Part shown: piece after piece, positions 1 to 41,259 of the stretch
Layout: each line of letters starts with the position of its first letter
How positions within the stretch are numbered: position 1 is the first letter of the stretch
Source of the DNA: Minisyncoccia bacterium
GTDB lineage: Bacteria; Patescibacteriota; Minisyncoccia; Phycocordibacterales; Zambryskibacteraceae
Direction: 5' to 3'
Length of the DNA stretch: 41,259 nucleotides
NCBI GenBank assembly: GCA_049304335.1
Contig: JBAQOA010000027.1
Span: 1-41,259, forward strand
Position numbers and translations under genes: made by a program
Notes under the pieces: model-generated
Databases searched by the model: none
Told to the model about the DNA's origin: nothing
What the model saw: the letters and a program-made list of their open reading frames with translations, nothing else

Positions 1-14
1 ACCCCGAGCGCCCC

Positions 15-1202
15 TTACGGCATGAATTTCGAAAACCAACTTTTTGCAGTTTTTCCAATTTTTCCTGGTCTTTTTAAAATTCCTGATATTGATGCAATAG
101 AAATGGGAACATCATCTTCGCGGTTTAAACCTAAAAAGCAAAGTCCGTATGCAACAGCCCACGATGAATCACGAATATTTTTTTCTCGGTTTCCAATTTC
201 AATGTGTGCAATACGGGAGGGAAGTCTCAACGATGCTTTTGCATAGTCTTCAATCGTCGTGATGCCAGCACCACCACCTGTGATGATAATTCCAGCCGGT
301 AGGAGTTGCGAGCGGCCGATTTTTTTCAAATGTGCTTCAACTAATTCAAATATGTCGGAAAGGCGAGAAGAAATAATGTCATCAAGCTTCTTTTTTGGAT
401 AATCGGCGTTTACTAGGCCACCACGTTTTAGCATCTCAGCTTCTTCCAAAGATATTTTCATGCCGAGCGCTATGTCGTGCGTGATGTTTGTAGAACCGAT
501 TGGAAAAACTTCTAAAGAAATTGGAATGTTATTTTCAAAAACGGCAATCGAAACAGTTTCAGAACCAATGTTTGCTAATACACAACCAGCCACCCTTTGG
601 GATTTGGTGAGTGTTACAAAGCTTGCTGCAATTGGAGCCGCTGAAATGTCTAGCGTTTCAACACCTGCCTCACCGAGCGCCTCAACCAAATCTCGCAAAT
701 GACTTTCAAGACAAGTCACAAAAAGTACTTTGGCCGTTAATTCATTACCGCCCATTCCTATCACTTTTCCATATACAGGTTTTTTATCCACGCTGTATTC
801 GATAGGAATATTGTAAATAATGCTTTTGTTTTGAAGTTCGTTTCGAGCAATATTTTCTTCAGCTGCACGCGCTACTTCTTCCACATCATGCTCAGTTATC
901 TCATTGTCTTGTCGCGCAATAGGGATAGTACCCGTTGAGGTGAGACCAGAAAGGCCAATGCCACCTATTGATACATAAGCAGAATCTATACTAAAGCCAA
1001 TTTGCTTTTCTGCACTTTCTTTAGCCACACGAACGGCACGGGCTACTTCTGGAATGTTCACCACATAGCCATGTCTAAGTCCTTTTGATTCGGCAGAAAC
1101 AGCAGCCAAAATAATAGGGGTCTGTGGACCCTTCTCAGCGACAACAATCTTCACTTGAAATGTGCCTATATCAATTCCTACTGCTATGTTTTTTCTTGCC
1201 AT
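15..1202 (-). CDS. ftsA: cell division protein FtsA (actin-like ATPase)
   Basis: 395-aa ORF. Actin/Hsp70-fold phosphate motifs are present: VGIDIGTFQVKIVV at the N-terminus, GGIGLSG, and IIITGGGAGI near the C-terminus. Confidence 0.85.
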   Translation of the reverse strand: MARKNIAVGIDIGTFQVKIVVAEKGPQTPIILAAVSAESKGLRHGYVVNIPEVARAVRVAKESAEKQIGFSIDSAYVSIGGIGLSGLTSTGTIPIARQDNEITEHDVEEVARAAEENIARNELQNKSIIYNIPIEYSVDKKPVYGKVIGMGGNELTAKVLFVTCLESHLRDLVEALGEAGVETLDISAAPIAASFVTLTKSQRVAGCVLANIGSETVSIAVFENNIPISLEVFPIGSTNITHDIALGMKISLEEAEMLKRGGLVNADYPKKKLDDIISSRLSDIFELVEAHLKKIGRSQLLPAGIIITGGGAGITTIEDYAKASLRLPSRIAHIEIGNREKNIRDSSWAVAYGLCFLGLNREDDVPISIASISGILKRPGKIGKTAKSWFSKFMP

Positions 1203-1587
1203 TTATTTTTAGGTGGACAGGTAGAGGAATTTTGAATTTCTTCAAAAATTTTCTCTCTTGTTCATCCATTCTAGCGCTATGCTCGAGCCCTTTCAAATGG
1301 AGTAGTGCGTGGATAAGCATATAAGTGACACAATCTTTCACCGAAAGCTCAAATTTTTTCGCATCTTTTGCAATACTTTCTTTATTCAAAAAAATTTCGC
1401 CCGAAGTTTTCGAAAGTGGAAAAGAAAGTACATTGGCAGGCTTGTTTTTGCCACGATACTTTTTGTTTATTTGCTGTGAGAGTTTTGGGGAAGCAAAAAC
1501 GACTGAAAGTTCGTACTTTTTTGCAAGTATTGCAGAGGCAATACGGGTGATTTGTTTCTTATCTTCTGCCACGCTTTCTTTCAACAA
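1171..1587 (-). CDS. ybeY: rRNA maturation endoribonuclease YbeY
   Basis: 138-aa ORF with the zinc-binding HxxxHxxxxxH motif (HALLHLKGLEH). The TTG start at 1587 overlaps the rpsU end; a GTG 15 nt downstream is an alternative start. The 3' end overlaps the ftsA start. Confidence 0.8.
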   Translation of the reverse strand: MLKESVAEDKKQITRIASAILAKKYELSVVFASPKLSQQINKKYRGKNKPANVLSFPLSKTSGEIFLNKESIAKDAKKFELSVKDCVTYMLIHALLHLKGLEHSARMDEQERKFLKKFKIPLPVHLKINGKKKHSSRN

Positions 1588-1804
1588 CCTTGCCCATTTT
1601 TAGGTCTGCCAAGATAGCATCTTTTCTTGAGATTCTTTTTAGAGTTTTCTTTTTCTTAACATTTTCAGAACGATTTCTTTCAGAATATCTCTTTGAGCGT
1701 ACTTTAGTTAAAACGCCAGAGCCCTGAACTCTTTTAGTGAAGCGACGAAGAGCCGAAAGGTTGTTTTCGGTGGATCCTCTGCTGATTTCTACATTAACTG
1801 CCAT
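1559..1804 (-). CDS. rpsU: 30S ribosomal protein bS21
   Basis: 81-aa strongly basic ORF. The LRRFTKRV...KRYSE...KKK pattern is typical of S21. Confidence 0.85.
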   Translation of the reverse strand: MAVNVEISRGSTENNLSALRRFTKRVQGSGVLTKVRSKRYSERNRSENVKKKKTLKRISRKDAILADLKMGKVVERKRGRR

Positions 1805-1849
1805 AGATGCGAAACTTTAGCATATTTATGCTTTATGGGCAATAAGCAC

Positions 1850-3025
1850 TTAGATTTTGCCCTTTTTGAGCACTTTCTTTATATATGCAGGAGCGTTTTC
1901 TATCGGCACAGATTCTTGGGCGCGTGTCTCGTTATCTCGTATCACCACTGATTTATCGAGCGCTTCTTTGTGCCCCATAATTATTAAAAATGGTGTTTTG
2001 TCCTCTGGACCCATTTGAGTAACTAACTTGTCGCGAGAAATATGGAACATCACAGGAATGCCTGCGAGTCTTAGATTCTCAACAAGCGGGAGAGATAAAA
2101 GTTTTGCTGTGTATCCCAATTGCACGAAATGAAATTTTGGGTCGCTCAATTTTTTACGGGTTGCTTTTGTGGTACCACCAGCAACCATCACAGATAAAAA
2201 CGGAGTTTCTCTTTTTGCCCCCATTTTTCTGGTGAGAGGTGATAGGCGCATACCACGCGCAAGGGTTTCTCCTGTTTCCTCATCTCTTATTTCAAACACA
2301 ATGTGATTTGCGCACGAACGTGGGGAAATCAAAGATGTGTCCAAAGCGTATGGGATGTTCATTATCTCTATATATTCAATGACCTCCTTGAGTAAATTTC
2401 TGCCATTTGGTGAAAGCGTGGCTATTGTCGTTGGGAACCTGTCTACGAATGGCGAATCTTTGTATTTTTTATCAGTTAGAAGTGCAAGAGGGTTGTCTTT
2501 AAATATCTTTTTAATTTCTGGTGGCATTAGAGGAGTGTTTTTTCTAGTGAATGATGCAAGTGCGCGGTCAAAATCATTCATTGATTCACGATCTCCGATT
2601 GAGCCGAGTGCGATTGTTAAATTTTTGTGTCCTGCTTCTTCAAGTAAAGAAACTGCAGTTCTAATAGCCAGAGCTTCTCCTGCAGAACCAGAAATCCCCA
2701 TAATGCGAAGAGAAACCATAGCCTTTTTTTTCTCGAACGATGAATGCGAGATGAGCAAAAGCGGGTGGGGAAGCACACTCCAGTTTTCATTTATATATTT
2801 TTTGACAAACGCCACATCCTCATCTACAAAAAGCATTGGTTCTTTCTCATCGCCCAAAAGTTCTTTTGCATATTCGCGGTCTTGGCGACTTGGCACGATG
2901 GACTCAATAGGAGTAAAACCAAAATATGCTGCTACTTCGTCGGCCTTCAGACTGAATGCTCGTATAGGAAATTTTATGTGTTTTGCTGGGTTCTCTGTGG
3001 GAGCAACTTCTTTCTTGTGGAACAT
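1850..3025 (-). CDS. HisRS/HisZ-like class II aminoacyl-tRNA-synthetase paralogue, apparently degenerate
   Basis: 391 aa. HisRS-like blocks are present (DNPLALLTDKK resembles NPLRILDSK; NIPYALDTSLISPRSCANHIVFEI resembles GI.Y..D..LVRGLDYY..TVFE). The C-terminal anticodon-binding-type domain is also present (PFLIIMGHKEALDKSVVIRDNETRAQ). The motif-2 RYERPQ-type residues are not recognisable. Confidence 0.55.
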   Translation of the reverse strand: MFHKKEVAPTENPAKHIKFPIRAFSLKADEVAAYFGFTPIESIVPSRQDREYAKELLGDEKEPMLFVDEDVAFVKKYINENWSVLPHPLLLISHSSFEKKKAMVSLRIMGISGSAGEALAIRTAVSLLEEAGHKNLTIALGSIGDRESMNDFDRALASFTRKNTPLMPPEIKKIFKDNPLALLTDKKYKDSPFVDRFPTTIATLSPNGRNLLKEVIEYIEIMNIPYALDTSLISPRSCANHIVFEIRDEETGETLARGMRLSPLTRKMGAKRETPFLSVMVAGGTTKATRKKLSDPKFHFVQLGYTAKLLSLPLVENLRLAGIPVMFHISRDKLVTQMGPEDKTPFLIIMGHKEALDKSVVIRDNETRAQESVPIENAPAYIKKVLKKGKI

Positions 3026-3030
3026 AGTAT

Positions 3031-3669
3031 TTATTTAGCGAATGCGCTGAGTGAGCCTGGCATTACACGGATTTTATCTACAGGGAAAAGTGCCAAGACT
3101 GGTTTCCCGACAATATTTTTGCGAGGTACAGGACCCCAAAGACGCGAGTCGGCCGAAGCTGCGCGGTTGTCTCCCATGGCAAAGTATTGTCCGTCTTTTA
3201 ATGTGTAAGTTAGTGTGTCTGTTTTGTTGAAAACCACAAATGGTTCATCAATCTTTATGCCTTCTGGATGTTCGGTGTTTATTATTGTTGTGCCACCTGC
3301 AGAAAGTTGCACTGTTTCTCCTGGAAGTCCGATAATTCTTTTAATAAAAAATTGTTTTGGGTCTAGTGGGTAATGAAAAATAATCACATCGCCTCTCTTT
3401 GGCTCCTCAAATCTGTATGAAATTTCATCAACAATTAGATATTCGCCGTTTTTAAATGTTGGGTCCATTGAAGAACCGTCAACTAGGTATGGCTGTGCGA
3501 TGAACATTCTAAAAGGAATAATCACAAAGACCACTATTGCTAAGAAGGAGAGGAGGTCTTTAATCCAAGGCTTTTCGTACCATTTTTGAAAGCCGTTTTG
3601 TGCTGATTGAGAGCTAGTTTTAAGAGTATTTTGGTCCATGTTCGCGCCATTGTACTGTGTCTCAAACAT
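3031..3669 (-). CDS. lepB: signal peptidase I
   Basis: N-terminal TM segment, then the boxes GSSMDPT (catalytic Ser), RGDVIIF, FIKRIIGLPGE (Lys) and GDNRAASADSR. An internal Met at 3639 is an alternative start. Confidence 0.9.
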   Translation of the reverse strand: MFETQYNGANMDQNTLKTSSQSAQNGFQKWYEKPWIKDLLSFLAIVVFVIIPFRMFIAQPYLVDGSSMDPTFKNGEYLIVDEISYRFEEPKRGDVIIFHYPLDPKQFFIKRIIGLPGETVQLSAGGTTIINTEHPEGIKIDEPFVVFNKTDTLTYTLKDGQYFAMGDNRAASADSRLWGPVPRKNIVGKPVLALFPVDKIRVMPGSLSAFAK

Positions 3670-3678
3670 AAAGTAAAC

Positions 3679-3838
3679 GCTCGCTTTTGTTTTCGGCGTT
3701 CACGCATAACTTTTCCAGCGAAAAAGTTTGCTGTCTCTCAGTTTGCCAAAGTAAAGAGTCCTTCGTGATTACACTCAGGACAGATTGACTTACCATGCTG
3801 GCAAACTTCCGAGACGAACGACGAAAACAAAAGCTCGC
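3679..3838. repeat. long-range imperfect inverted repeat in the divergent lepB/pth intergenic region
   Basis: The left arm GCTCGCTTTTGTTTTCGGCGTTC (3679-3701) pairs with GAACGACGAAAACAAAAGCTCGC (3816-3838) at about 20 of 23 positions. There are inner complementary segments (AAGTTTGC / GCAAACTT, GTCTC / GAGAC). Confidence 0.5.
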
Positions 3839-3945
3839 TCAAAATTCTAGAAACTTCCGATACAATAAATCCTCGCTCTAAAGTTTAAAATAGAATCATT
3901 TTAGAGTCTTCGCCGGCCAGCTGATTTATGTGATACGATTTTTGT

Positions 3946-4533
3946 ATGTGGTATGTAATTGGTTTAGGAAATCCTGGGGATGAATATGAAGGCACGCGTC
4001 ACAACATCGGCCGTGATGTTGTGAGCGCTCTCGCTAAAAAATTTGAACTAAATTTTAAAGAGGAAGGAAAAGCTAAGTCGCACTTTGCAAAGGGTTCAAT
4101 TGGGAAAAAGCCAAGCACGCTTCTTTTGCCAGATGTTTTTATGAATGAGTCAGGCAAAGTTGCAAAGTTTTATATAAAAAATAAGAAGGACGCTAAAAAC
4201 CTGATTGTTGTCAGAGATGATATTGATATGGGGCTTGGCACAATGAAGCTAACATTTAATCGTGGTTCAGGAGGGCACAGGGGCACAGAATCCGTCTTGG
4301 GTGCTATAAAAACAAGTGAGTTTTATCAACTAAAAATTGGAGTGTTACCACTAACTCCATCTGGAAAAATTAAAAAACCAAAAGGAGATAAAAAAGTGAT
4401 TGAATTTATTTTGGGTGAGTGGAAAAAAGATGAAGAAAAATTAATCAAGAAAGAAATTAAAAGAGCGGGTGAAGCAATTGAAGCGCTAATCAACGAAGGC
4501 TTTGGAAAGTCAGCAAGTAATTTTAATGGATAA
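3946..4533 (+). CDS. pth: peptidyl-tRNA hydrolase
   Basis: 195 aa. N-terminal signature VIGLGNPGDEYEGTRHNIGRDV with the catalytic His. Confidence 0.9.
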   Translation: MWYVIGLGNPGDEYEGTRHNIGRDVVSALAKKFELNFKEEGKAKSHFAKGSIGKKPSTLLLPDVFMNESGKVAKFYIKNKKDAKNLIVVRDDIDMGLGTMKLTFNRGSGGHRGTESVLGAIKTSEFYQLKIGVLPLTPSGKIKKPKGDKKVIEFILGEWKKDEEKLIKKEIKRAGEAIEALINEGFGKSASNFNG

Positions 4534-4540
4534 AAGCAAA

Positions 4541-4563
4541 GCCTCAGCTTGTTAAGCTGAGGC
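4541..4563. terminator. bidirectional stem-loop between pth and the convergent GC-rich ORF
   Basis: GCCTCAGCTT-GTT-AAGCTGAGGC, a perfect 10-bp stem. An A/T-rich run follows on the minus-strand side. The stop codon of ORF 4552..5037 lies in the loop. Confidence 0.6.
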
Positions 4564-5037
4564 TTGTAGTGCTTCGGTGGCACACCGAGCGTCATAGAAT
4601 GCATTCCTGCTGATTTCTTCAATGCAGGCTATGCACTCAAAATGGCGACGCACCACGTCTGCAAAGATGGCGACATCTGAGGACGGGATGGTGAAGTGCC
4701 TGCCGATGAACGACTGTGGCAGACTGTCGAGAAAGAGCCTATTGAGCTCTTTGGGACGTGTCCAAATCGACACCATACTGTCTTTCGTCGTCATGTGCTT
4801 GATGAGGGAAAAGGCATCAGAGATAGCCTTAACCTTCTGACCGATGACAGGGAAGTCGTCAGGGTCAGCCCACGGCGAGATAAGCGCGTATCGGTGAAAG
4901 CTTTGGTGCAGTTGCCTCTCATCTACGATACCTCCCACCAACATCCTGAAATTTGGATGCCGATTGAGGTATGCAAGTCCTGCGATGTAGAAGAGCACGC
5001 TTTGCACACCTCTGTCCGTACTACCGCATCCAATCAT
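4552..5037 (-). CDS. hypothetical cytosolic protein encoded in a GC-rich islet
   Basis: 161-aa ORF. A GGAG Shine-Dalgarno lies 7 nt upstream of the ATG (CACTGGAGAACCTATG on the minus strand). The terminator hairpin sits at the 3' end. No signal peptide and no motif I recognise. Confidence 0.5.
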   Translation of the reverse strand: MIGCGSTDRGVQSVLFYIAGLAYLNRHPNFRMLVGGIVDERQLHQSFHRYALISPWADPDDFPVIGQKVKAISDAFSLIKHMTTKDSMVSIWTRPKELNRLFLDSLPQSFIGRHFTIPSSDVAIFADVVRRHFECIACIEEISRNAFYDARCATEALQASA

Positions 5038-5137
5038 AGGTTCTCCAGTGAGCTTCTGCAGAGAATCTACATTTTTTTAGAATTTAAGCAACTAAAAAAC
5101 TGCACCCATCTCGAGTACAGTTTTTTAGTTTAATTAC

Positions 5138-6214
5138 TTAAGCCTCAATAAAGCTAAGTGTCATCTTCTGTTCTTTTGGATCAAAAGTTGAAATCTTAAA
5201 GTTATAAACTTTTCCAAGTCCAAGCTTTTCTCGAAGTTTTTCTTCAGTTCCAAATTCAGAAACATGCACGAGACCCGCAACACCTTCCTCGATAGAAGCC
5301 AAGGCACCGTGCTTGTTAAATTTGATTACAACACCCTTTACAGAATCACCCTTTTTGTATTTCTTTTCAGCGTCAGACCAAGGGTTTGGTTTTAATGCTT
5401 TGATAGAAAGAGAAATCTTTCCGTCTTTTATTTCAATTACTTTTACCTTTACACGATCACCAACTTTGTAAACAGAGCGAGGATTCTCAACTAATGACCA
5501 ATCCATTTCTGAAATGTGTACTAATCCTTCTAATCCTTCCTGAAGTTTTACAAAGATTCCGAAATCTACTGCGCCAGTAACTTCACCTAGTACTTCATCG
5601 CCGACAGAATATTTCTCTACCATGTCGCTCTTTGTTTTCTCGTTTTCGCCCTTTTCAGAGAAAATGAGTTTCCCTTCCTTAGGCATTGCTGCAATCATTG
5701 TGACTATAAAGTGTTCACCAACGAATTTTCTAAGTTCATCCAAGATTTTATCTTTATCACCATCTGCTACACGTGGGTAATGGTCCTGCTTTAGTTGTGA
5801 TGCAGGTAGAAAGCCTTGTATTCCTTGCCATTGCAAGATGAGACCGCCTTTGTTTGCGTCAACAACGGCCAAATCAAATTGCTTCTTTTCTTTAATAGCT
5901 TCATCTGCTTCTGCCCAGATTTGAGCCTGTCTTGCTTCCTTAAGAGAAATTTCAATGTAACCTTCAGGGTTATCAAAGCCCACAACTTTTCCTGCAATTG
6001 TGTCGCCAACATTTAGATTCTTAATAATGTCGCGTGCTTGCAAAAATTCTCTTCCGAAAATTATTCCAGTACCAAAAGGGGATAGGTCAATATAAACCGC
6101 CGCCTTTTCGATGCCGATTACTTTTCCTTCAATTATGTCTTCAGCAATTGGAGGAACAGGAGAATCAGCAACAATTTTATGCATTGCTGAATCTGCTTTT
6201 AATTCCTTATTCAT
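5138..6214 (-). CDS. rpsA: 30S ribosomal protein S1 (four S1/OB repeats)
   Basis: 358 aa with four repeats of the S1 motif pattern (G..V.G.V......G.FV.L..G..GLVHISE). Confidence 0.85.
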   Translation of the reverse strand: MNKELKADSAMHKIVADSPVPPIAEDIIEGKVIGIEKAAVYIDLSPFGTGIIFGREFLQARDIIKNLNVGDTIAGKVVGFDNPEGYIEISLKEARQAQIWAEADEAIKEKKQFDLAVVDANKGGLILQWQGIQGFLPASQLKQDHYPRVADGDKDKILDELRKFVGEHFIVTMIAAMPKEGKLIFSEKGENEKTKSDMVEKYSVGDEVLGEVTGAVDFGIFVKLQEGLEGLVHISEMDWSLVENPRSVYKVGDRVKVKVIEIKDGKISLSIKALKPNPWSDAEKKYKKGDSVKGVVIKFNKHGALASIEEGVAGLVHVSEFGTEEKLREKLGLGKVYNFKISTFDPKEQKMTLSFIEA

Positions 6215-6228
6215 TTTTGAATCCCACG

Positions 6229-6332
6229 ATCCCCCGTGAGATAAGCATTTTTAACTCTTATCTAAACTCTGATGTGAGATAGTATTTAAATTTTTTGGAA
6301 CACTACTTAAATTTACTATCTCACGGGGGGAT
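6229..6332 (-). promoter_or_regulatory. structured rpsA 5' leader with mutually exclusive pairings
   Basis: The segment TTAAATTTACTATCTCACGGGGGG (6308-6330) can pair with either of two partners. One is GTGAGATAGTATTTAA (6274-6289). The other is ATCCCCCGTGAGATA (6229-6243), which abuts the G-rich tract just upstream of the rpsA ATG. Confidence 0.45.
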
Positions 6333-6401
6333 TACGCGAGTTATTAATGGTTATTTCTATTAATCACCCGTCTTTCGAAGGGCACGGGAATAGTACAAGA
6401 G

Positions 6402-6436
6402 AAATGGCCGACCCGCAAGTGTGGGGTCGGCCATTT
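6402..6436 (-). terminator. intrinsic terminator of ORF 6451..6726
   Basis: AAATGGCCGACCC-GCAAGTGT-GGGGTCGGCCATTT. On the minus strand a T-rich run (TTTCTCTT) follows. Confidence 0.7.
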
Positions 6437-6450
6437 GTTTCTCACAAGAG

Positions 6451-6726
6451 TTAGTGCGGGTTCTTTCGCCTAAACTCCCGCTGGAACTCCACGCGTCTAA
6501 CCGTGGCGACGGAGTCCACATACTTCTTGAACTTCTTGCAGGTGGAATCCGGGACCGCCTCGCCGCGTTCCCACAGCGTGGGGATTGCAGTGAGGCCGAC
6601 TGATGTCGGCTCGACATCGCAGGGCGCCATTGTGCCAGCGGAGTGCTTGTTCTGCACTTCGTCGTACTTGAGCGCGCCAAATGTTATGGCGATGAGGAGA
6701 AACAGTATCAGCGTAACTACGCGCAC
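6451..6726 (-). CDS. small secreted or membrane-anchored protein (GC-rich islet)
   Basis: 91 aa. GTG start with AGGAG 8 nt upstream. N-terminal hydrophobic segment VVTLILFLLIAITFGAL. Two Cys residues. A terminator follows directly. Confidence 0.55.
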   Translation of the reverse strand: MRVVTLILFLLIAITFGALKYDEVQNKHSAGTMAPCDVEPTSVGLTAIPTLWERGEAVPDSTCKKFKKYVDSVATVRRVEFQREFRRKNPH

Positions 6727-6820
6727 GAAAAACTCCTATGTGAAGAGGGAAGGTACAGCAGACAATATTATAACAAATATTCTCGGGAATAGCAAATACG
6801 GAATTTTTATATAAAAGAAG

Positions 6821-6846
6821 AGCCCCTCGCTGCAAAGCGAGGGGCT
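6821..6846 (-). terminator. intrinsic terminator of ORF 6941..7504
   Basis: AGCCCCTCGC-TGCAAA-GCGAGGGGCT, followed on the minus strand by CTTCTTTTATAT. Confidence 0.7.
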
Positions 6847-6940
6847 AGGCTTCTAAGCCTTCTGTGTTTTTCTACCTTACACCGTCTCGACCGGTGTGGT
6901 AGTGAAAATGTTCACAATCCATCCTGTGAGGCCGGGCGGC

Positions 6941-7504
6941 CTAGAGTCGAGAGTAGAACCTCGGCGCGACCGGCGAAATTCCCGCAGCGTTGTCCGTCAT
7001 CGAGAAGACGTCGGAACATCGCAGGTAGAACGCGTTCTCCGTAGGTGTCGCGTTCCGATTCGCAGGGCTGGCCGCCACCTCACGGGGCGGCCGGTCGAGC
7101 GGCATGATGTTGCTGTAGCTTTTCCCCGAAAGGGGCCCCCAGGTCGATGCCGTGGCGTACGTGGTCGACGAGCAGCAAAGGTTGGTCTGCTGCTTGGCGG
7201 GCGGGCCGGTGTCGTAGAACGGCGTGGAGCCGTTCTCGGCGACAGGGGCTTCGACCGTCACGTCCAGCGTGCCGAGCGTGTTCTCAGCCTGGGCGGGCTT
7301 CTTGGCTGCCCAGCTGACGTCAACCGTCGTGGCGCTCGTGAGCGCGAAGCTCACATCGTACGGCGCAGCGAGGGGCGACTTCTGGCTGACCTGCTTGACC
7401 TTCGCTTCGGCCGCGTTGGCCGTGGGCGGTGCCATGGCGCCGGTCATCGCGATGGCGAAAATCGCCACCATGATGGGGTGCATGGTCTTGCGGGGCATCA
7501 TCAT
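6941..7504 (-). CDS. secreted protein (GC-rich islet)
   Basis: 187 aa. GAGAGG Shine-Dalgarno 6 nt upstream. Sec-type signal peptide MHPIMVAIFAIAMTGAMAPPTANA|AE. A beta-rich mature part follows (SFALTSATTVDVSWAA). It was chosen over the overlapping GC-rich frames because of the signal peptide, SD and terminator. Confidence 0.6.
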   Translation of the reverse strand: MMMPRKTMHPIMVAIFAIAMTGAMAPPTANAAEAKVKQVSQKSPLAAPYDVSFALTSATTVDVSWAAKKPAQAENTLGTLDVTVEAPVAENGSTPFYDTGPPAKQQTNLCCSSTTYATASTWGPLSGKSYSNIMPLDRPPREVAASPANRNATPTENAFYLRCSDVFSMTDNAAGISPVAPRFYSRL

Positions 7505-7673
7505 GCGGGCCTCTCGGCTCAGGTGATGGTGTTGGTAAAGTACTATCTGCCCTCAGGCAGGTAGTACCCACCGAGGAAAGGACATTATAGGAAATGGTTT
7601 TTTACTTGTCAATAGTCAGAATTTGTGGTGAAAAAAGTGGCTAAAATAGGCCATATTATGCTATAATAGGAGT

Positions 7674-8297
7674 ATGGTAATCACATATCACGGCTTGGAA
7701 TTTTTCAAAGTTACTTTTGGAAATACCACAATTGCTTTTAATCCGATCTCAAAAGATTCAAAAATAAAGGGTCCAAGATTTGGTGCAGATGTTGCTCTGA
7801 TTTCTGTAAAAGATAGAGATATGAATGGCGCAGACGCTGTTACTCGCGGAGAAAAAGAAACTTTTGTAATAAATGGACCCGGCGAATATGAAATCGGAGG
7901 ACTTACCGTGAAAGGCTTCGCATCAAAATCTGAATATGGAGGCGAAGAAAGAATGAATACAATTTATTTGGTCAATTTGGAGAATATGAATTTGTGTTTT
8001 TTGGGCGCGCTTGCGCACAAGGATTTAGACCCAAAAGTTTCTGAGGAGTTGGAAGATATCGATGTACTTTTCACACCAATTGGTGGTGAGGGCGTAATGT
8101 CTGGCGCGGAGTCATATAAAATGGCTGTTAAGTTGGAGCCAGCATTGATTATTCCTATGCACTATGACGATAAGTCTTTGAAAGTTTTTCTGAAGGAAGC
8201 TGGCGCAGAGAAAACTTCACCAATAGACAAATTAACTCTCAAGAAGAAAGACTTGGAAGGCAAAGAGTCTGACGTGGTTGTTCTAAAGGTAGAATAA
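7674..8297 (+). CDS. MBL-fold (UPF0173/YtkL-like) protein; canonical HxHxDH metal motif not evident
   Basis: 207 aa. AGGAG lies upstream of the ATG. The N-terminal ITYHGLEFFKV...IAFNP and C-terminal IIPMHYD blocks resemble the beta-lactamase-fold hydrolase family. The expected His cluster position reads VALISVKDRDMNG. Confidence 0.6.
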   Translation: MVITYHGLEFFKVTFGNTTIAFNPISKDSKIKGPRFGADVALISVKDRDMNGADAVTRGEKETFVINGPGEYEIGGLTVKGFASKSEYGGEERMNTIYLVNLENMNLCFLGALAHKDLDPKVSEELEDIDVLFTPIGGEGVMSGAESYKMAVKLEPALIIPMHYDDKSLKVFLKEAGAEKTSPIDKLTLKKKDLEGKESDVVVLKVE

Positions 8298-8298
8298 A

Positions 8299-8655
8299 AT
8301 GACTGGTATTACAGAAAAAACATTGAAAGCAATTGAAACCGCTCGCACCAAATCAGAGGCCGCTAGGCATACAATTGCGTTATTGATTGCTGGCGCATTT
8401 ACTTTTATTGTTTTTTTGATTTGGATATTTGTTTTGCTTCCATTTAGATTAGATAGCAACGCGCAAGTGGCTGACACGACAAGCAATTCTCCATTTTCTG
8501 CACTAATGGCCCAAGTCAATGGAGCATATGGTGATTTGGTAGAAAATATTAACGGACAACTTAAAAAAATAAACAGTTCTGACACGCCTTCATTGCAAGA
8601 TAGCTACAACCGGATAAAATCCAATGTACAAGAGGACACTCAAAATCCAAACTAA
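8299..8655 (+). CDS. hypothetical single-pass membrane protein
   Basis: 118 aa. One TM segment (IALLIAGAFTFIVFLIWIFVLLPF). The start is 1 nt after the preceding stop. Confidence 0.55.
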   Translation: MTGITEKTLKAIETARTKSEAARHTIALLIAGAFTFIVFLIWIFVLLPFRLDSNAQVADTTSNSPFSALMAQVNGAYGDLVENINGQLKKINSSDTPSLQDSYNRIKSNVQEDTQNPN

Positions 8656-8665
8656 ATAAATCCTG

Positions 8666-8786
8666 TAGTAGAAAATGGTATCCGAGGTGTGCTACAAAAC
8701 ATAAACACTATGACAAAACAACAATTAAAAGGTATCTTAATAGAAAACGGTAACTTGCTCGGCTAGAGCAATACCATTTTTCACTA
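8666..8786 (+). promoter_or_regulatory. long-range inverted repeat enclosing the gyrA leader
   Basis: TAGTAGAAAATGGTAT (8666-8681) pairs with ATACCATTTTTCACTA (8771-8786) at 14 of 16 positions. The downstream arm ends 5 nt before the gyrA ATG. Confidence 0.4.
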
Positions 8787-8791
8787 TCAAG

Positions 8792-11263
8792 ATGAAAAAG
8801 GAACCAGAAAAAGAAAAAATAATCGAGAGAGCAGAAGGTGCTGGCGTTGTTTCGCGCTCCATTGTTACGGAAATGAAGGAGTCGTATTTGGACTATGCAA
8901 TGAGCGTTATCACAGCTCGTGCGCTTCCAGATGTTCGTGATGGTTTGAAACCAGTGCATCGAAGAATTCTTTTTGCCATGCATGAAATGGGTCTTACTTC
9001 ATCCGCAAAGTTTCGAAAATCAGCAACAGTAGTAGGAGAAGTTTTGGGTAACTACCACCCACATGGTGATGCCGCTGTGTATGATTCCATGGTAAAACTT
9101 GCGCAAGATTTTTCTACGCGCTATCCGTTAGTTATCGGTCAGGGAAACTTCGGTTCTGTTGACGGCGATCAGGCTGCCGCTTACAGATATACAGAGGCAA
9201 AAATGTCTAAACTCTCTGGTGAAATCTTAAGGGATATTGAAAAAGACACTGTAGATTTTCGTCCAAACTATGATGGAAGAAAAATGGAACCAACTGTAAT
9301 GCCTTCTACTGTTCCTAACCTGCTTTTAAACGGCACATTAGGTATTGCCGTTGGAATGGCAACAAATATTCCTCCACACAACATAAAAGAAGTCGCTGAA
9401 GCGGTCTCATATTTTGTAGATAACGGCGATGCTTCCACAGAGGATTTGATGCAATTTATAAAAGGTCCGGATTTTCCAACGGGTGGTATTGCATACAGCG
9501 AAAGCGATATTCATCATGCTTATACAACTGGTCGTGGAGGAGTTGTGGTACGTGGCGTAGCAGAAATTGTAGAAAGTAAACTCAATCAGTTTCAAATAAT
9601 TATTACCGAAATACCTTACCGTGTTAACAAATCAGTTTTAATTGAAAACATTGCGAATTTAATTCACGAGAAAAAAATTGAGGGCATTCGTGACATGAGA
9701 GATGAATCTACCAAGGACATCCGTATTGTTATAGAACTCAAATCCGGCTCACAGCCACAAAAAGTTTTAAACTCTTTGTATAAACATACTCAATTAGAAG
9801 AAGCATTTCATTACAACTTGGTAGCAATAGTAGATGGTGTACCACAAACATTGGCACTCTCAGACATCATCGGAGAATTTGTGAAGCATAGAAAAATTGT
9901 AATCAAGCGCCGAACTGAGTTTGATTTAATGAAAGCAAAAGACAGAGAGCACATTTTGCTCGGCCTCAAAAAAGCGCTAGATCACATAGATAAAATCATT
10001 GCGCTCATCAGAAAATCTAAAGATGTAGAGACAGCGAAGCTTGCCTTGATGAAGGAATTTAAATTTTCGGAGAAACAGGCTGTTGCAATTCTCGAAATGC
10101 GTTTGCAAAAACTTGCTGGACTTGAAAGACAAAAAGTGGAGGACGAATTGAAGGAAGTACAAGCACTTATCGCTGAATTGGAAAGTATTTTGGCTTCATC
10201 AAAAAAAGTTTCAGCAATAATCAAAAAAGATATGGAAGACGTCATTGCTACTTATGGCGATGATAGAAGAACAAAACTTGTTAAACATGCTGCAAAATCA
10301 TTTTCAGTAGAAGATTTGGTGGCGGAAGAAGAACAAACACTCGTTTTAACTGCAGGTGGCTATGTAAAAAGAACAAAACCAGAAGAATATAGAAAACAAA
10401 AGCGTGGCGGCGTGGGAGTTATTGATTTAGATACAAAAGAAGAGGATTTTGTAACAAACATTTTATCGGCCTCAACACATTCCGACTTGCTATTCTTTTC
10501 AGATAAAGGAAAAGCTTACCAATTAAAAATGTTTGAACTTCCTGAAGGAAAGCGAGCCACGAAAGGTAAATCCATTGTGAACTATTTGGCTATTAGCGAA
10601 GATGAACGCATTACTTCAATCCTTCCTGTACCGAAAGAAACAAAGGCTCAAGAAGACACTTCATTGCTTATGGTCACAAAAGGTGGAATCGGTAAAAGAG
10701 TTTCAGCTGCTTCGTTTGCAGATGTGCGCTCGTCAGGAATTATTGCAATCAAACTTGATAATGGCGACAAGTTGCAATCAGTTTCAATATCAAGAAAGGG
10801 CGATACAGCAATTTTGGCAACAAGCGAAGGACAGTCCATACATTTTTCAGAAAATGATGTGCGCGAAATGGGTAGAACAGCAGGAGGTGTGCGCTTGATA
10901 CATCTAAAGGCAAAAGATTTTGTCGTTGGCGCAAGAGTTATTCCAAAGGCTGACAAAGAAAGAGCACAACTACTAACAGTTGCTCAAAACGGTTATGGAA
11001 AAAAGACTCCACTTGATGAATATAAAGTGCAAAAAAGAGGGGGCTCGGGTATCAAAACAGCTCAAGTAACAGCCAAAACAGGAAAAGTGATGTCTGCCTC
11101 AATTGTTCTATCTGATGAGGAAGAATTGGTGACAATTTCTAAAAAGGGACAAATTATTCGTGTGGGTACGGACGAAATTCCATCTCTCGGCAGACAAACT
11201 CAAGGAGTAAGAATCATGAAATTGAGAGAAGGGGACTCACTTGCTTCGGCAGTTTGTCTATAA
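8792..11263 (+). CDS. gyrA: DNA gyrase subunit A
   Basis: 823 aa. [26 protein letters not shown], the active-site Tyr region [10 protein letters not shown], and C-terminal beta-pinwheel repeats. Confidence 0.95.
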
Positions 11264-11272
11264 AAGACGTTC

Positions 11273-11505
11273 GGGTTTGTTATTTAGGAATCAGCTACAA
11301 CTCGGATAAGCGCCAATCTACACTCGCTCGGAATTTGTATGATGTATCATACAAATTCACTCACTTCGTTTGATTGTAAAATTTAAAAATAACTAAGCTA
11401 CATTACGAAAAACATCAAAACTCGCTACGCTCAAACAGTTGATGTTTTTCTATTTCGCTAAATTTATTTTGAAATATCCTCGCGAGCTTCCTAAATAACA
11501 AACCC
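11273..11505. repeat. 233-bp AT-rich element bounded by a perfect 18-bp inverted repeat
   Basis: GGGTTTGTTATTTAGGAA (11273-11290) pairs with TTCCTAAATAACAAACCC (11488-11505). Two perfect internal hairpins: a 13-bp stem at 11331-11358 and a 12-bp stem at 11407-11450. Confidence 0.6.
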
Positions 11506-11554
11506 TCACTTTAAAGTCAAAAATGCAGCCAAAAATGTTGTAATATATAAGAGT

Positions 11555-12874
11555 ATGCAAATGAGCAAATTTCAGCTCGCTGTTCTTATTATATTTGGCC
11601 TCTGTATTGTTGGCGGTATTATGGCTTTTTCCGTATATAGAGGCTCGGGTGCTACCACCACAGACTTATCTATTTGGGGCACAGTTCCCACAGATTCTTG
11701 GAACAGTTGGTATGGCACAAGTCCAATTTACCAAGATCGCCTTTACAGAATTACATACACGTATATTCCTGAGGCAAATTTTGATCAAGAATTAGTCAAC
11801 GCAATTGCCGAGGGTAGGGGGCCGGATATTGTTTTTACATTTCATGACCGCATATTGAAAAACCAGGCAAAATTATTGCCTATACCTTTTTCGTCTTTTT
11901 CGCTTAGAGATTATTTGAGTACCTTTATTGATGGCTCTACTGTACTTACAAGTAGCACTGGCGAATGGGGAGTACCATTAGTGGTAGATCCACTTGTGCT
12001 TTATTTCAACAAGGATATTTTTGTAAATTATTCTCTTGTTCAGGCTCCACAAATTTGGGAGCAGATGTATTCGCTTGCTCAAGGAATGACTATCAGAGAC
12101 AAAAACACTGGAAATATTATTCAAGCCACTATTCCACTTGGTGCCTACAACAATGTTTTACATGCAAAAGAAATTCTTTCAACCCTAATTATGCAAGCTG
12201 GTGGTGCGTTGGTTCAGGATTCAAACAATTACATTAGCGCAACACTTAATGAGTCATTTGGTTTGTCATACTCTCCCGCCAATGCGGCCTTACTATTTTT
12301 CACGGAGTTTTCAAATCCCGCGAAAATTTTCTATACATGGAACCGTTCACTTCCGGATTCACTTACCGAATTTGCGGCGGGCGATTCCGCAATGTTTATT
12401 GGTTTTGCATCTGATTATCAAAAAATTAGAGATAAAAACTCAAATCTGGCATTCGATGTTTCGTTCTTACCACAATCATCAACAGCAAAAAGAGCAATAA
12501 CTTACGGCAGGATGTTATCTCTCGCTGTAACTAAGGGTAGTACTAAATCAACGCCAGCATTTGGGGCAATTTTCGAAATGATGTCTGCACAATCAGTTCA
12601 GAACTTGGCAAATGTGCTTAGACTTCCTCCTGTAAGGCGTGATTTACTCAAAACCAGACCATCAGACCCATTTATAGCGGTGTTTTATGACTCGGCAATT
12701 CAGTCAGTAGCATGGAAGGATCCAGACACAGAAAAAACAAACATAATTTTTCAGAATATGATTGATTCAGTGATTTCTGGGAGAGCGCGTGTAGAGGATG
12801 CCACAAGAAATGCGCATGATGAACTTAAGAAGCTTATAGATAGCCTCACTCCGCAATTACCAGCGACACAGTAA
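11555..12874 (+). CDS. extracellular solute-binding protein (family-1 ABC substrate-binding-like), membrane-anchored
   Basis: 439 aa. N-terminal TM anchor (LAVLIIFGLCIVGGIMAF). The size and block pattern resemble sugar-type SBPs. No permease or ATPase gene is adjacent. Confidence 0.6.
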   Translation: MQMSKFQLAVLIIFGLCIVGGIMAFSVYRGSGATTTDLSIWGTVPTDSWNSWYGTSPIYQDRLYRITYTYIPEANFDQELVNAIAEGRGPDIVFTFHDRILKNQAKLLPIPFSSFSLRDYLSTFIDGSTVLTSSTGEWGVPLVVDPLVLYFNKDIFVNYSLVQAPQIWEQMYSLAQGMTIRDKNTGNIIQATIPLGAYNNVLHAKEILSTLIMQAGGALVQDSNNYISATLNESFGLSYSPANAALLFFTEFSNPAKIFYTWNRSLPDSLTEFAAGDSAMFIGFASDYQKIRDKNSNLAFDVSFLPQSSTAKRAITYGRMLSLAVTKGSTKSTPAFGAIFEMMSAQSVQNLANVLRLPPVRRDLLKTRPSDPFIAVFYDSAIQSVAWKDPDTEKTNIIFQNMIDSVISGRARVEDATRNAHDELKKLIDSLTPQLPATQ

Positions 12875-12888
12875 ATTTCATAAATTAT

Positions 12889-13335
12889 ATGCGAAGAATT
12901 TTAGATAAAAAAATAAAAGCAAGATTAGAGATTTATTTTTTAATACTCACACTAGCTCTAATAGCCCTGCCTTTTTTTGCTAGTGCCCAAGTTAGTGACC
13001 CAGCTAATAGTGGAAGCCGGTTTTGGAAACCCCTGATTATTTGTGGAGAAATAAATAATCCATGTAATTTCGGAAAATTAGTAGAACTAACAAATAATAT
13101 AATCACTGACCTAGTAGTTATTTCTTTCCCATTGGCAGCCTTGTCTTTTGCTTGGGCTGGTTTTCTTATATTGACCTCTGCAGGCAATATGGCAAAAGTA
13201 AGCCAAGGTAAGGCAATCCTACTAAAGGTCGGTACCGGATTTGTGATAATACTGTCTGCTTTTCTAGTTGTATCATTTATAATAAGTACATTCGTAAATC
13301 AAAACAGCATAATAAATATTATTCAAACGAGATGA
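12889..13335 (+). CDS. TrbC/VirB2-like pilin family protein, paralogue 1
   Basis: 148 aa. Signal peptide ending FFASA|Q. A Cys pair (CGEINNPC). Two C-terminal TM helices separated by a short charged loop (TSAGNMAKVSQGK). Confidence 0.55.
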   Translation: MRRILDKKIKARLEIYFLILTLALIALPFFASAQVSDPANSGSRFWKPLIICGEINNPCNFGKLVELTNNIITDLVVISFPLAALSFAWAGFLILTSAGNMAKVSQGKAILLKVGTGFVIILSAFLVVSFIISTFVNQNSIINIIQTR

Positions 13336-13796
13336 TAAACGCTAAATTAAAAAACCGATTAGCAACAGCAGGACTATTAGTAGTTTTATTTCTCGCTTTT
13401 ATTATTCCGGTAGCAAGCGTTCTTGCTCAGCAGGGCAATAACACGACCGGAGGAACAACCGGTAATAACACAACTGGTGGAACAACAGGCAATACAGGAG
13501 GAGATACTCAGTCAACGGCTTTGAATTTCAAGATTGAGAATCCATTTAAGTTGGGCAATTCACTTAATGGAGTAATAGACGCAGTGCTAAACAATGCGGT
13601 TATTCCTTTGGGCGGCATTGTTGTGATTATAATGATTATTTATTCCGGATTTTTATTTGTTACTGCAAGAGGAGACGAAAGTCAATTATCAACAGCCAAA
13701 AAAACTCTTTTGTATGCGGCAATTGGAGCAGCGATACTTCTGGGCGCCGTAGCAATAGAAAAAGCCATAGAGGGCACTATCAATGCACTTAGATAA
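13332..13796 (+). CDS. TrbC/VirB2-like pilin family protein, paralogue 2
   Basis: 154 aa. ATGA overlap with paralogue 1. Signal peptide ending VLA|QQ. A GNNTTGGTT low-complexity repeat. Two TM helices separated by TARGDESQLSTAKK. Confidence 0.55.
   Translation: MINAKLKNRLATAGLLVVLFLAFIIPVASVLAQQGNNTTGGTTGNNTTGGTTGNTGGDTQSTALNFKIENPFKLGNSLNGVIDAVLNNAVIPLGGIVVIIMIIYSGFLFVTARGDESQLSTAKKTLLYAAIGAAILLGAVAIEKAIEGTINALR
13434..13500 (+). repeat. in-frame 27-nt tandem repeat (about 2.5 units) inside pilin paralogue 2
   Basis: GGCAATAACACGACCGGAGGAACAACC / GGTAATAACACAACTGGTGGAACAACA / GGCAATACAGGAGG. This encodes GNNTTGGTT twice plus a partial unit. Confidence 0.8.
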
Positions 13797-14448
13797 AAAA
13801 TACAATTTTTTTGCAATAAGTTTTGTCTTACTAATTTTGAGTATGTTTGTCGTGCAAACTGTATTTGCGCAGCTTCCATTCGGTAGCCCAATTCAATCAG
13901 GAGGTACAGCAACTTCAGGCGGTGTAATTAAAACTGGAGATACTACTCACGCTGGTGGAAGCACAAATTCAGGCGGCTCAGTACAGACTGGTGGTTATGT
14001 TCCTGGTTATGGTGGCCTTATTTACTCTGGCGGAAAAATAATTGCAGGTGGTACAACAACTAAAGCAAGCGCACTTTCCAACCCGAGCGCACTCTCTAAT
14101 CCAACAGGAACAATTGGTGCAGGGGGTTTGTCGCCGTCGATTATTACTCCTTCAGTAAGTCAAACAAACAACGGGACACCACAAAATCTGAAGCAGTTTA
14201 TCAGTTTGATGATTGGAATTATTCAACTGTTGATTCCAGCGATAGGACTGATGTCTATTTGGATATTCTTTAAGGGCTTGGCAGGTTTTATTTTGCATTC
14301 AGGTGATGTGACAGCAGTAGCAGAGGGAAAACAGCTAATGTTGTGGGGAATAATTGCCATTTTTGTGATGGTTTCTGTGTACGGCCTAATAAGTATTCTT
14401 TATGGCACTTTGTTTGGTGGTGTCATAAAACTGCCATTACTACCATAA
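13783..14448 (+). CDS. TrbC/VirB2-like pilin family protein, paralogue 3, with a GG-hexapeptide repeat region
   Basis: 221 aa. Signal peptide ending VFA|Q. A run of GGxxxx units (GGTATS, GGSTNS, GGSVQT, GGLIYS, GGKIIA). Duplicated SALSNP. Two C-terminal TM helices around HSGDVTAVAEGKQ. Confidence 0.55.
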   Translation: MHLDKKYNFFAISFVLLILSMFVVQTVFAQLPFGSPIQSGGTATSGGVIKTGDTTHAGGSTNSGGSVQTGGYVPGYGGLIYSGGKIIAGGTTTKASALSNPSALSNPTGTIGAGGLSPSIITPSVSQTNNGTPQNLKQFISLMIGIIQLLIPAIGLMSIWIFFKGLAGFILHSGDVTAVAEGKQLMLWGIIAIFVMVSVYGLISILYGTLFGGVIKLPLLP

Positions 14449-14456
14449 TTACAAAT

Positions 14457-14825
14457 ATGGCTTATAAAAATATAAAAATAATTTTGTTGCTAGTGCTACT
14501 CGTGCTTTCACCGTTACAAATATATGCAGCAACATCGAGTTCGGTGCCAGTATGTTCGAATACGAATGTCCAAGGAATAATAGCCTGTGTAATTGGTTTG
14601 TTTACGAGATTGATTCCTATTACTGCGAGTTTTGCGTTACTTTTCTTTATGTGGGGTGTATCCAAAATACTCAGGGCACAGGGAGATACAGGAAAAATAG
14701 AAGAGGGTAGAAGGACAGCTTTTTGGGGCATAATTGCACTCTTCATCATTATTTCTTTGGGGGGCATAGTGGTTTTTTTACAGCAGGATTTAATAGGCGG
14801 ACTAAAAAATACAGTTTTTCCTTGA
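14457..14825 (+). CDS. TrbC/VirB2-like pilin family protein, paralogue 4
   Basis: The ATG at 14457 gives MAYKNIKIILLLVLLVLSPLQIYA|A. Two TM helices are separated by RAQGDTGKIEEGRR. The longer track ORF from 14343 overlaps paralogue 3 and is not needed. Confidence 0.55.
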   Translation: MAYKNIKIILLLVLLVLSPLQIYAATSSSVPVCSNTNVQGIIACVIGLFTRLIPITASFALLFFMWGVSKILRAQGDTGKIEEGRRTAFWGIIALFIIISLGGIVVFLQQDLIGGLKNTVFP

Positions 14826-14923
14826 TATCCCCAAACACTGTAAGCAGTAAATTATGTGGGTTATAATAGAATTCGAACCTATAAATTGAGAGGTTTTAAG
14901 AATTAATAAAAGTTTCAAAAAGT

Positions 14924-15289
14924 ATGAAAAAACTTATTACAGGTGCGTTGGGATTTGCATTGCCAGCTGTAGCTTTGGCTCAGACAGCACCAAATCTGAA
15001 CTATGTTGAACAGTTGTTATCAAGTATTTCAAGATTGGTTAATACAGCATTGCCAGTTATCGTAGCAGTAGCACTTTTGTTCTTCTTCTACGGTCTAGCA
15101 AAATTCATTCTCGCATCAGGTGGAGATGATGATGCTAAAAAGGCAGGTAAACACATCATGGTTTGGGGTATTGTTGCTCTGTTCGTGATGGTTTCAGTTT
15201 GGGGTCTAGTTGCATTCTTGGGTCAAGCACTAGGAATTCAGCAAGGTCAATCACTACCAAACGTGCCTTCAGTTAACCAAGTACGATAA
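14924..15289 (+). CDS. TrbC/VirB2-like pilin family protein, paralogue 5
   Basis: 121 aa. Signal peptide MKKLITGALGFALPAVALA|Q. Two TM helices are separated by SGGDDDAKKAGKH. The WGIVALFVMVSVWGLV block is shared with paralogue 3. Confidence 0.6.
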   Translation: MKKLITGALGFALPAVALAQTAPNLNYVEQLLSSISRLVNTALPVIVAVALLFFFYGLAKFILASGGDDDAKKAGKHIMVWGIVALFVMVSVWGLVAFLGQALGIQQGQSLPNVPSVNQVR

Positions 15290-15311
15290 TTTAATTTAGG
15301 AATTTCTATTT

Positions 15312-15572
15312 GTGGAAACATTCATTAGGAAAGTGGACGCGGCTATTTTAAACCCGATTATTACCCTCGGCTTTGCGATAGCGATGCTTGTATTCTTGTG
15401 GGGTATATTCGAGTTTGTGAGAAATCCTGCGGATGTAGAGAATAGAAAAAAAGGACAGAAAAATATTCTCTGGGGATTGGTAGGCTTAACGATTATGTTT
15501 GGAGTGTCAGGAATAATCAGAATAATTGCTGCCACATTCGGAATTTCTCTTCCACACTTTCTCTTCCCATAG
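15312..15572 (+). CDS. TrbC/VirB2-like pilin family protein, paralogue 6 (short, GTG start)
   Basis: 86 aa. Two TM helices are separated by NPADVENRKKGQKN. No obvious cleavable signal peptide. Confidence 0.45.
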   Translation: METFIRKVDAAILNPIITLGFAIAMLVFLWGIFEFVRNPADVENRKKGQKNILWGLVGLTIMFGVSGIIRIIAATFGISLPHFLFP

Positions 15573-15590
15573 AAATAAAAAATTAAATCG

Positions 15591-15621
15591 AAAAGGCCTC
15601 GACAATTCGTCGAGGCCTTTT
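15591..15621. terminator. bidirectional intrinsic terminator
   Basis: AAAAGGCCTCGAC-AATTC-GTCGAGGCCTTTT, with an A-tract and a T-tract on either side. It lies between the convergent pilin array and ORF 15631..16305. Confidence 0.75.
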
Positions 15622-15630
15622 CGTTTCATC

Positions 15631-16305
15631 TTACTTCTTGTTGCAATCCGCGCCGTATACGCGGGGCGTCTGAGCCACGATCACGCGCCCATCCTGTGGG
15701 AGCGTGAATCTGAGACTGTCGACAGCGCCGATGTCCGTCGCGTCGCCTCGGGTCAGGACCTTGTACTTCTCGCCGCGGCCCGTTTCCACGGTTGCCGTGT
15801 CGAGCTGCTTCGTCAGGTACGAGACCTTGAAGGAGCACTTGTCCGGATTGAGCCGGAACCAAACGCTCGGCTCTCCTGACTCGAGGTCAGCAGAGCTTAC
15901 CTGCGGCTCCGGAGGACTGTCCTTGGTGGAGGGCGCCAGCGTGGCGCTCTTCTTCGTCGTGTCGGCGCTCATTTGCGATGAGCAGCCGCCGCTCGTCTTG
16001 CAGTTGGGCAGGCCGTACTTCTTGATGCTGTAGCCCACCGCGAACACGAAGAGCATGATGGCAATGACCGCGAGAAGCGTCCGTGCCAACTGCCCGCCGT
16101 GCTGGCTGAACCAGTTGCCGATGCGCTGTCCGACGGACTGCGTGTTCGGCTGGCTGGGCGCCATGGGCGTCCAGAGGAGCGAGAAGAGGAACGACCCGAG
16201 GTCCCATGCGAGCATGAAGGTGAAGAACCACCAGCAGCCGGTTACCGGCCACAGGAGTCCCGTTCCGGCGGTAAGAACCGCGAGGATCAACCAGTAGATA
16301 AGCAT
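15631..16305 (-). CDS. integral membrane protein with a C-terminal soluble domain (GC-rich islet)
   Basis: The ATG at 16305 has GGAG 9 nt upstream. 224 aa with three predicted TM helices, then a Ser/Pro/Thr-rich linker and a beta-rich domain. The 5' extension in the track (to 16404) has no SD. Confidence 0.6.
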   Translation of the reverse strand: MLIYWLILAVLTAGTGLLWPVTGCWWFFTFMLAWDLGSFLFSLLWTPMAPSQPNTQSVGQRIGNWFSQHGGQLARTLLAVIAIMLFVFAVGYSIKKYGLPNCKTSGGCSSQMSADTTKKSATLAPSTKDSPPEPQVSSADLESGEPSVWFRLNPDKCSFKVSYLTKQLDTATVETGRGEKYKVLTRGDATDIGAVDSLRFTLPQDGRVIVAQTPRVYGADCNKK

Positions 16306-16527
16306 TGAGCTTTCTCCGAGGGGTTTTGAAGCGTGATGAAACGATGTGATGTACTTATATCTGGGTACTGATAGAAGTATAGCATACTGGCCACCCATTG
16401 TCAAGCACTAAAATCCAACCCATATGCGTAGGTTTTACTTAGTAATTTTGTATTAATTACAATACATTTTCGTCGTTCGGATTAAATACAAAAGTAAACT
16501 TTTGTGCCGAATCCTCACTTCTCACTG

Positions 16528-16608
16528 TGCCGAGGAGAGGACTTGAACCTCCACCCCTTGCGGGACTTGCTCCTAAGGCAAGCGTGTCTGCCATTTCACC
16601 ACCTCGGC
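16528..16608 (-). tRNA. tRNA-Leu(UAG)
   Basis: 81-nt cloverleaf. Acceptor stem GCCGAGG/CCTCGGC, anticodon loop CTTAGGA, long variable arm, T-arm GGAGG-TTCAAGT-CCTCT. No encoded CCA. Confidence 0.9.
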
Positions 16609-16795
16609 ATATTTATAGCTTACATGTTTAATTACTAAGCTTCTACTGCTTGTCGTCACGAATCACTAAATGTTTTGTTCTTCCAGACAAAACATTCAAG
16701 TGTTCGCGACCCCGGCTCGCAATTCCGATCTTTGCGGAATATAGCTCCGCCTCGGACAAGTGCGATAAAAATGTCGCAGACATTTTTCTGCCTTG

Positions 16796-16868
16796 TCCGC
16801 CCACTAGGGTTCGAACCTAGGACCTTATCCTTAAGAGGGATCTGCTCTACCAGCTGAGCTATGGGCGG
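16796..16868 (-). tRNA. tRNA-Lys(CUU)
   Basis: 73 nt. Acceptor stem CCGCCCA/TGGGCGG, D-arm GCTC-AGCTGGTA-GAGC, anticodon loop CTCTTAA, T-arm CTAGG-TTCGAAC-CCTAG. Confidence 0.85.
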
Positions 16869-17065
16869 AATACAAAAATATTAACAGATTTTGGCTTAAT
16901 TAAAAACCGTTCTTCGCTAATAGAGCTTCTCGAAAATATAGGAGAACCTTTTCGATTCCCAAGCAAAAACAAATAAATTTGTTTTTTGTGTCGGTTACAA
17001 CACACCTGCGTCGTTCGCGCCCAATAAGTTAGCAAGCTTTCTTACTCGGCGCTCTCTCCTTGTTG

Positions 17066-17147
17066 TGCCCCGGGTGGGAATCGAACCCACATCCCTTGCG
17101 AGACACGATTTTAAGTCGTGCGCGTATACCAGTTCCGCCACCGGGGC
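17066..17147 (-). tRNA. tRNA-Leu(UAA)
   Basis: 82 nt. Acceptor stem GCCCCGG/CCGGGGC, anticodon loop CTTAAAA, long variable arm, T-arm GTGGG-TTCGATT-CCCAC. Confidence 0.9.
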
Positions 17148-17213
17148 AAACATTGACCTACCTATTTTTACATACTCTCGCATTTTTGAGAAAAAAGCTA
17201 TAATCAACAGATC

Positions 17214-17285
17214 GGCGTAGTGGCGAAGTGGTAACGCAGCGGTCTGCAAAACCGTTATGCAGGGGTTCAATTCCCCTCTACGCCT
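17214..17285 (+). tRNA. tRNA-Cys(GCA)
   Basis: 72 nt. Acceptor stem GGCGTAG/CTACGCC, anticodon loop CTGCAAA, T-arm AGGGG-TTCAATT-CCCCT. Confidence 0.9.
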
Positions 17286-17614
17286 CAGATTAGATTTTCA
17301 ACAGCCACACGATTTTTCTCACCTTCATCAATCTTGAAATCGAATGACGGCATTCTCATAACTTGGCCGTGTTCTTGTACATATTCTGAAAATCCTTTTT
17401 TATTATCTGACAAAAAGTCCATAGCTTTTTTTTCTTCTGACTCAGGTAAAACAGAAACTAAAATAGTTATGTGCCTTCCAGAGTCAGACAATTCGGAACG
17501 AGTGACGGTTATAAGAGGAGACAGAGGCCCCTCCTTGGATATAAAAGCTGCCGCTAAGTGCTCTAGTGCGCTTGTTAATTTTTCTTTTCTAAAATTGTAT
17601 GTAGAAAAAGTCAT
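17285..17614 (-). CDS. rbfA: ribosome-binding factor A
   Basis: 109 aa, immediately downstream of infB. The RbfA-like core reads ITVTRSELSDSGRHITILVSVLP. Confidence 0.75.
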   Translation of the reverse strand: MTFSTYNFRKEKLTSALEHLAAAFISKEGPLSPLITVTRSELSDSGRHITILVSVLPESEEKKAMDFLSDNKKGFSEYVQEHGQVMRMPSFDFKIDEGEKNRVAVENLI

Positions 17615-17615
17615 T

Positions 17616-19100
17616 TTATTGTGTCACTTCAAGTTCAAATGCTTGTATTTCATCGCCCACTGCGATTTCCATTTTTGTCTCTATCATCGCCCCAAATTCT
17701 CTCCCTTCAATAGCCTCATTAATTCGCTCTTTTAAATATTGAAGTTCTTTTATCTTGCCAACTGCAATTTTCGTCTCGCGTCTCAAAATGTTTACCTGTG
17801 CATTTAATTTAATTGTTCCTGAAAGCACCTTTCCTCCGACCACTTGTTTGTCTTTGTTCTTGCTAAATATTCTGACGATCTTTCCTGTGCCGGTGATTGT
17901 TTCCACAGTAATTTTTGGGGCACGGTTTTCAATTTCAGCAAAAACTTCCTCAATTAATTTATAAATAATGTCATTTGAAATTATTTTTATAGATAATCTC
18001 TCCGCAAGAGATTTAGCAGCAGGGTCACTACCTATATGAAATGCAACTAAAATGCTTTCCTTGTCACTTTGAGCACTTTTAACATCTCCTTCATTTATGT
18101 TTCCAATGCCGGCAAGAATTATTTTTGGCGCAACTCTTTCATGGGTAAATTTAGCAATTTCGTATTTCAATGCTTCCAAACTTCCTGAAGTATCAGCTCG
18201 TAAAATAAGTGGGATTTGTTTCTTTTCACTGTCGGCCACATTGTCTTCTAATTTTGAAATGATTTCTTTTTGTGAGGCTTCTATAGCTTCATCTTTGCTT
18301 TCGTAAACTAAAAATTCCGAACCGACAATTGGTGCATCGCTCCAACCAATGATTCTGACTGGAGAACCAGCATGAACTGTTTCTACTTGCTTGCCCAAAA
18401 AGTTTTCCACCATCCTAAGCGGTGTGAAGGCTCCCATAGTTGCCGCAAAACCTTTTTTAACTAAAGTGCCATTTTTCAATATTGCAGTTGCTGTAACGCC
18501 TTTCTTTGGGTCTCTGTGAGATTCAATTACAACACCTCTTGTGATACTTGGATTTTCATCACGAATATTATTTACGTCAGCGATTAAAAGTATTGTATCT
18601 AAAAGGTCTTTGACGCCCTCGCCAGTTTTGCCCGAGGCCGCTACCCATGGGATATCTCCTCCATATCCTTCAACATAAACACCCGCTTCTGCTAAAGATT
18701 GTTTTGCCAATTCAATGTTTGCACCTGGCCTATCTATTTTTGTAAAAGTAACAATAAAAGGAAGTTCATTATTTAGAATCCACTGTATTGCTTCTTTTGT
18801 CTGTGGCTTTACACCGTCTTCAGCGGACACTACTAGTATTGCTATATCAGCCGCTGACGAACCAGACGAACGCATGGATTTAAAAGCTTCGTGTCCCGGG
18901 GTGTCGATAAAGGTGATAGTCCTTTTCGTGCCCTCATTAGAAATTTCTGCCTCGTAAGCAGAAATGTGTTGAGTGATACCGCCCGCTTCTTTGTCTACCA
19001 CATTGGTAGTTCTAATAAAGTCTAGAAGTGTAGATTTTCCGTGGTCAATATGACCCATAATGACAACAACTGGAGGTCTTTTTGTATTTTGGTTTGGCAT
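17616..19100 (-). CDS. infB: translation initiation factor IF-2 (short form lacking the N-terminal extension)
   Basis: 494 aa. G-domain motifs GHIDHGKST, DTPGHEAF and TKID, followed by IF-2 domains II to C2. Confidence 0.95.
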   Translation of the reverse strand: MPNQNTKRPPVVVIMGHIDHGKSTLLDFIRTTNVVDKEAGGITQHISAYEAEISNEGTKRTITFIDTPGHEAFKSMRSSGSSAADIAILVVSAEDGVKPQTKEAIQWILNNELPFIVTFTKIDRPGANIELAKQSLAEAGVYVEGYGGDIPWVAASGKTGEGVKDLLDTILLIADVNNIRDENPSITRGVVIESHRDPKKGVTATAILKNGTLVKKGFAATMGAFTPLRMVENFLGKQVETVHAGSPVRIIGWSDAPIVGSEFLVYESKDEAIEASQKEIISKLEDNVADSEKKQIPLILRADTSGSLEALKYEIAKFTHERVAPKIILAGIGNINEGDVKSAQSDKESILVAFHIGSDPAAKSLAERLSIKIISNDIIYKLIEEVFAEIENRAPKITVETITGTGKIVRIFSKNKDKQVVGGKVLSGTIKLNAQVNILRRETKIAVGKIKELQYLKERINEAIEGREFGAMIETKMEIAVGDEIQAFELEVTQ

Positions 19101-19120
19101 TGTATTTTTTGGGTAGTCAT

Positions 19121-19591
19121 TTAAGAAATAAATTTCTTAGCTTCATCAACTATATCCCTTTCTTCTGGAGTTAGCTCGACCTCACTTGAAATGAAATTTT
19201 TAATTGGTTTAGCAAATACACTCACTCTATCTCTGGTGGTGAGAGTAGAGAGCATCACACCATTTCCTTCTTCAGATAAAAGTGCTGTTGAGTGTGATTG
19301 CAGTCCACCTTCTCCAGTGCCCTTGAACGGATTGTAGCGTTTTGAAAAAGCGATTTGGGTTGATCTTTTTACTCTTTTTTCAAGAATATTTATGTATTCA
19401 GTCAATTCTTTTTGAAATTTTTGTAGCTGCGAGAGATCATCTAGTACTTTGTTGGCAGTATTCTCAAATGAAATACCAGAACCAGCTCTGAAAAATTTAC
19501 TTACTCGGACATAAATAAGCACAGTGAAAACAAGAGAAATCAGGGTAATTCCGAGGGCCAAGAGTGAGAACATTTCAGGGTTTATCGTCAT
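19121..19591 (-). CDS. DUF4446-like membrane-anchored protein
   Basis: 156 aa. N-terminal TM segment, a coiled segment, then the YNPFKGTGEGGLQSHSTALLSEEGNGVMLSTL...VFAKPI block. I recall that block from the DUF4446 family; this is from memory and not searched. Confidence 0.5.
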   Translation of the reverse strand: MTINPEMFSLLALGITLISLVFTVLIYVRVSKFFRAGSGISFENTANKVLDDLSQLQKFQKELTEYINILEKRVKRSTQIAFSKRYNPFKGTGEGGLQSHSTALLSEEGNGVMLSTLTTRDRVSVFAKPIKNFISSEVELTPEERDIVDEAKKFIS

Positions 19592-19680
19592 TAGTTTTGA
19601 ATTATTGCATTTTTGACACTTTTAATCAAAACTAGGCTCGTCAGAAGTTTTGTGTTTATCTAGATATAAAAAGTAGGACG

Positions 19681-20922
19681 ATGCTTAAAAAAGAAATTTA
19701 TCTTGACTATGCCGCCTCTACGCCGATTGATTCGCGCGTCTTAAGCGTGGTCAAAAAAACAGAAAAGAAGTTTTGGAAAAATCCTAGCTCACTTCATAGC
19801 GGGGGAGTTGAAGCGTTTAAATATTTAAATTCATTAAGGACGGGTATTGCGGAAGTATTGTTTGCTCATTCAGATGAAATATTTTTTACATCAGGCGGGA
19901 CAGAGTCAAACAACTTGGCCATCAGAGGAGTATTAAAAAGTTTTGAGAATAAATCGGCCTCTGTTTTAGTTTCGGCAATTGATCACTCATCAATTATTGA
20001 AACTGTGAAATCTTTAGATAAAAAAATTAAGGTAGTTTTTCTGCCCGTGACGGAAACCGGGAAAATAAGTACCGAATTTCTAAAAAAAGAATTGCTAAAA
20101 AAGCCAACACTGTTGTCTTTCGGATATGTAAATGGGGAAATTGGCACAGTTCAGGATGTAAGAGAAATTATGAAAATGGTTCGCCATCACAGAAAGGTCA
20201 ATAAAACCGCCACGCCATATGTACACATTGATGCTACACAAGCTGCGAATGTCTTTTCCTGTGAAGTGCATAAGTTGGGCATAGATTTGATGACGCTAGA
20301 CGGTTCAAAAATATATGGTCCAAAGGGCGTGGGCATGCTTTTTATAAGGAGAGGAGTGCCAGTGGCGCCCATTGTTTATGGCGGAGGACAGGAACAGGGT
20401 AAAAGATCAGGTACAGAAAATCTGCCAGCCATTTCAGGCTTTTATGAAGCGTTACGATTAGCGCAAAAGGATAAAGAAAAAAACTTTAAATCTCTAAAAT
20501 CCCTGCAGAGCAATTTCATAAAAAGTGTTTTATCAAAAATTCCACAAAGCGCTTTAAATGGCCCTGTCGAAGTCGGAGAAAAACCAGATTATGCTTATCG
20601 ACATCCTGGAATAGCGAGCTTTTGTTTTGCGGGCGCTGATGCAGAGCAGGCGGTTCTGATTTTAGATTCTTTTGGAATTGCAGTGTCGCCATCTAGCTCT
20701 TGTCAAAATTTGGCCGAGAGGTCGAACTCTTATGTGGTGGAAGCGCTTAGCCATAGTTCTACGGGCAATAAATCTGGAGGAAATGCAAAAGATAAATGTG
20801 CACTCTCATCAATTCGTTTTTCATTTGGTAAGTTTAGTAAAATTTCTGATTTGAAATATGTGGTTAAATGTTTGAAGAAGGCAGTAGATGATTCAAAAGG
20901 AAAAAAGATTACACTTTTGTAA
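19681..20922 (+). CDS. cysteine desulfurase (class V aminotransferase, IscS/NifS-like)
   Basis: 413 aa. SGGTESNNLAI, HIDATQAA, the PLP-Lys region DGSKIYGPKG, and the Cys loop SPSSSCQN. Confidence 0.85.
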   Translation: MLKKEIYLDYAASTPIDSRVLSVVKKTEKKFWKNPSSLHSGGVEAFKYLNSLRTGIAEVLFAHSDEIFFTSGGTESNNLAIRGVLKSFENKSASVLVSAIDHSSIIETVKSLDKKIKVVFLPVTETGKISTEFLKKELLKKPTLLSFGYVNGEIGTVQDVREIMKMVRHHRKVNKTATPYVHIDATQAANVFSCEVHKLGIDLMTLDGSKIYGPKGVGMLFIRRGVPVAPIVYGGGQEQGKRSGTENLPAISGFYEALRLAQKDKEKNFKSLKSLQSNFIKSVLSKIPQSALNGPVEVGEKPDYAYRHPGIASFCFAGADAEQAVLILDSFGIAVSPSSSCQNLAERSNSYVVEALSHSSTGNKSGGNAKDKCALSSIRFSFGKFSKISDLKYVVKCLKKAVDDSKGKKITLL

Positions 20923-20946
20923 AATGTTGTTATAATACGAGAAGTT

Positions 20947-21711
20947 ATGGAAGCTCTAACAAAGACACAGCTAATACTTTTAACACTTCTTATCTCTTTT
21001 GTTACGTCTATCGCGACGGGCATTATGACGTCTTCGCTTTTACAAAGCGCCCCCACAAATGTTACCCAGACAATAAATAGAGTAGTTGAAAGGTCTATTG
21101 AAAGAGTTTCTGATTCAACTGGCACAAAGGAAGTTCAAATTGTTTCTGAAGATGACAGAGTTATCAGTGCAATTCAGAAAAACCAGAGCTCTTTAGTGAG
21201 AATAAAACAGGTTATACAAGATGGTACTACAGCTTTTTATGCTCTTGGCGTTATCACATCAAAGGATGGAGAAATCTTGGCAGAGTACACACCAAATTTT
21301 TCAAATCAAACGTTATTTTCAGCACTTTTTAGTGATGGCACGATTACGAATCTCGCTGTGCAGAAAGTTTTACCAGATTTTGGCGTAGTTGTATTTAAAG
21401 CTGCAGCTGTTCCTGCAAGCGGTGTAACTGTTGCAACCTTTACTAAATCAATGCCAAAACTTGGTCAAACGGTGATAGTCCTTGAAGGTCAAAGTGATAA
21501 CTACACTCTTGTAGGCAGAATCACAAATCTTCAAGGCGAATCAACAACCACACCAAGAACAATTGAAACTGATTTTGCTAATTCAAAGGGCACATCTGGT
21601 GCGCCACTAATCGATCTTACTGGTGACATTTTAGGCATAAGGCGCTCGGATGTAACTTCTGGAAACGCATTTACTTTTTCACAATTTTTCCAAAAATCAA
21701 TCGCAAGGTAA
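20947..21711 (+). CDS. membrane-anchored trypsin-like serine protease (no PDZ domain)
   Basis: 254 aa. N-terminal TM segment. Active-site Ser context KGTSGAPLIDLTGDILGI. Confidence 0.7.
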   Translation: MEALTKTQLILLTLLISFVTSIATGIMTSSLLQSAPTNVTQTINRVVERSIERVSDSTGTKEVQIVSEDDRVISAIQKNQSSLVRIKQVIQDGTTAFYALGVITSKDGEILAEYTPNFSNQTLFSALFSDGTITNLAVQKVLPDFGVVVFKAAAVPASGVTVATFTKSMPKLGQTVIVLEGQSDNYTLVGRITNLQGESTTTPRTIETDFANSKGTSGAPLIDLTGDILGIRRSDVTSGNAFTFSQFFQKSIAR

Positions 21712-21754
21712 TGGATTGACTGTGCGTGCTTTTTAATTGTATTCTATAGCCCCA

Positions 21755-24445
21755 ATGCCACCATTTCAGCAATTTACAACCAAAGCGAAAGAGGCCATAC
21801 AGAAGGCCCATGAGCTTGCTATTGAAAGGGGACAAAATCATGTTAATCCTATGCATCTTTTGGCTGCATTAGTGACACAAGATGAATCAACAGTCAGTCT
21901 AATTTTGGATAGGCTAAACATTGATTCTATTCTTCTAACAGATTCGATTTTAGAATCACTAGAAAGCTCTGGGGGAACACAGACGCTATCATCTTCATAT
22001 CAAATTTATTTAACGCCAGAACTGGCACAAATTTTAGATGGTGGTATGAAGGTTGCGAAAAATCTTGGTGATGAATTTGTTTCTGTAGAGCACCTTTTAC
22101 TTTCACTTTTGGAAGTGCCAAGTGTTGCGCGCGATTTATTATCAAGATTTAAAATCGACAAACAAACCGTCTTACAAACAATTGATGAGTTGAAGACAAC
22201 AAAGGATGATAAAAGTAGAGATTTAAAAAAACCAAAATCAATTCTAAAGTACACTCGCTCACTAACCAAACTCGCAAAAGAAAATAAACTTGATCCTGTA
22301 ATAGGTAGAGATAATGAAATTGCTCGTATCATTCAAATTCTCTCCAGAAGAACAAAAAACAATCCCATACTCATTGGTGAGGCAGGAGTTGGTAAGACCG
22401 CAATTATAGAAGGATTGGCACAAAGAATTGCTACCGGCAACGTCCCAGAATCATTAAAAGAAAAAGATATTGTCTCTCTTGATTTGGGGCTTCTTATCGC
22501 TGGTACAAAATACCGAGGTGAATTTGAAGAAAGATTAAAAAATATTTTAAAAGAAATTGAACGTTCGGAAGGCAAAATTATTTTATTTATAGACGAAATT
22601 CATACCATAGTTGGAGCGGGTGCTGCCGATGGGGCAATGGATGCATCAAATATGCTTAAACCACCCCTTTCTCGTGGAGAATTAAGGGCTGTAGGTGCTA
22701 CTACCCTCAAAGAGTACCAAAAGCACATAGAGAAGGATCCAGCTCTCACAAGGCGCTTCCAGCCGGTATATGTAAATGAGCCATCTATAGAAGATGCCGT
22801 TGCAATACTTCGTGGATTGAAAGAGAAGTATGAGCTTTATCATGGCGTAAGAATTACCGATGAGGCGATTGTTTCCGCTGTTAATTTATCTTCCAGATAT
22901 ATTTCTGACAGATTTTTGCCAGACAAAGCAGTAGATTTGATTGATGAGGCCGCTTCACATATGAAAATTTCGCTTGAAAACATGCCTCCAATTCTTGAGG
23001 AAGCAAATACAAAAGTACGTCGACTAGAAATTGAGAAGGAGGCCCTAAAAAAAGAAGTTGCCACCACAAAGGACACCAAAACAAAGGCGCGCATAAAAGA
23101 AATAGAAGATGAGATTGCCGAATTTAAAGACCAGACAAGAGAAATTGAAATGAAGTGGAAGAGTGAAAGGGATATCGTCGAGTCTCTAAAGACTATTAAA
23201 AAAACATTAGAAAAGTTGCGTCACGAAGCAGAAGGGGCAGAAGCAAGAGCTGATTTGGCGCGTGCTGCCGAAATTCGTTATGGACATATTCCAGAACTTG
23301 AAAAAGATTTTGATTTGAAGAGCAAGAAATTAAAACGTTTGCAAGGTTCTCGCAGAATGGTTAGAGAAGAAATAACTGCAGAAGATATTGCGGATATTGT
23401 TTCTAGATGGACAGGTATTCCAGTGACAAGGATGCTTGAAAGGGAAGCAGAACGTTTATCTAGGATGGAAGAGTTCTTAACGGCAAGAGTCGTAGGTCAG
23501 GAAGAAGCTGTAAAAAAGATTTCAGACACAGTAAAACGCTCACGTGCGGGAATTTCTGATCCCAATAGACCGATTGGCTCGTTCATTTTCTTGGGTCCTA
23601 CAGGTGTTGGTAAGACAGAACTCACAAAAGCACTTGCAGAATTTTTGTTTGATGACGAAAGAGCATTGATAAGAGTTGATATGTCGGAGTTTATGGAGAA
23701 ACATTCAGTCTCAAAACTGATTGGCTCACCTCCAGGATATGTTGGTTATGAAGAGGGCGGTCAATTGACAGAGCTTGTTCGCCATCGGCCATATGCAGTA
23801 ATTCTGTTTGATGAAATCGAAAAAGCACATCCGGAAGTGTTTAATTTACTCTTGCAGGTTTTAGATAATGGACGATTGACTGACGCCAAAGGTAGGGTTG
23901 TGAATTTCAAAAACACTTTGATTATTCTCACCTCAAATATAGGTGCCCAATTTATAGACAAAATGGAAACTATTGGTTTTTCAGACAGTAGTAAAAAATC
24001 TGGTTATGAGGATGCGAAGGAAAAAGTTTTGGCATCTCTAAAAGATTATTTCAGACCTGAATTTTTGAACCGATTAGACGACATTGTTTTGTTTGATGTG
24101 CTTTCAAAAGAGGCAATAAAGAAAATTGTTGATATTCAAGTAAGTGAAGTGAAGAAGAGATTGGCCGACAGAGATATAGCACTTATCTTGAGCCCACAAG
24201 CCCTAGAATTGCTCGCTTCGGAGGGTTATAGCCCACAATACGGCGCAAGGCCACTAAAGCGCGTAATACAAACAAAAATACTCAATCAGGTCGCCTCTCT
24301 TATGTTGTCTAAAGGACTTTCAAGGGGTGGTGAAGTATCTGTTGGCGTGAAAAATAATGAGTTAGTGTTTGAAATCAAAAAAGGGAGAGGTGGTTCACTG
24401 TGGAGTGAAAAAAGTGTACCTAAAAAAGTAACTGCAAAGAAGTAG
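21755..24445 (+). CDS. clpB: ATP-dependent chaperone ClpB
   Basis: Clp_N repeats, two AAA+ modules ([18 protein letters not shown]), and a long coiled-coil middle domain. The ATG at 21755 is preferred over the TTG at 21737. Confidence 0.95.
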
Positions 24446-24449
24446 AAGT

Positions 24450-24478
24450 TTGTAATATGGCCAAATAAAGGTTATAAA
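24450..24478 (+). promoter_or_regulatory. sigma70-like promoter in front of the tRNA-Tyr fragment / GIY-YIG / tRNA-Tyr unit
   Basis: TTGTAA (24450-24455), a 17-nt spacer, then TATAAA (24473-24478). The predicted start lies a few nt before the tRNA-like 5' end at 24488. Confidence 0.4.
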
Positions 24479-24480
24479 TT

Positions 24481-24539
24481 AGCTTACGCGTCGGTGGTAG
24501 AGCTTGCCCCGCCATGGCGGGGTGAAGTCAATTACAACA
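24481..24539 (+). pseudogene. duplicated 5' half of tRNA-Tyr carrying a 25-nt hairpin insertion
   Basis: AGCTtAcGCGTCGGTGGTAGAG ... TCAATTACAACA repeats 24781-24817 of the intact gene (acceptor 5' strand to anticodon-stem 5' strand). The D-loop TGG is replaced by CTTGCCCCGCCATGGCGGGGTGAAG. Confidence 0.7.
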
Positions 24540-24782
24540 ATGTGGCATGTCTACGTTCTCAAAAGCCTAAAAACCAATAAATATTATATTGGATGTTCAA
24601 ATAATTTACCCAGAAGATTAAGAGAACATAACTCCGGAAAAAATATCTCAACAAAATTTGGAATACCGTGGGCATTAGTCTACGAAGAATTATTTGAGGA
24701 TCAAAAGCAGGCTTTCGATAGAGAAAAAAAGATAAAATCATATAAAGGTGGAAATGCGTTCAAAAAATTGCTAGATTTATAG
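24540..24782 (+). CDS. GIY-YIG nuclease superfamily protein (small stand-alone URI domain)
   Basis: 80 aa from the ATG at 24540. MWHVYVLKS...KYYIGCSNNLPRRLREHN...E...K gives the GIY, YIG, Arg and Glu landmarks. The track's upstream TTG start would read through the tRNA fragment. Confidence 0.8.
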   Translation: MWHVYVLKSLKTNKYYIGCSNNLPRRLREHNSGKNISTKFGIPWALVYEELFEDQKQAFDREKKIKSYKGGNAFKKLLDL

Positions 24783-24787
24783 CTAAT

Positions 24788-24870
24788 GCGTCGGTGGTAG
24801 AGTGGTCAATTACAACAGACTGTAAATCTGTCGCCTTCGGGCTACGAAGGTTCGAATCCTTCCCGGCGCA
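24788..24870 (+). tRNA. tRNA-Tyr(GUA)
   Basis: 83 nt. Acceptor stem GCGTCGG/CCGGCGC, anticodon arm ACAGA-CTGTAAA-TCTGT, long variable arm, T-arm GAAGG-TTCGAAT-CCTTC. Confidence 0.9.
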
Positions 24871-24883
24871 CAAAATAAAATAG

Positions 24884-24899
24884 CTTGGCTTTTGCCAAG
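24884..24899 (+). terminator. small stem-loop after tRNA-Tyr
   Basis: CTTGGC-TTTT-GCCAAG, followed by ACCATTTTATTT. Confidence 0.45.
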
Positions 24900-24919
24900 A
24901 CCATTTTATTTAACGTTGC

Positions 24920-25048
24920 GAAGGGTTCGAACTGTTGGAAGGGGGTCGGGGAAACGAGAGTTTCCCGTGCCGGAACAATTTAAACCGACGGGTTTAAAAG
25001 CGCAGTCCCGCTAGGGCGGGACGAGCAGTGAGATTCCTTCCCGGCGCA
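24920..25048 (+). repeat. tRNA-3'-end-linked GC-rich structured module, copy 1 (next to tRNA-Tyr)
   Basis: GAAGG-GTTCGAAC ... AGTGAGA-TT-CCTTC-CCGGCGCA. The interior blocks are shared with 41133-41259. The 3' 18 nt are identical to the tRNA-Tyr 3' end. Confidence 0.6.
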
Positions 25049-25055
25049 CAAAGAA

Positions 25056-25367
25056 GTGGAACAAATAAGAAATAAATACAATCCAGAGTTATACAATGAA
25101 TATTTGATGCGACTAAGGTCGTTGGTCAATATTAGTGACGAAGATGTTTTTGATGATTTCACCGAAGAGTTGACCCAATTTGCAAAAGAATTGAATGTTA
25201 AATATGGCGAAGATATAAGACGTCTAGCACTTTTTCATGCCTTAATCGGCAGTACTATTGGGCCATATACTGGTATAGAGGGCGATGATTTAGAGGGCAC
25301 TGATTCGATCGCTAAGTTTATTGATGATATGTATGGTAAGTACAAACAATACTTGCCAAAAGAGTAA
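25056..25367 (+). CDS. hypothetical acidic protein
   Basis: 103-aa ORF with host-like AT-rich composition. GTG start with a weak SD; the first ATG is 51 nt downstream. No motif recognised. Confidence 0.4.
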   Translation: MEQIRNKYNPELYNEYLMRLRSLVNISDEDVFDDFTEELTQFAKELNVKYGEDIRRLALFHALIGSTIGPYTGIEGDDLEGTDSIAKFIDDMYGKYKQYLPKE

Positions 25368-25388
25368 TTTTCGTTATTATAACCGTCT

Positions 25389-25544
25389 ATGTCACAAGAT
25401 CAGCTAATAATGTTGAGAAACAAAGAAACCGGCGAGGTGTATTACACTCGTAAAAATAAGCGTAAAGTAGAGCGAAAAATTGAGCTAAAAAAATACTCCA
25501 AAAAGCTTAGAAAGAGGATAACTTTCAAAGAAGCAAAGAAATAA
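25389..25544 (+). CDS. rpmG: 50S ribosomal protein bL33
   Basis: A 51-aa ORF, too short for the ORF track: MSQDQLIMLRNKETGEVYYTRKNKRKVERKIELKKYSKKLRKRITFKEAKK. The pattern is typical of L33, and a terminator follows. Confidence 0.8.
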   Translation: MSQDQLIMLRNKETGEVYYTRKNKRKVERKIELKKYSKKLRKRITFKEAKK

Positions 25545-25550
25545 CAAAAG

Positions 25551-25573
25551 AGTTGCCCTATGGCAACTTTTTT
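25551..25573 (+). terminator. intrinsic terminator of rpmG
   Basis: AGTTGCC-CTAT-GGCAACT followed by a T-run. Confidence 0.75.
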
Positions 25574-25574
25574 G

Positions 25575-25739
25575 TTATTTTAAAAGTCTTGTTGCTGGGC
25601 TCTTCAGGGGAGACTGGCGATAAGCGGCATTACGGTTGCTCATCCTCGGAGTACCCGGTCCCTGACGAAAAATGTTTCCAATCGGGCAGTGCCCGAAAAG
25701 TATTGAGAGCCACAGGCGAGGACTGTGGCTCTTTCTTTT
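25575..25739 (+). ncRNA. candidate small RNA (unassigned) in a GC-rich islet
   Basis: About 165 nt without a credible ORF. Pairings include TCAGGG (25604-25609) with CCCTGA (25660-65) and CGGGCA-GT-GCCCG. It ends in the terminator AGAGCCACAG-GCGAGGA-CTGTGGCTCT-TTCTTTT (25706-25739). The 5' end is not defined. Confidence 0.35.
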
Positions 25740-25861
25740 AAATAAATGAAGGAATCGGTCATGCATAATTTTCTGCTGAAAATTTACGTGACCCCGACTC
25801 GCACCGTCGCGCTTCGTCTTTTGGCACTTTACAGCCTCTTCGACACGTCTCGAGTGCTATT

Positions 25862-26809
25862 TTAAATAAATAAATATTCTCCTTTAACCCACCTATTTAA
25901 CACTTCCACGTGCAAATCATTTAGCCATCTTAAATTCTCTTTTTGCCATGTTGATCTCATGACACCAGCAAGGAAAAGTAAGGAATGAAGCTGAACGAAC
26001 TCTCGATCGATCTGTGATAATTTCCCATAACCAATAAAAAATTTTTCAAAAATTTCCATATTCGATGCTTTTACTTTTTGATCAATCATTAACCAGTAGA
26101 CAGTTTGTCCGATATCGGCCATGTCGTGGCCTTTCATGGAATTGTCGAAGTCGAATATACCACTAATCTCAAAATTTTCGTCGACATTAATGTTTGAGAA
26201 ATGGTAGTCCCAGTGAAGTGGGACGAAACGAAAATCTGGATAAGTGTCATAAAGATCTTGTAATCTTTTAAACTTTATTATCAGGAAATTCACTAGCTCC
26301 TTATTTATATTTTCTTGTGCAGCTGCTAAATACTTCTCGATTCGTATTTTTGTCCAATTAACCCATTCTTTTTGTGAAATTACTTCATGCTTTCCATGAG
26401 CCCAAAACGGCTGAATCTTCAAATCGTGAATTCTTTTAAGCGTTATTCCAGAACTAGTGAGGATTTTGTATCTGTTTTCGATAGACGCTGTTTCCCAAGC
26501 TTCAGAAGCTACGTTACCTGGTAAACAATCCATAACAGCCCAACCTCCATCGTCGTCTTTTACTATGTCGTGGATTTTGGGAGATGGCAGGCCATTTTTA
26601 CTTACATAATTTGAAATTCGTGCACTCTTTTCAATCTTTGCTTCAATTTTTTTAGGAAAGAATTTAATAGCTAAAGTTTTGTTTGGGTTATGAATCTCAA
26701 CTTTATACACACTACTAGTCAAACCTTTTGAAAATTTTATCACTGGGCCAATGACAGCATTTGGAAATAGTTTATGAACCGCCATTGAAGTTTTTTCTAA
26801 AAAATTCAT
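25862..26809 (-). CDS. aminoglycoside/choline-kinase-type phosphotransferase (APH family)
   Basis: 315 aa. The catalytic loop HWDYHFSNINVD fits the HxDxxxxN pattern, and the metal-binding segment is GIFDFDNS. Confidence 0.75.
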   Translation of the reverse strand: MNFLEKTSMAVHKLFPNAVIGPVIKFSKGLTSSVYKVEIHNPNKTLAIKFFPKKIEAKIEKSARISNYVSKNGLPSPKIHDIVKDDDGGWAVMDCLPGNVASEAWETASIENRYKILTSSGITLKRIHDLKIQPFWAHGKHEVISQKEWVNWTKIRIEKYLAAAQENINKELVNFLIIKFKRLQDLYDTYPDFRFVPLHWDYHFSNINVDENFEISGIFDFDNSMKGHDMADIGQTVYWLMIDQKVKASNMEIFEKFFIGYGKLSQIDREFVQLHSLLFLAGVMRSTWQKENLRWLNDLHVEVLNRWVKGEYLFI

Positions 26810-26811
26810 TG

Positions 26812-26882
26812 CGGGTGGTGAAGGAATCGAACCCTCGACAGCGGATTTGGAGGCCGCAGTTATACCATTTAACTAACCACCC
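26812..26882 (-). tRNA. tRNA-Trp(CCA)
   Basis: 71 nt. Acceptor stem GGGTGGT/ACCACCC, anticodon arm GCGGC-CTCCAAA-TCCGC, T-arm GAGGG-TTCGATT-CCTTC. Confidence 0.85.
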
Positions 26883-26905
26883 GAATTAAAGCGATTATAG
26901 CAGAA

Positions 26906-26928
26906 GCCCCGCGCATTGTGCGCGGGGC
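26906..26928 (-). terminator. GC-rich stem-loop after ORF 26934..27131
   Basis: GCCCCGCGCA-TTG-TGCGCGGGGC, a perfect 10-bp stem 6 nt after the stop codon. Confidence 0.6.
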
Positions 26929-26933
26929 TAGGG

Positions 26934-27131
26934 TTAGGCTCTTGGGTGCCTGGAATAGAAAAGCGCCCAAATGTTCACGCCAATGACAAGCAAAAGCGTT
27001 GTCACTTCCTTGTTTGGCGCGAAGCTCCAAAGCCACGATCTGATTATTGGCGGTGTTACCCAGTAACCAGCAGTGACAAAGAGCACGAGAGAGCCAATCG
27101 GTCCCCAAAAGAATCGACTCCTGTATCTCAT
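26934..27131 (-). CDS. small two-TM membrane protein (GC-rich islet)
   Basis: 65 aa. Strong SD (GGGAGGA) 5-6 nt upstream of the ATG. Two hydrophobic segments. A terminator follows. Confidence 0.5.
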   Translation of the reverse strand: MRYRSRFFWGPIGSLVLFVTAGYWVTPPIIRSWLWSFAPNKEVTTLLLVIGVNIWALFYSRHPRA

Positions 27132-27200
27132 ATCATCCTCCCACTGCTATTCTTTAAACACTTTAGATCTTTGCAGAAAATTCCGCAAGAAGGCAAATAT

Positions 27201-28055
27201 TCAGTGTTTTTTAAACCAAGTTCTTTGTCTTCGGGCGTACTGATAGATATCATTTTCAAGACCGTTTATAAAAGTTTTTTTGGTAATTTGTTTTTGTAAA
27301 AATTTGGCCAGCCATTTGTATTCAAGACCAAATGCCTCTAATTGCTTGTATGAAAGCCCAGATTTTATAAGTTTTTTACCCTCTGCTAAAAGGCCTTGAC
27401 TCATTCTTTTTACCAAACGTTTTTTTATGTTTGAGCGAATAAAATCAAGCGGTGCATCTAGTTCGATGACGAGTACATCATATGGCGACTTTCCCTGTGT
27501 TCGCTTGGGCACTTTGCCAAGTGCATCAATAATTTCTAAAGCTCTAATAATTCGCACTTTGTTTTTTGGATCTATTTCTTTTGAGCGCCTATTGTCCATT
27601 TTCTTAAGTCTCAAAAAAAGTTTTTCCACGCTCACTTTTGCTAATTTTGCGCGTAGTTTCTTATTGGCTTTTACTTCCGGAATATTTGATGGAAACAACA
27701 ATTCATCTATATAAAATCCTGTACCACCACATATGATTGGTACATTGCCCCTTCTAGATATTTCAGAAATTTTTTTGGTCGCAAGTCGTGTAAACTCAAC
27801 GACTGAAATTCTTTTTTTGGGATTAGCAATATCGAGCATGTGGTGGGGGACACCGAGCATTTCTTTTTTTGTGATTTTTCCAGTCCCAATATTGAGCCCT
27901 TTATATACTTGTCGTGAGTCTGCCGAAACCACTTCACCGCCAATTTTTTTAGCGACTAAAACAGCAAGGTTACTTTTACCAAGTGCCGTTGGCCCAACTA
28001 TTGCTATAACAGGTATTTTTTTCACAAAATAAGATGGGTATAGATTTCTATACAC
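27201..28055 (-). CDS. miaA: tRNA dimethylallyltransferase
   Basis: 284 aa. P-loop GPTALGKS, then SADSRQVYKGLNIGTGKITKKE and GVPHHMLDI. Confidence 0.9.
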   Translation of the reverse strand: MYRNLYPSYFVKKIPVIAIVGPTALGKSNLAVLVAKKIGGEVVSADSRQVYKGLNIGTGKITKKEMLGVPHHMLDIANPKKRISVVEFTRLATKKISEISRRGNVPIICGGTGFYIDELLFPSNIPEVKANKKLRAKLAKVSVEKLFLRLKKMDNRRSKEIDPKNKVRIIRALEIIDALGKVPKRTQGKSPYDVLVIELDAPLDFIRSNIKKRLVKRMSQGLLAEGKKLIKSGLSYKQLEAFGLEYKWLAKFLQKQITKKTFINGLENDIYQYARRQRTWFKKH

Positions 28056-28155
28056 CCCCTTTATAACAAATTACTCGCCCTTTGAGCGAGAGCATCTAAT
28101 TAAAACAGACTTGTGATCTTTTATCACATGCTTTTTGATTTTCACTTTAAGCGAG

Positions 28156-28214
28156 GGTATATAAGTTTAAAAGGATTGTTGCCCTTTTGTAGCATGCTTT
28201 TAAACTTATATACC
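28156..28214 (-). terminator. perfect 18-bp AT-rich stem-loop downstream of ORF 28225..28806
   Basis: GGTATATAAGTTTAAAAG (28156-28173) pairs with CTTTTAAACTTATATACC (28197-28214), with a 23-nt loop. Two further small hairpins lie at 28074-28090 and 28113-28127. Confidence 0.5.
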
Positions 28215-28224
28215 TGAGCGCCTC

Positions 28225-28806
28225 TTAAATAGTTCCTCCAGATTTAATAGTCCCACCAGCTGTAATGTTTCCACCCGTGCTAATAGTTCCGCCAGTGCCT
28301 ACATTGCCACCAGCATTAGTATTTCCGCCAGCATTTAAATCGCCAGTGGTGATATCTCCGCCAATATTTCTTAACTGAGATGATTTTCTGATTTCAGGAA
28401 TAGATCCGTCAGTTGCAGGGGCAGAGCCAGACCATCTATCTACATCAACATTGCCAGAACCGGGAAGTACTCCACCTGAAGCAGTTTCTCCGCCGTATGG
28501 AAGGATTATCACTTCATGACCGGTCTCTGGATCTTCAACAACATTAGTATCTGGATTAACGCCAAATACTGCTGCTGCTAAAAATTTCGTAAGGGTGGTT
28601 TTGTTTTGAGGCTCAACAACAACTTTTTTTGGGGCAGTAGTTGTAAGGTGGGTACTCGATACAACAGCAGAAACCGTAGATTTAATATTTACCGCTAGAG
28701 GAACGATAAGAATTATAAGCAAAGCAATAAACGCCTCTGCTCCACTATGCCAAGCAGGGGTAGAGGAAGTTGCTGATTTCTTTTTATTAGTATCATTATT
28801 CGTCAT
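28225..28806 (-). CDS. membrane-anchored surface protein with a C-terminal GG-hexapeptide repeat
   Basis: The ATG at 28806 gives 193 aa; the longer track ORF would run through the upstream terminator. One TM segment (FIALLIILIVPLAV). The C-terminus reads GGDITT-GDLNA-GGNTNA-GGNVGT-GGTIST-GGNITA-GGTIKS-GGTI. Confidence 0.6.
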   Translation of the reverse strand: MTNNDTNKKKSATSSTPAWHSGAEAFIALLIILIVPLAVNIKSTVSAVVSSTHLTTTAPKKVVVEPQNKTTLTKFLAAAVFGVNPDTNVVEDPETGHEVIILPYGGETASGGVLPGSGNVDVDRWSGSAPATDGSIPEIRKSSQLRNIGGDITTGDLNAGGNTNAGGNVGTGGTISTGGNITAGGTIKSGGTI

Positions 28807-28877
28807 ACACGCATTATACACCCACAAAATAGATTTGTCAATAGTAGTAATGTGGCTCAAAATATAGATAAAACAAA

Positions 28878-28902
28878 GGGCGCGGACTGGTAGTCCGCGC
28901 CC
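28878..28902 (-). terminator. intrinsic terminator of the receiver-domain gene
   Basis: GGGCGCGGACT-GGT-AGTCCGCGCCC, followed on the minus strand by TTTGTTTTATC. Confidence 0.75.
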
Positions 28903-28915
28903 CAACCATAAACAT

Positions 28916-29296
28916 CTAGAACAGTCCGATTTTCATGAAAGCAGAGCGCAGGTCATACTTGTCATCCGATATGCTGTCGCAACCAGCATCCACGAGCGCC
29001 TTGTTGTATCGTTCGTTCATTGAATTGGCGACGATGGGGCCAGTGAAAGTCCTTCTAAGCTCTTTCACAAGCTCAAGTGTGTCTGGTCCATCGGAACCTT
29101 TCTTGAGCTGGGCGTCCATCACGATTAGTGCGATGTCACTGTGCAGGGCAAACTGCTCGAGTGCCTCTTCAGCACTAACGGCACTGATGACCTGAATCTC
29201 GTCACCGAATTGTCTGTTCCAGAGTGCCTTCAGTGTCATCTGCACAATCTGCGCATCATCAACAAGCAGAATCTTTTTCGGCATATGGGTACCCAT
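28916..29296 (-). CDS. stand-alone response-regulator receiver domain (CheY-like)
   Basis: 126 aa. KILLVDDAQ (acidic pair), IALIVMDAQL (phospho-acceptor Asp context), GPIVANS. No output domain and no adjacent histidine kinase. Confidence 0.75.
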   Translation of the reverse strand: MGTHMPKKILLVDDAQIVQMTLKALWNRQFGDEIQVISAVSAEEALEQFALHSDIALIVMDAQLKKGSDGPDTLELVKELRRTFTGPIVANSMNERYNKALVDAGCDSISDDKYDLRSAFMKIGLF

Positions 29297-29361
29297 TGCT
29301 CCGTTAGAGACTGTTTCTGGTGCTATTTATACTTTTATAAATTAAAAAAGCAATTAATTTG

Positions 29362-29442
29362 TGCCGGAGAAAGGACTTGAACCTTCACCCCTTTCGAGAC
29401 ACGATTTTGAGTCGTGCGCGTCTGCCATTCCGCCACTCCGGC
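29362..29442 (-). tRNA. tRNA-Leu(CAA)
   Basis: 81 nt. Acceptor stem GCCGGAG/CTCCGGC, anticodon loop CTCAAAA, long variable arm, T-arm GAAGG-TTCAAGT-CCTTT. Confidence 0.9.
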
Positions 29443-29526
29443 CTGTGACAAAAGGATACATTTCTTTTCACAATTTCTCAACATATTTCGAAAGCTTCAA
29501 TGGTGACTGCGTGCTAAAATGAAAAA

Positions 29527-30447
29527 ATGCCTTTTTATAACAACGCTGTTTTTTGGATAGAACTAGAAAAAATAAAGCCAAATCCATTTCAGCCACGAAG
29601 AGAATTTTCAGAAGATGAACTAAGAGCTTTGGCCGACTCTATTCGCCAATATGGAGTTTTGCAGGCGCTTGTTGTAACTCGTAAAGAAATTCAAAAAGAG
29701 GACGGTGGACTTGGCGTTGAATATGAACTCATTGCCGGTGAAAGGCGTTTGCGCGCTGCGCGCTTGGCTGGATTAAGTCAGGTACCCGTTTTAATAAAAA
29801 CAGGTGATGAGTCTGATCTCATGAAGCTTGAGTTGGCAATCATTGAAAACATTCAACGCGAGGATTTGAATGCAGTAGATCGTGCCCGAGCATTCGATAG
29901 GCTTGCTAGAGAATTCGGTTTCAAACATTTAGATATTGCTAAAAAAGTTGGCAAGAGCCGTGAATATGTCACAAACACCATGCGCCTCCTCACACTGCCA
30001 GAAGATATTTTGATGGCACTTTCAGAGGGAAAAATTACAGAAGGACACACGAGGCCTTTGATGATGCTTATTGATAGACCAGAGGAAAGAGATACATTGT
30101 TTAGAGAAATTATTTTGAAAAAAATGAATGTGAGAGAGGCAGAAAGGATTGCGCGTTCCATTGCTTTTGAAAGAGCACGCAAAAAAGACTTAATGAAAGA
30201 CCCAGCACTTGCAGATATGGAAAGTAAACTCCAAGAGGCTCTTGGTACACGTGTTTACATAGAGCGACGTGAAAAGGGCGGGAAAATTTTAATTGATTTC
30301 TTTGATTATGATGACTTGGAAGATATCGTTCAGCTATTAGATAAAAAGAGGGCAGAACAGGCAAATACTTTAAATTCTCAAATCAAAAACGAGGATGCCG
30401 TTAGCAACGAAGACGGCGTTTACTCAGTAGATAATTTTAGTTTGTAA
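29527..30447 (+). CDS. parB: chromosome partitioning protein ParB/Spo0J
   Basis: 306 aa. ParB box LIAGERRLRAARLAGL and the HTH region. Confidence 0.9.
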   Translation: MPFYNNAVFWIELEKIKPNPFQPRREFSEDELRALADSIRQYGVLQALVVTRKEIQKEDGGLGVEYELIAGERRLRAARLAGLSQVPVLIKTGDESDLMKLELAIIENIQREDLNAVDRARAFDRLAREFGFKHLDIAKKVGKSREYVTNTMRLLTLPEDILMALSEGKITEGHTRPLMMLIDRPEERDTLFREIILKKMNVREAERIARSIAFERARKKDLMKDPALADMESKLQEALGTRVYIERREKGGKILIDFFDYDDLEDIVQLLDKKRAEQANTLNSQIKNEDAVSNEDGVYSVDNFSL

Positions 30448-30460
30448 TTATTTAAACGAA

Positions 30461-30487
30461 AGCGCCCCGACGGTATGTCAGGGCGCT
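30461..30487. terminator. stem-loop between convergent parB and ORF 30504..30791
   Basis: AGCGCCC-(13-nt loop)-GGGCGCT, with A/T-rich sequence on the minus-strand downstream side. Confidence 0.5.
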
Positions 30488-30503
30488 TGTGCGACGTTGG
30501 TGC

Positions 30504-30791
30504 TTAGAAGAAGGGAATCAGCTTGCTGTTGCGCTTGTCGATTATGACTGCGCCACAGGCACAACTGCGAAAGTGAGTGACATCGCAGATGAATCCGCCA
30601 CGGACGACCTCGTTCATTATGAGGTAATCCTTTTTCGTGTAGTGATGCTGGTGCTTGGCAGCCTTCACCACTCGGCCGGTGATCTTCTTGCAGGCCTTTC
30701 GCTTGGTTGTGCGATGCTTCACATGCTTTGGCTTGCCCCTTGCGGATACAAGCCTCTGGGCTTTCAGAACTCGACTGAGCGTCAGCGCCAT
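30504..30791 (-). CDS. small highly basic protein (GC-rich islet)
   Basis: 95 aa. AGGAGG lies 6 nt upstream of the ATG. The N-terminal half is Lys/Arg/His-rich. The C-terminal half has a Cys-x-Cys element (FRSCACG). No family recognised. Confidence 0.5.
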   Translation of the reverse strand: MALTLSRVLKAQRLVSARGKPKHVKHRTTKRKACKKITGRVVKAAKHQHHYTKKDYLIMNEVVRGGFICDVTHFRSCACGAVIIDKRNSKLIPFF

Positions 30792-30823
30792 ACGAGCCTC
30801 CTGTGTGTTCTTAAGGAAATCTA

Positions 30824-32995
30824 TTACTTATCTTTCTTTTTTGCAAATCTACCGCGCCCAACTTTTTTGGGTTCTTTCAAAATTTCGGTTGCTCTTTCAA
30901 GTGAGATTTCATATGGACTATCAGTCTTCAGTGATCTGAAATCTTTTTGGTGAACAATGTATGGACCAAAACGTCCAACACTAGCTGTTATTGGTTCGCC
31001 AGTTTCTGGATAATTTCCAAGTACTCTTGGTAGGGCTAAATATTTCAGTGCGTCTTCAATAGAAACAGTCGTAACGTCTTTATCTTTAGGAATTGATGCT
31101 CTTTTTGGTTTTGTTTTTTTACCTTTAACATCTTCACCGACTTGTACGTATGGGCCAAAACGTCCAGTTTTCACAAAAATTGGTAGTCCAGTTTCTGGGT
31201 CTTCACCGATTGGTTTATCTTTTTGAATTTCTTTACCTTCTATTGTTAGTGCGCCATCACAGTTGGGGAAACGTGAGCAAGAAAGAAATCTTCCACCACG
31301 AGAAAGCTTGATAATCATAGAAGAGCCACACTTCGGACAAATGTGATGTGCGTCCGCATCTCCGAGCGTCGTTATTTTTGCTGTTGTAGATTTTTCCTCA
31401 ACATCTTTTGAAAAAGGTTTATAAAAATCAGTAAGAGTTTTTTTATATTGACGAGTACCATCAGCGATTTCATCCAATTCATTTTCCATTTCAGCGGTAA
31501 AGGTGTCGGAAATATATTTTGCAAAGTTATCTTCCAAAAAGGTCGAAACTACTTCACCTGTGTCTGTGGGTTTTAGTGAACGTGCTTCTTTTGTTACATA
31601 TTCACGATCTAAAAGAGTTTTAATAATAGATGCGTATGTAGAAGGGCGACCAATGCCTCTTTTTTCTAGTTCCTTAACTAACCCTGCTTCTGAATATCTA
31701 GGTGGGGGAGTCGTTTCCTTCCTTTCAGATTCAATGGAAACAGTTTTTAGTTTTTCGTCTTTGTTTACGTGTGGCAAAATTACATCTTCGCCTTTTGCAT
31801 TTGGATCTGCTAAAAGCCATCCGTCATTAATTACTCGCGTCCCAACTGCTTTTAAGTCTGGTAAATCTTTGGCACCTACGATGATTGTGGTGCGCATTGT
31901 TTCTGCATCGTTCATTTGTGATGCCACAGTACGCGCCCAAATGAGTTTATATAATTTTTTCTCATCTTCAGCGATTCCTGCAGATTTCTTTTTAAAATCA
32001 GTTGGGCGGATTGCTTCGTGTGCTTCTTGTGCATTTTTGGACTTTGTCTTAAAAGTTCTAAACTGATGCATATTTGCGCCATATTCTTTTTCTACTGCAC
32101 CCTTTATCATTCCAAGTGCCTGCGAGCCCAAGTTTGTAGAATCGGTACGCATATAAGTGATAAGACCTTTCTCGTATAGCTTTTGAGCGATACGCATTGT
32201 GTTTGATGGAGAAAAACCTAGTCGTGTGGAAGCTGCTTGTTGCAGTGTCGATGTGGTAAATGGTGCACGTGGGGCGCGCATTACTTTTGTTTCGTCTACT
32301 GAAGACACACTCCAGTCCGCTTTTTTTCCATTAGCAACTATTTTTTCTACTTCCTTCTCATCTAAAATTTCATTTGATTCACACTCAAACTGTTCGTTCT
32401 TACCGTTCTTAAAATTTCCATGGATTATAAAAAAAGGATGTGAAATAAATTTCTTAATTTCTCTTTCGCGCTCTACTAATATGCGAAGTGCTGGGGACTG
32501 TACTCGTCCTGCAGATAGGCCGTAGCGCACCTTCTTCCAGATAAGCCCCGATAAGTCATAACCCACCAAGCGGTCCAAAACTCTTCTTGCTTCTTGGGCA
32601 ATCTTTAATTTCTCATCAATTTCACGAGGGTGCTTTATCGCTTCTAGGACGGCGTCTTTAGTAATTTCATGAAAAACAATTCTTTTTGGATTTAAAAGCT
32701 TTGTAACTTCTGCGATGTGCCAGGCGATTGCTTCTCCTTCACGGTCAGGGTCAGTTGCTAAAAGCACTTCGTCGGCTTTCTTTGCGAGCTTTTTTATGTC
32801 TTCAATAATATGTTCCTTTCCTTTGGAAATTTCGTAATGGGGAATAAACCCCCCCTCTATGTCGATGGCCTTTTTGTTTGATTTAGGAAGATCTCTTACG
32901 TGGCCGACAGATGCGACTACTCGATAATCTTCTCCCAAATATTTTTCTATTGTCTTCGCTTTTGACGGAGACTCAACAATTACTAATTTTGTCAT
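30824..32995 (-). CDS. topA: DNA topoisomerase I
   Basis: 723 aa. Toprim start LVIVESPSKAKTIEKYLG, active-site Tyr region ITYMRTDS, and C-terminal Cys4 zinc ribbon CPKCGS...CSRFPNC. Confidence 0.95.
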   Translation of the reverse strand: MTKLVIVESPSKAKTIEKYLGEDYRVVASVGHVRDLPKSNKKAIDIEGGFIPHYEISKGKEHIIEDIKKLAKKADEVLLATDPDREGEAIAWHIAEVTKLLNPKRIVFHEITKDAVLEAIKHPREIDEKLKIAQEARRVLDRLVGYDLSGLIWKKVRYGLSAGRVQSPALRILVEREREIKKFISHPFFIIHGNFKNGKNEQFECESNEILDEKEVEKIVANGKKADWSVSSVDETKVMRAPRAPFTTSTLQQAASTRLGFSPSNTMRIAQKLYEKGLITYMRTDSTNLGSQALGMIKGAVEKEYGANMHQFRTFKTKSKNAQEAHEAIRPTDFKKKSAGIAEDEKKLYKLIWARTVASQMNDAETMRTTIIVGAKDLPDLKAVGTRVINDGWLLADPNAKGEDVILPHVNKDEKLKTVSIESERKETTPPPRYSEAGLVKELEKRGIGRPSTYASIIKTLLDREYVTKEARSLKPTDTGEVVSTFLEDNFAKYISDTFTAEMENELDEIADGTRQYKKTLTDFYKPFSKDVEEKSTTAKITTLGDADAHHICPKCGSSMIIKLSRGGRFLSCSRFPNCDGALTIEGKEIQKDKPIGEDPETGLPIFVKTGRFGPYVQVGEDVKGKKTKPKRASIPKDKDVTTVSIEDALKYLALPRVLGNYPETGEPITASVGRFGPYIVHQKDFRSLKTDSPYEISLERATEILKEPKKVGRGRFAKKKDK

Positions 32996-33045
32996 CCCAT
33001 TTAGAAGTTTTTAATTAATATAATTTTATAGCTTTAATTCGACCG

Positions 33046-33103
33046 CGTGTCTTCCGTTATTTGAGTGTAATTATCCATCACAGTAAATTTCTAACGGGAC
33101 ACG
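33046..33103 (-). terminator. bulged 12-bp stem-loop between dprA and topA
   Basis: CGTGTCTTCCGTTA (33046-33059) pairs with TAACGGGACACG (33092-33103). Confidence 0.35.
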
Positions 33104-33150
33104 TTAAGAGCTATTAGTACTACACATTATTTTTATTTGCAAACTTTATG

Positions 33151-34029
33151 TTAATTATTTATTGCGATTTCTCCCATAGATTCCCTTACTAATCCTTTCA
33201 AAGATAGAGACGAAATAATTGCCAAGACAGTGCTTGCCGACATTGAGGATTGAGCAATTATCAAGTCGGTGCTTAGTGCTCCATCTTGTAAGATGTCTAG
33301 TATTTCCTTTTCTTCTTGTGAAAGGTTTCCAAAAAGTGTTTGCTGACCTTTGGTATTAATAATTTCTTTTTCCTTCAATCCCAACAAATTTAAAATATCC
33401 TGTTTTTCAAGTATTGCATGAGCGCCGTCTCGCAAAAGTTTATTAACACCTTGTGATTGGGGTGAAAAGATATTTCCGGGCACAACAGCCACGTCTCGAT
33501 TGTAATTTAATGCCAAGCGAGCTGTGGCTAATGCGCCAGACCTTTCTTTGGCTTCTATTATAAGTGTCACATGAGAAATGCCAGCTATGATTCTATTTCT
33601 TTGTAAAAAACTCCACGGTGTTGCACGAAATTCATCATCAAACTCAGAAAGTAGTAGGCCTCCATTTTCAATAATTTCATAGGCAAGCATTTGGTTTGTA
33701 CGAGGGTACATAACTCTTTGGGATAAGCCAGAACCGGGAATACAAATAGCATGTAGTCCTTCTTTGAGCGCGCATCTGTGAGCTGTGTAATCTACACCGA
33801 ATGCTAAACCAGAAACAATTGAAACAGGCTGACCTCGAAGCCAGCCTACTATCATTGCAATAACTTCTTTTCCATAAGGTGTCATTTCTCGAGAGCCAAC
33901 AATTGTTAGAAGTTTGTTCTCTTTCGGCGGTAAATTCCCCGCACATCGGAGTTTTGCAGGAGGGTCAGGAATCTCGTTTAAAAGTTCTGGCCATTCAGAT
34001 TTTTCTAAAATCCGAATTTCATAAGACAT
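33151..34029 (-). CDS. dprA: DNA processing protein DprA (Smf)
   Basis: 292 aa. DprA Rossmann-like core (IVSGLAFGVDYTAHRCAL...ICIPGSGL...RNRIIAGIS...ERSGALATARLA) plus a C-terminal winged-helix-like tail. Confidence 0.9.
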   Translation of the reverse strand: MSYEIRILEKSEWPELLNEIPDPPAKLRCAGNLPPKENKLLTIVGSREMTPYGKEVIAMIVGWLRGQPVSIVSGLAFGVDYTAHRCALKEGLHAICIPGSGLSQRVMYPRTNQMLAYEIIENGGLLLSEFDDEFRATPWSFLQRNRIIAGISHVTLIIEAKERSGALATARLALNYNRDVAVVPGNIFSPQSQGVNKLLRDGAHAILEKQDILNLLGLKEKEIINTKGQQTLFGNLSQEEKEILDILQDGALSTDLIIAQSSMSASTVLAIISSLSLKGLVRESMGEIAINN

Positions 34030-34045
34030 ATAAATATTTTATCAT

Positions 34046-34073
34046 TTGACACACAGGTTCATGTTGATAATAT
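34046..34073 (+). promoter_or_regulatory. near-consensus sigma70 promoter for the CYTH gene
   Basis: TTGACA (34046-34051), a 16-nt spacer, then TAATAT (34068-34073). GGAG lies 6 nt before the ATG at 34101. Confidence 0.5.
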
Positions 34074-34100
34074 CGCAGTTAGAATGTTCATGGAGTAGAA

Positions 34101-34601
34101 ATGACCTCTCATCTCGAAGTAGAACGAAAGTTCGTCGTTGAGAACTTTCACGCTGGCATGATTCCCGCGGACGCAGAAATGTCTGAAATCACTCAGGTAT
34201 ATCTGGTGAGTGATAACAGGGCAGTGGAGAAAAGGGTTCGCGCGGAGCTTGGTGCTCGGGTACGGCGCTATACCCATACCACCAAAGAGGATTCAGGGGT
34301 GGCAGGCATTCGGCGCGAGAGCGAAAAGGAAATCACATTGCCTGATTTTCAGACCTTCCTTTCTTTGCGTGATGTTCACACTCGCGCAATCGTAAAGCGT
34401 CGGTACAAGTTTCGCTCCGGCAAGCACGTTCTCGAGCTCGACGTCTACGAGTTGCCAATTTCGAATCTGGTTGTACTGGAAGTCGAGGTTGGGGCGCTCA
34501 ATGAGCAGGTCGAGTTTCCCGAAGGTTGGGTACTTCGTGAAGTCACCGGTGACTCCATGTATTCGAACCGTTCAATTGCCCTCGGCTCGGTGGGGCCGTA
34601 G
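34101..34601 (+). CDS. CYTH-domain protein (triphosphate tunnel metalloenzyme; GC-rich islet)
   Basis: 166 aa. The N-terminal ExExK signature is LEVERKFVV, and the alternating charged beta-strand pattern continues through the protein. Confidence 0.75.
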   Translation: MTSHLEVERKFVVENFHAGMIPADAEMSEITQVYLVSDNRAVEKRVRAELGARVRRYTHTTKEDSGVAGIRRESEKEITLPDFQTFLSLRDVHTRAIVKRRYKFRSGKHVLELDVYELPISNLVVLEVEVGALNEQVEFPEGWVLREVTGDSMYSNRSIALGSVGP

Positions 34602-34607
34602 TGGCAT

Positions 34608-34646
34608 GTGGCCGTCCTGCACTTAGGACGGCCACTTTCGTTTTTA
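34608..34646 (+). terminator. intrinsic terminator of the CYTH gene
   Basis: GTGGCCGTCCT-GCACTT-AGGACGGCCAC followed by TTTCGTTTTT. Confidence 0.8.
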
Positions 34647-34664
34647 TTTGGTAAACTAGTTGTT

Positions 34665-35948
34665 ATGTTAGACATTAGATTCATAAAAGAAAATAAAGAA
34701 CTCGTAGAGAGCGCGGTAAAAGCCAAAAATAGAGATGTAGATATTGAGGCTCTATTAAAATTGAGTGATGAGAGAAAAGAGTTGAAGACTCAAATAGATG
34801 ATTTGAATCAGAAAAGAAATATCGCAGCCAAAGAGCAGAATAGAGAAGAAGGTACACGCATAAAGAAAGAGCTTGAGGTACTAGAAGAAAAATTCAAGAT
34901 AGTTGATAAGGATTTTTTGACAGTAATGTTAAAAGTGCCAAACATTTTTTCTCCCGATACTCCAATTGCTCAAGATGAGAGTGGCAACAAAGTTATTCGT
35001 CAGTGGGGCGAAAAGCCAAATTTTTCTTTCAAACCGAAAGAGCATTATGAGATAGGCGAACCACTTGGAGTTATTGATACAGAAACAGCAGGAAAAATTT
35101 CTGGTTCTCGCTTCTCTTATATAAAGGGGGATTTAGCGAGAATGCAATTTGCCATAATCCAACTTTGTTTAGATATTTTGACAGATGAGAAGCGTCTCCA
35201 GAAAATCGCCGATGATGCAGGCCTAGCGATTAAAGCAACACCATTTACGCCCGTTATTCCTCCTGTGTTTGTGAAGCCGGCTGTGCAAAATCGTATGGCA
35301 AGATTTTTGACACCAGAGGAGCACTATATGTTTCCAAATGATGATTTGATGCTTGTCGGTTCTGCGGAACACACCCTCGGACCTATTTATATGGACCAGA
35401 GTTTACCTGAAAAAGATTTACCAATTCGTTTTGTCGGTTACTCAACGGCGTTTAGAAGAGAAGCAGGCTCGTATGGAAAAGATACAAATGGAATCTTGCG
35501 TCAGCACCAATTTGATAAATTAGAAATGGAAACTTTTTGTTTGCCAGAAAATTCTGTGCAAGAGCAAGATTTTCTAGTGGCTATCCAAGAACACTTGCTT
35601 CAAACACTTGAGCTTCCGTATCAGGTTGTACTTTTGTGCACAGGAGATATGGGCTTTCCAGATTACCGTCAAATTGATATCGAGACATGGATGCCAGGGC
35701 AAAATGCATATAGAGAGACACATTCAGCCGATCTCACCACTTCATTTCAGTCACGTCGTTTAAACACTCGCGTAAAGCGCGAGAATGGTGAAAACGAACC
35801 ACTTCATATGAATGATGCCACTTTGGCAGCAATGGGACGACTCTTAATTGCTATAGTTGAGAATAATCAACAGGAAGATGGTTCAGTAGTTATTCCGAAA
35901 GTTTTGAGACCATATCTTGGTGGCAAGGAAGTTATTGAGGCGAAGTAG
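34665..35948 (+). CDS. serS: seryl-tRNA synthetase
   Basis: The ATG at 34665 (MLDIRFIKEN...) lies after the terminator. N-terminal coiled coil, then the class II core (FRREAGSYGKDTNGILRQHQFDKLE). Confidence 0.92.
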   Translation: MLDIRFIKENKELVESAVKAKNRDVDIEALLKLSDERKELKTQIDDLNQKRNIAAKEQNREEGTRIKKELEVLEEKFKIVDKDFLTVMLKVPNIFSPDTPIAQDESGNKVIRQWGEKPNFSFKPKEHYEIGEPLGVIDTETAGKISGSRFSYIKGDLARMQFAIIQLCLDILTDEKRLQKIADDAGLAIKATPFTPVIPPVFVKPAVQNRMARFLTPEEHYMFPNDDLMLVGSAEHTLGPIYMDQSLPEKDLPIRFVGYSTAFRREAGSYGKDTNGILRQHQFDKLEMETFCLPENSVQEQDFLVAIQEHLLQTLELPYQVVLLCTGDMGFPDYRQIDIETWMPGQNAYRETHSADLTTSFQSRRLNTRVKRENGENEPLHMNDATLAAMGRLLIAIVENNQQEDGSVVIPKVLRPYLGGKEVIEAK

Positions 35949-35976
35949 TTTTTTAAAAGTGCGATAATTTTGTTTA

Positions 35977-36795
35977 ATGAAAAAAGATAAGTTTTCTATT
36001 CTTAAATCTAAGAAGATTGAAGCCCGTAAGCGCCAATATCGTTTGCGCATCGGTTTAGTAGCAATAACTATTTTAGTTGTGGCACTTGTTTTGCCACCTC
36101 TTGTTGCTCGGATACCATTACTAGAAATAAGGACTGTAAATGTAGAAGGCACCAAGACCATTGAATCAAGCGCAATTGTAGATTTTGTTAATGCAAAACT
36201 TTCAGAGACATATTTAAAAGTTTTTCCGAGAGACACATATATAACGGCCGGTAAGGGGAGACTAAAGGAAGGACTGTTAAATGAATACCCAGCGATTTTA
36301 GACATTAAGTTAAGTTTTCATACTCCTCATATATTGCTCATAGAAATAACAGAAAGAGAGCCTTCAGTTTTATGGTGTGCAGGTAGTGATAATAAAAATT
36401 GTTATTTTGCCGACTCGCAGGGATTCATTTATGAGAGAGCGCCAGAATTTTCGTCTCCCGTTTATGTAGTTTTTAGGAATGGTATTAAAAATGAAAATCC
36501 TATGAAGCAGAGTATTTCTGGTAAAACTGTTTTTGAGCGCATAAATGTATTAGAAAAGAATTTTTCAGTATTAGGATTGAAAGTAAAAGAAATTTCTTTC
36601 CAGCCAAATGAAGTTGTTAATTTTTATTTGAATCACGGCGCGCTTTATATTTCATTGAGAGGGGATGATAAGCTCACTTTTGATAATTTGAGTTCGCTTT
36701 TATTAAATCCAAAAACAGATTTGCGTGACGGAGTAGGCGGAATAAAAAATTCATATATTGATTTAAGGTTCGGAAATAAGATTTTTTACAAATAA
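35977..36795 (+). CDS. ftsQ: FtsQ/DivIB-like cell division protein (POTRA)
   Basis: 272 aa. Basic N-terminus, one TM segment, then the POTRA-like segment IRTVNVEGTKTIESSAIVDFV. Confidence 0.6.
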   Translation: MKKDKFSILKSKKIEARKRQYRLRIGLVAITILVVALVLPPLVARIPLLEIRTVNVEGTKTIESSAIVDFVNAKLSETYLKVFPRDTYITAGKGRLKEGLLNEYPAILDIKLSFHTPHILLIEITEREPSVLWCAGSDNKNCYFADSQGFIYERAPEFSSPVYVVFRNGIKNENPMKQSISGKTVFERINVLEKNFSVLGLKVKEISFQPNEVVNFYLNHGALYISLRGDDKLTFDNLSSLLLNPKTDLRDGVGGIKNSYIDLRFGNKIFYK

Positions 36796-36837
36796 TTAAT
36801 TATTGACAAAATATAATTACAAAGTAAAGTAAATATA

Positions 36838-37141
36838 GAACAGCACAAAAGACCGACTGGGTAGACTCCGCGGAATTCCATCCGCTCGAGGGGACTCAGT
36901 ACAGAATGAATCTAGGTTGGCAGTGGGCCACAGAGAGCGCTAGCCCGGCTAAACATCAAACGCCGCGCAAACCCTCCACCATTTCCGGGGACAGTCCTTG
37001 GACCCCCGTCAGAGATGCAGAACGCCCAACTATCTCAACCAATTTTCGTGGGAAGTAGATTTTTACTTCCTTTGTGGAGCGTCAAAACTCCCGGTCGAAC
37101 CATCGCGCTCACCCTGATTAAAGGGTGAGCGTTTTGTTTTT
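36838..37141 (+). ncRNA. unassigned structured RNA candidate, unit 1 of the ORF-free GC-rich locus
   Basis: A possible promoter lies upstream: TTGACA at 36803-36808, 16 nt, then TAAAGT. The GC-rich body contains hairpins such as GGAAGTA-GATTTT-TACTTCC. It ends in the terminator CGCTCACCCT-GATTAA-AGGGTGAGCG-TTTTGTTTTT (37106-37141). Confidence 0.4.
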
Positions 37142-37184
37142 CATAAATTTTGTAAATTTGACAATTTTATATATTTTGTGTTTG

Positions 37185-37863
37185 AACTTTTTAGGAGCTT
37201 GACTGTGGATAACTGTTTCTGTAATGTCTCTGCCAGACCGTTCTTAGACAAGTTGATTGGTTCATCTGGCAAAGAACAAACGGCAGATAAACCGCGGGGC
37301 AACCCACGGAAAATCCACCGCAAGTTCGTAGAGCCCGCAAGAGCTCTGCATCTGGTCGCCGTTCACGGCTACACCCAACTGTTACGACTAGCATACGGGT
37401 TAGCTAGTCGAGACATAACAGGCCGCAGTCCTCACGAGGGATTATCGGCAAGGGAAAATCCAAGTTTCGCTATCATGCGTCGGCAAGATAGTTTCGTACG
37501 GACTTCAAAGTCCATACGAACATCCCGCCTATCCACATAGGCGACGATGAAAACAAGGTACCAGAAAAGCAAGAACCAATGAAGACGGCCAGACCTCCAA
37601 AGTCCAGCCGATCCAAGGAAGTAAGCGAGGATGAAATCTCGCTGAAAACCTCGGAGTTGCGGATCGTCAATCCGCTCCTTCACGCACGAAGTTTCCGAAA
37701 GGAAACCCGTTGAACCTCGCTTCGGCAAGGTCCATCGCCTCTCCAGAGAGGTAAGTGCACAGCTTGTCACCCTTCTAGGGCGTATAGGTTCTGATGACCG
37801 AAAGGCCATAAGAATCCTCGCGCCCCCAAACGGGCGTCCTTCTACACGAAGGGCGCCCGTTTT
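37185..37863 (+). ncRNA. unassigned large structured RNA candidate, unit 2
   Basis: About 680 nt without a credible ORF. Tetraloop-capped hairpins include CCGCGGG-GCAA-CCCACGG (37292-37309) and GTTTCC-GAAA-GGAAAC (37691-37706). There are also an 8-bp stem at 37385-37410 and a 12-bp stem at 37493-37520. It ends in the terminator at 37828-37863. The 5' end is uncertain. Confidence 0.35.
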
Positions 37864-37904
37864 CACGTATTAGGTTGAAGTATTTTGTTTTATAAGTACT
37901 ATCC

Positions 37905-38135
37905 ACTGCAGAAAGGATGCACATTCACAGGTATGCAGCGGTCCCTCCCCGTGGCTACGTCCGTAAGGGCGGAAGCTATTTCAGTGATTCTTGGGCGAGA
38001 TTGGACTCTCCAATGACTGTGTTCGTGACAAGTGCTTAGTCGTGTTTGCACTTGTTCTAGTCGCGCTTGCATGCCACGACTGGACATCCGAAGTTTTGGG
38101 CGCGCATCCGTACAGGGTGCGCGCCCAATTTTTTT
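37905..38135 (+). ncRNA. unassigned structured RNA candidate, unit 3
   Basis: A possible promoter lies upstream: TTGAAG at 37875-80, 16 nt, then TACTAT. The body has nested stems such as AGTCGTG...CACGACT. It ends in a strong terminator, TTGGGCGCGCA-(11 nt)-TGCGCGCCCAA-TTTTTTT (38096-38135). Confidence 0.35.
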
Positions 38136-38153
38136 GATATAGTCTTAAACTTA

Positions 38154-39122
38154 ATGAAAGAAAATTTTTGGGATAAATTAAAAAAGCCCATCTTTGTTTT
38201 AGCGCCAATGGCCGACGTCACTGACGTTTCTTTTCGCAGGGTAATTGCAAAATATGGCAAACCAGATGTTATGTGGACCGAGTTTGTGTCTGCAGATGGT
38301 TTGGTGCGAGCTACTCCAGAAGGAAAGAAAAAACTTTTAAAAGATTTGGAATATTCAGAAGGTGAGAGACCAATTGTGGCGCAATTATTTTCTGCCAATC
38401 CAGAATATATGTTTGAGGCTGCAAAGTTGGTCAAAGAATTAGGATTTGATGGCTTGGATATCAATATGGGATGTCCAGACAAAGGTGTAGAAAAGCAGGG
38501 AGCAGGAGCTGCACTAATGAAAAATTCAAAATTAGCACGAGAAATAATTCGTTCTGCAAAAAATGGTTTTGATGGACCAGTTTCAGTGAAGACCCGTATT
38601 GGCTATAACAAAGATGAGCTGGATGTATGGCTCCCAGAGATTTTGAAAGAAGGTGTTTCGTTGGTCACAATACATGCACGCACAAGAAAAGAAATGTCCG
38701 ATGTCCCAGCTAATTGGGAAAGAGTAAAAAGAGCAGTTGAAATTAGAAATGAATATGCGCCAGAGACTTTAATTTTCGGAAATGGAGATGTTGCCGGTGT
38801 TGATGATGCTAGGAAAAAATGCGAGGAATTTGGTTGTGATGGCGTAATGCTCGGGCGCGCAATTTTTGGCAACCCTTGGCTTTTTATGAAAAATCCACCA
38901 ACTGATGGACCAACAACTGAAGAAAAACTTAAAGTACTCGTTGAACACAGCAAACTTTATGATGAACTGATTACAGGATTTAAAAGTTTTTCGGTAATGA
39001 AAAAACATTTTAAAGCGTACGTAAATGGTTTTGATGGTGCTGTAGATTTAAGAAAAAAATTAATGGAAACAAATAATTCGAGCGAAGTTGAAATGATGGT
39101 AAATGATTTTCTAAAAAAATAG
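38154..39122 (+). CDS. tRNA-dihydrouridine synthase
   Basis: The ATG at 38154 lies after the terminator. VLAPMADVTDVSFRRV, QLFSANPE, INMGCP and IHARTR are Dus family landmarks. Confidence 0.88.
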   Translation: MKENFWDKLKKPIFVLAPMADVTDVSFRRVIAKYGKPDVMWTEFVSADGLVRATPEGKKKLLKDLEYSEGERPIVAQLFSANPEYMFEAAKLVKELGFDGLDINMGCPDKGVEKQGAGAALMKNSKLAREIIRSAKNGFDGPVSVKTRIGYNKDELDVWLPEILKEGVSLVTIHARTRKEMSDVPANWERVKRAVEIRNEYAPETLIFGNGDVAGVDDARKKCEEFGCDGVMLGRAIFGNPWLFMKNPPTDGPTTEEKLKVLVEHSKLYDELITGFKSFSVMKKHFKAYVNGFDGAVDLRKKLMETNNSSEVEMMVNDFLKK

Positions 39123-39221
39123 ACCAACAAAATTACTCTTTACTTTTTATTTTTTATATTGTACTCTTGTAAAAGAAGTAAAAGTACACGCTCCAACCAC
39201 GGCCCCATTTAGGAGGGGACA

Positions 39222-39896
39222 ATGCGCACCACAATGTTGGTTCTCGTGACGGCACTCCTTCTGGGGTGCAGGAAAGACGAGACGCTCGTGAGTCTGTATG
39301 ACTCTGGGCTTCCCACGTCGCCACAGGCGCCCGTTGGTGTCATGCAGGTCTTCATGAATCCGCACGCGGATTCGCTGAAGCTCGGCGACACCACCACTTT
39401 CGTTGCCCGTGCAATCCCTACTCGGGAAAGCGCAGGTTTCAATCGAAAGATCTTCTGGAGGTCGGCCGACACGACCATTGTGTCGCTGACTCAGGTGAGC
39501 GACACAAGCGTCCGCGCTACCGGCAAGAAGGTAGGCAGTGCCCAGATTCGTGGGTACGCCTCTGCCGATTCCAGCAAGTTTGCCACGGCGTCTCTCACGG
39601 TCTATACCGTGGCGCCGTCGCACAGCTCGCCGGTACAGCTGGTGAAGTTCGATGGCGATTCGGTCATCGCCGTCAAGGTGAATGAGAGTAGGCAGATGCC
39701 AGCTCCGCGCTGTGTGATGGTGAACCCAAGCGCGCCATGCGAGCTACTCTGGCGCTCGACCGACACCCTGACGCTTTCGGTGAATGCTACCGGAAGAATC
39801 ACGGGCAAGAAGGTAGGAAATGCGCAGGTGTATGTGCGGGTCAAGGCCGACACTACGTTCGTCGCGGTCTACCCGAAGCCTGTGCAGGTGAAGTAG
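39222..39896 (+). CDS. lipoprotein with two Big_2-like Ig domains (GC-rich islet)
   Basis: AGGAGG lies before the ATG. The lipobox is LLLGC. There are two repeats of the pattern W-R-S-x-D-T...V...ATG-K-K-VG-x-AQ. Confidence 0.7.
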   Translation: MRTTMLVLVTALLLGCRKDETLVSLYDSGLPTSPQAPVGVMQVFMNPHADSLKLGDTTTFVARAIPTRESAGFNRKIFWRSADTTIVSLTQVSDTSVRATGKKVGSAQIRGYASADSSKFATASLTVYTVAPSHSSPVQLVKFDGDSVIAVKVNESRQMPAPRCVMVNPSAPCELLWRSTDTLTLSVNATGRITGKKVGNAQVYVRVKADTTFVAVYPKPVQVK

Positions 39897-39923
39897 AGCG
39901 GAGGAGCGGAGAGGAGCAAAGCA

Positions 39924-39953
39924 GGGGCGCACGACAATTTCGTCGTGCGCCCC
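39924..39953 (+). terminator. intrinsic terminator of the lipoprotein gene
   Basis: GGGGCGCACGAC-AATTTC-GTCGTGCGCCCC followed by ATTTCGTT. Confidence 0.7.
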
Positions 39954-39979
39954 ATTTCGTTATATAATCAGACTCAAAT

Positions 39980-41011
39980 ATGGAAACACTCTACAGGAAA
40001 TATCGTCCCCAAAAATTTGCACAAGTGATTGGTCAGGACCATGTCGTTTCGGTGTTAGAGGCGTCAATAAAAAAGGGAAATATTTCACACGCATATTTAT
40101 TTTCTGGTTCACGAGGTACAGGCAAAACGTCTATAGCACGCATCTTGGCAAATGAAATTGGAACTCACGAAAATGATGTTTACGAAATGGACGCCGCTTC
40201 GCAAAATAGTGTTGATGATGTGCGGGCACTTGTAGATGGTGTGAACACAATGCCATTTCAGTCTAAATACAAAGTTTATATTTTGGATGAAGCTCATATG
40301 TTTTCAAAACAGGCGTGGAATGCACTTTTGAAAACTCTTGAAGAGCCACCTGCTCATGTAATTTTTGTTTTAGCTACAACCGAGTTGGAAAAAGTTCCTG
40401 AAACTGTAATTTCTAGGTGTCAGACATTTACCTTCAAAAAACCGTCAGAAGCTTTTTTGAAAGATGTAATAAATGACGCTTCAAAAAAAGAAGGTAAAAA
40501 ATTAAATAGTGATGCCGCAGAACTTATTGCACTTTTGGGTGATGGTTCGTATCGCGATGCATACGGCATTTTGCAAAAAGTTATTACTGTTTCAGACGAT
40601 AAAGAAATAACAGGAGAGGAAGTTGAGAAAGTGACTGGTGCTCCCAAGCACCAAACGGTTAATGAAGTACTTTTGGCAATCTCGAAAGGGGATTCAGCCA
40701 AAGCTTTAGAGGCTATAGGTACAGCATCAAAAGCTGGTACAGAAATCAAAACTTTTTTGAAACTTTTGATTTATAAAATGAGAGCAATTTTGCTTTTGCG
40801 ATTTGACCCAAGGTCGTCAAATTATTTAAGCGATAGATTTTCAAAAGAGGATATTGCTATTCTTTCTGAAATTGCGAAGGAAAAAACTTCAAAAATAAAT
40901 GCTAGTTCCTTGCTAGAGATTTTGAATGCCTACTCATCAGCGGGGCGCTTTGTGGTGCCAGAGCTTCCTTTAGAGCTTGCTTTGATGAGGATTTTGGGCG
41001 AGGATAAGTAA
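39980..41011 (+). CDS. dnaX: DNA polymerase III gamma/tau subunit (short form)
   Basis: 343 aa. Walker A GSRGTGKTS, Walker B ILDEAHM, sensor SRCQ. Confidence 0.9.
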   Translation: METLYRKYRPQKFAQVIGQDHVVSVLEASIKKGNISHAYLFSGSRGTGKTSIARILANEIGTHENDVYEMDAASQNSVDDVRALVDGVNTMPFQSKYKVYILDEAHMFSKQAWNALLKTLEEPPAHVIFVLATTELEKVPETVISRCQTFTFKKPSEAFLKDVINDASKKEGKKLNSDAAELIALLGDGSYRDAYGILQKVITVSDDKEITGEEVEKVTGAPKHQTVNEVLLAISKGDSAKALEAIGTASKAGTEIKTFLKLLIYKMRAILLLRFDPRSSNYLSDRFSKEDIAILSEIAKEKTSKINASSLLEILNAYSSAGRFVVPELPLELALMRILGEDK

Positions 41012-41016
41012 GTTAT

Positions 41017-41087
41017 TGGGGGATCGTCTAATGGTAGGACAGTAGCCTTTGAAGCTATTAATTTTGGTTCGACTCCAAGTCCCCCAG
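41017..41087 (+). tRNA. tRNA-Gln(UUG)
   Basis: 71 nt. Acceptor stem TGGGGGA/TCCCCCA (U1-A72), anticodon loop CTTTGAA, T-arm TTTGG-TTCGACT-CCAAG. Confidence 0.85.
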
Positions 41088-41132
41088 CTAGTGAAATTTA
41101 AATAACTCCTGTTATGCAAATTTTACTTACGG

Positions 41133-41259
41133 CTTGGAGTCGAACACAGGAGCGGGGGTCGGGGAGACACGGATTGTCTCCCCGTGCAGGAAGGCAGTCC
41201 TGAGCGAAGTGAGGGGCGTTGGAAAACCGTCGGTTTCCAAAGAGTGAGACATCCAAGTC
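41133..41259 (+). repeat. tRNA-3'-end-linked GC-rich structured module, copy 2 (next to tRNA-Gln; truncated by the window end)
   Basis: CTTGG-AGTCGAAC ... AGTGAGA-CAT-CCAAG-TC. The left 13 nt are the exact reverse complement of the tRNA-Gln T-loop plus 3' T-stem. The interior blocks are shared with 24920-25048. Confidence 0.6.

Follow-up and report, generated by a model that had tools for sequence, protein, structure and literature searches.

G+C-rich islets in an A+T-rich Minisyncoccia contig: recent imports, or a second, long-standing set of small genes and RNAs?

Short G+C-rich segments lying between A+T-rich genes raise the question of whether they were brought in from elsewhere or belong to the genome that carries them. 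Ten such islets had been listed by a sequence-only reading of a Minisyncoccia contig (JBAQOA010000027.1, assembly GCA_049304335.1, of which the 41,259 nucleotides analysed are called the window) and interpreted as single-gene cassettes repeatedly captured from a high-GC donor, speculatively the host of an episymbiont. All ten are compositionally distinct. Backbone G+C is 0.387 in the window (mean 0.391, standard deviation 0.029, maximum 0.48 in non-overlapping 300-nt windows), whereas the islets range from 0.486 to 0.595 (z = 3.2 to 7.0 against the 300-nt backbone windows). GC3 is 0.56-0.86 in islet ORFs, which show clear codon periodicity, and 0.24-0.37 in backbone genes. Islets and backbone are also set apart by their dinucleotide signatures after normalisation for G+C: delta* is 91 when all islets are pooled (null 29 +/- 10, maximum 66) and 149 when only the coding islets are compared. 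Amino-acid usage of the islet proteins is only weakly G+C-type, thus the shift is mainly synonymous. The nine coding products listed earlier were confirmed, including a Response_reg domain, a CYTH protein and a Big_2 lipoprotein. Three amendments to the list are needed: islet 2 holds two genes, islet 9 consists of three separate RNAs that resemble transcription units, and an eleventh patch of high G+C and strong folding (24872-25055) had been left out. The mosaic is real, but composite.

Sharp composition steps in a metagenome assembly could also arise if chimeric assembly or binning had spliced pieces of DNA from a G+C-rich organism into a CPR contig. The independent Logan assembly of SRR28062879 (L001) contradicts this, as it reproduces the window from ~4.8 to ~9.5 kb with both islet 2 junctions and flanks. 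Moreover, the same junctions are occupied by G+C-rich genes in at least five independent MAGs or contigs from other samples, and the islets fit exactly into intergenic spacers, with host-type promoters. We regard an artefact as having a negligible probability.

Islets 2, 3, 9 and 10 are found at the same positions, and equally G+C-rich, in sister genomes. Islet 3 (15575..16410, minus strand; GC3 0.79-0.85) encodes a 224-aa envelope protein with three transmembrane segments (CDS 15631-16305, start codon backed by homologues, terminator 15589-15623), convergent to the T4SS_pilin gene cluster. Its orthologues occupy the same place in L094, L095, L097 and L087; GC3 across the five genomes is 0.64-0.81, compared with 0.21-0.38 in the flanks. 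The orthologues are 23-49% identical and the adjacent pilins 62-84%, and the two identity matrices run in parallel, showing that the islet co-diverges with its flanks. Backbone synonymous sites of these genomes are saturated (identity at four-fold sites between the window and L087/L097 is 31-38%, chance being ~29%), but GC4 of islet 3 is 0.88-0.97 in the window and 0.71-0.87 in L087/L097. Among 1.84 billion representative proteins the family has only three other full-length members, all with the same synteny in A+T-rich backbones.

Islet 2 (6345..7575, minus strand) consists of two monocistronic genes (GC3 0.86 and 0.75), encoding a 187-aa secreted protein (6941-7504, terminator 6821-6846) and a 91-aa signal-anchored Cys protein with a GTG start (6451-6726, terminator 6402-6436). 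At the same MBL-S1 junction, sister B encodes a 142-aa secreted protein with a homologous signal peptide (GC3 0.83) and an anchored protein of 93 aa (GC3 0.68), and also has an ORF-free unit of 660 nt; no homologue of the 187-aa protein was detectable among 5.8 billion clusters. Islet 10 (39185..39960, plus strand) encodes a 224-aa Big_2 lipoprotein (39222-39896, GC3 0.73, Pfam Big_2 2.4e-6) whose Ig-like domain is duplicated internally, with an AGGAGG Shine-Dalgarno (SD) site and a terminator at 39924-39953. L002 and L003 likewise have homologues between dus and dnaX (37-40% identity, GC3 0.57-0.67), and a JGI scan added one further locus only. The conserved islet families are restricted to this clade, and their proteins are 21-51% identical where flanks are 60-95% identical, a divergence 2-4 times faster. 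Envelope genes of the backbone that also evolve fast, being 35-45% identical to those of sister B, nevertheless keep a GC3 of 0.24-0.31, so rapid evolution alone gives no G+C.

Three further coding islets probably belong with these. Islet 1 (4534..5045, minus strand; GC 0.51, GC3 0.59) encodes a 161-aa cytosolic ORFan (CDS 4552-5037; GGAG SD site, 12-bp terminator hairpin 4539-4565) without a match in Pfam, PDB, PHROG or PADLOC. It is kept in place only in the closest relative (L105 2048-2545, same S1-pth junction, 51% identity, GC3 0.60), and is missing in sisters A and B. Islet 5 (26885..27135, minus strand) adjoins tRNA-Trp and encodes a 65-aa peptide with two transmembrane segments (26934-27131, GGAGG SD site, terminator 26905-26929); sister A has an SD-led 76-aa peptide of the same topology at this miaA/tRNA-Trp junction, and sister B has no counterpart. 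Islet 7 (30455..30800, minus strand) encodes a 95-aa very basic ORFan (30504-30791, net charge +19, GC3 0.69, AGGAGG SD site). It stands in place of the ~1.5-kb relA/spoT gene that occupies the parB-topA spacer in the sisters and in the large majority of loci compared, which speaks for capture.

Islets 6 and 8 are of another kind. Islet 6 (28878..29300, minus strand) holds a 126-aa orphan receiver domain (28916-29296, Pfam Response_reg 1.3e-7; terminator 28878-28902) with no SD site at functional spacing, and the gene is missing in all three sister lineages (L087, L089, L091). Islet 8 (34075..34650, plus strand) encodes a 166-aa CYTH-domain protein (34101-34601; Pfam CYTH 7e-4, PHROG 6660 1e-17) with a GGAG SD site and a terminator at 34608-34635. 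Its best homologue is 41% identical, and full-length homologues (33-39%) occur in many phages. In ~70 Paceibacteria loci the dprA-serS spacer where it resides is almost always 36-140 nt long, and the few longer ones reach at most ~380 nt. Neither gene was found in any relative compared, and neither shows excess folding (codon-shuffle z = -0.13 and -0.4, respectively); we therefore judge both to be ordinary, lineage-specific recent acquisitions.

Could all islets be cassettes from a high-GC, SD-using donor (host, phage or plasmid), inserted recently or recurrently at hot-spot junctions, with donor features not yet erased? Atypical G+C, GC3 and dinucleotide signature, SD sites, strong terminators wanting in the backbone, and ORFan status are classic marks of foreign DNA. 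Gain and loss among relatives also fit: the CYTH, receiver and islet 7 ORFs are unique to the window, islet 1 is common only to the closest relative, CAYPNA has additional G+C-rich genes between g1850 and S21, and more distant Paceibacteria hold unrelated cargo at the same junctions. CYTH has phage homologues, an unsampled SD-using donor may lie behind the founding events, and horizontally transferred DNA has been documented to make up as much as 13% of genome length in Patescibacteria (PMC12455944). However, place and GC3 have been held across saturated synonymous divergence, and no donor homologues of the conserved islet proteins were found among 1.8-5.8 billion proteins. The conserved, older islets have a higher G+C than the lineage-specific ones, the reverse of amelioration, and the weakly G+C-type amino-acid usage also speaks against import. 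No att repeats were found and, as the sequence-only reading had reported, neither shared repeats between islets nor a recombinase among islet ORFs. Capture thus stands for the CYTH and receiver genes, but not for islets 2, 3, 9 and 10, nor fully for 1 and 5, and the homologue searches gave no evidence for a single high-GC donor or for host-to-symbiont transfer. As a general account we consider cassette capture unlikely.

In the two ORF-free islets (25575-25860 and 36838-38135) every frame is interrupted by stops and codon periodicity is lacking, consistent with the RNA-like units proposed earlier; their folding is strong overall (MFE z -4 to -8), and neither matches Rfam. From their signals they are predicted to be non-coding promoter-to-terminator units. 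Islet 4 (25575..25860; MFE z = -3.8) contains a ~170-nt folded unit on the plus strand (25575-25745) with a terminator at 25706-25732 and no match in Rfam. Downstream lies a conserved hairpin motif (25757-25795), of which L051 has two copies; L032 and L037 have it too, and one of the changes is compensatory. Islet 9 comprises three plus-strand units. The first (36836..37140, ~300 nt; MFE z = -4.35) runs from a TTGACA-N16-TAAAGT promoter to a terminator at 37105-37132, has no Rfam match at E < 1, and shows stops in every frame without periodicity. The second (37190..37870, ~650 nt; MFE z = -7.28) runs from a TTGACT-N17-TGTAAT promoter to a terminator at ~37828-37862; at the same ftsQ-dus junction L002 and L003 have ORF-free G+C-rich units of 550-620 nt, which align with it only in the promoter and the first ~40 nt. 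The third (37895..38136, ~240 nt; MFE z = -4.07, no periodicity) ends in a 14-bp terminator (38096-38128) directly followed by the dus promoter.

Translation signals separate the same two groups of genes. An SD site precedes 8 of 9 islet genes and none of 28 backbone genes in the window, as against 17/19 and 5/87 in the sisters, where gene starts were taken from automatic callers. Across 53 A+T-rich loci the frequencies are 57% for the G+C-rich class and 7% for the rest (internal controls 9-13%). Conversely, 10/26 backbone genes but 0/9 islet genes have a -10 box at a distance of 4-14 nt from the start, and many backbone genes look leaderless by this measure. G+C-rich Paceibacteria also lack SD sites, which makes them unlikely donors. 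Every islet except 30455-30800 ends in a strong, G+C-rich terminator hairpin whose stem is 10-15 bp long, and the strong SD sites and terminators claimed for most islets were thus borne out.

Islet coding sequences fold more tightly than expected (predicted MFE, 20-40 shuffles per gene). Dinucleotide-shuffle z is ~-3 for 14 islet CDSs and ~0 for backbone CDSs; ordinary topA CDSs of G+C-rich Paceibacteria score 0.03 +/- 0.97. With synonymous codons shuffled, z is -2.42 (n = 20) vs -0.14 (n = 12; p = 1e-4), with individual values of -3.3, -2.6 and -4.8 for islets 1, 7 and 10. In an unbiased set of 143 ORFs it is -2.28 vs -0.29 (p = 1.8e-8, Spearman rho -0.52). That neither ordinary G+C-rich genes nor the two clear imports show this excess also counts against a cassette origin.

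The excess is equal on both strands of the islets, thus the self-complementarity may have arisen at the DNA level or by mutation. A locus-specific mutation or repair process, rather than selection, would then drive both hypervariability and G+C; candidates are template-switching at quasi-palindromes and, at recombination hot spots, GC-biased gene conversion. Template-switching would create hairpins, and thereby self-complementarity on both strands; indeed, perfect hairpins are 5-fold enriched in islets, folds differ between orthologues, and islet proteins outpace their flanks. But third positions are strand-symmetric, without mutational skew, and G+C enrichment is confined to transcribed parts: it halts at the A+T-rich promoter (TTGCTA-N17-TATAAT) between the two islet 2 genes. 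Nearby fast-evolving envelope genes remain A+T-rich, no silent cassettes or repeats were found as a conversion source, and the SD sites would stay unexplained. Known effects of GC-biased gene conversion in bacteria are small. We hold such an origin to be improbable, more so than cassette capture. No fold common to the islet 3 orthologues was found (consensus only -36 kcal/mol, covariation term +1.96), so selection, if any, would favour stability in general, which would be unusual.

The explanation we consider best, to which we give about an even chance, is that most islets are not recent imports but a long-lived second class of small G+C-rich genes and RNAs. Islets 2, 3 and 10, probably with 1, 5 and 7, would be small, very rapidly evolving genes, inherited vertically and restricted to the clade, most of them for exported or membrane proteins, and islets 4 and 9 highly folded, non-coding RNA-like transcription units. 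Each would be a monocistronic unit served by a sigma-70-type promoter of its own and closed by a long G+C-rich terminator, its body folded far more tightly than composition or protein sequence requires, the coding units adding a leader with a strong SD site. We infer selection on RNA stability as the cause, as well as a purpose for that stability: selection on the transcript for thermodynamic stability would hold G+C high, above all at synonymous sites, and SD-dependent initiation would be the necessary companion of such structured mRNAs. High G+C would then not be the residue of recent transfer, and the two kinds of unit may together form a distinct expression class within an A+T-rich, SD-less and partly leaderless Paceibacteria genome.

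The sequence-only reading had described ten short G+C-rich islets set between A+T-rich core genes, and this compositional claim was borne out. The backbone has a G+C content of 0.387 (0.391 ± 0.029 in 300-nt backbone windows), whereas all ten islets lie at 0.486-0.595, corresponding to z = 3.2 to 7.0 over the backbone; the listed products, terminators and Shine-Dalgarno (SD) sites were also present in the window. GC3 was 0.56-0.86 in islet ORFs, with strong codon periodicity, and 0.24-0.37 in backbone genes. The G+C-normalised dinucleotide signature also differed: delta* was 91, or 149 when the coding islets were taken alone, whereas the null gave 29 ± 10. Amino-acid usage of the islet proteins was only mildly G+C-type. 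In islet 2 (6345-7575, encoding a 187-aa secreted and a 91-aa anchored protein), the G+C enrichment stopped at the internal promoter. A transcription-strand mutational asymmetry was ruled out as the cause, since third positions are symmetric, with no strand skew.

Core genes of the 41-kb contig, TopA and ClpB among them, assign it to the Paceibacteria (Parcubacteria/Zambryskibacteria-like CPR). We compared the window with four sets of relatives: the CAYPNA set (L094, L105 and L106; 95% identity to the window in S1 and 93% in FtsA), sister A (CAYIKP and Hainich groundwater contigs; L002, L091, L107 and L108), sister B (CAYGCY and a 157-kb ENA contig; L003, L087, L088 and L099) and L089, a locus whose backbone has 48% G+C. 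Gene order was kept in relatives over the whole window. An independent Logan assembly (L001) contains islet 2 together with both its flanks, and G+C-rich genes were also present at matching junctions in other assemblies; thus, chimeric assembly of the islets is in practice excluded.

The strongest islets are old: their genes are orthologous and syntenic between relatives and keep a stable composition. The islet 3 gene (15575-16410, a 3-TM protein) comes next after a T4SS_pilin cluster in five genomes, with a GC3 of 0.64-0.81 against 0.21-0.38 in its flanks and a GC4 of 0.88-0.97 in the window and 0.71-0.87 in relatives. Pairwise identities of its products (23-49%) follow the same ranking as those of the neighbouring pilins (62-84%), indicating that the gene was co-inherited with them. 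For islet 2, sister B has three counterparts: a secreted protein of 142 aa (GC3 0.83) whose signal peptide is recognisably homologous, an anchored Cys protein of 93 aa (GC3 0.68) and an ORF-free, folded, G+C-rich unit of 660 nt (L099 4530-5190); the small anchored protein is also held by CAYPNA. The Big_2 lipoprotein of islet 10 (39185-39960) has G+C-rich homologues of 37-40% identity at the dus-dnaX junction of sisters A and B. An SRP RNA upstream of dnaX, as in Bacillus, was ruled out for this islet by its periodic coding sequence and the lack of an Rfam hit. Islet 1 (4534-5045) has an orthologue of 51% identity and GC3 0.60 in CAYPNA, between flanks that are 82-95% identical, and the counterpart of islet 5 (26885-27135) in sister A is an SD-led 2-TM peptide. 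The 161-aa protein of islet 1 had no match in a PDB sequence search, and its single-sequence AlphaFold model was unusable (pLDDT 38).

In the backbone, four-fold sites are only 31-38% identical between the window and the sisters, which is essentially random (43-54% for CAYPNA). The G+C content of orthologues is stable beyond one substitution per synonymous site, and a decay with age was not seen: GC4 of islet orthologues is 0.71-0.97 although backbone four-fold sites are saturated. Because it persists under these conditions, the G+C-richness of the islets is an equilibrium property of the loci and not the unerased signature of an import. Conserved islets also have higher G+C than lineage-specific ones.

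The pilin-like cluster itself (12889-15572) consists of five or six small membrane proteins after a solute-binding protein, shows internal paralogy (a 63-nt repeat family at 14326, 14706 and 15146) and is kept in all relatives, always followed by the G+C-rich islet 3 gene. Besides the 660-nt unit of sister B, relatives have additional members of the G+C-rich class at junctions left empty in the window: a gene pair encoding 197-aa and 354-aa proteins between g1850 and rpsU in CAYPNA (L105 5616-7273) and, in sister B, a His_Phos_1 protein (L099 12043-12519) and a 245-aa exported protein (L099 14996-15733). The class thus turns over between species.

A second property of the islets is folding. 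Compared with dinucleotide shuffles, islet coding sequences had a folding z of about -3 (14 genes) and backbone coding sequences of about 0, whereas ordinary G+C-rich topA segments from G+C-rich Paceibacteria gave 0.03 ± 0.97. The excess was retained when synonymous codons were shuffled and the protein was kept (z -2.42, n = 20, vs -0.14, n = 12; p = 1e-4), and it was found again in 143 unselected ORFs from seven loci (z -2.28 vs -0.29; p = 1.8e-8), over which GC3 and folding z were correlated (Spearman rho -0.52). RNAalifold on five islet 3 orthologues detected no shared fold. It is possible that a mutational process, either hairpin-generating or GC-biased, lies behind the islets. A G+C mutation bias exposed by fast evolution under relaxed selection was, however, ruled out: envelope genes nearby that evolve equally fast, with an identity of only 35-45% to sister B, still have a GC3 of 0.24-0.31, and the lineage-specific GIY-YIG and APH genes are also A+T-rich. 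Fast evolution alone is therefore not the source of the islet G+C. The APH-family phosphotransferase gene (25862-26809, 315 aa) lies between the rpmG region and tRNA-Trp, where sister B has a DUF4440 gene instead; its backbone composition (GC 0.35) shows that variable genes are not all G+C-rich.

Composition and folding go together with particular translation signals. SD sites precede eight of the nine G+C-rich genes in the window and none of the 28 backbone genes, and the sisters show the same partition (17/19 vs 5/87). Over 53 A+T-rich Paceibacteria loci, SD sites were found for 57% of 35 outlier ORFs and for 7% of 641 typical ORFs, the latter value falling below the internal-codon controls (9-13%). 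Typical genes of G+C-rich Paceibacteria also lack SD sites, on which ground these bacteria were rejected as donors; founding events that were foreign, from unsampled SD-using donors, are possible. A -10 box was located 4-14 nt before the start, as in leaderless genes, for 10 of 26 backbone genes (~40%) and for no islet gene, suggesting that leaderless mRNAs may be widespread among core genes.

The closest precedent for this partition is found in the Bacteroidia, where translation is SD-blind, the anti-SD is sequestered by bS21/bS18/bS6, few genes bear SD sites, and rpsU (bS21) autoregulates through a strong SD site (PMC7797042, PMC9976891, PMC13000453). Here also, nearly all genes lack SD sites and a small defined subset has strong ones. 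In contrast to the Bacteroidia, the subset is G+C-rich and structured and makes up ~10-15% of the sequence, many backbone genes resemble leaderless ones instead of having A-rich leaders, and rpsU (1559-1804) has no SD site upstream. Neither the window nor any of the loci retrieved contains a 16S rRNA.

The same signature extends to ORF-free islets. Islet 9 (36838-38135) splits into units of roughly 300, 650 and 240 nt. All three have a predicted sigma-70-like promoter and strong terminator, no codon periodicity and stops in all frames, and their MFE z-scores are -4.35, -7.28 and -4.07, respectively. Being apparently non-coding, bounded by promoter and terminator and folded beyond composition, these units have the generic features expected of structured ncRNA genes. 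ORF-free, G+C-rich units of 550-620 nt occupy this ftsQ-dus junction in sisters A and B as well, and more distant Paceibacteria have unrelated small cargo there. Only the promoter and ~40 nt of the 5' end could be aligned between islet 9 and the sister units, with a weak 3' match; for an analysis of covariation the units were too few and too divergent. Searches with nhmmer and blastn found almost no similarity between the RNA-like units of the window and those of the sisters, which precluded a covariance model, and the post-rpmG unit showed no conservation when aligned with sister loci. Rfam searches, run at gathering as well as permissive thresholds over the window and 11 related loci, returned tRNAs only (eight in the window), with nothing at E < 1 in 36700-38250 and no match for the sister units.

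The GC-IGR approach finds structured ncRNAs in the G+C-rich intergenic regions of A+T-rich genomes (PMC6429828, PMC8632094, PMC11109978), and islet 9, islet 4 (25575-25860) and the sister units resemble such ncRNAs in being intergenic, G+C-rich, ORF-free, strongly folded and bounded by promoter and terminator. They differ in that islets 4 and 9 match no Rfam family, that the units are almost unalignable between sister species and so have no covariation support, and that the combination of composition and folding also occurs in protein-coding genes; at 300-650 nt the units are moreover large for bacterial sRNAs.

Two smaller elements were noted. A hairpin motif, GAATCGGTCAC-ATAATTTTCT-loop-GAAAATTT-CGTGACC, is conserved at 25757-25795 and recurs in distant Paceibacteria: in tandem in L051 (13905-13988 and 14064-14147), next to tRNA-Trp in L032 (18557-18635), where the inner stem carries a compensatory change, and in L037 (3020-3065); it matched no Rfam family. 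The leader of the ribosomal protein S1 gene (6232-6332) contains a long inverted repeat, TCCCCCGTGAGATA ... TATCTCACGGGGGGA, possibly an autoregulatory element.

The islets had been proposed to be single-gene cassettes captured from a high-GC donor. This view is partly supported, for two or three of the ten. Islets 6 (28878-29300, a receiver domain) and 8 (34075-34650, a CYTH enzyme) behave as ordinary imports and fit the atypical-gene model fully. The receiver gene is missing from sisters A, B and L089; the dprA-serS spacer that holds the CYTH gene was compared over ~70 Paceibacteria loci, and in nearly all of these it is A+T-rich and 36-140 nt long, with a few exceptions of up to ~380 nt. 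Both genes have a moderate GC3 (0.58-0.59) and no excess RNA folding (z -0.4 for CYTH, -0.1 for the receiver). Full-length CYTH relatives of 33-39% identity are held by many phages, and distant homologues occur on Bacteroidota-like contigs in uninformative gene contexts. Islet 7 (30455-30800) is a replacement: a 95-aa basic ORF stands in the parB-topA spacer (30447-30824), where the sisters and the large majority of ~70 loci compared have the expected ~1.5-kb relA/spoT gene (HD_4-RelA_SpoT-TGS), missing from the window. Absence from relatives, as capture would predict, was thus seen for islets 6 and 8, and for islet 7 with replacement; it was not seen for islets 2, 3, 9 and 10, and the picture was mixed for islets 1 and 5.

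Donor homologues did not emerge. A database search returned none for the 187-aa protein of islet 2; for islet 3, an exhaustive HMMER search of 1.84 billion representatives returned only three further full-length members, with identities of 51, 36 and 27%, each in the same synteny and the same clade; a JGI scan for the Big_2 lipoprotein added a single locus; and the best database relative of the CYTH enzyme is 41% identical. Viral-contig scans for CYTH, islet 3 and Big_2 gave no match. PADLOC and NCBIfam searches yielded no useful match. The islets of the window share no repeats, in line with the sequence-only reading, and no integrase was detected in islet ORFs, in scanned unannotated neighbouring ORFs or among the called genes of syntenic sister loci. 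A diversity-generating retroelement was not found in the 41-kb window (no RT, no repeat pair), and no tRNA-end copies surround islets 3, 5 and 6; such copies occur only at tRNA-Tyr, outside the listed islets. The tRNA-Tyr locus (24480-25055) seems to have been rebuilt about an insertion: a duplicate of the initial ~35 nt of the tRNA, with an extra hairpin in its D-loop, lies at 24480-24540, followed directly by a GIY-YIG nuclease ORF ending at 24782 (Pfam 4e-15), the intact tRNA at 24788-24871, a very strongly folded 160-nt G+C-rich insert (z -6.3) and, at 25032-25049, 18 nt that repeat the tRNA 3' end. In sister B the tRNA-Tyr is plain, and in L002 a GIY-YIG ORF adjoins tRNA-Gln. The arrangement is reminiscent of a homing-type GIY-YIG element by which the tRNA target is restored.

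HGT has been documented for Patescibacteria (PMC12455944), and on average atypical genes make up 8-9% of prokaryotic genomes (PMC6028130). The islets resemble horizontally acquired micro-islands in their atypical G+C, GC3 and dinucleotide signature, their ORFan products, their position in intergenic spacers and their gain and loss between relatives. However, the strongest islets are orthologues in conserved synteny whose composition has stayed stable across saturated synonymous divergence, they come without donor, mobility gene or att site, their G+C does not decay with age, and their mRNAs have a folding excess that ordinary G+C-rich genes lack. Integron cassettes, too, consist of single genes whose 3' end forms a hairpin, and bring variable cargo to a fixed place, but the islets are dispersed without an array, have their own promoters, no integrase and no shared 3' element or common sequence, and their hairpins are terminators, as T-runs follow. 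The vls antigenic-variation locus of Lyme Borrelia is a G+C-rich surface-lipoprotein locus in an A+T-rich genome. As in vls, hypervariable surface lipoprotein genes keep an elevated G+C between species despite sequence divergence; unlike vls, the islets are many, dispersed and partly non-coding, and the window lacks silent cassette arrays, G-runs, GC skew and repeats. Each of the closest precedents thus matches one aspect only.

The best-supported explanation is a composite one, in which recent imports account for a minority of the islets and most islets form a long-lived, clade-specific class of transcripts, which would be leadered, SD-dependent and hyper-structured, coding as well as non-coding. 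The synonymous G+C of this class seems to be maintained in the face of the general A+T mutation bias (PMC2936535), and selection on transcript stability may be the cause. Such selection would account for the restriction of high G+C to transcribed parts, for its persistence in orthologues and for the presence of ncRNAs in the same class; the coupling to SD sites would follow if structured mRNAs were unable to use the unstructured or leaderless route. More tentatively, and we regard this as rather unlikely as it stands, a clade of Paceibacteria may have two expression regimes: a core regime of A+T-rich, SD-less, often leaderless genes, and a second regime, taking up ~10-20% of the sequence in the loci most affected, in which hypervariable envelope proteins are encoded by monocistronic mRNAs that are G+C-rich, SD-led and hyper-structured, and to which large unclassified structured RNAs also belong. 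The composition of the second regime would be maintained by selection and its translation separately gated, for example by anti-SD availability or mRNA unfolding, perhaps in connection with host attachment.

All together, the bulk of the mosaic represents a new variety of compositional heterogeneity. This has consequences, open to testing, for how HGT is inferred and how genes are expressed in CPR bacteria. Atypical composition is routinely taken as a sign of recent horizontal transfer; here it is stable and heritable in orthologous genes, thus composition-based HGT calls in CPR genomes may be badly inflated. As A+T mutation bias is universal (PMC2936535), the islets also offer a natural test case of synonymous-site selection against it. 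Several large structured RNA candidates without a known family are flagged. In a lineage that otherwise lacks SD sites, the conjunction of high G+C, a strong SD site and excess folding points to separately controlled envelope proteins and RNAs and provides a simple sequence rule for finding such molecules, the likeliest mediators of the episymbiotic lifestyle.

Follow-up and report, generated by a model that had tools for sequence, protein, structure and literature searches.

The window, by which we mean the whole stretch of 41,259 nt analysed here, comes from an uncultured, ultra-small soil bacterium of the Paceibacteria type (Patescibacteria/CPR). In the 5' part of its single tRNA-Tyr gene sits a small cassette, whose features are listed in Table 1. 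Read 5' to 3', a promoter-like region leads into a displaced piece of the tRNA 5' end (T*) that is interrupted by a GC-rich hairpin, followed by an open reading frame (ORF) for a GIY-YIG nuclease, an intact tRNA-Tyr, a terminator-like hairpin, a second partial copy of the tRNA and a neighbouring ORF that lies outside the cassette.

Table 1. Features of the tRNA-Tyr locus, with positions in the window.
Feature	Position	Strand	Basis or remark
Native tRNA-Tyr promoter-like region	24450..24480	+	TTGTAA 24450-55; TATAAA 24473-78 or TAAATT 24475-80
Outer segment of displaced 5' tRNA copy (T*)	24480..24502	+	8-nt leader + tRNA positions 1-15
Hairpin module CTTG-CCCCGCCATGGCGGGG-TGAA	24503..24526	+	24 nt between repeats D1 and D5
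Inner segment of T*	24527..24539	+	tRNA positions 18-30; ends in anticodon-stem 5' strand
GIY-YIG nuclease ORF, 80 aa + TAG stop	24540..24782	+	Pfam PF01541, E=2.6e-15
Intact tRNA-Tyr(GTA)	24788..24871	+	ARAGORN; Rfam RF00005, 60.3 bits, full length
Terminator-like hairpin CTTGGCTTTTGCCAAG + T-rich tail	24884..24910	+	Terminator scan
3' partial tRNA copy	24916..25052	+	Repeat D2; z=10.5
T-arm-like piece of 3' partial copy	24918-31		
tRNA 3' end + CAAA, closing 3' partial copy	25032-52		
Neighbouring 103-aa ORF, outside cassette	25056..25367	+	Start abuts 3' partial copy

A preliminary description of this DNA had proposed that the 5' part of tRNA-Tyr is present twice with the GIY-YIG ORF between the copies, and a repeat search confirms that this arrangement is real. 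Repeat D1 (24480-24502 versus 24780-24802) is identical at 21 of 23 positions, both mismatches falling in the leader, and repeat D5 (24527-24539 versus 24805-24817) is identical at all 13. The ORF fills the space between the copies as described: its ATG at 24540 comes right after the repeat, and its TAG stop (24780-82), which falls within the duplicated leader, ends 5 nt before the intact tRNA. On the right-hand side, repeat D2 (24854-24874 versus 25032-25052) is identical at 20 of 21 positions, and the tRNA is indeed flanked on both sides by partial copies of itself. When the intact tRNA was aligned locally to its own flanks, the scores exceeded those of shuffled flanks by z=10.3 on the left (5' copy) and z=10.5 on the right (3' copy). 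The same alignment of the other seven tRNA genes of the window to their flanks revealed no partial self-copies; the only high scores among these seven (z = 8-9) belong to the two tRNA-Leu genes, which match each other. The structure is not an assembly artefact, since an independent 839-nt contig, which comes from another sample, covers 24390-25228 without a single difference.

The downstream copy of tRNA-Tyr, which is complete by both ARAGORN and Rfam, is presumably the working gene. A split or permuted tRNA gene and a tRNA intron were rejected as explanations, as this copy is complete by itself. Searching 23500-26000 for ribozymes and other RNA families with Rfam returned tRNA only, with neither a group I intron nor any other known RNA element, and in seven related loci Rfam gave tRNAs plus weak, sub-threshold chance matches, none of them to the leader or the 3' module.

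In the upstream copy, the D-loop bases TG of the intact tRNA are replaced by the 24-nt hairpin module, which is close to the earlier estimate of 25 nt in place of 3 nt. Its core (24507-24522) is a perfect 16-nt palindrome that folds as a 7-pair stem, one G-T pair included, with a CATG loop. A role as transcription terminator was rejected because no T-run follows the hairpin. Within the window, hairpins of this family occur at the two tRNA-Tyr partial copies only. A palindrome of another kind lies near tRNA-Trp.

The promoter that had been proposed for the upstream copy (TTGTAA-17-TATAAA) is present in the sequence at 24450-24478, and its flank is conserved in relatives; a strict consensus scan misses it, since that scan demands T at position 6 of the -10 box. 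The flank (CAAATAAAGG.TA.AAATTAGC) is orthologous to the stretch directly 5' of the intact tRNA-Tyr in two relatives (L084 and L083). This native promoter flank lies upstream of T*. The upstream partial copy is the displaced original 5' end of the gene, with the native promoter region still attached.

Gene callers begin the nuclease ORF at TTG 24504; the true start is the ATG at 24540. Across 35 aligned homologues the family begins with MW.VY, and residues Y5, Y16, G18, R26, H30, E62 and N72 are invariant. This invariance of the catalytic residues indicates that the nuclease is maintained. Membership in the GIY-YIG superfamily follows from the Pfam match, the conserved residues and the fold of an AlphaFold model (pLDDT 92), whose top structural matches are UPF0213 (1zg2) and SLX1 with a TM of about 0.7. 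The Pfam domain takes up residues 1-67 and the remainder forms one short conserved helix, which leaves a bare UPF0213/SLX1-like catalytic domain with no added DNA-binding domain. It is unlikely that this 80-aa nuclease cuts an intact tRNA gene. As the closest homologue is only about 70% identical and no near-identical copy occurs elsewhere, a recent transfer is not traceable; the window itself holds no second GIY-YIG gene.

The preliminary description had suggested comparative genomics as a way to an uninvaded tRNA-Tyr locus, and such loci were found in seven syntenic relatives. The closest ClpB homologues are 82-87% identical to that of the window, and the common gene order comprises IF-2, DUF4446, an aminotransferase, a gene of ~254 aa, ClpB, tRNA-Tyr, an ORF of ~100 aa and L33. 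In all seven syntenic relatives tRNA-Tyr lies downstream of clpB (inverted in two, behind extra DNA in two), with no GIY-YIG match, family hairpin or 5' copy near it. A clean site is that of L083, where clpB is followed by 42 nt, the tRNA, one A and then the ATG of the next ORF. Altogether, the spacer between clpB and tRNA-Tyr takes four or five differing states among eight close relatives.

In the ClpB tree the window is sister to L081 inside a clade of nine members with 99-100% support. The cassette is absent from seven of the eight other members, and in the eighth (L087) the contig stops at clpB. Since the window is nested among cassette-free relatives, the most economical reading is a lineage-specific gain: the cassette would have been acquired once in the lineage of the window, as against at least four precise losses. 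An ancient vertical presence with repeated loss is possible, because loss by way of direct repeats is mechanically easy and distant relatives are filled at the same locus. The cassette lies next to clpB in ten more-distant Paceibacteria and, weakly, in an eleventh (L010); in nine of those Paceibacteria clpB is upstream on the same strand, as in the window. Distances between the ORFs correlate weakly with those between the ClpB proteins (Mantel r=0.28, p=0.085), a pattern that shows neither strict vertical descent nor clear transfer. A search for excision or deletion joints in four metagenome runs, made on contigs, which drop rare variants, found none, and a search for RNA runs that contain the sequence of the window had no match.

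The relatives also illuminate the 3' partial copy. It encloses about 100 nt with hairpins at about 24949-66, 24979-98 and 25005-22, the last of them of the family type (GTCCCGC-TAG-GGCGGGAC), and its DNA fold has z=-3.5. A 3'-end copy is found 123-185 nt past the tRNA in seven other loci (L002, L005, L011, L012, L013, L015 and L080) and within the same range in L084, yet there without the ORF. In L083 the ATG of the orthologous neighbouring ORF comes directly after the tRNA 3' end (GGCGCAC-A-ATG), and in both L084 and the window the ATG of this ~100-aa ORF follows the 3' partial copy. Because the start of the next gene adjoins the tRNA 3' end in the clean L083, the 3' partial copy keeps the native downstream junction. 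It may stem from a nested insertion, of which it would be the other half, or be the scar that an older, second event left. Taken together, the seven empty sites, the nested position in the ClpB tree, the native promoter flank and this downstream junction support the earlier proposal that a nuclease cassette invaded tRNA-Tyr, with a complete tRNA kept or regenerated.

The family to which the cassette belongs is very large; its members have hairpin and ORF in tight linkage, set within partial copies of many different tRNA genes. A protein profile search collected 22,428 cluster representatives at E<=1e-3, spread across the candidate phyla radiation, Bacteroidota and other phyla in a distribution that is patchy by phylum; phage and plasmid collections gave no match to the nuclease family. 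A tRNA on the same strand lies no more than 600 nt away in 78 of 80 homologues, and no more than about 120 nt away in about 70 of them. The neighbouring tRNAs include types for Tyr, Ser, Gly, Pro, His, Thr, Glu, Lys, Met and Gln. The other side of the ORF resembles the local tRNA above 95% of controls in 58 of 71 cases. Nuclease genes at unrelated sites without tRNA duplication, which would have spoken against the original interpretation, are therefore not what these loci present. The partial copy follows lineage-specific changes on both sides of the D-stem of the local tRNA, and the same register recurs in many genomes. On the ORF tree the tRNA types cluster, yet tRNA type and side switch several times.

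Far from being a local accident, the GC hairpin is conserved throughout the family as its signature element. It occurs on the non-tRNA side of the ORF in 61 of 75 loci. Hairpin density is 2.58 per kb near ORFs versus 0.077 per kb elsewhere; accordingly, YCCCGCC-N2-5-GGCGGGR motifs are enriched 33-fold at up to 250 nt from homologous ORFs. The stem sequence is nearly invariant, and its outer pair covaries (C-G 45, T-A 27, other 3). In most homologues the hairpin lies 9-29 nt from the ORF. Where the ORF is upstream of the tRNA, the hairpin ends a median of 20 nt from the ATG (5-30 nt in 35 of 43 loci), and where it is downstream, the hairpin begins a median of 6.5 nt past the stop (18/18). The cultured species Draconibacterium halophilum (CP048409) carries the cassette at a tRNA-Pro locus, and in Draconibacterium a split hairpin brackets tRNA and ORF together. 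Duplication of the leader upstream of both copies is weak overall (3.8 of 8 positions versus 2.7 in controls) and exact in L007 and L065; the 6/8 match of the window, a level reached by about 2% of mismatched locus pairs, is suggestive only. A full-text literature search found no published account linking GIY-YIG genes to partial tRNA copies, and the 2006 GIY-YIG survey does not mention the tRNA-embedded layout.

Among described enzymes, the Ssn family is the best biochemical analogue of the cassette nuclease. Ssn is a single-domain GIY-YIG protein that binds, exclusively in single-stranded DNA, a hairpin with the core ATTCCCGC...GCGGGAAT, does not bind RNA and cuts a few nt 5' of the hairpin; ssn genes are flanked by such hairpins, and Ssn has a host-level role in Neisseria transformation (PMC11893778). 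The paper describing it (Chenal et al. 2025) nowhere mentions tRNA (PMC11893778). The likeness extends to size, the 80-aa protein falling with the single-domain enzymes of about 90-100 aa that have no DNA-binding domain (about 80-94 aa for the two groups compared directly), and to the residues Y5/Y16/E62, which correspond to Y6/Y17/E64 in SsnA. GC-rich hairpins accompany the gene in both systems, with the stem core CCCGC...GCGGG in common, and in the window a hairpin lies on either side of the gene, as in the NTS-ssnA-NTS arrangement. However, that core is all that the hairpins share. The published SRM pattern (HGTCWY-N0-2-YYVSBRH-N0-5-WNVSBRG-N0-2-RNCYNB), written as a regular expression that does match the NTS consensus, occurs within 300 nt of the ORF in none of 75 loci, the window included. 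Moreover, in the window and in the loci of ~5 kb, the cassette hairpins are found almost solely in partial tRNA copies and are not dispersed.

Other systems share single traits with the cassette. By sequence profile and fold its nearest relatives are the UPF0213 proteins (BH0048, EF2693), a group that also includes YhbQ, and SLX1, likewise a minimal GIY-YIG nuclease that is selective for DNA structure. Neither is described as having a hairpin partner or as lying embedded in tRNA genes, and SLX1 differs further in that it requires SLX4 and has a RING domain. Like REP/BIME-RAYT and IS200/IS605 elements, the cassette combines a small nuclease gene with short GC-rich hairpins. These are probably recognised in single-stranded DNA and can also stand apart from the gene, as the 3' module of the window illustrates. 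Those elements, however, use HUH tyrosine enzymes whose covalent intermediates allow DNA to be rejoined, which a GIY-YIG hydrolase cannot do, and their repeats are dispersed over the genome rather than confined to tRNA copies; the sole gene of the cassette is the GIY-YIG ORF, with no HUH (Y1) transposase. Integrating islands and prophages resemble it in landing at a tRNA gene, leaving the tRNA intact and placing a partial copy at the far border. In contrast to them, the insert here measures about 0.28 kb instead of tens of kb, has no integrase, carries hairpin-plugged partial copies and belongs to a family in which 5'-side duplications are common. An integrase island was rejected, since only a 243-nt ORF and no tyrosine or serine integrase lies between the copies. 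The neighbours of the locus are ClpB, the 103-aa ORF, L33 and an APH-family kinase.

We consider it probable, with some reserve, that the locus holds a selfish cassette, consisting of the hairpin YCCCGCC-loop-GGCGGGR and the 80-aa nuclease, that resides in tRNA genes, is transcribed from the tRNA promoter and spreads via tRNA-homology recombination. How the cassette moves is inferred. Lacking a promoter of its own, it would be read through from the tRNA promoter, giving a T*-hairpin leader, then the nuclease mRNA and then the tRNA, which tRNA processing would free from the joint transcript. The tRNA-identical segments would provide portable homology for spread and persistence by recombination, whether through homing-like gene conversion or Campbell-like insertion-duplication. 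If the nuclease is Ssn-like, it would act on single-stranded DNA by its own hairpin and thereby stimulate recombination; its site of action would be the tRNA-derived segment on the outer side of the hairpin and not intact double-stranded tRNA genes. The hairpin, which interrupts the direct repeat, may also slow the loss of the cassette by repeat recombination. The available homology is short (23 nt + 13 nt), a weakness of the recombination model. Furthermore, an enzyme that requires its own hairpin cannot attack an empty site, so a homing-type drive is not obvious.

More tentatively, the cassette might be a mobile element without a recombinase, in which the nuclease nicks single-stranded DNA at the hairpin and the tRNA-identical ends recombine with a tRNA gene. 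The tRNA-derived segment would then act as a portable attachment site, on single-stranded DNA exposed by heavy tRNA transcription, replication or DNA uptake, and the freed ends would enter the tRNA gene by Campbell-like or annealing-type insertion-duplication. Such events would yield a hairpin-plugged partial copy, one intact tRNA and, after loss, lone hairpins or modules. If true, this would account for several features of the family: hairpin and ORF lie at a fixed distance, the 5'-side and 3'-side versions mirror each other, the cassette has jumped from one tRNA type to another, and the Draconibacterium hairpin is split around tRNA and ORF.

It seems unlikely that the ORF is an old, vertically inherited host gene, namely an Ssn-like single-strand nuclease for the control of recombination or transformation that sits in tRNA operons, whose partial copies are by-products of local duplication and which the relatives have lost. 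The ten more-distant Paceibacteria with the cassette beside clpB and tRNA-Tyr fit such a history, as do catalytic residues conserved across large distances, the host-level role of Ssn in Neisseria transformation (PMC11893778) and the ease with which direct repeats permit precise loss. It would nevertheless require at least four independent precise losses within the clade of the window, and it sits poorly with ORF and ClpB distances that barely correlate, with the several switches of tRNA type and side on the ORF tree and with the patchy distribution across phyla. Nor would a host gene have any need for split tRNA genes and hairpin-plugged copies at locus after locus.

We regard it as quite improbable that the cassette spreads by classical homing, with the enzyme cutting the intact double-stranded tRNA-Tyr of cassette-free cells and break repair copying the ORF and displaced tRNA piece into them. 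In fungal mitochondria (for example at Allomyces atp6), mobile endonuclease ORFs insert at a gene end, bring a replacement terminus and leave a displaced gene terminus behind. Such displaced termini are a point for homing, and the cassette resembles these ORFs in that the host gene stays whole via part-duplication, with the displaced original terminus beyond the ORF. The fungal ORFs differ in having organellar, protein-coding targets, larger enzymes and no hairpin, whereas the cassette family targets bacterial tRNA genes in 5'-side and 3'-side versions. Homing would also account for presence or absence at one precise site, with filled and empty alleles among relatives (seven of them syntenic and empty), and for the identical register in many genomes. 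Free-standing GIY-YIG homing enzymes do exist, such as SegB from the tRNA gene cluster of phage T4 (PMC2330249), which is likewise encoded by a small gene among tRNA genes that is present or absent between relatives and presumably spreads via recombination with flanking homology. Seg enzymes, however, are at least about 200 aa long and contain DNA-binding domains, and their genes are phage-borne, occupy intergenic positions and leave neither hairpins nor partial tRNA copies, while the cassette family has no phage or plasmid match. Against homing stand the bare catalytic domain without a DNA-binding domain, the closeness in sequence and fold to UPF0213/SLX1-type proteins and not to Seg or I-TevI, and the conserved, tightly ORF-linked hairpin that homing endonuclease genes do not have. 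In addition, the unaltered tRNA of the filled allele would be cut too.

That the partial copy and hairpin are chiefly a functional RNA under RNA-level selection, serving as a stabilising or processing leader or as a decoy resembling tRNA that adjusts the expression of nuclease or tRNA, is in our view very unlikely. Their position between promoter and ORF should make them a 5' leader, the outer hairpin pair covaries, and the partial copy tracks D-stem changes of the local tRNA on both sides. With the ORF downstream of the tRNA, however, the same hairpin lies after the ORF, and the other hairpin copy of the window lies beyond the terminator-like hairpin. The near-invariant stem sequence points to recognition by a protein more than to structure alone, Ssn does not bind RNA, and no Rfam family matches. 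Finally, chance similarity, misassembly or a simple tandem duplication independent of the nuclease gene, as short repeats (23 and 13 nt) in a metagenome-assembled contig might suggest, can be set aside as negligible in view of the z of about 10 on both flanks, the identical independent contig from another sample across the whole structure and the same architecture in dozens of unrelated loci.

What the window newly contributes is a clean comparison of filled and empty states at an orthologous site, the demonstration that the original end of the gene, promoter included, survives as the 5' copy, and a quantified, tight linkage of hairpin and ORF. For annotation, the cassette matters in that gene callers prolong the ORF across the hairpin and tRNA counts are confused by the partial copies. 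The variable spacer between clpB and tRNA-Tyr bears on the evolution of tRNA operons. For enzymology, the bare catalytic domain and its conserved hairpin may be a new pairing of a nuclease with single-stranded-DNA-hairpin specificity, like the Ssn tools. In conclusion, if the class is what it seems to be, bacterial tRNA genes harbour a very large number of tiny selfish elements that have gone unnoticed.

The preliminary description had read the locus as an invasion of the tRNA-Tyr gene by a nuclease cassette, and this core reading is right: a GC-rich hairpin and an 80-aa GIY-YIG ORF lie within a duplicated portion of the tRNA, the site is empty in relatives, and the layout is found throughout a family of such loci. 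We refer to the upstream partial tRNA-Tyr copy as T*.

Features of the tRNA-Tyr locus in the window
Feature	Position	Strand	Remark
clpB end, stop codon	24443-45	+	followed by a promoter-like stretch, then T*
T* outer segment (8-nt leader and tRNA positions 1-15)	24480-24502	+
T* 24-nt module CTTG-CCCCGCCATGGCGGGG-TGAA	24503-26	+	between the outer and inner segments of T*
T* inner segment (tRNA positions 18-30)	24527-39	+
80-codon GIY-YIG ORF	ATG 24540, TAG 24780-82	+	ATG is the base right after T*
Intact tRNA-Tyr(GTA)	24788-24871	+	five bases past the ORF stop
Second partial tRNA-Tyr copy (3')	24916-25052	+	downstream of the terminator-like hairpin that trails the intact tRNA

The duplication is real: beyond the repeats themselves, the self-similarity flanking tRNA-Tyr reaches z ~10 on either side relative to shuffles, and 24390-25228 is without any difference in an independently assembled contig (another sample, same study). 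Partial self-copies on both flanks and an ORF starting directly past the last duplicated base were likewise described correctly. The insert in the D-loop stands with altered sizes (24 nt for 2 nt, not 25 nt for 3 nt), its GC core is refined to a perfect 16-nt palindrome, and the ORF stop, correctly placed 5 nt before the tRNA, falls within the duplicated leader. The downstream copy comprises a T-arm-like piece, ~100 nt with three predicted hairpins, and the final 17 nt of the tRNA followed by CAAA (20/21 identical to the corresponding end of the intact gene). The window's seven other tRNA genes lack flanking partial self-copies; two tRNA-Leu genes just match each other. As a separate observation, G+C content is 47-52% against a background of ~39% at window positions 6001-8000, 15001-17000, 37001-38000 and 39001-40000, with a four-gene tRNA cluster overlapping the 15-17 kb stretch.

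The ORF product is a GIY-YIG domain (Pfam E=2.6e-15) with no DNA-binding domain. Residues Y5, Y16, G18, R26, H30, E62 and N72 and a C-terminal IKSYKGGN motif are conserved in the homologue alignment. Its nearest solved proteins by profile are the UPF0213 proteins BH0048 and EF2693, then SLX1; the confidently predicted structure (pLDDT 92) matches the same UPF0213 proteins and SLX1 (TM ~0.7 for SLX1), then the catalytic domain of I-TevI. The true start is ATG 24540. Gene callers pick TTG 24504 (ORF 24504-24782), and the resulting 92-aa database version reads through the hairpin, translated as MPRHGGVKSITT; the database proteins P0007, P0011, P0016 and P0034 share this false N-terminus.

The eight closest ClpB proteins are 82-87% identical, and their contigs share the gene order IF-2, DUF4446, aminotransferase, ~254-aa gene, ClpB, tRNA-Tyr, ~100-aa ORF and L33. 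Seven of these relatives have sequence reaching past clpB, and none of the seven shows a GIY-YIG match or the family hairpin (YCCCGCC-loop-GGCGGGR) there. The uninvaded tRNA-Tyr locus that the preliminary description proposed to look for thus exists. A clean example is the relative L083, where clpB is followed by 42 nt, tRNA-Tyr, one A and the ATG of the next ORF. Among the other relatives, L084 lacks the 5' cassette and carries a 3' module like that of the window, L081 (3033-3116) and L088 have tRNA-Tyr inverted relative to clpB, L082 and L086 have ~0.5 kb of extra DNA separating clpB and tRNA, and in L085 the downstream genes differ. The clpB-tRNA-Tyr spacer is a rearrangement hotspot, with four or five states among eight relatives. 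T-arm-like fragments also adjoin clpB in L088, whose inverted tRNA lies between clpB and the next ORF.

These relatives also identify the original tRNA ends. The sequence preceding T* (CAAATAAAGGTTATAAATTAGC) and the one that precedes the intact tRNA in L084 and L083 are orthologous, which makes T* the original 5' end with its promoter region. Since the start of a 103-aa ORF trails the 3' partial copy as it does the real tRNA 3' end in L083, that copy is the original 3' end. All DNA between the two, the working tRNA included, is new or rearranged.

Most homologues found for the ORF (47-70% identical) belong to Patescibacteria; no near-identical copy was found elsewhere among them, and no copy of the family in phage or plasmid collections. 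At E<=1e-3 the family profile matches 22,428 cluster representatives, and 4,643 at E<=1e-10, among 1.84 billion. Across 80 genomic loci of homologues, a same-strand tRNA gene lies <=600 nt from the ORF in 78, usually within 15 nt, and serves Tyr, Ser, Gly, Pro, His, Thr, Glu, Lys, Met or Gln. On the ORF flank facing away from the tRNA, similarity to that very tRNA exceeds 95% of mismatched controls in 58 of 71 testable loci, and 99% of them in 44, so that the duplication of a tRNA part, which the preliminary description had suggested seeking at other GIY-YIG genes, recurs. Two mirror forms occur: partial 5' copy-ORF-tRNA, as in the window, and tRNA-ORF-partial 3' copy. At many loci the ORF lacks its own stop codon and continues into the tRNA.

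Several variations on this layout were observed. A second, more diverged GIY-YIG match lies ~1.3 kb or less from the first in nine loci (L013, L016, L022, L034, L044, L056, L057, L062 and L063; <= ~0.9 kb in all except L013 and L063), indicating that cassettes can be adjacent or tandem, and the proteins P0178 and P0179 (205-214 aa) each contain two matched stretches. Loci L007 and L065 each have one and the same 20-nt sequence directly before both the partial copy and the intact tRNA, taking in the last 12 nt of the ORF in L007; the repeat points to local duplication of leader and tRNA start, or to tandem cassette units. In the cultured species Draconibacterium halophilum (CP048409; L089, 1350-1800), the homologue lies after tRNA-Pro(CGG), a left hairpin half TCCCGCC closes the upstream partial copy and the right half GGCGGGA opens the downstream one, so that tRNA and ORF sit within the split hairpin of a second tRNA-Pro-like copy.

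A first sign of hairpin conservation was the peptide PR.GGVKSI, the translated hairpin and D-loop fragment carried by several homologues called from an upstream start. The motif [C/T]CCCGCC, 2-5 nt, GGCGGG[G/A] occurs at 2.58 per kb <=250 nt from the ORFs versus 0.077 per kb in the remainder of the loci, and 61 of 75 loci have it on the side of the partial copy; within the window it is confined to the two partial copies of tRNA-Tyr. The outermost base pair of the motif shows nearly perfect covariation (C-G 45, T-A 27, other 3). Loops differ in length and some contain nested inserts, a pattern more in keeping with a folded hairpin than with a fixed double-stranded site. Within the partial copy, the hairpin occupies the D-loop, the T-loop or the anticodon arm, which it may also replace. 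In the 5'-copy form it ends a median of 20 nt before the ATG (5-30 nt in 35/43 loci; 17 nt in the window), and in the mirror form it begins a median of 6.5 nt past the stop (18/18). Given this constant proximity, hairpin and ORF behave as one compact unit, whichever tRNA they occupy. A GC palindrome just upstream of tRNA-Trp on the minus strand (CCCGCGCA..TGCGCGGG; window 26908-26926), conserved in L083 (6924) and L088 (6837), is a different palindrome from the cassette hairpin, and tRNA-Trp has no partial copy.

The 3' module follows the intact tRNA and consists of a terminator-like hairpin, a T-arm-like RGGATTCGAAAG-type piece, ~90 nt of hairpins and the tRNA 3' end. Such a 3' fragment is present in 9 of 52 loci of the 5'-copy form, window included; the copy starts 123-185 nt past the tRNA in L002, L005, L011, L012, L013, L015 and L080. 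The inserts differ in sequence from lineage to lineage, but two sub-types have internal motifs in common: GGTGTAC..CCTGTAAGG in L015, L005 and L084, and CGGAGC...CGCGAGG in L002, L012 and L013. The module may mark the distal edge of a nested insertion that carried in the whole tRNA, in which case L084, which has the module without any GIY-YIG gene, later lost the ORF; alternatively, it may be the scar of a separate event.

Evidence on the cassette's history comes from two depths. ClpB trees with more distant proteins as the root place the window as sister to L081, nested in a 9-member clade (99-100% support), so that a single gain competes with four or more precise losses. In ten more-distant Paceibacteria (ClpB C-terminus 66-76% identical), clpB adjoins partial copy, hairpin, ORF and tRNA-Tyr (L010 is an eleventh, matching weakly; clpB is downstream and on the opposite strand in L003 and L019), indicating that the cassette is old at this locus in the wider group. 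These distant loci share the hairpin in the D-loop and a junction near tRNA position 30. The correlation of ORF with ClpB distances is weak (Mantel r=0.28, p=0.085). Some pairs are clearly out of step: L013 and L005 are 79% identical in ClpB and 56% in the ORF. L002 and L009 are 72% identical in both. We read this pattern as probable gain and loss, accompanied by a degree of horizontal movement from one orthologous site to another. Vertical descent combined with many losses is a possible alternative; loss via direct-repeat recombination would be precise.

We propose that the cassette most likely works as follows. ORF and tRNA would be expressed as one transcript from the old tRNA promoter; no convincing promoter was seen in the 3' end of the ORF. 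Two features would aid persistence: reliance of the essential tRNA on read-through, and interruption of the direct repeat by the hairpin. Movement would proceed by recombination through the tRNA-identical segments. In the model that we prefer to one of tRNA-gene cutting, the nuclease would act at its own hairpin like the Ssn enzymes, single-domain GIY-YIG proteins of 94 aa that bind a hairpin (stem ATTCCCGC/GCGGGAAT) in single-stranded DNA only, cut a few nt 5' of it, leave double-stranded DNA and RNA untouched, and are often encoded by hairpin-flanked genes (PMC11893778). A cut 5' of the cassette hairpin would land in T* at tRNA positions about 8-16, where a Campbell-like crossover with a tRNA gene would be needed to yield the observed duplication; the predicted cut site thus fits the duplication geometry.

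The cassette hairpin shares the stem core CCCGC/GCGGG with the Ssn system, and the window has a hairpin on each side of the ORF-tRNA unit. The published pattern for Ssn hairpin repeats (SRM) fails to match the cassette hairpins. The closest systems are each alike in one or two features and unlike in others: Ssn-hairpin pairs, free-standing GIY-YIG homing genes (SegB), mobile ORFs of mitochondria that supply a new gene end, REP-RAYT and IS200/IS605, and integrase islands in tRNA genes. We found no description in the literature of GIY-YIG genes set between partial tRNA copies that are plugged with hairpins. The cassette belongs to a widespread and apparently undescribed variant of nuclease-hairpin selfish DNA.

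Follow-up and report, generated by a model that had tools for sequence, protein, structure and literature searches.

A protein-less insertion unit with a target-specific antisense guide beside tRNA-Tyr is a member of an undescribed family in CPR bacteria

Integrase-mediated islands and prophages occupy tRNA and tmRNA genes, at T-loop and 3'-end sublocations as reported by Williams (2002), and phage 21 and e14 integrate in icd. The unit of about 180 bp analyzed here lies directly 3' of a tRNA-Tyr gene in a Minisyncoccia bacterium (the window, that is, the whole stretch of DNA that was analyzed, comprises 41,259 nucleotides). It shares with these elements a flanking direct repeat of the gene 3' part that reaches the gene terminus, a gene that stays functional and tandem accretion at one site; the likeness extends to the icd 3' end, in that the duplicated protein-gene end at one related locus (L029) differs only synonymously. 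In contrast to the tRNA/tmRNA islands, the module has no integrase, the whole element can measure about 110-250 bp, and it contains a core of covarying hairpins along with an antisense segment that is new for each target. The unit is one member of a previously undescribed protein-less insertion family in CPR bacteria; full-text searches of the literature on the sequence motif and related topics retrieved no description of this family.

Integron cassettes with their attC sites and the CTXphi-type Xer users are enzyme-less units mobilized in trans, as the module would probably be too. Both attC and the module are structured sites with two imperfectly complementary, mismatched arms (in the predicted fold of the module, arms with recurrent mismatches surround branched hairpins), form arrays, include ORF-less and possibly ORF-bearing units, and are more conserved in structure than in sequence across families. 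Unlike integrons and CTXphi, the module has neither an attI/intI platform or dif site nor an R/L box consensus; unlike those of attC, its arms copy the individual target gene and its joiners are strongly conserved within a family. Integron attC core sites were rejected as an identity for the unit: the stem base is a tRNA acceptor end or gene terminus, not GTTRRRY, and no integrase is found among the ORFs near any of the loci (within 4 kb).

Structured non-coding RNAs with a target-complementary segment are represented by the bridge (seek) RNAs of IS110/IS1111 and the omega RNAs of IscB/TnpB, and homing guides of CRISPR-associated transposons, like the module, employ conserved genes such as tRNAs as safe sites. 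In contrast to bridge and omega RNAs, the module has no adjacent recombinase or nuclease gene and matches no Rfam model, and in contrast to bridge RNAs it lacks internal target- or donor-binding loops, its guide being a terminal stem strand under a pseudo-target. An IS110 bridge RNA was rejected given the absence of an adjacent ORF, hairpin terminal loops of only 3-5 nt and the lack of two internal guide loops. The succession of guide, core and target 3' part recalls the group I intron internal guide and engineered trans-splicing ribozymes, and the class I and II guides of the module, like the group I internal guide, pair with both sides of the junction; the module core, however, is far smaller and unrelated, the upstream gene is complete, with no splicing needed, and there is no conserved terminal G. 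Group I and group II introns were rejected (no Rfam intron match, a core of 70-110 nt, a complete upstream tRNA).

Theta ribozymes, which are minimal HDV-like ribozymes adjoining phage tRNAs (PMC10879173), are likewise small structured RNAs directly 3' of tRNA genes, but unlike the module they lack both a guide and a duplicate of the tRNA end. The HDV-like/theta double pseudoknot is impossible here, hairpin A being a plain hairpin (threaded by eye) and no HDV-family Rfam match being found; the hammerhead fold is incompatible as well (threaded by eye), and the junction sequences here are not those of its CUGAUGA/GAAA core. Hammerhead, HDV/theta, twister, pistol, hatchet and hairpin ribozyme models produced no match at E values up to 10 in either copy of the unit, and a K-turn at the tandem G.A was rejected for want of a 3-nt bulge. 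Dada elements, eukaryotic DNA transposons with a transposase and terminal inverted repeats, also use tRNA and small-RNA genes as safe insertion sites but lack the structured guide module (PMC8869645). A MITE or IS derivative was rejected given that the inverted arms differ in each copy and equal the local target, and that the repeat length varies from 7 to 78 nt.

The copy beside tRNA-Tyr (copy 1) consists of the following features, block O being the gene-terminal stretch that is repeated perfectly on both sides.
24788-24871, + strand: tRNA-Tyr(GTA), the target gene (ARAGORN; Rfam tRNA, 60.3 bits)
24857-24874, + strand: gene-side copy of block O, TCCTTCCCGGCGCACAAA, an exact 18-nt repeat of 25035-25052
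24875-24914, + strand: AT-rich spacer with a bidirectional terminator-like hairpin at 24884-24899 (terminator scan)
24915-24932, + strand: guide, GTTGCGAAGGGTTCGAAC, a 12/13 inverted repeat
24933-24947, + strand: joiner TGTTGGAA followed by GGGGGTC, the latter invariant in 18/18 cores
24948-24966, + strand: hairpin A, GGGGAAAC GAGA GTTTCCC, helix 1 of the covariance model
24967-24978, + strand: joiner GTGCCGGAA followed by CAA, invariant columns in the alignment of 16 cores
24979-24998, + strand: hairpin B, TTTAAACC GACG GGTTTAAA, helix 2 of the covariance model
24999-25022, + strand: AGCGCA followed by the optional hairpin C (GTCCCGC TAGG GCGGGAC, 25005-25022)
25023-25034, + strand: right end of the core, GAGCAGTGAGAT, holding GTGAGAT
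25035-25052, + strand: distal copy of block O, forming the P1 3' strand and tail

The original prediction, made from the sequence alone, had described a unit ending in an exact 18-nt copy of the tRNA 3' end, and this repeat was found, with 160 bp and no ORF between its two copies; the longer direct repeat (24854-24874 and 25032-25052) spans 21 nt at 95% identity. The upstream tRNA-Tyr is complete, as judged by its Rfam tRNA match, and the distal block O adjoins the resident downstream ORF (GTG at 25056). The gene-side block O corresponds to the T-stem 3' strand, the acceptor 3' strand and 4 nt beyond. The predicted inverted copy of the T-arm holds too, GTTCGAATCCTTC (24850-24862) and GAAGGGTTCGAAC (24920-24932) agreeing at 12/13 positions, but the antisense segment is longer than claimed: the guide is antisense to the T-loop, the T-stem 3' strand and part of the acceptor 3' strand, and forms 22 predicted pairs with the real tRNA-Tyr 3' part, from the T-stem to the acceptor 3' strand (-29.5 kcal/mol, compared to -24.9 kcal/mol with the downstream copy). 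The guide is also the 5' strand of the closing stem P1, which in the predicted + strand fold encloses three hairpins (-59.4 kcal/mol, z = -3.7, equalled by 0/200 shuffles), in agreement with the T-stem-like closure proposed originally; the - strand fold reaches -46 kcal/mol (z = -2.4). GTGAGAT, in the right end of the core, copies the T-loop (GTTCGAA) imperfectly, GA standing in place of TC, which sets tandem G.A mismatches against the guide.

A second copy beside tRNA-Gln had been proposed as well, and GGGGGTCGGGGANAC indeed occurs exactly twice in the window, against 0.07 occurrences expected.
41017-41088, + strand: tRNA-Gln(TTG), the target gene of copy 2 (ARAGORN; Rfam)
41131-41145, + strand: guide, GGCTTGGAGTCGAAC (reverse-complement match to tRNA-Gln)
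41146-41251, + strand: copy 2 core, class II (covariance-model match of 38.7 bits, E = 6e-8, over the first part)
41252-41259, + strand: sense copy of the tRNA-Gln 3' part, start only (TCCAAGTC), the window ending inside it

Over its final 13 nt this guide matches the reverse complement of the tRNA-Gln T-loop and T-stem 3' strand without a mismatch, and the core runs in the order ACAGGAGC GGGGGTC, hairpin A, GTGCAGGAA, GGCAG with an insert, hairpin B (41219-41240) and AGAGTGAGACA. An independent assembly (L043) contains copy 2 base for base; because of this and the recurrence of other members in independent datasets, an assembly artefact is excluded. As predicted, the tRNA 3' end is repeated in this copy too, but only for 8 nt before both assemblies stop (L043 diverges after these 8 nt, with TATTA, and then ends). 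The hairpins of the Tyr and Gln copies vary by compensatory changes and the closing stem follows the host tRNA, the antisense segment differing with every host gene. Two of the blocks that had been assigned to the shared interior have to be read differently: TCGAAC lies outside the core and complements the T-loop of whichever tRNA is the target, and AGTGAGA resembles the T-loop (GTGAGA in place of GTTCGA) and varies together with the target. The tRNA-like parts of the unit are copies of whichever gene is the target, and there is no tRNA mimic as such.

A covariance-model search for relatives in CPR/Patescibacteria assemblies yielded 18 distinct cores, all matched by one model at 37-92 bits; no further copies of this family (family 1) were detected by the model in the window or in the relatives. 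In the Rfam 15 scan of the whole window only tRNAs pass the gathering thresholds, and permissive scans of both copies and 8 member loci gave no consistent match on the module, so the statement that it represents no known RNA family stands. Because MAFFT misaligned hairpin B between classes, the model (R1) was built from five length-regularized sequences with loops trimmed and inserts removed, which were used for building only. When the real sequences were aligned to R1, an alignment that leans towards the model structure, 98.3% of the hairpin cells were paired and both sides had changed in 10/16 pairs (99.3% and 4/8 for helix 1, hairpin A; 97% and 6/8 for helix 2, hairpin B); the covariation signal was matched by 0/500 shuffles and collapses once the partners are slid. 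The joiner GTGCCGGAA of copy 1 corresponds to the family consensus GTGCNGGAA (alignment of 16 cores), and hairpin B is topped by a conserved AACC/GGTT. Hairpin C lies 3' of hairpin B in class I members and 5' of it in class II, and is missing from a minimal form of about 70 nt (L013, L016). Altogether there are four core families, with only the architecture in common. An exact-pattern search matched 6 of the 185,579 representative genomes, so any census is very incomplete.

The + strand gives the better core fold in 15 of the 17 cases. With regard to the second original reading, a transcribed, tRNA-linked RNA with a T-arm and tail like those of a tRNA, this asymmetry in predicted folding supports a single-stranded + strand species, and the UUCG-type and GNRA-type loops point the same way.

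In every well-resolved copy, the layout is the same: the 3' end of a gene that is conserved and highly expressed, spacer, antisense guide, a core with two or three hairpins, and sense pseudo-copy. The spacer (0 to about 55 nt) is not conserved between members and often holds a terminator. The guide, of 10-25 nt, is antisense to the end of the host gene, where exact reverse complements of 10-20 nt sit 39-106 nt upstream of it; no such inverted copy was found at tRNAs without a module. The pseudo-copy is imperfect beside the core and perfect over the final 7-45 nt to the gene terminus, and in 15 of 15 pairs block O sits at that terminus. The tandem changes that recur (TC to GA in six cases, AA to TT in two) are confined to the core-proximal part, with GTTC changed to GTGA at six different targets and GTGAAAT present where the T-loop is TTCAA. 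As a rule, the guide pairs more stably with the gene than with the pseudo-copy. Among the targets are no fewer than 9 different tRNAs and a tmRNA-like end, along with the protein-coding 3' ends of fusA and of an rpsI-like ORF, one core type being found behind at least 10 different guides. The targets have no fixed short motif in common apart from the T-loops of the tRNAs, which are missing from fusA and rpsI; IS200/IS605-type hairpin elements (PATE), for comparison, have subterminal hairpins with short guide bases, depend on a Y1 HUH transposase in the genome and insert 3' of a fixed tetra- or pentanucleotide. The duplicated block stops at the CCA end or close to it in L007 and L013 and shortly after the stop codon in L016 and L029, and in L026 it comprises 45 nt including the terminator and ends in the terminator T-tract. 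The original suggestion that the inverted T-arm copies act as recombinase core sites has to give way to that of a target-specific antisense segment, new with each host gene, and a restriction to tRNA genes does not hold, given the fusA and rpsI-like targets.

The unit is polymorphic among relatives with 82-87% ClpB identity. The tRNA-Tyr site is empty in L044, L046, L047 and L065, and in L044 the tRNA-Tyr end directly adjoins a homologue of the downstream ORF. In L048 the tRNA-Tyr is inverted and has no module of the core family of copy 1; in L066 it is inverted and followed, on its own strand, by a family-4 module; and in L050 a family-2 core is present, with CCA after the gene-side copy and none after the distal copy or in the empty-site relative. 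L042, L015 and L035 contain copies arranged in tandem or nested. Among the marks of a tRNA-targeting element, copy 1 thus displays the terminal direct repeat and a precise empty-site polymorphism and has no internal integrase. The original idea of a miniature, integrase-less derivative of such an element fits the insertion missing in close relatives, the lack of a protein gene and the att-like duplication of the tRNA 3' end; it does not fit the self-contained family with a conserved, covarying core, in which no decayed island remnant is seen.

The window also contains a tRNA-Trp locus with a module of another family.
25745-25859, - strand: family-4 module, 86% identical to the module after tRNA-Tyr in L066
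25862-26809, - strand: APH-family kinase ORF (Pfam APH, 2.4e-21)
26811-26882, - strand: tRNA-Trp

The last part of this module, CGATTCCTTCA (25757-25747), repeats 11 nt of the tRNA-Trp T-loop and T-stem 3' strand, and the guide is degenerate; in the L066 module, the guide, two hairpins and the sense copy are intact. The kinase ORF is located between tRNA-Trp and the family-4 core, starting 1 nt past the tRNA end, and may be cargo of the tRNA-Trp element. The interval between tRNA-Trp and L33 is variable, being empty in L065 and occupied by family-2 modules in L050 and L066 and by a DUF4440 ORF in L044.

All-against-all comparison of the ORFs within 4 kb on either side of the module at 17 loci revealed no protein family present in three or more loci, and no integrase, integrase fragment, recombinase or reverse transcriptase was found among these ORFs. 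Both in the window and in L039, a GIY-YIG nuclease gene precedes the tRNA that carries the module; the link is unsupported because the closest homologues of the nuclease (L053, L062) form a cassette of their own with tRNA-Tyr and without a module, the covariance model finding no core there. Phage or plasmid origin was rejected as well, with one chance match in viral contigs and none in phage or plasmid collections.

The explanation that we prefer, at about even chances, is that the unit is a non-autonomous, cassette-like, site-specific insertion element. As no recombinase, reverse transcriptase or nuclease partner was identified, we infer the mechanism from the layout. The element would transiently exist as a circle or a single strand in which guide and pseudo-copy pair (P1) around the core. 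The target would be chosen by base pairing with the guide, which fits the real gene better than its own pseudo-copy and would most likely be active as a + strand transcript, and strand exchange with the chromosome would occur within block O, where the target gene terminates. Exchange at this position would leave the host gene intact and regenerate the target, and a regenerated target would explain both the tandem arrays and the repeated, independent use of one site. Mobilization could be due to a trans-acting enzyme or to the RNA itself; the conserved core would be the handle for an unlinked, trans-encoded recombinase, nuclease or reverse transcriptase. A handle for one single enzyme may fail across families, given that the four core families are alike in architecture only.

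More tentatively, the unit could be a mobile element without a protein gene whose own structured RNA picks the target and directs its own insertion. The 5' guide would be masked by the mismatched pseudo-target, and the RNA would either recruit an unlinked enzyme or act as a ribozyme, inserting at the 3' ends of highly transcribed genes. If so, CPR bacteria would possess an RNA-guided integration system that is minimal and programmable by nature, and several core families without relation to each other would follow its plan.

Much of the same evidence can be read without any RNA. The structured region could be single-stranded DNA folded into an attachment site, as in integron attC or the CTXphi attP(+) hairpin, in which the deliberately mismatched pairing of guide and pseudo-copy mimics a double-stranded target, and a host or trans-encoded tyrosine recombinase exchanges one strand, with replication resolving the product. 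Two inverted target-like arms 70-110 nt apart and mismatched centrally, an element that encodes no enzyme, a regenerated target with tandem arrays, a possible cargo ORF upstream of the structured site, as in gene cassettes, and several core families unrelated in sequence but alike in architecture would all be in line with such a site. We nevertheless consider it rather unlikely: the targets (at least 9 tRNAs, fusA and the rpsI-like ORF) are too diverse for a sequence-reading protein of the Xer or phage integrase type, the stem base lacks a GTTRRRY/RYYYAAC core-site pair, conservation of the unpaired joiners far exceeds that in attC, and the UUCG/GNRA loops and the + strand bias suit RNA better.

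Guide, core and target 3' part also follow one another as do the internal guide, core and 3' exon of a trans-splicing ribozyme, and the duplicated block ends where the target RNA ends (L007, L013, L026, L016, L029), which would be expected if the module RNA, itself a small ribozyme or aided by a host ligase or reverse transcriptase, joined the 3' fragment of the target RNA or switched template at its 3' end, the chimeric RNA then being copied into DNA and recombined in. The class I and II guides spanning both sides of the junction and the strong single-strand structure are compatible with this route, which appears unlikely all the same, considering that the Rfam models of hammerhead, HDV, twister, pistol, hatchet and hairpin ribozymes are silent, the minimal core is only about 70 nt and no reverse transcriptase is linked (ORFs within 4 kb). 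The possible cargo ORF of roughly 1 kb in the tRNA-Trp element would be awkward for an RNA intermediate, and terminators are often present in the spacer upstream of the guide.

An improbable alternative involves no mobility: a cis-acting antisense switch of the host in the 3' flank, with the guide pairing with the 3' end of the upstream gene or with its own decoy and thereby controlling the maturation, stability or termination of translation-related transcripts. Such a switch would account for two mutually exclusive pairings of which the real target is usually the stronger, for the recurrent, designed-looking mismatches of the decoy, for targets that are all translation genes and for a core resembling a three-way-junction aptamer. 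It would not account for the sporadic presence among close relatives with unrelated cores at one site, for tandem copies or for exact repeats that exceed the needs of pairing (45 nt in L026, 78 nt in L029), and the terminators between gene and guide would block co-transcription. Most improbable is that the units are deletion remnants of larger integrase-bearing islands in tRNA genes, the conserved part being island-end sequence: a tRNA 3' end directly repeated up to its terminus is what classically marks an island, and one copy may retain a cargo ORF, but 18 independent loci are all compact (spacer, guide, core) and free of variable island debris, no integrase fragment lies nearby (ORFs within 4 kb), and the guide varies with the target, protein-gene ends included.

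If the modules indeed move as cassette-like insertion elements, they would rank with the smallest known mobile elements that are site-specific, measuring about 110-250 bp and holding no gene, and would have a target specificity that can be read and rewritten, a feature to which CRISPR, omega and bridge RNAs owe their usefulness. Their movement would explain part of the peculiarities of CPR tRNA flanks (pseudo-tRNA 3' ends, GC-rich islands, contig breaks), could be a route of gene cassette acquisition in very small genomes and would add a new structured-RNA family, probably several, in an RNA-poor part of the tree. Even as non-autonomous, att-bearing cassettes, they combine a target mimic with an antisense segment, a design undescribed for tRNA-targeting elements.

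The fusA locus (L029) offers a view of the origin of the two gene ends. Exact repeats cover 78 nt of the coding sequence, and the two ends differ at 11 codons, all synonymously, so both were once functional gene ends in different genomes. The third-position changes are of all kinds and no reverse transcriptase lies nearby, and a diversity-generating retroelement was rejected. Codon usage was compared to determine which copy is the resident one: one version of the test is neutral (38 vs 46) and the version that includes tuf favors the gene-side copy by 5.2 log units, the two versions being in conflict; the closest fusA relatives, none of them above about 82% identity, are too distant to help. 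The result with tuf fits exchange at the far 3' end, not at the guide-paired left end. Counting against the preferred explanation, two loci (L001, L037) contain the core with no recognizable duplication of the neighboring gene end, and in two others (L030, L035) solo guide-like inverted copies follow the distal copy.

tRNA-Tyr and the module behind it occupy the following positions in the window:

24788-24871, tRNA-Tyr
24915-25052, + strand, module (Tyr copy)

Both tRNA echoes that the original prediction had placed around this unit are present: an exact 18-nt repeat of the tRNA 3' end (TCCTTCCCGGCGCACAAA, 24857-24874 and 25035-25052), which extends to 21 nt at 95% identity, and an inverted T-arm copy (GAAGGGTTCGAAC, 24920-24932), of which 12 of 13 positions are reverse-complementary to the 3' strand of the T-stem and the T-loop of tRNA-Tyr. 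The predicted fold of the + strand (-59.4 kcal/mol, z = -3.7), in which the inverted and sense T-arm elements form a stem closing three hairpins, is stronger than that of the - strand. The proposed second copy, beside tRNA-Gln at the window end, was borne out as well (the window contains GGGGGTCGGGGANAC two times, where 0.07 occurrences are expected). Because an independent assembly (L043) contains an identical Gln copy, the module sequence is genuine rather than an artefact of assembly. The two assemblies stop within 6 nt of each other (window 41252-41259 and L043 4900-4911), directly after the 3' strand of the closing stem of the Gln module; the coinciding ends suggest a repeat or population heterogeneity at this junction.

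A single pattern derived from the Tyr and Gln copies was scanned over genomes and metagenome contigs. Six CPR genomes contain true relatives (Saccharibacteria, Jorgensenbacteria, Kaiserbacteria, Paceibacterota, and other Patescibacteria), and a further 13 genome matches were chance occurrences in high-GC coding DNA; 14 more came from metagenome contigs, several of them repeat recoveries of the same loci. After removal of duplicates, 18 distinct cores (family 1) remained, all recovered by a covariance model at 37-92 bits, with no further family-1 core found in the window or related loci. The module has a conserved single-strand structure. When the real sequences are aligned under guidance of the model, 98.3% of the cells are paired and 10 of the 16 helix pairs carry changes on both sides, values reached by none of 500 shuffles; the covariation signal is lost when pairing partners are slid. 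Four elements do not vary: GGGGGUC, GUGCNGGAA, and, in the hairpins, the GGGG/CCCC base of A and the AACC/GGUU top of B. There are three layouts: a minimal three-way junction of ~70 nt (loci L013, L016, and L020), one with a third hairpin after hairpin B (Tyr copy), and one with this hairpin before hairpin B (Gln copy), which explains the block that had appeared to move between the two copies. Rfam holds no model for any part of the core family, no relative of the module was found in phage, plasmid, and viral collections, and full-text literature searches returned no description of it. Two family-1 cores (L001 3650-3790, - strand, and L037 1540-1700, + strand) are without a recognizable duplicate of the adjoining gene end; in L037, a terminator directly follows hairpin B, and the guide-like segment pairs instead with sequence 54 nt upstream.

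In copies with visible flanks, the order is gene 3' end, spacer (0 to ~55 nt, often with a terminator-like hairpin inside), antisense segment or guide, core, and sense copy. Within the guide, 10-20 nt are exactly reverse-complementary to sequence lying 39-106 nt upstream; with wobble pairs counted, it forms 20-25 pairs spanning the tRNA T-loop to the acceptor end. This antisense arm is target-specific: among ~38 tRNAs examined, inverted copies of at least 8 nt occur only at those that bear modules. The targeted tRNAs are Tyr, Gln (twice), Thr-CGU (twice), Thr-UGU, Asp, Lys, Val, and Ala; other modules sit at a tRNA- or tmRNA-like 3' end (L015) and at the 3' ends of two protein genes, fusA (L029; EF-G by homology) and a presumed rpsI, whose ORF ends in ..RRAPQWSKR. 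In a protein search with the EF-G C-terminus, many CPR matches were ORFs standing alone, 131-222 aa long and in very many cases exactly 144 aa, on contigs as long as 200 kb; a split or interrupted fusA may be common in these lineages.

The sense copy is a mismatched pseudo-target with a perfect terminal block. Each of the 15 pairs examined shows an uninterrupted match to the real gene on the gene-terminus side (block O, 7-45 nt), with the differences clustered beside the core. GTTC in the T-loop look-alike is changed to GTGA at six different targets, producing tandem G.A mismatches against the guide, and AA to TT at two others; as a result, the real gene is at most loci a better pairing partner for the guide than the module's own pseudo-copy. 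The repeat stops at the end of the gene product: at or beside CCA in L007 and L013, within the T-tract of the terminator in L026 (45 nt, exact), and directly past the stop codon in L016 and L029. In L029, the two fusA ends (78 nt each) encode the same 25 residues and stop, with 11 codons differing, all synonymously; therefore, both evolved as working gene ends in different genomes.

Modules show insertion polymorphism and tandem arrays. Among syntenic relatives found via ClpB homologues (82-87% identity), the empty sites that had been proposed as a check exist: in L044, the tRNA-Tyr end directly adjoins the start codon (ATG) of an ORF homologous to that at 25056 in the window, and the site is also empty in L046, L047, and L065. 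In L050, it is occupied by a different, AT-rich core (family 2; 5883-5971, + strand) with the same layout of guide, two hairpins, and sense copy; a homologue lies at the tRNA-Trp of L050 (~6600-6500, - strand) and another at that of L066 (~6165-6070, - strand), with compensatory changes between the copies of these close relatives. The family-2 core comprises a long hairpin around TTTTYGARAAGC-TTTG-CTTTGARAAAA, then RTACTG and a small GTAA-loop hairpin. Yet another core type (family 4) follows tRNA-Tyr in L066, again with guide, two hairpins, and sense copy. Behind one tRNA-Gln in L042, a family-1 module is followed in tandem by a third core type (~610-735, + strand) with its own guide CTTGGACTCGAA and sense copy GTCCAAGTCCCGCAAC, and in L015 the gene end is present in three copies. 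Two relatives (L048 3033-3116 and L066 5329-5416) carry tRNA-Tyr inverted with respect to clpB, a local inversion at the same hotspot.

No genes are linked to the module; within 4 kb either side of the loci, no protein family is common to three or more. We propose that the gene terminus and the pseudo-copy of the element would undergo a Campbell-type exchange within block O, such that the gene would stay intact and the target be regenerated; the guide would read the target through base pairing and the core would serve as the handle for an unlinked enzyme. In L050, CCA follows the gene-side copy, and neither the distal copy nor the empty relative L044 has it, which fits exchange inside block O with gene-side sequence beyond O imported. 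An RNA role of guide and core is favoured because in 15 of 17 cases the + strand gives the core its more stable predicted fold, its hairpin loops include cUUCGg and GNRA types, and the targets are too diverse for any sequence-reading protein. Less probable rivals are an att site of folded single-stranded DNA, as in attC or CTXphi, an RNA-level ribozyme or retro mechanism, a host antisense switch, and island remnants. In its mode of working, the module comes closest to integrative elements with duplicated tRNA 3' ends and to enzyme-less cassettes with a folded site. It nevertheless lacks the defining features of the known systems: it has no integrase, attC core sites, bridge-RNA loops, or recombinase, and no ribozyme model matches it. 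We file the module among site-specific integrative or cassette elements, as a new form of them, with a modest chance that it is a categorically new RNA-guided or RNA-catalysed mobile element. The proposed model does not account for solo guide-like inverted tRNA-end copies, with no core, after the distal sense copy in L030 (~300-325) and L035 (~175-235); the L035 repeat extends through terminator, spacer, and guide.

A GIY-YIG gene just upstream of tRNA-Tyr is not supported as a module partner and belongs to a separate cassette that also occurs where modules are absent:

24489-24782, GIY-YIG ORF inside a duplicated tRNA-Tyr 5' part
24489-24503, copy of the first 15 nt of tRNA-Tyr
24504-24526, 23-nt GC hairpin (CCCCGCCATGGCGGGG) at the D-loop position
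24527-24539, copy of tRNA nt ~19-31

The 5' copy with its hairpin is followed by the ORF, probably starting at the ATG at 24540 (80 aa, catalytic domain only), and the full tRNA-Tyr. The cassette is wholly absent from the empty relative L044; L053 and L062 carry it, hairpin included, with proteins 61-70% identical and without the structured module, and in L039 a GIY-YIG ORF lies between a diverged tRNA-Ala 5' part and the full tRNA-Ala. This unit resembles a homing-endonuclease cassette that targets tRNAs and supplies a substitute for part of the tRNA.

A third element lies in the tRNA-Trp interval of the window:

26882-26811, - strand, tRNA-Trp
25835-25757, - strand, family-4-like core, 86% identical to the family-4 core of L066

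Between the two is an APH-family kinase ORF starting 1 nt past the tRNA end, and after the core comes an 11-nt stretch copied from the T-loop/T-stem of tRNA-Trp. The same interval is empty in L065, holds family-2 modules in L050 and L066, and contains a DUF4440 ORF in L044. This single case, with a degenerate guide, suggests that gene-carrying cassettes can be closed by modules.

Elsewhere in the window, GC-rich islands (6361-7580, 15591-16330, 36841-38140, and 39181-39970) reach 70% GC vs 41% for the window. The first two look foreign, with GC-rich ORFs without a Pfam match and terminator-like flanks; the fourth contains an ORF with a Big_2 domain, and the partly checked third has one ORF without a Pfam match. 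A ~150-nt GC-rich non-coding stretch (25585-25745) separates rpmG from the tRNA-Trp element; it is without an Rfam match, flanked by terminator-like hairpins, and conserved in L066 (~6040-5880, - strand). An unannotated small RNA of either strand may lie here; the + strand is predicted to fold at -59.2 kcal/mol (z = -2.5).

Follow-up and report, generated by a model that had tools for sequence, protein, structure and literature searches.

The sequence analysed here, referred to as the window, is a 41,259-nucleotide contig from a Minisyncoccia bacterium of the family Zambryskibacteraceae. On its plus strand, ftsQ (35977-36795) and dus, the gene for tRNA-dihydrouridine synthase (38154-39122), are separated by 1358 nt, counted from the ftsQ stop codon to the dus ATG (36796-38153). 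The 272-aa ftsQ ORF has homologues carrying Pfam POTRA_1, one of which was named FtsQ by JGI, and all homologues of dus carry Pfam PF01207. The G+C content of the interval is 0.49-0.53, compared with about 0.31-0.42 in the flanking genes, and its GC skew is slightly negative.

The first-pass annotation had described this interval as free of protein-like ORFs and as divided by three plus-strand intrinsic terminators into units with AT-rich, promoter-like DNA between them, and our analysis bears out all three observations: every terminator is present with its T-run, and a sigma-70-like promoter lies ahead of each unit. The ORFs of the interval reach 144 aa at most and overlap on both strands, and none has a Pfam match of any weight. 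No coding signal appeared in a six-frame comparison of 11 homologues, in which all frames were equally similar with switching between them, and six-frame translations of distant homologues showed no similarity; a 50-aa ORF in the first unit shrinks to 3 codons in one related locus (L081; related loci are given L numbers). We thus found neither the homologue-matched or frameshifted ORF nor the frame-specific conservation expected of a protein-coding gene or pseudogene, and the annotation's proviso that the locus might be a decayed gene finds no support.

The annotation had also taken high G+C in an AT-rich genome as a mark of structured RNA. Four other GC-rich islands in the window (6460-6735, 6941-7504 and 15631-16310 on the minus strand and 39222-39896 on the plus strand) read as protein genes with promoters and terminators of their own, so high G+C is by itself no RNA marker in this genome. 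GC-rich islands in such genomes seem to be a mix of RNA genes and genes for small secreted or membrane proteins, which makes G+C an unsafe shortcut. When Pfam was run on ten ORFs, two GC-rich ORFs outside the locus matched Big_2 and CYTH, the latter with a score under the curated cut-off.

At the right end of the interval, an extended -10 element, TGATATAGT (38135-38143), stands directly before the dus start (promoter and start, 38135-38156; ATG at 38154). The motif TTTTGATATAGT or a near variant occurs 6-17 nt upstream of the dus ATG in the window and in L081, L134, L008, L141 and L143. This element probably acts as a promoter, which would make dus independent of read-through from the units upstream, and the dus mRNA appears to be leaderless or nearly so.

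Three terminator-bounded units

In most of 80 species-level relatives (Paceibacteria) ftsQ abuts dus, and the GC-rich insert is confined to the closest relatives by ftsQ (43-67% identity); when 80 dus loci from related species were searched for the units with BLASTN and nhmmer, nothing matched beyond this closest clade. Homologues number 13 distinct sequences for unit 2, all at the same ftsQ-dus junction, three for unit 3 (one truncated) and three for unit 1 (one consisting of an 82-nt end only). Contigs with homologues derive from Ga0172379, Ga0334722, Ga0494143, SRR13723392, SRR22746125, SRR6868922, SRR22870119 and SRR30923182, and one carrier is the 209-kb contig CAZOQP010000002.1 (GCA_964582295.1). 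Several close relatives lack units 1 and 3 at this locus, and the comparative sets for these two are small (2-3 sequences). The division into three units proposed in the first-pass annotation stands, with its lengths of about 300, 680 and 230 nt corrected to about 305, 635 and 228 nt.

The promoter of unit 1 (36803-36830) has the -35 element TTGACA (36803-36808), a 16-nt spacer and the -10 element TAAAGT (36825-36830); it scores 10 of 12 matches in a promoter scan, and L081 has the same layout (TTGACA..TAGAGT). Transcription would start near 36837 and give an RNA of about 305 nt (36837-37141, plus strand) with a fold z-score of -3.5 against dinucleotide shuffles. In the predicted structure GACCG (36851-36855) pairs with CGGUC (37092-37096) as a closing helix around branched hairpins, including GGAG-CGUCAAAA-CUCC at 37076-37091. 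The unit can be aligned to L081 (positions 3917-4262), while L143 matches its 3' end only, and pairing is preserved by changes on both sides at 16 of the 58 consensus pairs, compared with 8.2 ± 2.1 in shuffled controls and 0-2 with slid partners. Its terminator (37105-37141) consists of the stem GCGCTCACCCT / AGGGTGAGCG (37105-37132) and the T-run TTTTGTTTTT, is kept in L081 with one compensatory pair and, since no A-tract lies upstream, would serve the plus strand only.

The promoters of units 2 and 3 were read from the sequence and from homologous promoters rather than taken from the promoter scan. That of unit 2 (37199-37227) combines TTGACT (37199-37204) and TAATGT (37222-37227) with a 17-nt spacer, and a regular expression scan found TTGAC-N17-TAnnnT upstream of the unit 2 RNA in 10 of 11 loci; those of L139, L143 and L146 were read by eye. 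The promoter region is 86% identical to that of L081 over 77 nt, despite a diverged RNA body. The spacer contains TTATCCACA (37204-37212, minus strand), the sole perfect DnaA box in the window; we dropped an origin of replication as its explanation, because it stands alone in 41 kb, outside any cluster. The start of the transcript would be the CA of CCAGACC, at about 37234.

The unit 2 RNA, about 635 nt long (37234-37868, plus strand), has a fold z-score of -10.5 against dinucleotide shuffles. Its 13 homologues are only about 40% identical and range from about 390 to 640 nt, with the promoter, a long-range helix P1, a 3' module containing hairpin HC and the terminator in common. The predicted order of elements is a 5' leader, the 5' strand of P1, a central array of about 14 hairpins, the 3' strand of P1, a linker, HC and the terminator. 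P1 would pair GACAAGUUG (37247-37255) with CAGCUUGUC (37760-37768), the latter ending 9 nt upstream of HC. Because a search for RNA duplexes with free internal loops was uninformative, we used an ungapped-helix search, which found an equivalent helix of different sequence at the same position in L081, L134, L136, L139, L142, L146 and L008, with a combined p of about 4e-7 across lineages that are not fully independent.

The hairpins of the central array are capped by GCAA, GAAA and UUCG loops, among others. The GCAA hairpin noted earlier at 37292-37309 is present with one mismatch, and the stem at 37493-37520, previously called perfect, also contains a mismatch. An internal duplication of about 90 nt (37495-37650) relates 37495-37555 to 37590-37650 through direct repeats (D2, D5 and D11) at intervals of 84-95 nt; this fits the gain and loss of hairpin modules, from which the 390-640 nt length range would follow. 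YAAAA hairpin loops, considered as a possible sign of a protein sponge, number 74 and 68 on the two strands of this AT-rich genome, so that an enrichment is not discernible. The central hairpins of the window's unit 2 have no close relative, and each is put forward as a prediction from thermodynamics and by analogy with other homologues.

Since a 13-way full-length alignment is unreliable at about 40% identity, we examined close subgroups and the 3' module instead. In the trio L009, L137 and L141, 30 pairs changed on both sides, compared with 11.6 ± 2.6 in shuffled alignments (0 of 500 reaching this number) and 0-6 with slid partners; L134 and L136 differ on both sides at 22 of 102 pairs. The 3' module in nine sequences gave 19 of 27 pairs changed on both sides, compared with 9.9 ± 1.9 in shuffled alignments (again 0 of 500) and 5-9 with slid partners. 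Pairing-preserving double changes thus exceeded controls in every test with power, as the annotation's proposal of a structured RNA would predict, with the qualification that some of the tests use structures derived from the same alignments, or a model-fitted alignment (A9), and so are biased towards structure.

Hairpin HC (37778-37825, plus strand) is built from stems S1 (37778-37783 / 37820-37825), S2 (37787-37792 / 37811-37816) and S3 (AUGACC, 37794-37799 / GGCCAU, 37804-37809), the last with a conserved A.C mismatch and a GAAA loop (37800-37803). It contains an almost invariant GAUGAC/GCCAUC helix, its outer and middle stems covary, and the same architecture appears in nine independent minimum-energy folds. 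Model R1 of this 3' module scores 80 bits on the window, which is among the sequences used to build it; for homologues outside the seed it gives E = 0.002-0.005 (L081, L143) and E = 0.16 (L139, L008), all at the syntenic site. By eye, we rejected a K-turn or C/D-box reading of UGAUGAC, which fails because the opposite strand has no GA dinucleotide, and a terminator/antiterminator reading of the repeated GGGCG/CGCCC of the window, which is not conserved in homologues. The unit 2 terminator (37828-37866) consists of AAACGGGCGTCCTTC / GAAGGGCGCCCGTTT (37828-37862) followed by TTTTCAC, and 10 of its 13 pairs covary among nine homologues.

Unit 3 is preceded by TTGAAG (37875-37880) and TACTAT (37897-37902) with a 16-nt spacer (promoter, 37875-37902); the counterparts are TTGAAA-N17-TACTGT in L136 and, in the same place, TATAAT in L139. 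Transcription would start near 37909, giving an RNA of about 228 nt (37909-38135, plus strand; fold z-score of -4.7 against dinucleotide shuffles) with homologues in L136, where the contig ends within the unit, and L139. Its core (37925-38080) is strongly conserved, far better than unit 2, and includes the 5' segment GGUAUGCAGC (37930-37939) and a GUAA-capped hairpin CGUCC/GGGCG. A second hairpin (38059-38065 / 38075-38081), in which three of seven pairs changed on both sides, carries the invariant loop CUUGCAUGC (38066-38074) with the palindrome GCAUGC; this loop complements the invariant 5' segment, and the GCAUGC segment has two mutually exclusive pairings. The consensus fold is -44.9 kcal/mol on the plus strand versus -27.7 kcal/mol on the minus strand. 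The terminator (38096-38135) is TTGGGCGCGCATCC / GGGTGCGCGCCCAA (38096-38128) followed by T7 and, with this T-run after it and no A-tract before it, would act on the plus strand only.

Known RNA families and rival explanations

We scanned 36700-38250 on both strands with the 4227 families of Rfam 15, at gathering scores and at E<=10, and found only chance hairpin matches to miRNA and sRNA models (12-19 bits, far below gathering scores); in ten related loci no family matched at E<=0.1-1. Among the families without a match at E<=10 were the large RNAs OLE, ROOL, GOLLD, HEARO and raiA as well as known riboswitches, and Rfam likewise matched no group I or II intron and no small self-cleaving ribozyme. 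Our literature search on structured RNAs of CPR, Parcubacteria or Zambryskibacteria returned nothing relevant, and phage records showed no similarity to the locus. Viral contigs were also scanned with exact patterns of the unit 3 core motifs; we regard the matches as chance, the unit 3 nhmmer profile having matched only short stretches of five contigs at E of 0.01-0.05, apparently at the pattern sites themselves.

The first-pass annotation had left open whether the units are divergent CPR versions of housekeeping RNAs, and had seen no RNase P strings, tmRNA features or SRP consensus. RNase P RNA, tmRNA, SRP RNA or 6S RNA too divergent for standard models is conceivable in a group poorly represented in family seeds; at about 305, 635 and 228 nt the units overlap in size with these RNAs, conservation is much stronger in the unit 3 core than in unit 2, and the GNAA-capped hairpin of unit 3, followed by GGAAGC, is a faint echo of SRP helix 8. 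That hairpin (CGUCC-GNAA-GGGYG, a 5-bp stem with a 1x2 internal loop) has a 3' flank that differs between homologues (GGAAGC, GGAACA, GAAAGC), and neither the symmetric loop of helix 8 (GGAAGCAG-type) nor an Rfam match to SRP RNA at E<=10 was found. RNase P RNA of types A and B had no match at gathering score or E<=10, nor in the ten related loci, and the P4 helix strings of CR-I (GAGGAAAGUCC-like) and CR-IV/V (ACAGAAnnnGGCUUA-like) are absent; the lone look-alike, AAAGUCC, is centrally placed in unit 2 (about 37600) and is part of the internal duplication. ARAGORN, which reports 8 tRNAs in the window, and Rfam found no tmRNA, and a tRNA-like end is absent; 6S RNA had no Rfam match, and units 1 and 3 show branching, rather than a rod, in their predicted and consensus folds. 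Together with the patchy presence of units 1 and 3 and the 390-640 nt length range, which makes unit 2 unlike a housekeeping RNA, these results leave a housekeeping identity improbable. We give still less credence to decayed or foreign DNA, such as a pseudogene or mobile-element remnant whose hairpins and G+C were left by a GC-rich donor. The genome does have several acquired-looking GC-rich islands, and the ftsQ-dus junction is variable: the insert is an ORF in L024, a pair of AT-rich ORFs in L144 and other GC-rich sequence in L004 and L136. Against this, unit 2 persists at the site while ftsQ has diverged to 43-67% identity, keeping its promoter, P1, HC and terminator with compensatory changes above controls; no frame-specific conservation, Pfam match or phage match was found; and the direct and inverted repeats of the interval are internal to units or belong to terminators, none bracketing the locus like mobile-element ends.

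A role in cis is also unlikely, though somewhat less so than the two preceding readings. Unit 3, or the 3' module of unit 2 where unit 3 is absent, might be a riboswitch- or attenuator-like leader of dus with its terminator as expression platform: the last terminator always lies 20-45 nt upstream of the dus ATG, the invariant core and variable peripheral hairpins of unit 3 resemble an aptamer, and its GCAUGC segment has the two exclusive pairings described above. Within unit 2 of most species, S1 of HC has a competitor in a CCC-UUCN-GGG mini-hairpin, which becomes CUC/GAG where S1 changes (L142). The conserved extended -10 element between the last terminator and the dus ATG speaks against such a leader, as do the very strong terminators, for which we found no conserved antiterminator, the further promoter that lies downstream of units 1 and 2 in the window, and the dus relatives lacking all of these RNAs, which are the rule. 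It is very unlikely, finally, that units 1 and/or 2 are functionally expressed from the minus strand. On that strand unit 2 folds to -292 kcal/mol versus -260 kcal/mol on the plus strand at the same z-score, both units have a slightly better consensus fold energy, and the conserved A.C mismatch of HC would become a G.U pair. Because folding energy does not separate the strands, we place units 1 and 2 on the plus strand, as seems probable, by their conserved -35/-10 pairs and by terminator T-tracts; a minus-strand transcript would have just 1-3 T after its hairpins in most homologues, and up to 5 in L139 and L146. The promoter scan listed no promoter-like site on the minus strand between 36829 and 40279, and unit 3 clearly favours the plus strand. 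Plus-strand helices contain more G.U than A.C pairs (23:4, 54:9 and 11:0), a count skewed by the prediction of the structures on that strand.

A candidate class of large RNAs and its likenesses

We favour the reading that the interval holds three independent structured noncoding RNA genes of undescribed families, transcribed by sigma-70 from the plus strand, intrinsically terminated and restricted to a narrow clade of Zambryskibacteria-like Paceibacteria, and we consider it reasonably likely. This agrees with the annotation's suggestion of a large noncoding RNA of an undescribed class in separate terminator-bounded units, given the syntenic homologues, the compensatory changes and the absence of a matching Rfam family. 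As far as sequence can tell, each unit would belong to this generic kind, flanked by a promoter and terminator of its own, lacking an ORF and keeping its structure through compensatory change; transcription and RNA ends would be as given above, and the RNAs are presumably stable and act in trans. Unit 2 would comprise a short 5' leader and the long-range helix P1 closing a central domain in which numerous short GC-rich hairpins, often capped by GNRA or UNCG loops, evolve by duplication and loss, followed by a 3' handle of HC and then the terminator hairpin. Pairing would be under selection, together with a small set of motifs that are putative binding sites for a protein or another RNA: the AAGUUG-type strand at the 5' end, the core of HC, and the core of unit 3 including its GCAUGC loop. 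Rather than regulating dus, the units might act in trans as RNP or scaffold RNAs, possibly sequestering a partner or self-associating; this role is a guess.

CPR/Patescibacteria genomes are tiny and gene-dense, and we know of almost no experimentally studied RNA biology in this group. That such a genome keeps 1.3 kb of structured, noncoding and probably separately transcribed DNA implies a function that repays its cost. Few bacterial RNA classes exceed about 400 nt in length (among them OLE, ROOL, GOLLD and HEARO), and each is biochemically unusual. Among these known large classes, three form RNA-only assemblies (PMC12286853). We tentatively suggest, as a possibility we hold at slightly under even, that unit 2 is the founder of a class of large (0.4-0.65 kb), ornate RNAs, specific to one lineage of ultra-small CPR bacteria, that builds an RNP or a self-assembling particle, and that units 1 and 3 represent two further new classes, unit 3 with a kissing-loop candidate, jointly forming an "RNA gene island" in a genome with almost no other noncoding DNA. 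If such a large RNA is specific to CPR, its closing helix and conserved 3' handle would make it a concrete target for metatranscriptomics, structure determination and the search for partners.

The units share with housekeeping RNAs their similar sizes, a raised G+C in an AT-rich genome and a promoter and terminator of their own, but all tested defining features are absent and presence and length vary among close relatives. Sponge sRNAs such as CsrB/RsmZ and CrcZ are likewise independently transcribed and intrinsically terminated, with a variable number of duplicating hairpin modules, and C/A-rich loops of CNUCAAAA type recur in several homologues and in unit 1; unlike in these sponges, we found no periodicity of GGA or CA motifs, and the P1-closed global fold and single conserved 3' handle of unit 2 are not among their features.

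ROOL and GOLLD often adjoin a tRNA or prophage, whereas our units have no adjacent tRNA (the nearest is about 2.9 kb away) and no match to phage records, and neither covariance model matches the locus. ROOL (about 580 nt) and GOLLD (about 800 nt) are ornate RNAs that form RNA-only homo-oligomers (PMC12286853). Like them, unit 2 is large and rich in hairpins and tetraloops, and its hairpin array, like the palindromic loop (GCAUGC) in unit 3, would, by analogy and as pure speculation, be compatible with self-association. OLE RNA shares an operon with its partner gene oapA. Unit 2 differs from it in having its own promoter and terminator, with no partner gene found beside it, in belonging to another phylum without a match to the Rfam OLE model, and in being far less conserved in sequence, with a length of 390-640 nt. 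OLE (about 610 nt, Firmicutes) is nevertheless like unit 2 a large, hairpin-rich bacterial noncoding RNA of unknown biochemical function, an orphan class in a restricted group of hosts.

A GC-rich gap between ftsQ and dus

The host is a member of the Paceibacteria/Parcubacteria, and the closest relatives of the window's Dus and FtsQ proteins are found in Zambryskibacteria-like and Paceibacterota MAGs. In this AT-rich window (G+C ~39%), the 1358-nt gap between the ftsQ stop codon (36795) and the dus ATG (38154) has a G+C content of 0.49-0.53, above that of the flanking genes, and a slightly negative GC skew that differs from the flanks. Its ORFs are short and overlapping, lie on both strands, and have no Pfam match of any weight. 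The first-pass annotation had described the gap as three hairpin-dense units bounded by plus-strand intrinsic terminators. All three terminators are present in the sequence and in the repeat and terminator scans, and the description held overall, except that two stems called perfect contain one mismatch each. We refer to these proposed ncRNA genes as unit 1 (36837-37141), unit 2 (37234-37868), and unit 3 (37909-38135), all on the plus strand.

The Rfam search that had been proposed for the locus was run with cmscan against all 4227 families of Rfam 15. It returned nothing but tRNAs across the whole window, and the hits at E<=10 in the region 36700-38250 were all chance matches of hairpins to models of miRNAs and sRNAs (12-19 bits). 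The same was true of ten related loci, so the units match no described family there or in the window. ARAGORN found no tmRNA in the window, and there was no similarity to phage records. The alternative that the locus is a decayed gene, also raised at first pass, was addressed by translating eleven unit 2 homologues in six frames and comparing every pair. Between close homologues, all six frames were equally similar, with the frame switching along the alignment, and distant pairs showed no similarity; the unit 2 homologues thus have no frame-specific conservation. The sole ATG-initiated ORF of unit 1 is shortened to three codons in L081 (L-numbers denote related loci or contigs). On these two grounds, we rejected the decayed-gene reading.

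High G+C is not diagnostic of RNA in this genome, as the window's other GC-rich islands are ORFs, located at 6460-6735, 6941-7504, and 15631-16310 on the minus strand (G+C 0.60-0.67) and at 39222-39896 on the plus strand. The ORF at 6941-7504 resembles a secreted protein and that at 15631-16310 a membrane protein, neither with a match in a Pfam scan. Near-consensus promoters are present at all three minus-strand islands (TTGACA-17-TATAAT at 7612-7584, for instance), terminators are listed for two, and all three look like orphan genes that were acquired or evolve fast. The plus-strand island, right after dus, encodes a 224-aa Big_2 lipoprotein-like protein (G+C 0.60; terminator at 39924-39953), and Big_2 genes at the equivalent place in L141, L144, and L146 indicate that this gene is clade-conserved despite its foreign-looking composition.

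The flanks of dus are a hotspot of varied inserts among related genomes. These include a minus-strand 208-aa ORF in L024 (4876-6000), two AT-rich ORFs with a different ~250-nt terminator-bounded GC-rich unit in L144 (2370-4000), and other GC-rich RNA-like inserts in L004 (513-870), L136 (1909-2195), and, downstream of dus, L081 (5740-6015). None matched units 1-3 or R1, our covariance model of the 3' module of unit 2. Another variable slot in the neighbourhood lies between dprA and serS, where the window has a 166-aa plus-strand ORF (34101-34601, G+C 0.52) with a weak CYTH match (19.8 bits, under the Pfam cut-off of 23.2) and L139 carries an AAA_28 gene in the corresponding position.

Predicted promoters and distribution of the units

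Sigma-70-like promoters are predicted on the plus strand upstream of all three units: TTGACA-16-TAAAGT (36803-36830) for unit 1, found by promoter scan, and TTGACT-17-TAATGT (37199-37227) for unit 2 and TTGAAG-16-TACTAT (37875-37902) for unit 3, both read from the sequence and from homologous promoters. Together with the terminators, these would delimit transcription units of ~305, ~635, and ~228 nt. In the unit 2 promoter, the spacer contains a DnaA box, TTATCCACA (37204-37212, minus strand), which is the sole perfect box in the 41-kb window. L081, L143, and L139 have exactly this box and L134 has it with one mismatch, while the RNA bodies have diverged. A replication origin at this site was ruled out because there is no box cluster; DnaA-dependent control of the unit 2 promoter is possible. 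Some 40 nt 5' of the unit 2 -35, a palindrome-like TTGGACA-N5-TGTCAAA element is conserved in L081, L139, L134, L136, L141, L001, and L008 and may serve as an operator for a dimeric regulator. The window copy (37155-37180) is degenerate and has lost the right half.

In most of 80 species-level relatives, only 10-20 nt separate the end of ftsQ from dus, and a gap of 0.7-1.1 kb, rich in G+C and poor in ORFs, occurs only in genomes with the FtsQ proteins nearest to the window's (43-67% identity). Homologous loci came from GTDB genomes (L001, L008, L009), from metagenomes via FtsQ alignment (L081-L083), and from contigs coding for the nearest FtsQ and Dus proteins (L134-L148). Unit 2 is represented by 13 distinct sequences with pairwise identity of merely ~40%, among which L009/L137/L141, L134/L136 (59%), and L081/L143 form closer subgroups, the last looking near-identical over comparable stretches. 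Unit 1 is also present in L081, with its 3' end in L143, and unit 3 in L139 and in L136, where it is cut off by the contig end; the unit 3 core is strikingly conserved among the three sequences. Searches of all fetched loci with nhmmer profiles of units 1-3 found no further homologues. By these comparisons, the predicted units form families confined to a narrow clade and to one fixed genomic site.

Conserved folds and the choice of strand

Unit 2 folds more stably than its dinucleotide shuffles (z = -10.5). The trio L009/L137/L141 has a consensus of 202 pairs with 96.6% of cells paired, and 30 pairs changed on both sides, compared with 11.6±2.6 in shuffles (0/500) and 0-6 with slid partners; in L134/L136, 22 of 102 pairs are compensatory. 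The last ~100 nt have an identical architecture in 9/9 homologues, each folded independently, consisting of an unpaired CCCUUC-type linker, a conserved hairpin (HC), and the terminator. HC comprises an outer stem S1, an internal loop, a middle stem S2, and a core stem S3 (GAUGAC/GCCAUC), which is near-invariant with a conserved A.C mismatch that is A-U in L009. In this module, 19 of 27 pairs changed on both sides (9.9±1.9 in shuffles, 0/500; 5-9 with slid partners), in an alignment that is model-fitted. The nine sequences from which R1 was built score 57-91 bits. R1 also detects the four homologues outside its seed set, each in syntenic position, with E = 0.002-0.005 for L081 and L143 and a weaker E = 0.16 for L139 and L008; a search of ~85 other Paceibacteria loci gave no convincing match.

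A long-range closing helix, P1, pairs RNA nt ~10-34 with a segment ending 3-11 nt before HC, and its sequence varies by lineage. Its 5' and 3' strands are GACAAGUUG and CAGCUUGUC in the window (37247-37255 / 37760-37768), GAGAAUGU and ACAUUCUC in L081, GAGAGAUUG and CAAUUUCUC in L134, GAGAAGAUUG and CAAUCCUCUC in L136, UUGGUAAGUUGU and GCAACUUACCAA in L142, GGUGAGCUA and UAGCUUACC in L146, and GAGUUGCA and UGCAGCUC in L008 (combined p ~4e-7, for lineages that are not fully independent). The presence of P1 across lineages argues that unit 2 is not beads on a string, with P1 enclosing a central many-hairpin domain. A stretch of ~90 nt is duplicated within this domain in the window (37495-37555 versus 37590-37650; copies CTTCAAAGTCCATACGA / CTCCAAAGTCCAGCCGA and TAGGCGACGATGAAA / TAAGCGAGGATGAAA), and L134 has two copies of a hairpin with a CCAUCAAAAG loop, one compensatory pair apart. 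Hairpin gain by duplication, together with loss, would explain the 390-640 nt length range of unit 2.

Units 1 and 3 also fold more stably than dinucleotide shuffles (z = -3.5 and -4.7). Between the window and L081, unit 1 keeps 58/58 consensus pairs, 16 of them via double changes (8.2±2.1 in shuffles, 0-2 with slid partners), and the changing pairs include the closing helix 36851-36855 / 37092-37096. The unit 3 hairpin at 38059-38081 has both-side changes in 3 of 7 pairs, a low-power count from three sequences. Its invariant 9-nt loop CUUGCAUGC (38066-38074) includes the self-complementary palindrome GCAUGC and is complementary to the invariant 5' GGUAUGC(N)AGC of the unit (37930-37939); the loop could form an alternative P1, a conformational switch, or a kissing-loop dimer site.

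Folding energy does not assign the strand of unit 2. The minus strand folds as well (z -10.0 versus -10.5 for plus) and has a lower absolute energy; consensus energies slightly favour the minus strand for units 1 and 2 and clearly prefer plus for unit 3. The plus strand of unit 2 is A/C-rich and U-poor in all homologues (A 0.29, C 0.28, G 0.24, and U 0.19 over 37234-37866), so its complement gains G.U pairs and folds equally well or better. We infer the plus strand for units 1-3 because the conserved -35/-10 pairs lie on it, because T-tracts follow hairpins on that strand only (units 1 and 3 and most unit 2 homologues), because no minus-strand promoter-like site is listed at 36829-40279, and because G.U exceeds A.C in the helices, a count biased by structures predicted on plus.

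Relation to dus and proposed role

Unit 3 always lies immediately 5' of dus. If it were a riboswitch-like element, it would act as a leader of that gene. An extended -10, TTTTGATATAGT, is conserved in the window (38135-38156), L081, L134, L008, L141, and L143, lying 6-17 nt 5' of the dus ATG whether unit 3 or unit 2 precedes, and none of these six has a Shine-Dalgarno sequence before the start codon. The conserved element suggests that dus is probably transcribed from a promoter of its own, giving an mRNA that is leaderless or almost so, in which case the RNA units would be separate genes rather than leaders. We consider the riboswitch-like reading of unit 3 improbable.

The comparisons show selection on structure and a few motifs, at a fixed location and without coding potential, in three predicted promoter-to-terminator units. 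Taken as separate genes, the units would, we infer, yield stable trans-acting RNAs. The invariant elements (HC core, P1 5' strand, and unit 3 core) are putative protein or RNA contact sites, and the variable hairpin array of unit 2 would give bulk, stability, or multivalency. The candidate RNAs behave like orphan structured bacterial ncRNAs and are previously undescribed and comparatively supported; though narrow in distribution, they would add undescribed RNAs, one of them large, to a lineage for which hardly any RNA biology is known. Every membership test by family model or defining motif was negative, but in kind unit 2 is nearest to OLE, ROOL, and GOLLD.

Follow-up and report, generated by a model that had tools for sequence, protein, structure and literature searches.

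Gene-free inserts directly behind tRNA genes of Patescibacteria: a candidate family of miniature integrative elements

The window, by which we mean the whole 41,259-nt stretch of DNA that was analysed, holds two short non-coding modules located downstream of tRNA genes: copy 1 (24920-25052) behind tRNA-Tyr(GUA) and copy 2 (41133-41259) behind tRNA-Gln(UUG), the latter reaching the last letter of the window (Table 1). The initial annotation had noticed that, after an AT-rich spacer, the sequence behind tRNA-Gln restarts with the exact 13-nt reverse complement of a segment of that tRNA gene, and this was confirmed. The 13-mer is composed of CTTGG (the complement of the T-stem 3′ strand), AG and TCGAAC; matches to it with at most one mismatch occur twice in the window, one per strand, while shuffled sequences are expected to yield 0.03. 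Judging from the pairing of the letters, this starting reverse complement makes more sense as one side (the 5′ strand) of a helix, P1, which would pair with the 3′ end of the module itself. In this 3′ strand, CCAAG corresponds to the T-stem 3′ strand of the tRNA, and GUGAGA lies opposite UCGAAC with a tandem G.A / A.G mismatch. The spacer that precedes the module contains a weak hairpin, ATAAC-TCCT-GTTAT (41102-41115), and then a T-rich run; this hairpin stands where most members of the family described below have a terminator hairpin. The variable middle region of copy 2 is common to two further copies (L049 and L065) and is different in other subtypes.

Table 1. Coordinates of the two modules, their target tRNA genes and the putative remnant of a third unit in the window.
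Feature	Position	Strand	Basis
tRNA-Gln(UUG), target gene of copy 2	41017..41088	+	ARAGORN; Rfam tRNA, 61 bits
T-loop plus T-stem 3′ strand of tRNA-Gln, GTTCGACTCCAAG	41067-41079	+	
44-nt AT-rich spacer, copy 2	41089..41132	+	sequence; comparison with other copies
P1a, 5′ strand of closing helix, copy 2, CTTGGAGTCGAAC	41133..41145	+	exact reverse complement of 41067-41079
J1, purine-rich joining segment with invariant G run at its end, ACAGGAGCGGGG	41146..41157	+	alignment A4
Hairpin A with invariant foot, GUC-GGGGAGACA-CGGAU-UGUCUCCCC-G-U-GC	41158..41187	+	pairing, covariation
Variable middle region: small hairpin GC-AGGAAG-GC, then AGTCCTGAGCGAAGTGAGGGGCG	41186..41218	+	
Hairpin B, UUGGAAAACC-GUC-GGUUUCCAA	41219..41240	+	11 copies, same fold from different sequences
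P1b, 3′ strand of closing helix, AGA-GTGAGA-CAT-CCAAG	41241..41257	+	P1 pairing
Truncated direct repeat of the tRNA-Gln tail (= 41074-41081), TCCAAGTC	41252..41259	+	
tRNA-Tyr(GUA), target gene of copy 1	24788..24871	+	ARAGORN; Rfam
Left copy of 18-nt repeat, tRNA-Tyr tail	24857-24874	+	
Hairpin AGCTTGGC-TTTT-GCCAAG, A- and T-runs on either side	24882..24912	+	terminator scan: both strands
Copy 1 module (P1a, GAAGGGTTCGAAC, at 24920-24932)	24920..25035	+	
Copy 1 hairpins A; B; C	24948-24966; 24979-24998; 25005-25022	+	
End of copy 1 module, GAGCAGTGAGATT	25023-25035	+	
Right copy of 18-nt direct repeat, TCCTTCCCGGCGCACAAA	25035..25052	+	
Solo P1a-like remnant, TTGGGAATCGAAA	16950..16962	-	11/13 positions agree with the reverse-complemented T-loop plus T-stem of tRNA-Leu(UAA)

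The last letters of the window read AGAGTGAGA-CAT-CCAAGTC (41241-41259). It had been proposed that the module ends by copying the T-stem and the first acceptor nucleotides of tRNA-Gln, and that the next bases would be CCCCA(G), continuing the acceptor strand. The first part stands for the 8 nt of TCCAAGTC. The prediction fails: the Logan contig L001, which comes from another assembly, encodes an identical DnaX protein and is letter-identical to the window in the tRNA-Gln-to-module stretch that was read, goes 5 nt beyond the window end and reads ...CATCCAAGTC|TATTA. As L001 continues with TATTA, the tail repeat of copy 2 is of 8 nt only. Both the window and L001 have their assembly break at the end of copy 2 or at most 5 nt from it, and a population variant with the full repeat (CCAAGTCCCCCAG) may exist there.

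In copy 1, the 3′ end of tRNA-Tyr is repeated perfectly over 18 nt at the end of the module, a match for which shuffles expect 0; the repeat spans from the last T-loop base to 4 nt beyond the discriminator. The module folds with an MFE of -54.9 kcal/mol (z=-4.5), and its sequence is present also in a second assembly, L092. A solo P1a-like sequence, located 102 nt 3′ of tRNA-Leu(UAA) and behind a terminator, is likely a decayed third unit of the window.

The two modules are homologous, as the initial annotation had supposed. An nhmmer alignment pairs 41098-41192 with 24876-24975 (E=0.006), and a covariance model, R1, built from 13 family members with both window copies among them, scores the two at 64.2 and 59.3 bits, with E-values of about 1e-13 to 1e-14. 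They have in common the block GGGGGTCGGGGA-hairpin-CCCGTGC, the AAACCGNCGGTTT hairpin and AGTGAGA; GGGGGTCGGGGA is found within the window only at 24941 and 41154, with 0.01 expected in shuffles. Coincidence, or a single local event that duplicated the 3′ region of the tRNA, might be invoked on the grounds that the repeat of copy 2 is short (8 nt) and that the palindromic TTCGAA inflates inverted T-loop matches. We consider this explanation hardly credible: key motifs are expected at only 0-0.03 in shuffles, and there are 14 homologous copies at different tRNAs and in different genomes.

These copies were collected by pattern scans. All 14 distinct ones come from Patescibacteria/CPR genomes (MAGs or metagenomes), and each lies directly 3′ of a tRNA gene, the targets being tRNAs for Tyr, Gln, Lys, Arg, Gly, Asp, Pro, Asn and Met, as well as two tRNAs with a group I intron. 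The architecture noted at the two tRNA genes of the window recurs in 11 further Patescibacteria loci. The order of elements is tRNA, usually a terminator hairpin, the P1 5′ strand, the conserved core, the 3′ strand and a repeat of the tRNA 3′ end. Units are of 176-247 bp and ORF-free (insert of ~130 bases), and their conserved core, a set of Watson-Crick-paired hairpins (A and B plus variable others), measures about 110-160 nt. The family keeps one orientation and one place with respect to the tRNA, with a tRNA within about 250 nt in all 11 copies that have readable upstream sequence and with the same unit size. P1a starts in most copies 39-58 nt after the left repeat, the outliers being at 12 and 126 nt; A/T-rich hexamers before P1a are inconsistent among copies. 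The family appears to be undescribed, as a search of the literature gave no account of such a tRNA-tail insert.

The repeat of the tRNA tail measures 8-23 nt (15-23 nt in nine of those measured). It begins with the final bases of the T-loop, takes in the acceptor 3′ strand and ends at most 5 nt past it, including non-tRNA flank in some cases (CAAA in copy 1 of the window, CAAAC in L039). The upstream tRNAs are all intact, with Rfam tRNA scores of 54-75 bits. CCA forms part of the repeat only at loci with a CCA-encoding gene (L036, L055), and therefore the repeat copies the gene and not the mature tRNA; this pattern points to integration at the level of DNA. The right repeat retains the original junction, as in L014, where the ATG of the downstream ORF (6898) directly abuts the repeat (6883-6897). 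A second L014 copy, at tRNA-Arg, departs from this scheme: its module begins 12 nt after the tRNA and lacks a terminator, and its right repeat (TTCCCTGCCGGGCTCA) is unlike the tRNA-Arg tail. Both this copy and copy 2 of the window have lost the acceptor part of the repeat or carry it in mutated form, so that it looks dispensable.

Some genomes carry several units: two plus the remnant in the window, and three in MAG JBASTP01, where the cores at tRNA-Lys, tRNA-Arg and tRNA-Gly are 90-99% identical and the flanks differ. Near-identical cores at different tRNAs are found in L014 (Lys and Arg) and L039 (Gly), and again between copy 2 of the window and L049. Decayed older units lie beyond the right repeat in L063 (with a period of 176), L036, L046, L055 (782-816) and L026. 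The core is nearly invariant across distant CPR groups, from a Candidatus Saccharibacteria MAG (L036) to the Paceibacterota/Parcubacteria-type relatives of the window. A roughly 60-nt stretch, GGGGUCGGGGA-hairpin-CCCCGUGC, is almost unchanged among these lineages, and GGGGUCGGGGA...CCCCGUGC, UCGAAC and GUGAGA are the motifs conserved throughout.

Empty sites are available for tRNA-Gln. The four closest relatives found, at DnaX identities of 85, 82, 80 and 76%, have the tRNA without a module (L082, L087, L093 and L095), and a search of their tRNA-Gln sites with R1 gave nothing above noise. In L082, whose site is empty, the gene that follows lies flush against tRNA-Gln, just as the ORF abuts the repeat in L014. 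The existence of homologous copies, the recurrence of the architecture at at least 10 tRNA species and the relatives that lack the module exclude a local duplication accident, in agreement with the initial annotation. Its further suggestion of a site-specific process aimed at tRNA T-arms or 3′ ends remains the best reading; which process this might be it had left unsaid.

We then consider the fold. Hairpin A is the most conserved block of the family: 97% of its cells pair, compensatory changes occur at 3 pairs, and its covariation score is reached by 0/500 shuffles. Hairpin B keeps its ACC/GGU top, its outer stem covaries between copies, and 11 copies fold alike. P1 closes the core and is a double-stranded copy of the T-loop/T-stem 3′ segment of the tRNA gene with 2 mismatches, which form a tandem G.A at T-loop positions 55-56. 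The partner of P1a at the module 3′ end is GUGAGA followed by 2-3 nt and the T-stem 3′ strand; the tRNA-specific part of P1a pairs better with its cognate partner than with those of other copies (permutation p=0.00025). For the copy of the acceptor strand, nothing within the unit covaries as a partner (cognate, -10.6 kcal/mol; non-cognate, -10.5 kcal/mol). Counts of P1 wobble versus A.C pairs are, by eye, balanced between the strands.

Such a fold may suggest that the modules are a host non-coding RNA family, that is, a structured 3′ trailer transcribed with or just after the tRNA, with a functional tRNA-like end and P1, and spread long ago and homogenised by gene conversion. P1 and the 3′ end could then serve as a signal for tRNA 3′ processing, or act on the cognate tRNA or its gene in the manner of a guide or a decoy. 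The strong conservation of primary sequence across distant CPR lineages is in line with this, as are the covarying hairpins and some features of the + strand: on it the P1 mismatch is a tandem G.A, a common RNA motif (U.C/C.U on the - strand), the foot of hairpin A carries an invariant U.G, and the folding energy is lower in 12/13 copies. The L014 tRNA-Arg module is likely co-transcribed with its tRNA, and nearly identical cores with differing flanks in the same genome fit concerted evolution. We nevertheless judge this explanation unlikely. Shuffle z-scores are similar for both strands and favour neither. A terminator-like hairpin parts the tRNA from the module in most copies, and in copy 1 and L014, where it was scanned, it is called a terminator on both strands; a consensus scan of these same two loci found no promoter for the module. 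Absence of the module at the same tRNA in the four closest relatives, together with the frequency of truncated units in the family, also speaks against it. The acceptor part of the repeat, with no covarying partner and with its loss or mutation in two copies, looks dispensable. The run of the repeat into non-tRNA flank is a DNA footprint rather than an RNA requirement.

We give somewhat better than an even chance to the reading that the family consists of miniature integrative elements, non-autonomous and directed at the 3′ ends of tRNA genes in Patescibacteria. Integration would be an integrase-like (Campbell-type) event at the level of DNA, at an att site reaching from the T-loop to the tRNA 3′ end, with the recombinase presumably supplied in trans. 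The arriving unit would bring a replacement or duplicate tRNA tail; newcomers would enter at the tRNA and shove older units outward. The conserved core and P1 would be the cis-acting part needed for propagation. In the version that we prefer, by analogy with the folded attP of CTX phage or with integron attC, the unit would fold as a single strand and P1 would mimic the target duplex. Several facts stand against this reading. No recombinase or autonomous parent accompanies any copy, and nothing alike was found in IMG/VR, INPHARED or PLSDB. A double-stranded circle of 180-250 bp is an awkward substrate for integration. To restore a tRNA, an element has to bring the tail of that very tRNA with it; cores that hardly differ are nonetheless found at different tRNAs. 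The right repeat of the L014 tRNA-Arg copy is mismatched, and copy 2 repeats 8 nt only. The near-invariance of the core across distant CPR groups could equally well fit a host function.

The neighbourhood of the modules bears on where they come from. The region after tRNA-Gln is unlike in every relative and its genes are unrelated: L095 has methyltransferases and a large serine recombinase there, and L093 has PemK and GmrSD. Around tRNA-Tyr, the synteny of an 86-aa ORF and an APH gene is lost among relatives. The long ORFs of the window and the Pfam-scanned neighbours in L014, L036, L041 and L045 contain no Phage_integrase or transposase domain; other neighbour ORFs of module loci are housekeeping-like, judged by eye. 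Neither tnpA, tnpB, a reverse transcriptase nor Cas1 is found near the copies (window and scanned loci), and the window has no integron integrase or cassette array. Pattern scans recovered no autonomous parent element with the same core. A link to a GIY-YIG nuclease was discarded: the gene accompanies tRNA-Tyr in the window and, in L084-L086, tRNA-Gln, and is absent at the other module loci checked. A phage or plasmid origin was likewise rejected, since two scans of IMG/VR gave only chance matches, in high-GC contigs, and blastn of the INPHARED phage and PLSDB plasmid collections returned no match to the core.

The modules might instead be the leftover att-proximal arm of a larger integrated element (prophage, ICE or IME), an inactive CIME-like scar. 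Integration in these genomes has its hot spots at tRNA 3′ ends, what lies behind tRNA-Gln varies by relative as in L095 and L093, and a repeat footprint is what integrases leave. We regard such an origin as quite improbable, as independent deletions would not end at the same borders and leave uniform units of 176-247 bp. The core keeps its structure, with compensatory changes, and is absent from the phage and plasmid records searched. To our knowledge, serine recombinases leave no 15-23 bp repeats.

An RNA-based mobile or processing unit, that is, a ribozyme or guide RNA in which P1a pairs with the upstream tRNA or with its own 3′ end, appears improbable to a similar degree. It could have two equivalent sites one unit apart, like rolling-circle satellite RNAs and retrozymes, or be a - strand transcript with its 5′ end antisense to the tRNA tail, similar to a primer-binding site. 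P1a of copy 2 is fully complementary to the real tRNA (13 Watson-Crick pairs) and only with mismatches to its own 3′ end, the boundary sites UUCGA-NN-T-stem and GUGAGA-NN-T-stem are near-identical, and the unit length is within the viroid/satellite range; the two-strand terminator of the two copies scanned would suit a convergent - strand transcript. Against it, Rfam 15 gave no ribozyme family, or indeed any match over a module, at E up to 1-10; the core motifs of hammerhead, HDV and hairpin ribozymes are absent, as are a nearby reverse transcriptase and support for cleavage. The repeat lacks CCA where the gene does, so that the mature tRNA is neither template nor primer.

Further candidates were tried and rejected. 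For a minus-strand tmRNA or intron-containing tRNA, ARAGORN and Rfam are silent and an acceptor partner is absent. For a tRNA, tmRNA or tRNA-like 3′ end with a pseudoknotted acceptor, only the upstream tRNAs are called and no cognate-specific acceptor partner exists. The supposed tmRNA genes upstream of the L026 and L038 copies proved to be tRNAs that carry group I introns, and the same holds for the "tmRNA-like" genes preceding the copies of L026 and L047. A fold-back (snap-back) origin of P1a was dismissed because the spacer beside P1a in L014 lacks complementarity to the acceptor strand. A Tn7-type duplication of 5 bp about P1a and the repeat was dropped on the inconsistency of its matches.

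A more general proposal, which we offer tentatively and hold to fall well short of an even chance, is that the family represents a CPR-confined class of mobile elements: roughly 200-nt, protein-free, containing nothing but a conserved folded nucleic acid, with a fold that rebuilds the T-arm duplex of the target from its own ends. It would move as a folded single strand that hijacks a host recombinase, in the way of a CTX-phage attP or integron attC directed at tRNAs, or by its own RNA activity (guide or ribozyme), both helix strands being re-specified on a change of tRNA. If the integrative reading holds, these units would rank with the smallest of all known site-specific integrative elements and would carry no gene. 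They would also be widespread in a bacterial radiation that is vast, little understood and dependent on taking up DNA. The questions raised are what recombinase, or what RNA activity, brings a unit of 200 nt into tRNA genes, how target specificity gets rewritten for at least 10 tRNAs, and why a roughly 60-nt core is near-invariant across CPR. If the modules are a host RNA instead, they would be a new class of conserved non-coding RNA in CPR. The family merits an entry in RNA and repeat libraries, and it accounts for contig breaks, and for strange "partial tRNA" calls, beside tRNA genes in CPR MAGs.

Compared with known systems, tRNA-adjacent RNAs (HDV-like theta ribozymes behind phage tRNAs, ROOL, GOLLD, 3′ETS trailers) share with the modules a structured non-coding sequence right after a tRNA, but have no flanking tail repeat and no closing helix copied from the T-arm, and none gives an Rfam 15 match here. 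Known self-cleaving ribozymes (among them HDV-like/theta, hammerhead, twister and hairpin) and group I/II introns were discarded after six Rfam searches, which left the modules unmatched at E up to 1-10; intron matches are confined to upstream tRNAs or 23S rRNA. A retron ncRNA would have the closing inverted repeat that is present here, but no RT gene is near any copy. A derivative of IS200/IS605 (PATE) or a TnpB omega-RNA would leave no target duplication, and the repeat present here speaks against it, as do the lack of tnpA or tnpB nearby and of an Rfam match; an omega-RNA guide identical to the restored tRNA at its left end would presumably target its own locus.

MITEs, including casposon-derived ones at tRNA 3′ ends, are likewise small, non-coding and multi-copy, with imperfect inverted repeats and a direct repeat; with casposons, too, about 14-15 bp from the end of a tRNA become duplicated. 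The present repeat is not of fixed length (8-23 nt), borders vary, the left inverted repeat (P1a) is internal rather than terminal, and neither a parent transposon nor Cas1 was found, on which grounds a MITE was rejected. CIMEs, the att-flanked and recombinase-less derivatives of ICEs and IMEs that are mobilised in trans through accretion, resemble the family in being non-autonomous, in their att-like repeats and in tandem accretion; they differ in being kilobases long, recognisably ICE-derived and without a conserved RNA-like core, and no related ICE or integrase was found here.

Parallels are also offered by tyrosine-integrase elements (P4-like phages and islands). A repeat that spans T-loop and tRNA 3′ end is reportedly the classical footprint of tyrosine integrases, P4 being an example. 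Both groups insert directly 3′ of an intact tRNA, are flanked by a 15-23 bp direct repeat that sets in within the T-loop, covers the acceptor strand and ends a few bases further on, stack in tandem at one tRNA and vary in presence among relatives. Of the hallmarks of tRNA-borne elements, the family shows a tail repeat with an intact tRNA and, at tRNA-Gln, empty and occupied sites, and it encodes no integrase. It differs in its size of 176-247 bp, in carrying no gene at all, in that a parent was not found, and in possessing a structured core with an internal inverted copy of the target T-loop/T-stem.

This last feature recalls the attP(+) of CTX phage used by XerCD (IMEX) and integron attC, in which inverted, target-like half sites anneal with a central mismatch. 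As read from the sequence, P1 would be a CTX attP- or attC-like duplex made of the T-loop plus T-stem with a G.A/A.G mismatch, specific for the unit's own tRNA. Compared by eye with the attC consensus (RYYYAAC / GTTRRRY), (A/T)TCGAAC and GTGAGAT match at only 5-6 of 7 positions and pair with each other. The target here is a tRNA gene and not dif or attI, and a single-stranded intermediate is something that we infer. Both the CTX attP/attC elements and the present family can be very small and ORF-less.

The observation of a structured module next to tRNA-Gln, termed copy 2, is genuine. As initially annotated, the 13-mer that opens copy 2 is the exact reverse complement of a segment of the tRNA, an AT-rich spacer lies between tRNA and module, and the last bases of the window read AGAGTGAGA-CAT-CCAAGTC. 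The 13-mer occurs once per strand in the window (0.03 expected), and GGGGGTCGGGGA has only two sites in it (0.01 expected). Both nhmmer and blastn upheld the claim of a second instance within the window: the sole place resembling copy 2 is the stretch following tRNA-Tyr (copy 1; E=0.006). Copy 1 was confirmed in another assembly (L092) and terminates in a perfect direct repeat, 18 nt long, of the tRNA-Tyr 3' end (0 expected). The key motifs greatly exceed chance expectation, and chance similarity is excluded as an explanation. The prediction that CCCCAG follows nucleotide 41259 is wrong for copy 2: a Logan contig (L001) encoding an identical DnaX, and with the same sequence as the window across the tRNA-Gln-to-module stretch, reads TATTA instead. 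Both assemblies end at most 5 nt from 41259, and hence a branching variant is possible there.

Features of the modules and their surroundings (window positions unless a locus of another genome or metagenome, L-number, is named)
Feature	Position	Sequence or layout
tRNA-Gln(UUG)	41017-41088	
Segment of tRNA-Gln	41067-41079	GTTCGACTCCAAG
AT-rich spacer, 44 nt	directly 3' of tRNA-Gln	
Start of copy 2	41133-41145, after the AT-rich spacer	CTTGGAGTCGAAC
Sites of GGGGGTCGGGGA	24941; 41154	
Direct repeats of copy 1	24857-24874; 25035-25052	
Module, + strand	order 1	tRNA, then spacer
Spacer		in most copies a hairpin with flanking A and T runs
P1a (5' strand of closing helix P1)	after spacer	T-stem 5'-like strand + 2 nt + UCGAAC
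Joiner	after P1a	purine-rich, GGGG at its end
Hairpin A	after joiner	invariant foot GUC-GGGG...CCCC-G-U-GC
Variable middle, subtype A		GUGC-N-GGAR + hairpin B with ACC-GNNG-GGU top
Variable middle, subtype B		GGGGUGAC...GGGCGGAAGCCC
GAGCG..GCGACGA-like stretch	between variable middle and P1b	
P1b (3' strand of P1)		GUGAGA + 2-3 nt + T-stem 3' strand
tRNA tail	after P1b	acceptor 3' strand, discriminator, up to 5 more bases
Module at tRNA-Arg	L014:1839-2000	right repeat TTCCCTGCCGGGCTCA
Intron-bearing tRNAs	L026 970-1183; L047 3092-3457 (minus)	
Solo P1a-like sequence	16950-16962 (minus)	TTGGGAATCGAAA
Retained terminator + P1a	L055:782-816	
tRNA-Leu(UAA)/tRNA-Lys/tRNA-Leu(UAG) cluster	16380-17160 (minus)	
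Spacers behind tRNA-Leu genes		GAGCGCC...GGGCGC-GAACGACG; GGATTCGG...AATCC-GAACGACG
Spacer of tRNA-Lys		GGGGTCGCGAAC ... GTGACGACAAGCAGTAGA
tRNA-Gln 5' fragment	L082 11053-11075	TGGGGGATCGTCC...
GIY-YIG ORFs	24504-24782; L084 12101-12355	
63-nt segment, three copies	14326-15208	
GC-rich stretches	36796-38066; ~6215-7673	

The pattern TCGAAC-N6-10-GGGGTCGGGG-N8-32-CCGTGC, derived from the two copies in the window, gave 39 matches in GTDB species genomes; six are real, all of them in CPR MAGs, and the rest are chance matches in high-GC genomes. Five further distinct members were found with it in metagenomes, and a relaxed search added a third copy in one MAG, that at tRNA-Arg. Each copy immediately follows the 3' end of a tRNA gene and shares its orientation; besides Tyr and Gln in the window, the tRNAs are Lys, Arg, Gly, Asp, Pro, Asn, Tyr and Met. 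In two further module-bearing tRNAs, both missed by ARAGORN, a group I intron splits the gene (Rfam Intron_gpI, 48.6 and 45 bits, slightly below the gathering score); a tmRNA upstream of two modules was rejected, as the Intron_gpI matches are intron-interrupted tRNAs. No Rfam 15 family matched the module, even at permissive E-values, and nothing resembling it was found in IMG/VR or in the phage and plasmid collections. The family appears to be undescribed within the libraries and literature searched.

In hairpin A, pairing reaches 97% and three positions show compensatory change; its covariation exceeds that of every one of 500 shuffles and of every slid control, while hairpin B is formed in 11 copies with differing outer-stem sequences. 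In P1, UCGAAC pairs with GUGAGA via tandem G.A/A.G, and the tRNA-specific part yields -6.0 kcal/mol with its own partner versus -4.2 with those of other copies (permutation p=0.00025). As P1a is the complement of P1b, itself a copy of the tRNA T-loop end and T-stem, the reverse complement initially noticed is explained. Raw folding energies favour the + strand, and the G.A tandem and an invariant U.G are consistent with + sense; folding z-scores are equal for both strands, and in the two copies submitted to a terminator scan (copy 1 and L014) the spacer hairpin was predicted as a terminator in either direction. An RNA-based unit, acting as ribozyme, guide or - strand antisense, might be envisaged, against which stand the lack of any known motif and of a reverse transcriptase. 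Within the unit no partner covaries with the acceptor portion of the repeat, which copy 2 carries in shortened form and the tRNA-Arg copy in mutated form; it behaves as a footprint and not as a structural element. A host non-coding RNA whose tRNA-like end is functional would fit a core near-invariant among distant CPR lineages, but is disfavoured by its presence or absence among relatives, by decayed units and by the dispensable acceptor copy.

In relatives with DnaX identities of 85, 82, 80 and 76%, tRNA-Gln lies downstream of dnaX (with one other gene between in L093 and L095) and lacks the module. P1a-like sequence is absent at these empty sites, which indicates that P1a arrives together with the unit. 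At the empty site of L082 the next gene begins at the first base after tRNA-Gln; in L014 the downstream ORF begins at the first base past the right repeat (the tRNA tail copy at the far end), which therefore keeps the original tRNA-to-flank junction. CCA is within the repeat solely where gene-encoded (L036, L055), and in copy 1 and L039 repeat identity extends 4-5 nt into the non-tRNA flank; the repeat follows the gene, arguing for a DNA-level event. Repeats are 176-247 nt apart, and the uniform size and conserved structure of the unit disfavour its being a scar of larger elements.

Decayed units lie beyond the right repeat at several loci: L063 repeats spacer and P1a with period 176, L036, L046 and L055 retain a second terminator and P1a, and L026 retains ...TAGA and a mutated tail copy. 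Newly arriving units seem to insert at the tRNA, displacing older ones outward. The solo P1a-like sequence, which follows a terminator 102 nt 3' of tRNA-Leu(UAA) and matches the reverse complement of its T-loop and T-stem at 11/13 positions, has the appearance of the left end of a decayed third unit. In the same tRNA cluster, the spacers behind both tRNA-Leu genes share a stem-insert-stem-GAACGACG layout; the cluster spacers may represent either decayed modules or another family of structured spacers linked to tRNAs.

One MAG carries three copies, at tRNA-Lys, Arg and Gly, with cores 90-99% identical. The tRNA-Arg copy lacks the terminator, has a 12-nt spacer and differs in its right repeat from the tRNA-Arg tail; its core is ~99% identical to that of the copy at tRNA-Lys, 5 kb distant. 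This might reflect gene conversion between cores or insertion at a secondary site.

tRNA-Gln is an integration hot spot. The genes 3' of it differ among all relatives: PemK toxin and GmrSD in L093, DNA methyltransferases and a large serine recombinase in L095, and unrelated small ORFs in L082 and L087. The tRNA-Gln fragment ~45 nt upstream of the intact gene in L082 may have been left behind when the locus was rearranged earlier.

The window (GC ~40%) represents ordinary chromosomal sequence from a Patescibacteria (Paceibacterota/Parcubacteria-type) genome, encoding FtsA, Pth, S1, GyrA, IF-2, IscS, ClpB, L33, MiaA, ParB, TopA, DprA, SerRS, Dus and DnaX; those DnaX relatives that bear a name belong to Paceibacterota, Kaiserbacteria and Minisyncoccota. 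The 41 kb contain neither an integrase nor a transposase or reverse transcriptase. A small GIY-YIG nuclease ORF (84-92 aa) stops 5 nt before tRNA-Tyr, and a similar one overlaps the tRNA-Gln start in L084-L086; the remaining module loci that were checked showed no such ORF. The 63-nt copies (62-71% identity, spacing 380 and 440 nt) sit within a row of small ORFs without Pfam domain and are probably tandem paralogous small membrane-protein genes. Two GC-rich stretches (49-52%) hold solely overlapping ORFs without Pfam domain, and gave no Rfam match at E<0.1 and no blastn similarity across the relatives' loci, including ORF-free gaps at equivalent positions.

The general idea of a site-specific process at tRNA 3' ends was right. 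A direct repeat from the T-loop to the tRNA 3' end beside an intact tRNA is the classical Campbell-type footprint of tyrosine integrases, and on this analogy the family most likely represents miniature non-autonomous integrative elements at tRNA 3' ends. In this reading, the left tRNA tail and terminator would restore the gene, the right tail would be the displaced original, and a recombinase would be supplied in trans; no helper enzyme was identified in the window or among the neighbouring genes of the module loci examined. To our knowledge, neither the size of ~200 bp, nor the gene-less content, nor the conserved folded core has a precedent, and the same holds for a closing helix reproducing the T-loop/T-stem duplex of the target with a two-base mismatch. 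Mechanistically, the nearest parallels would be folded single-stranded sites, namely CTX-phage attP(+) and integron attC.
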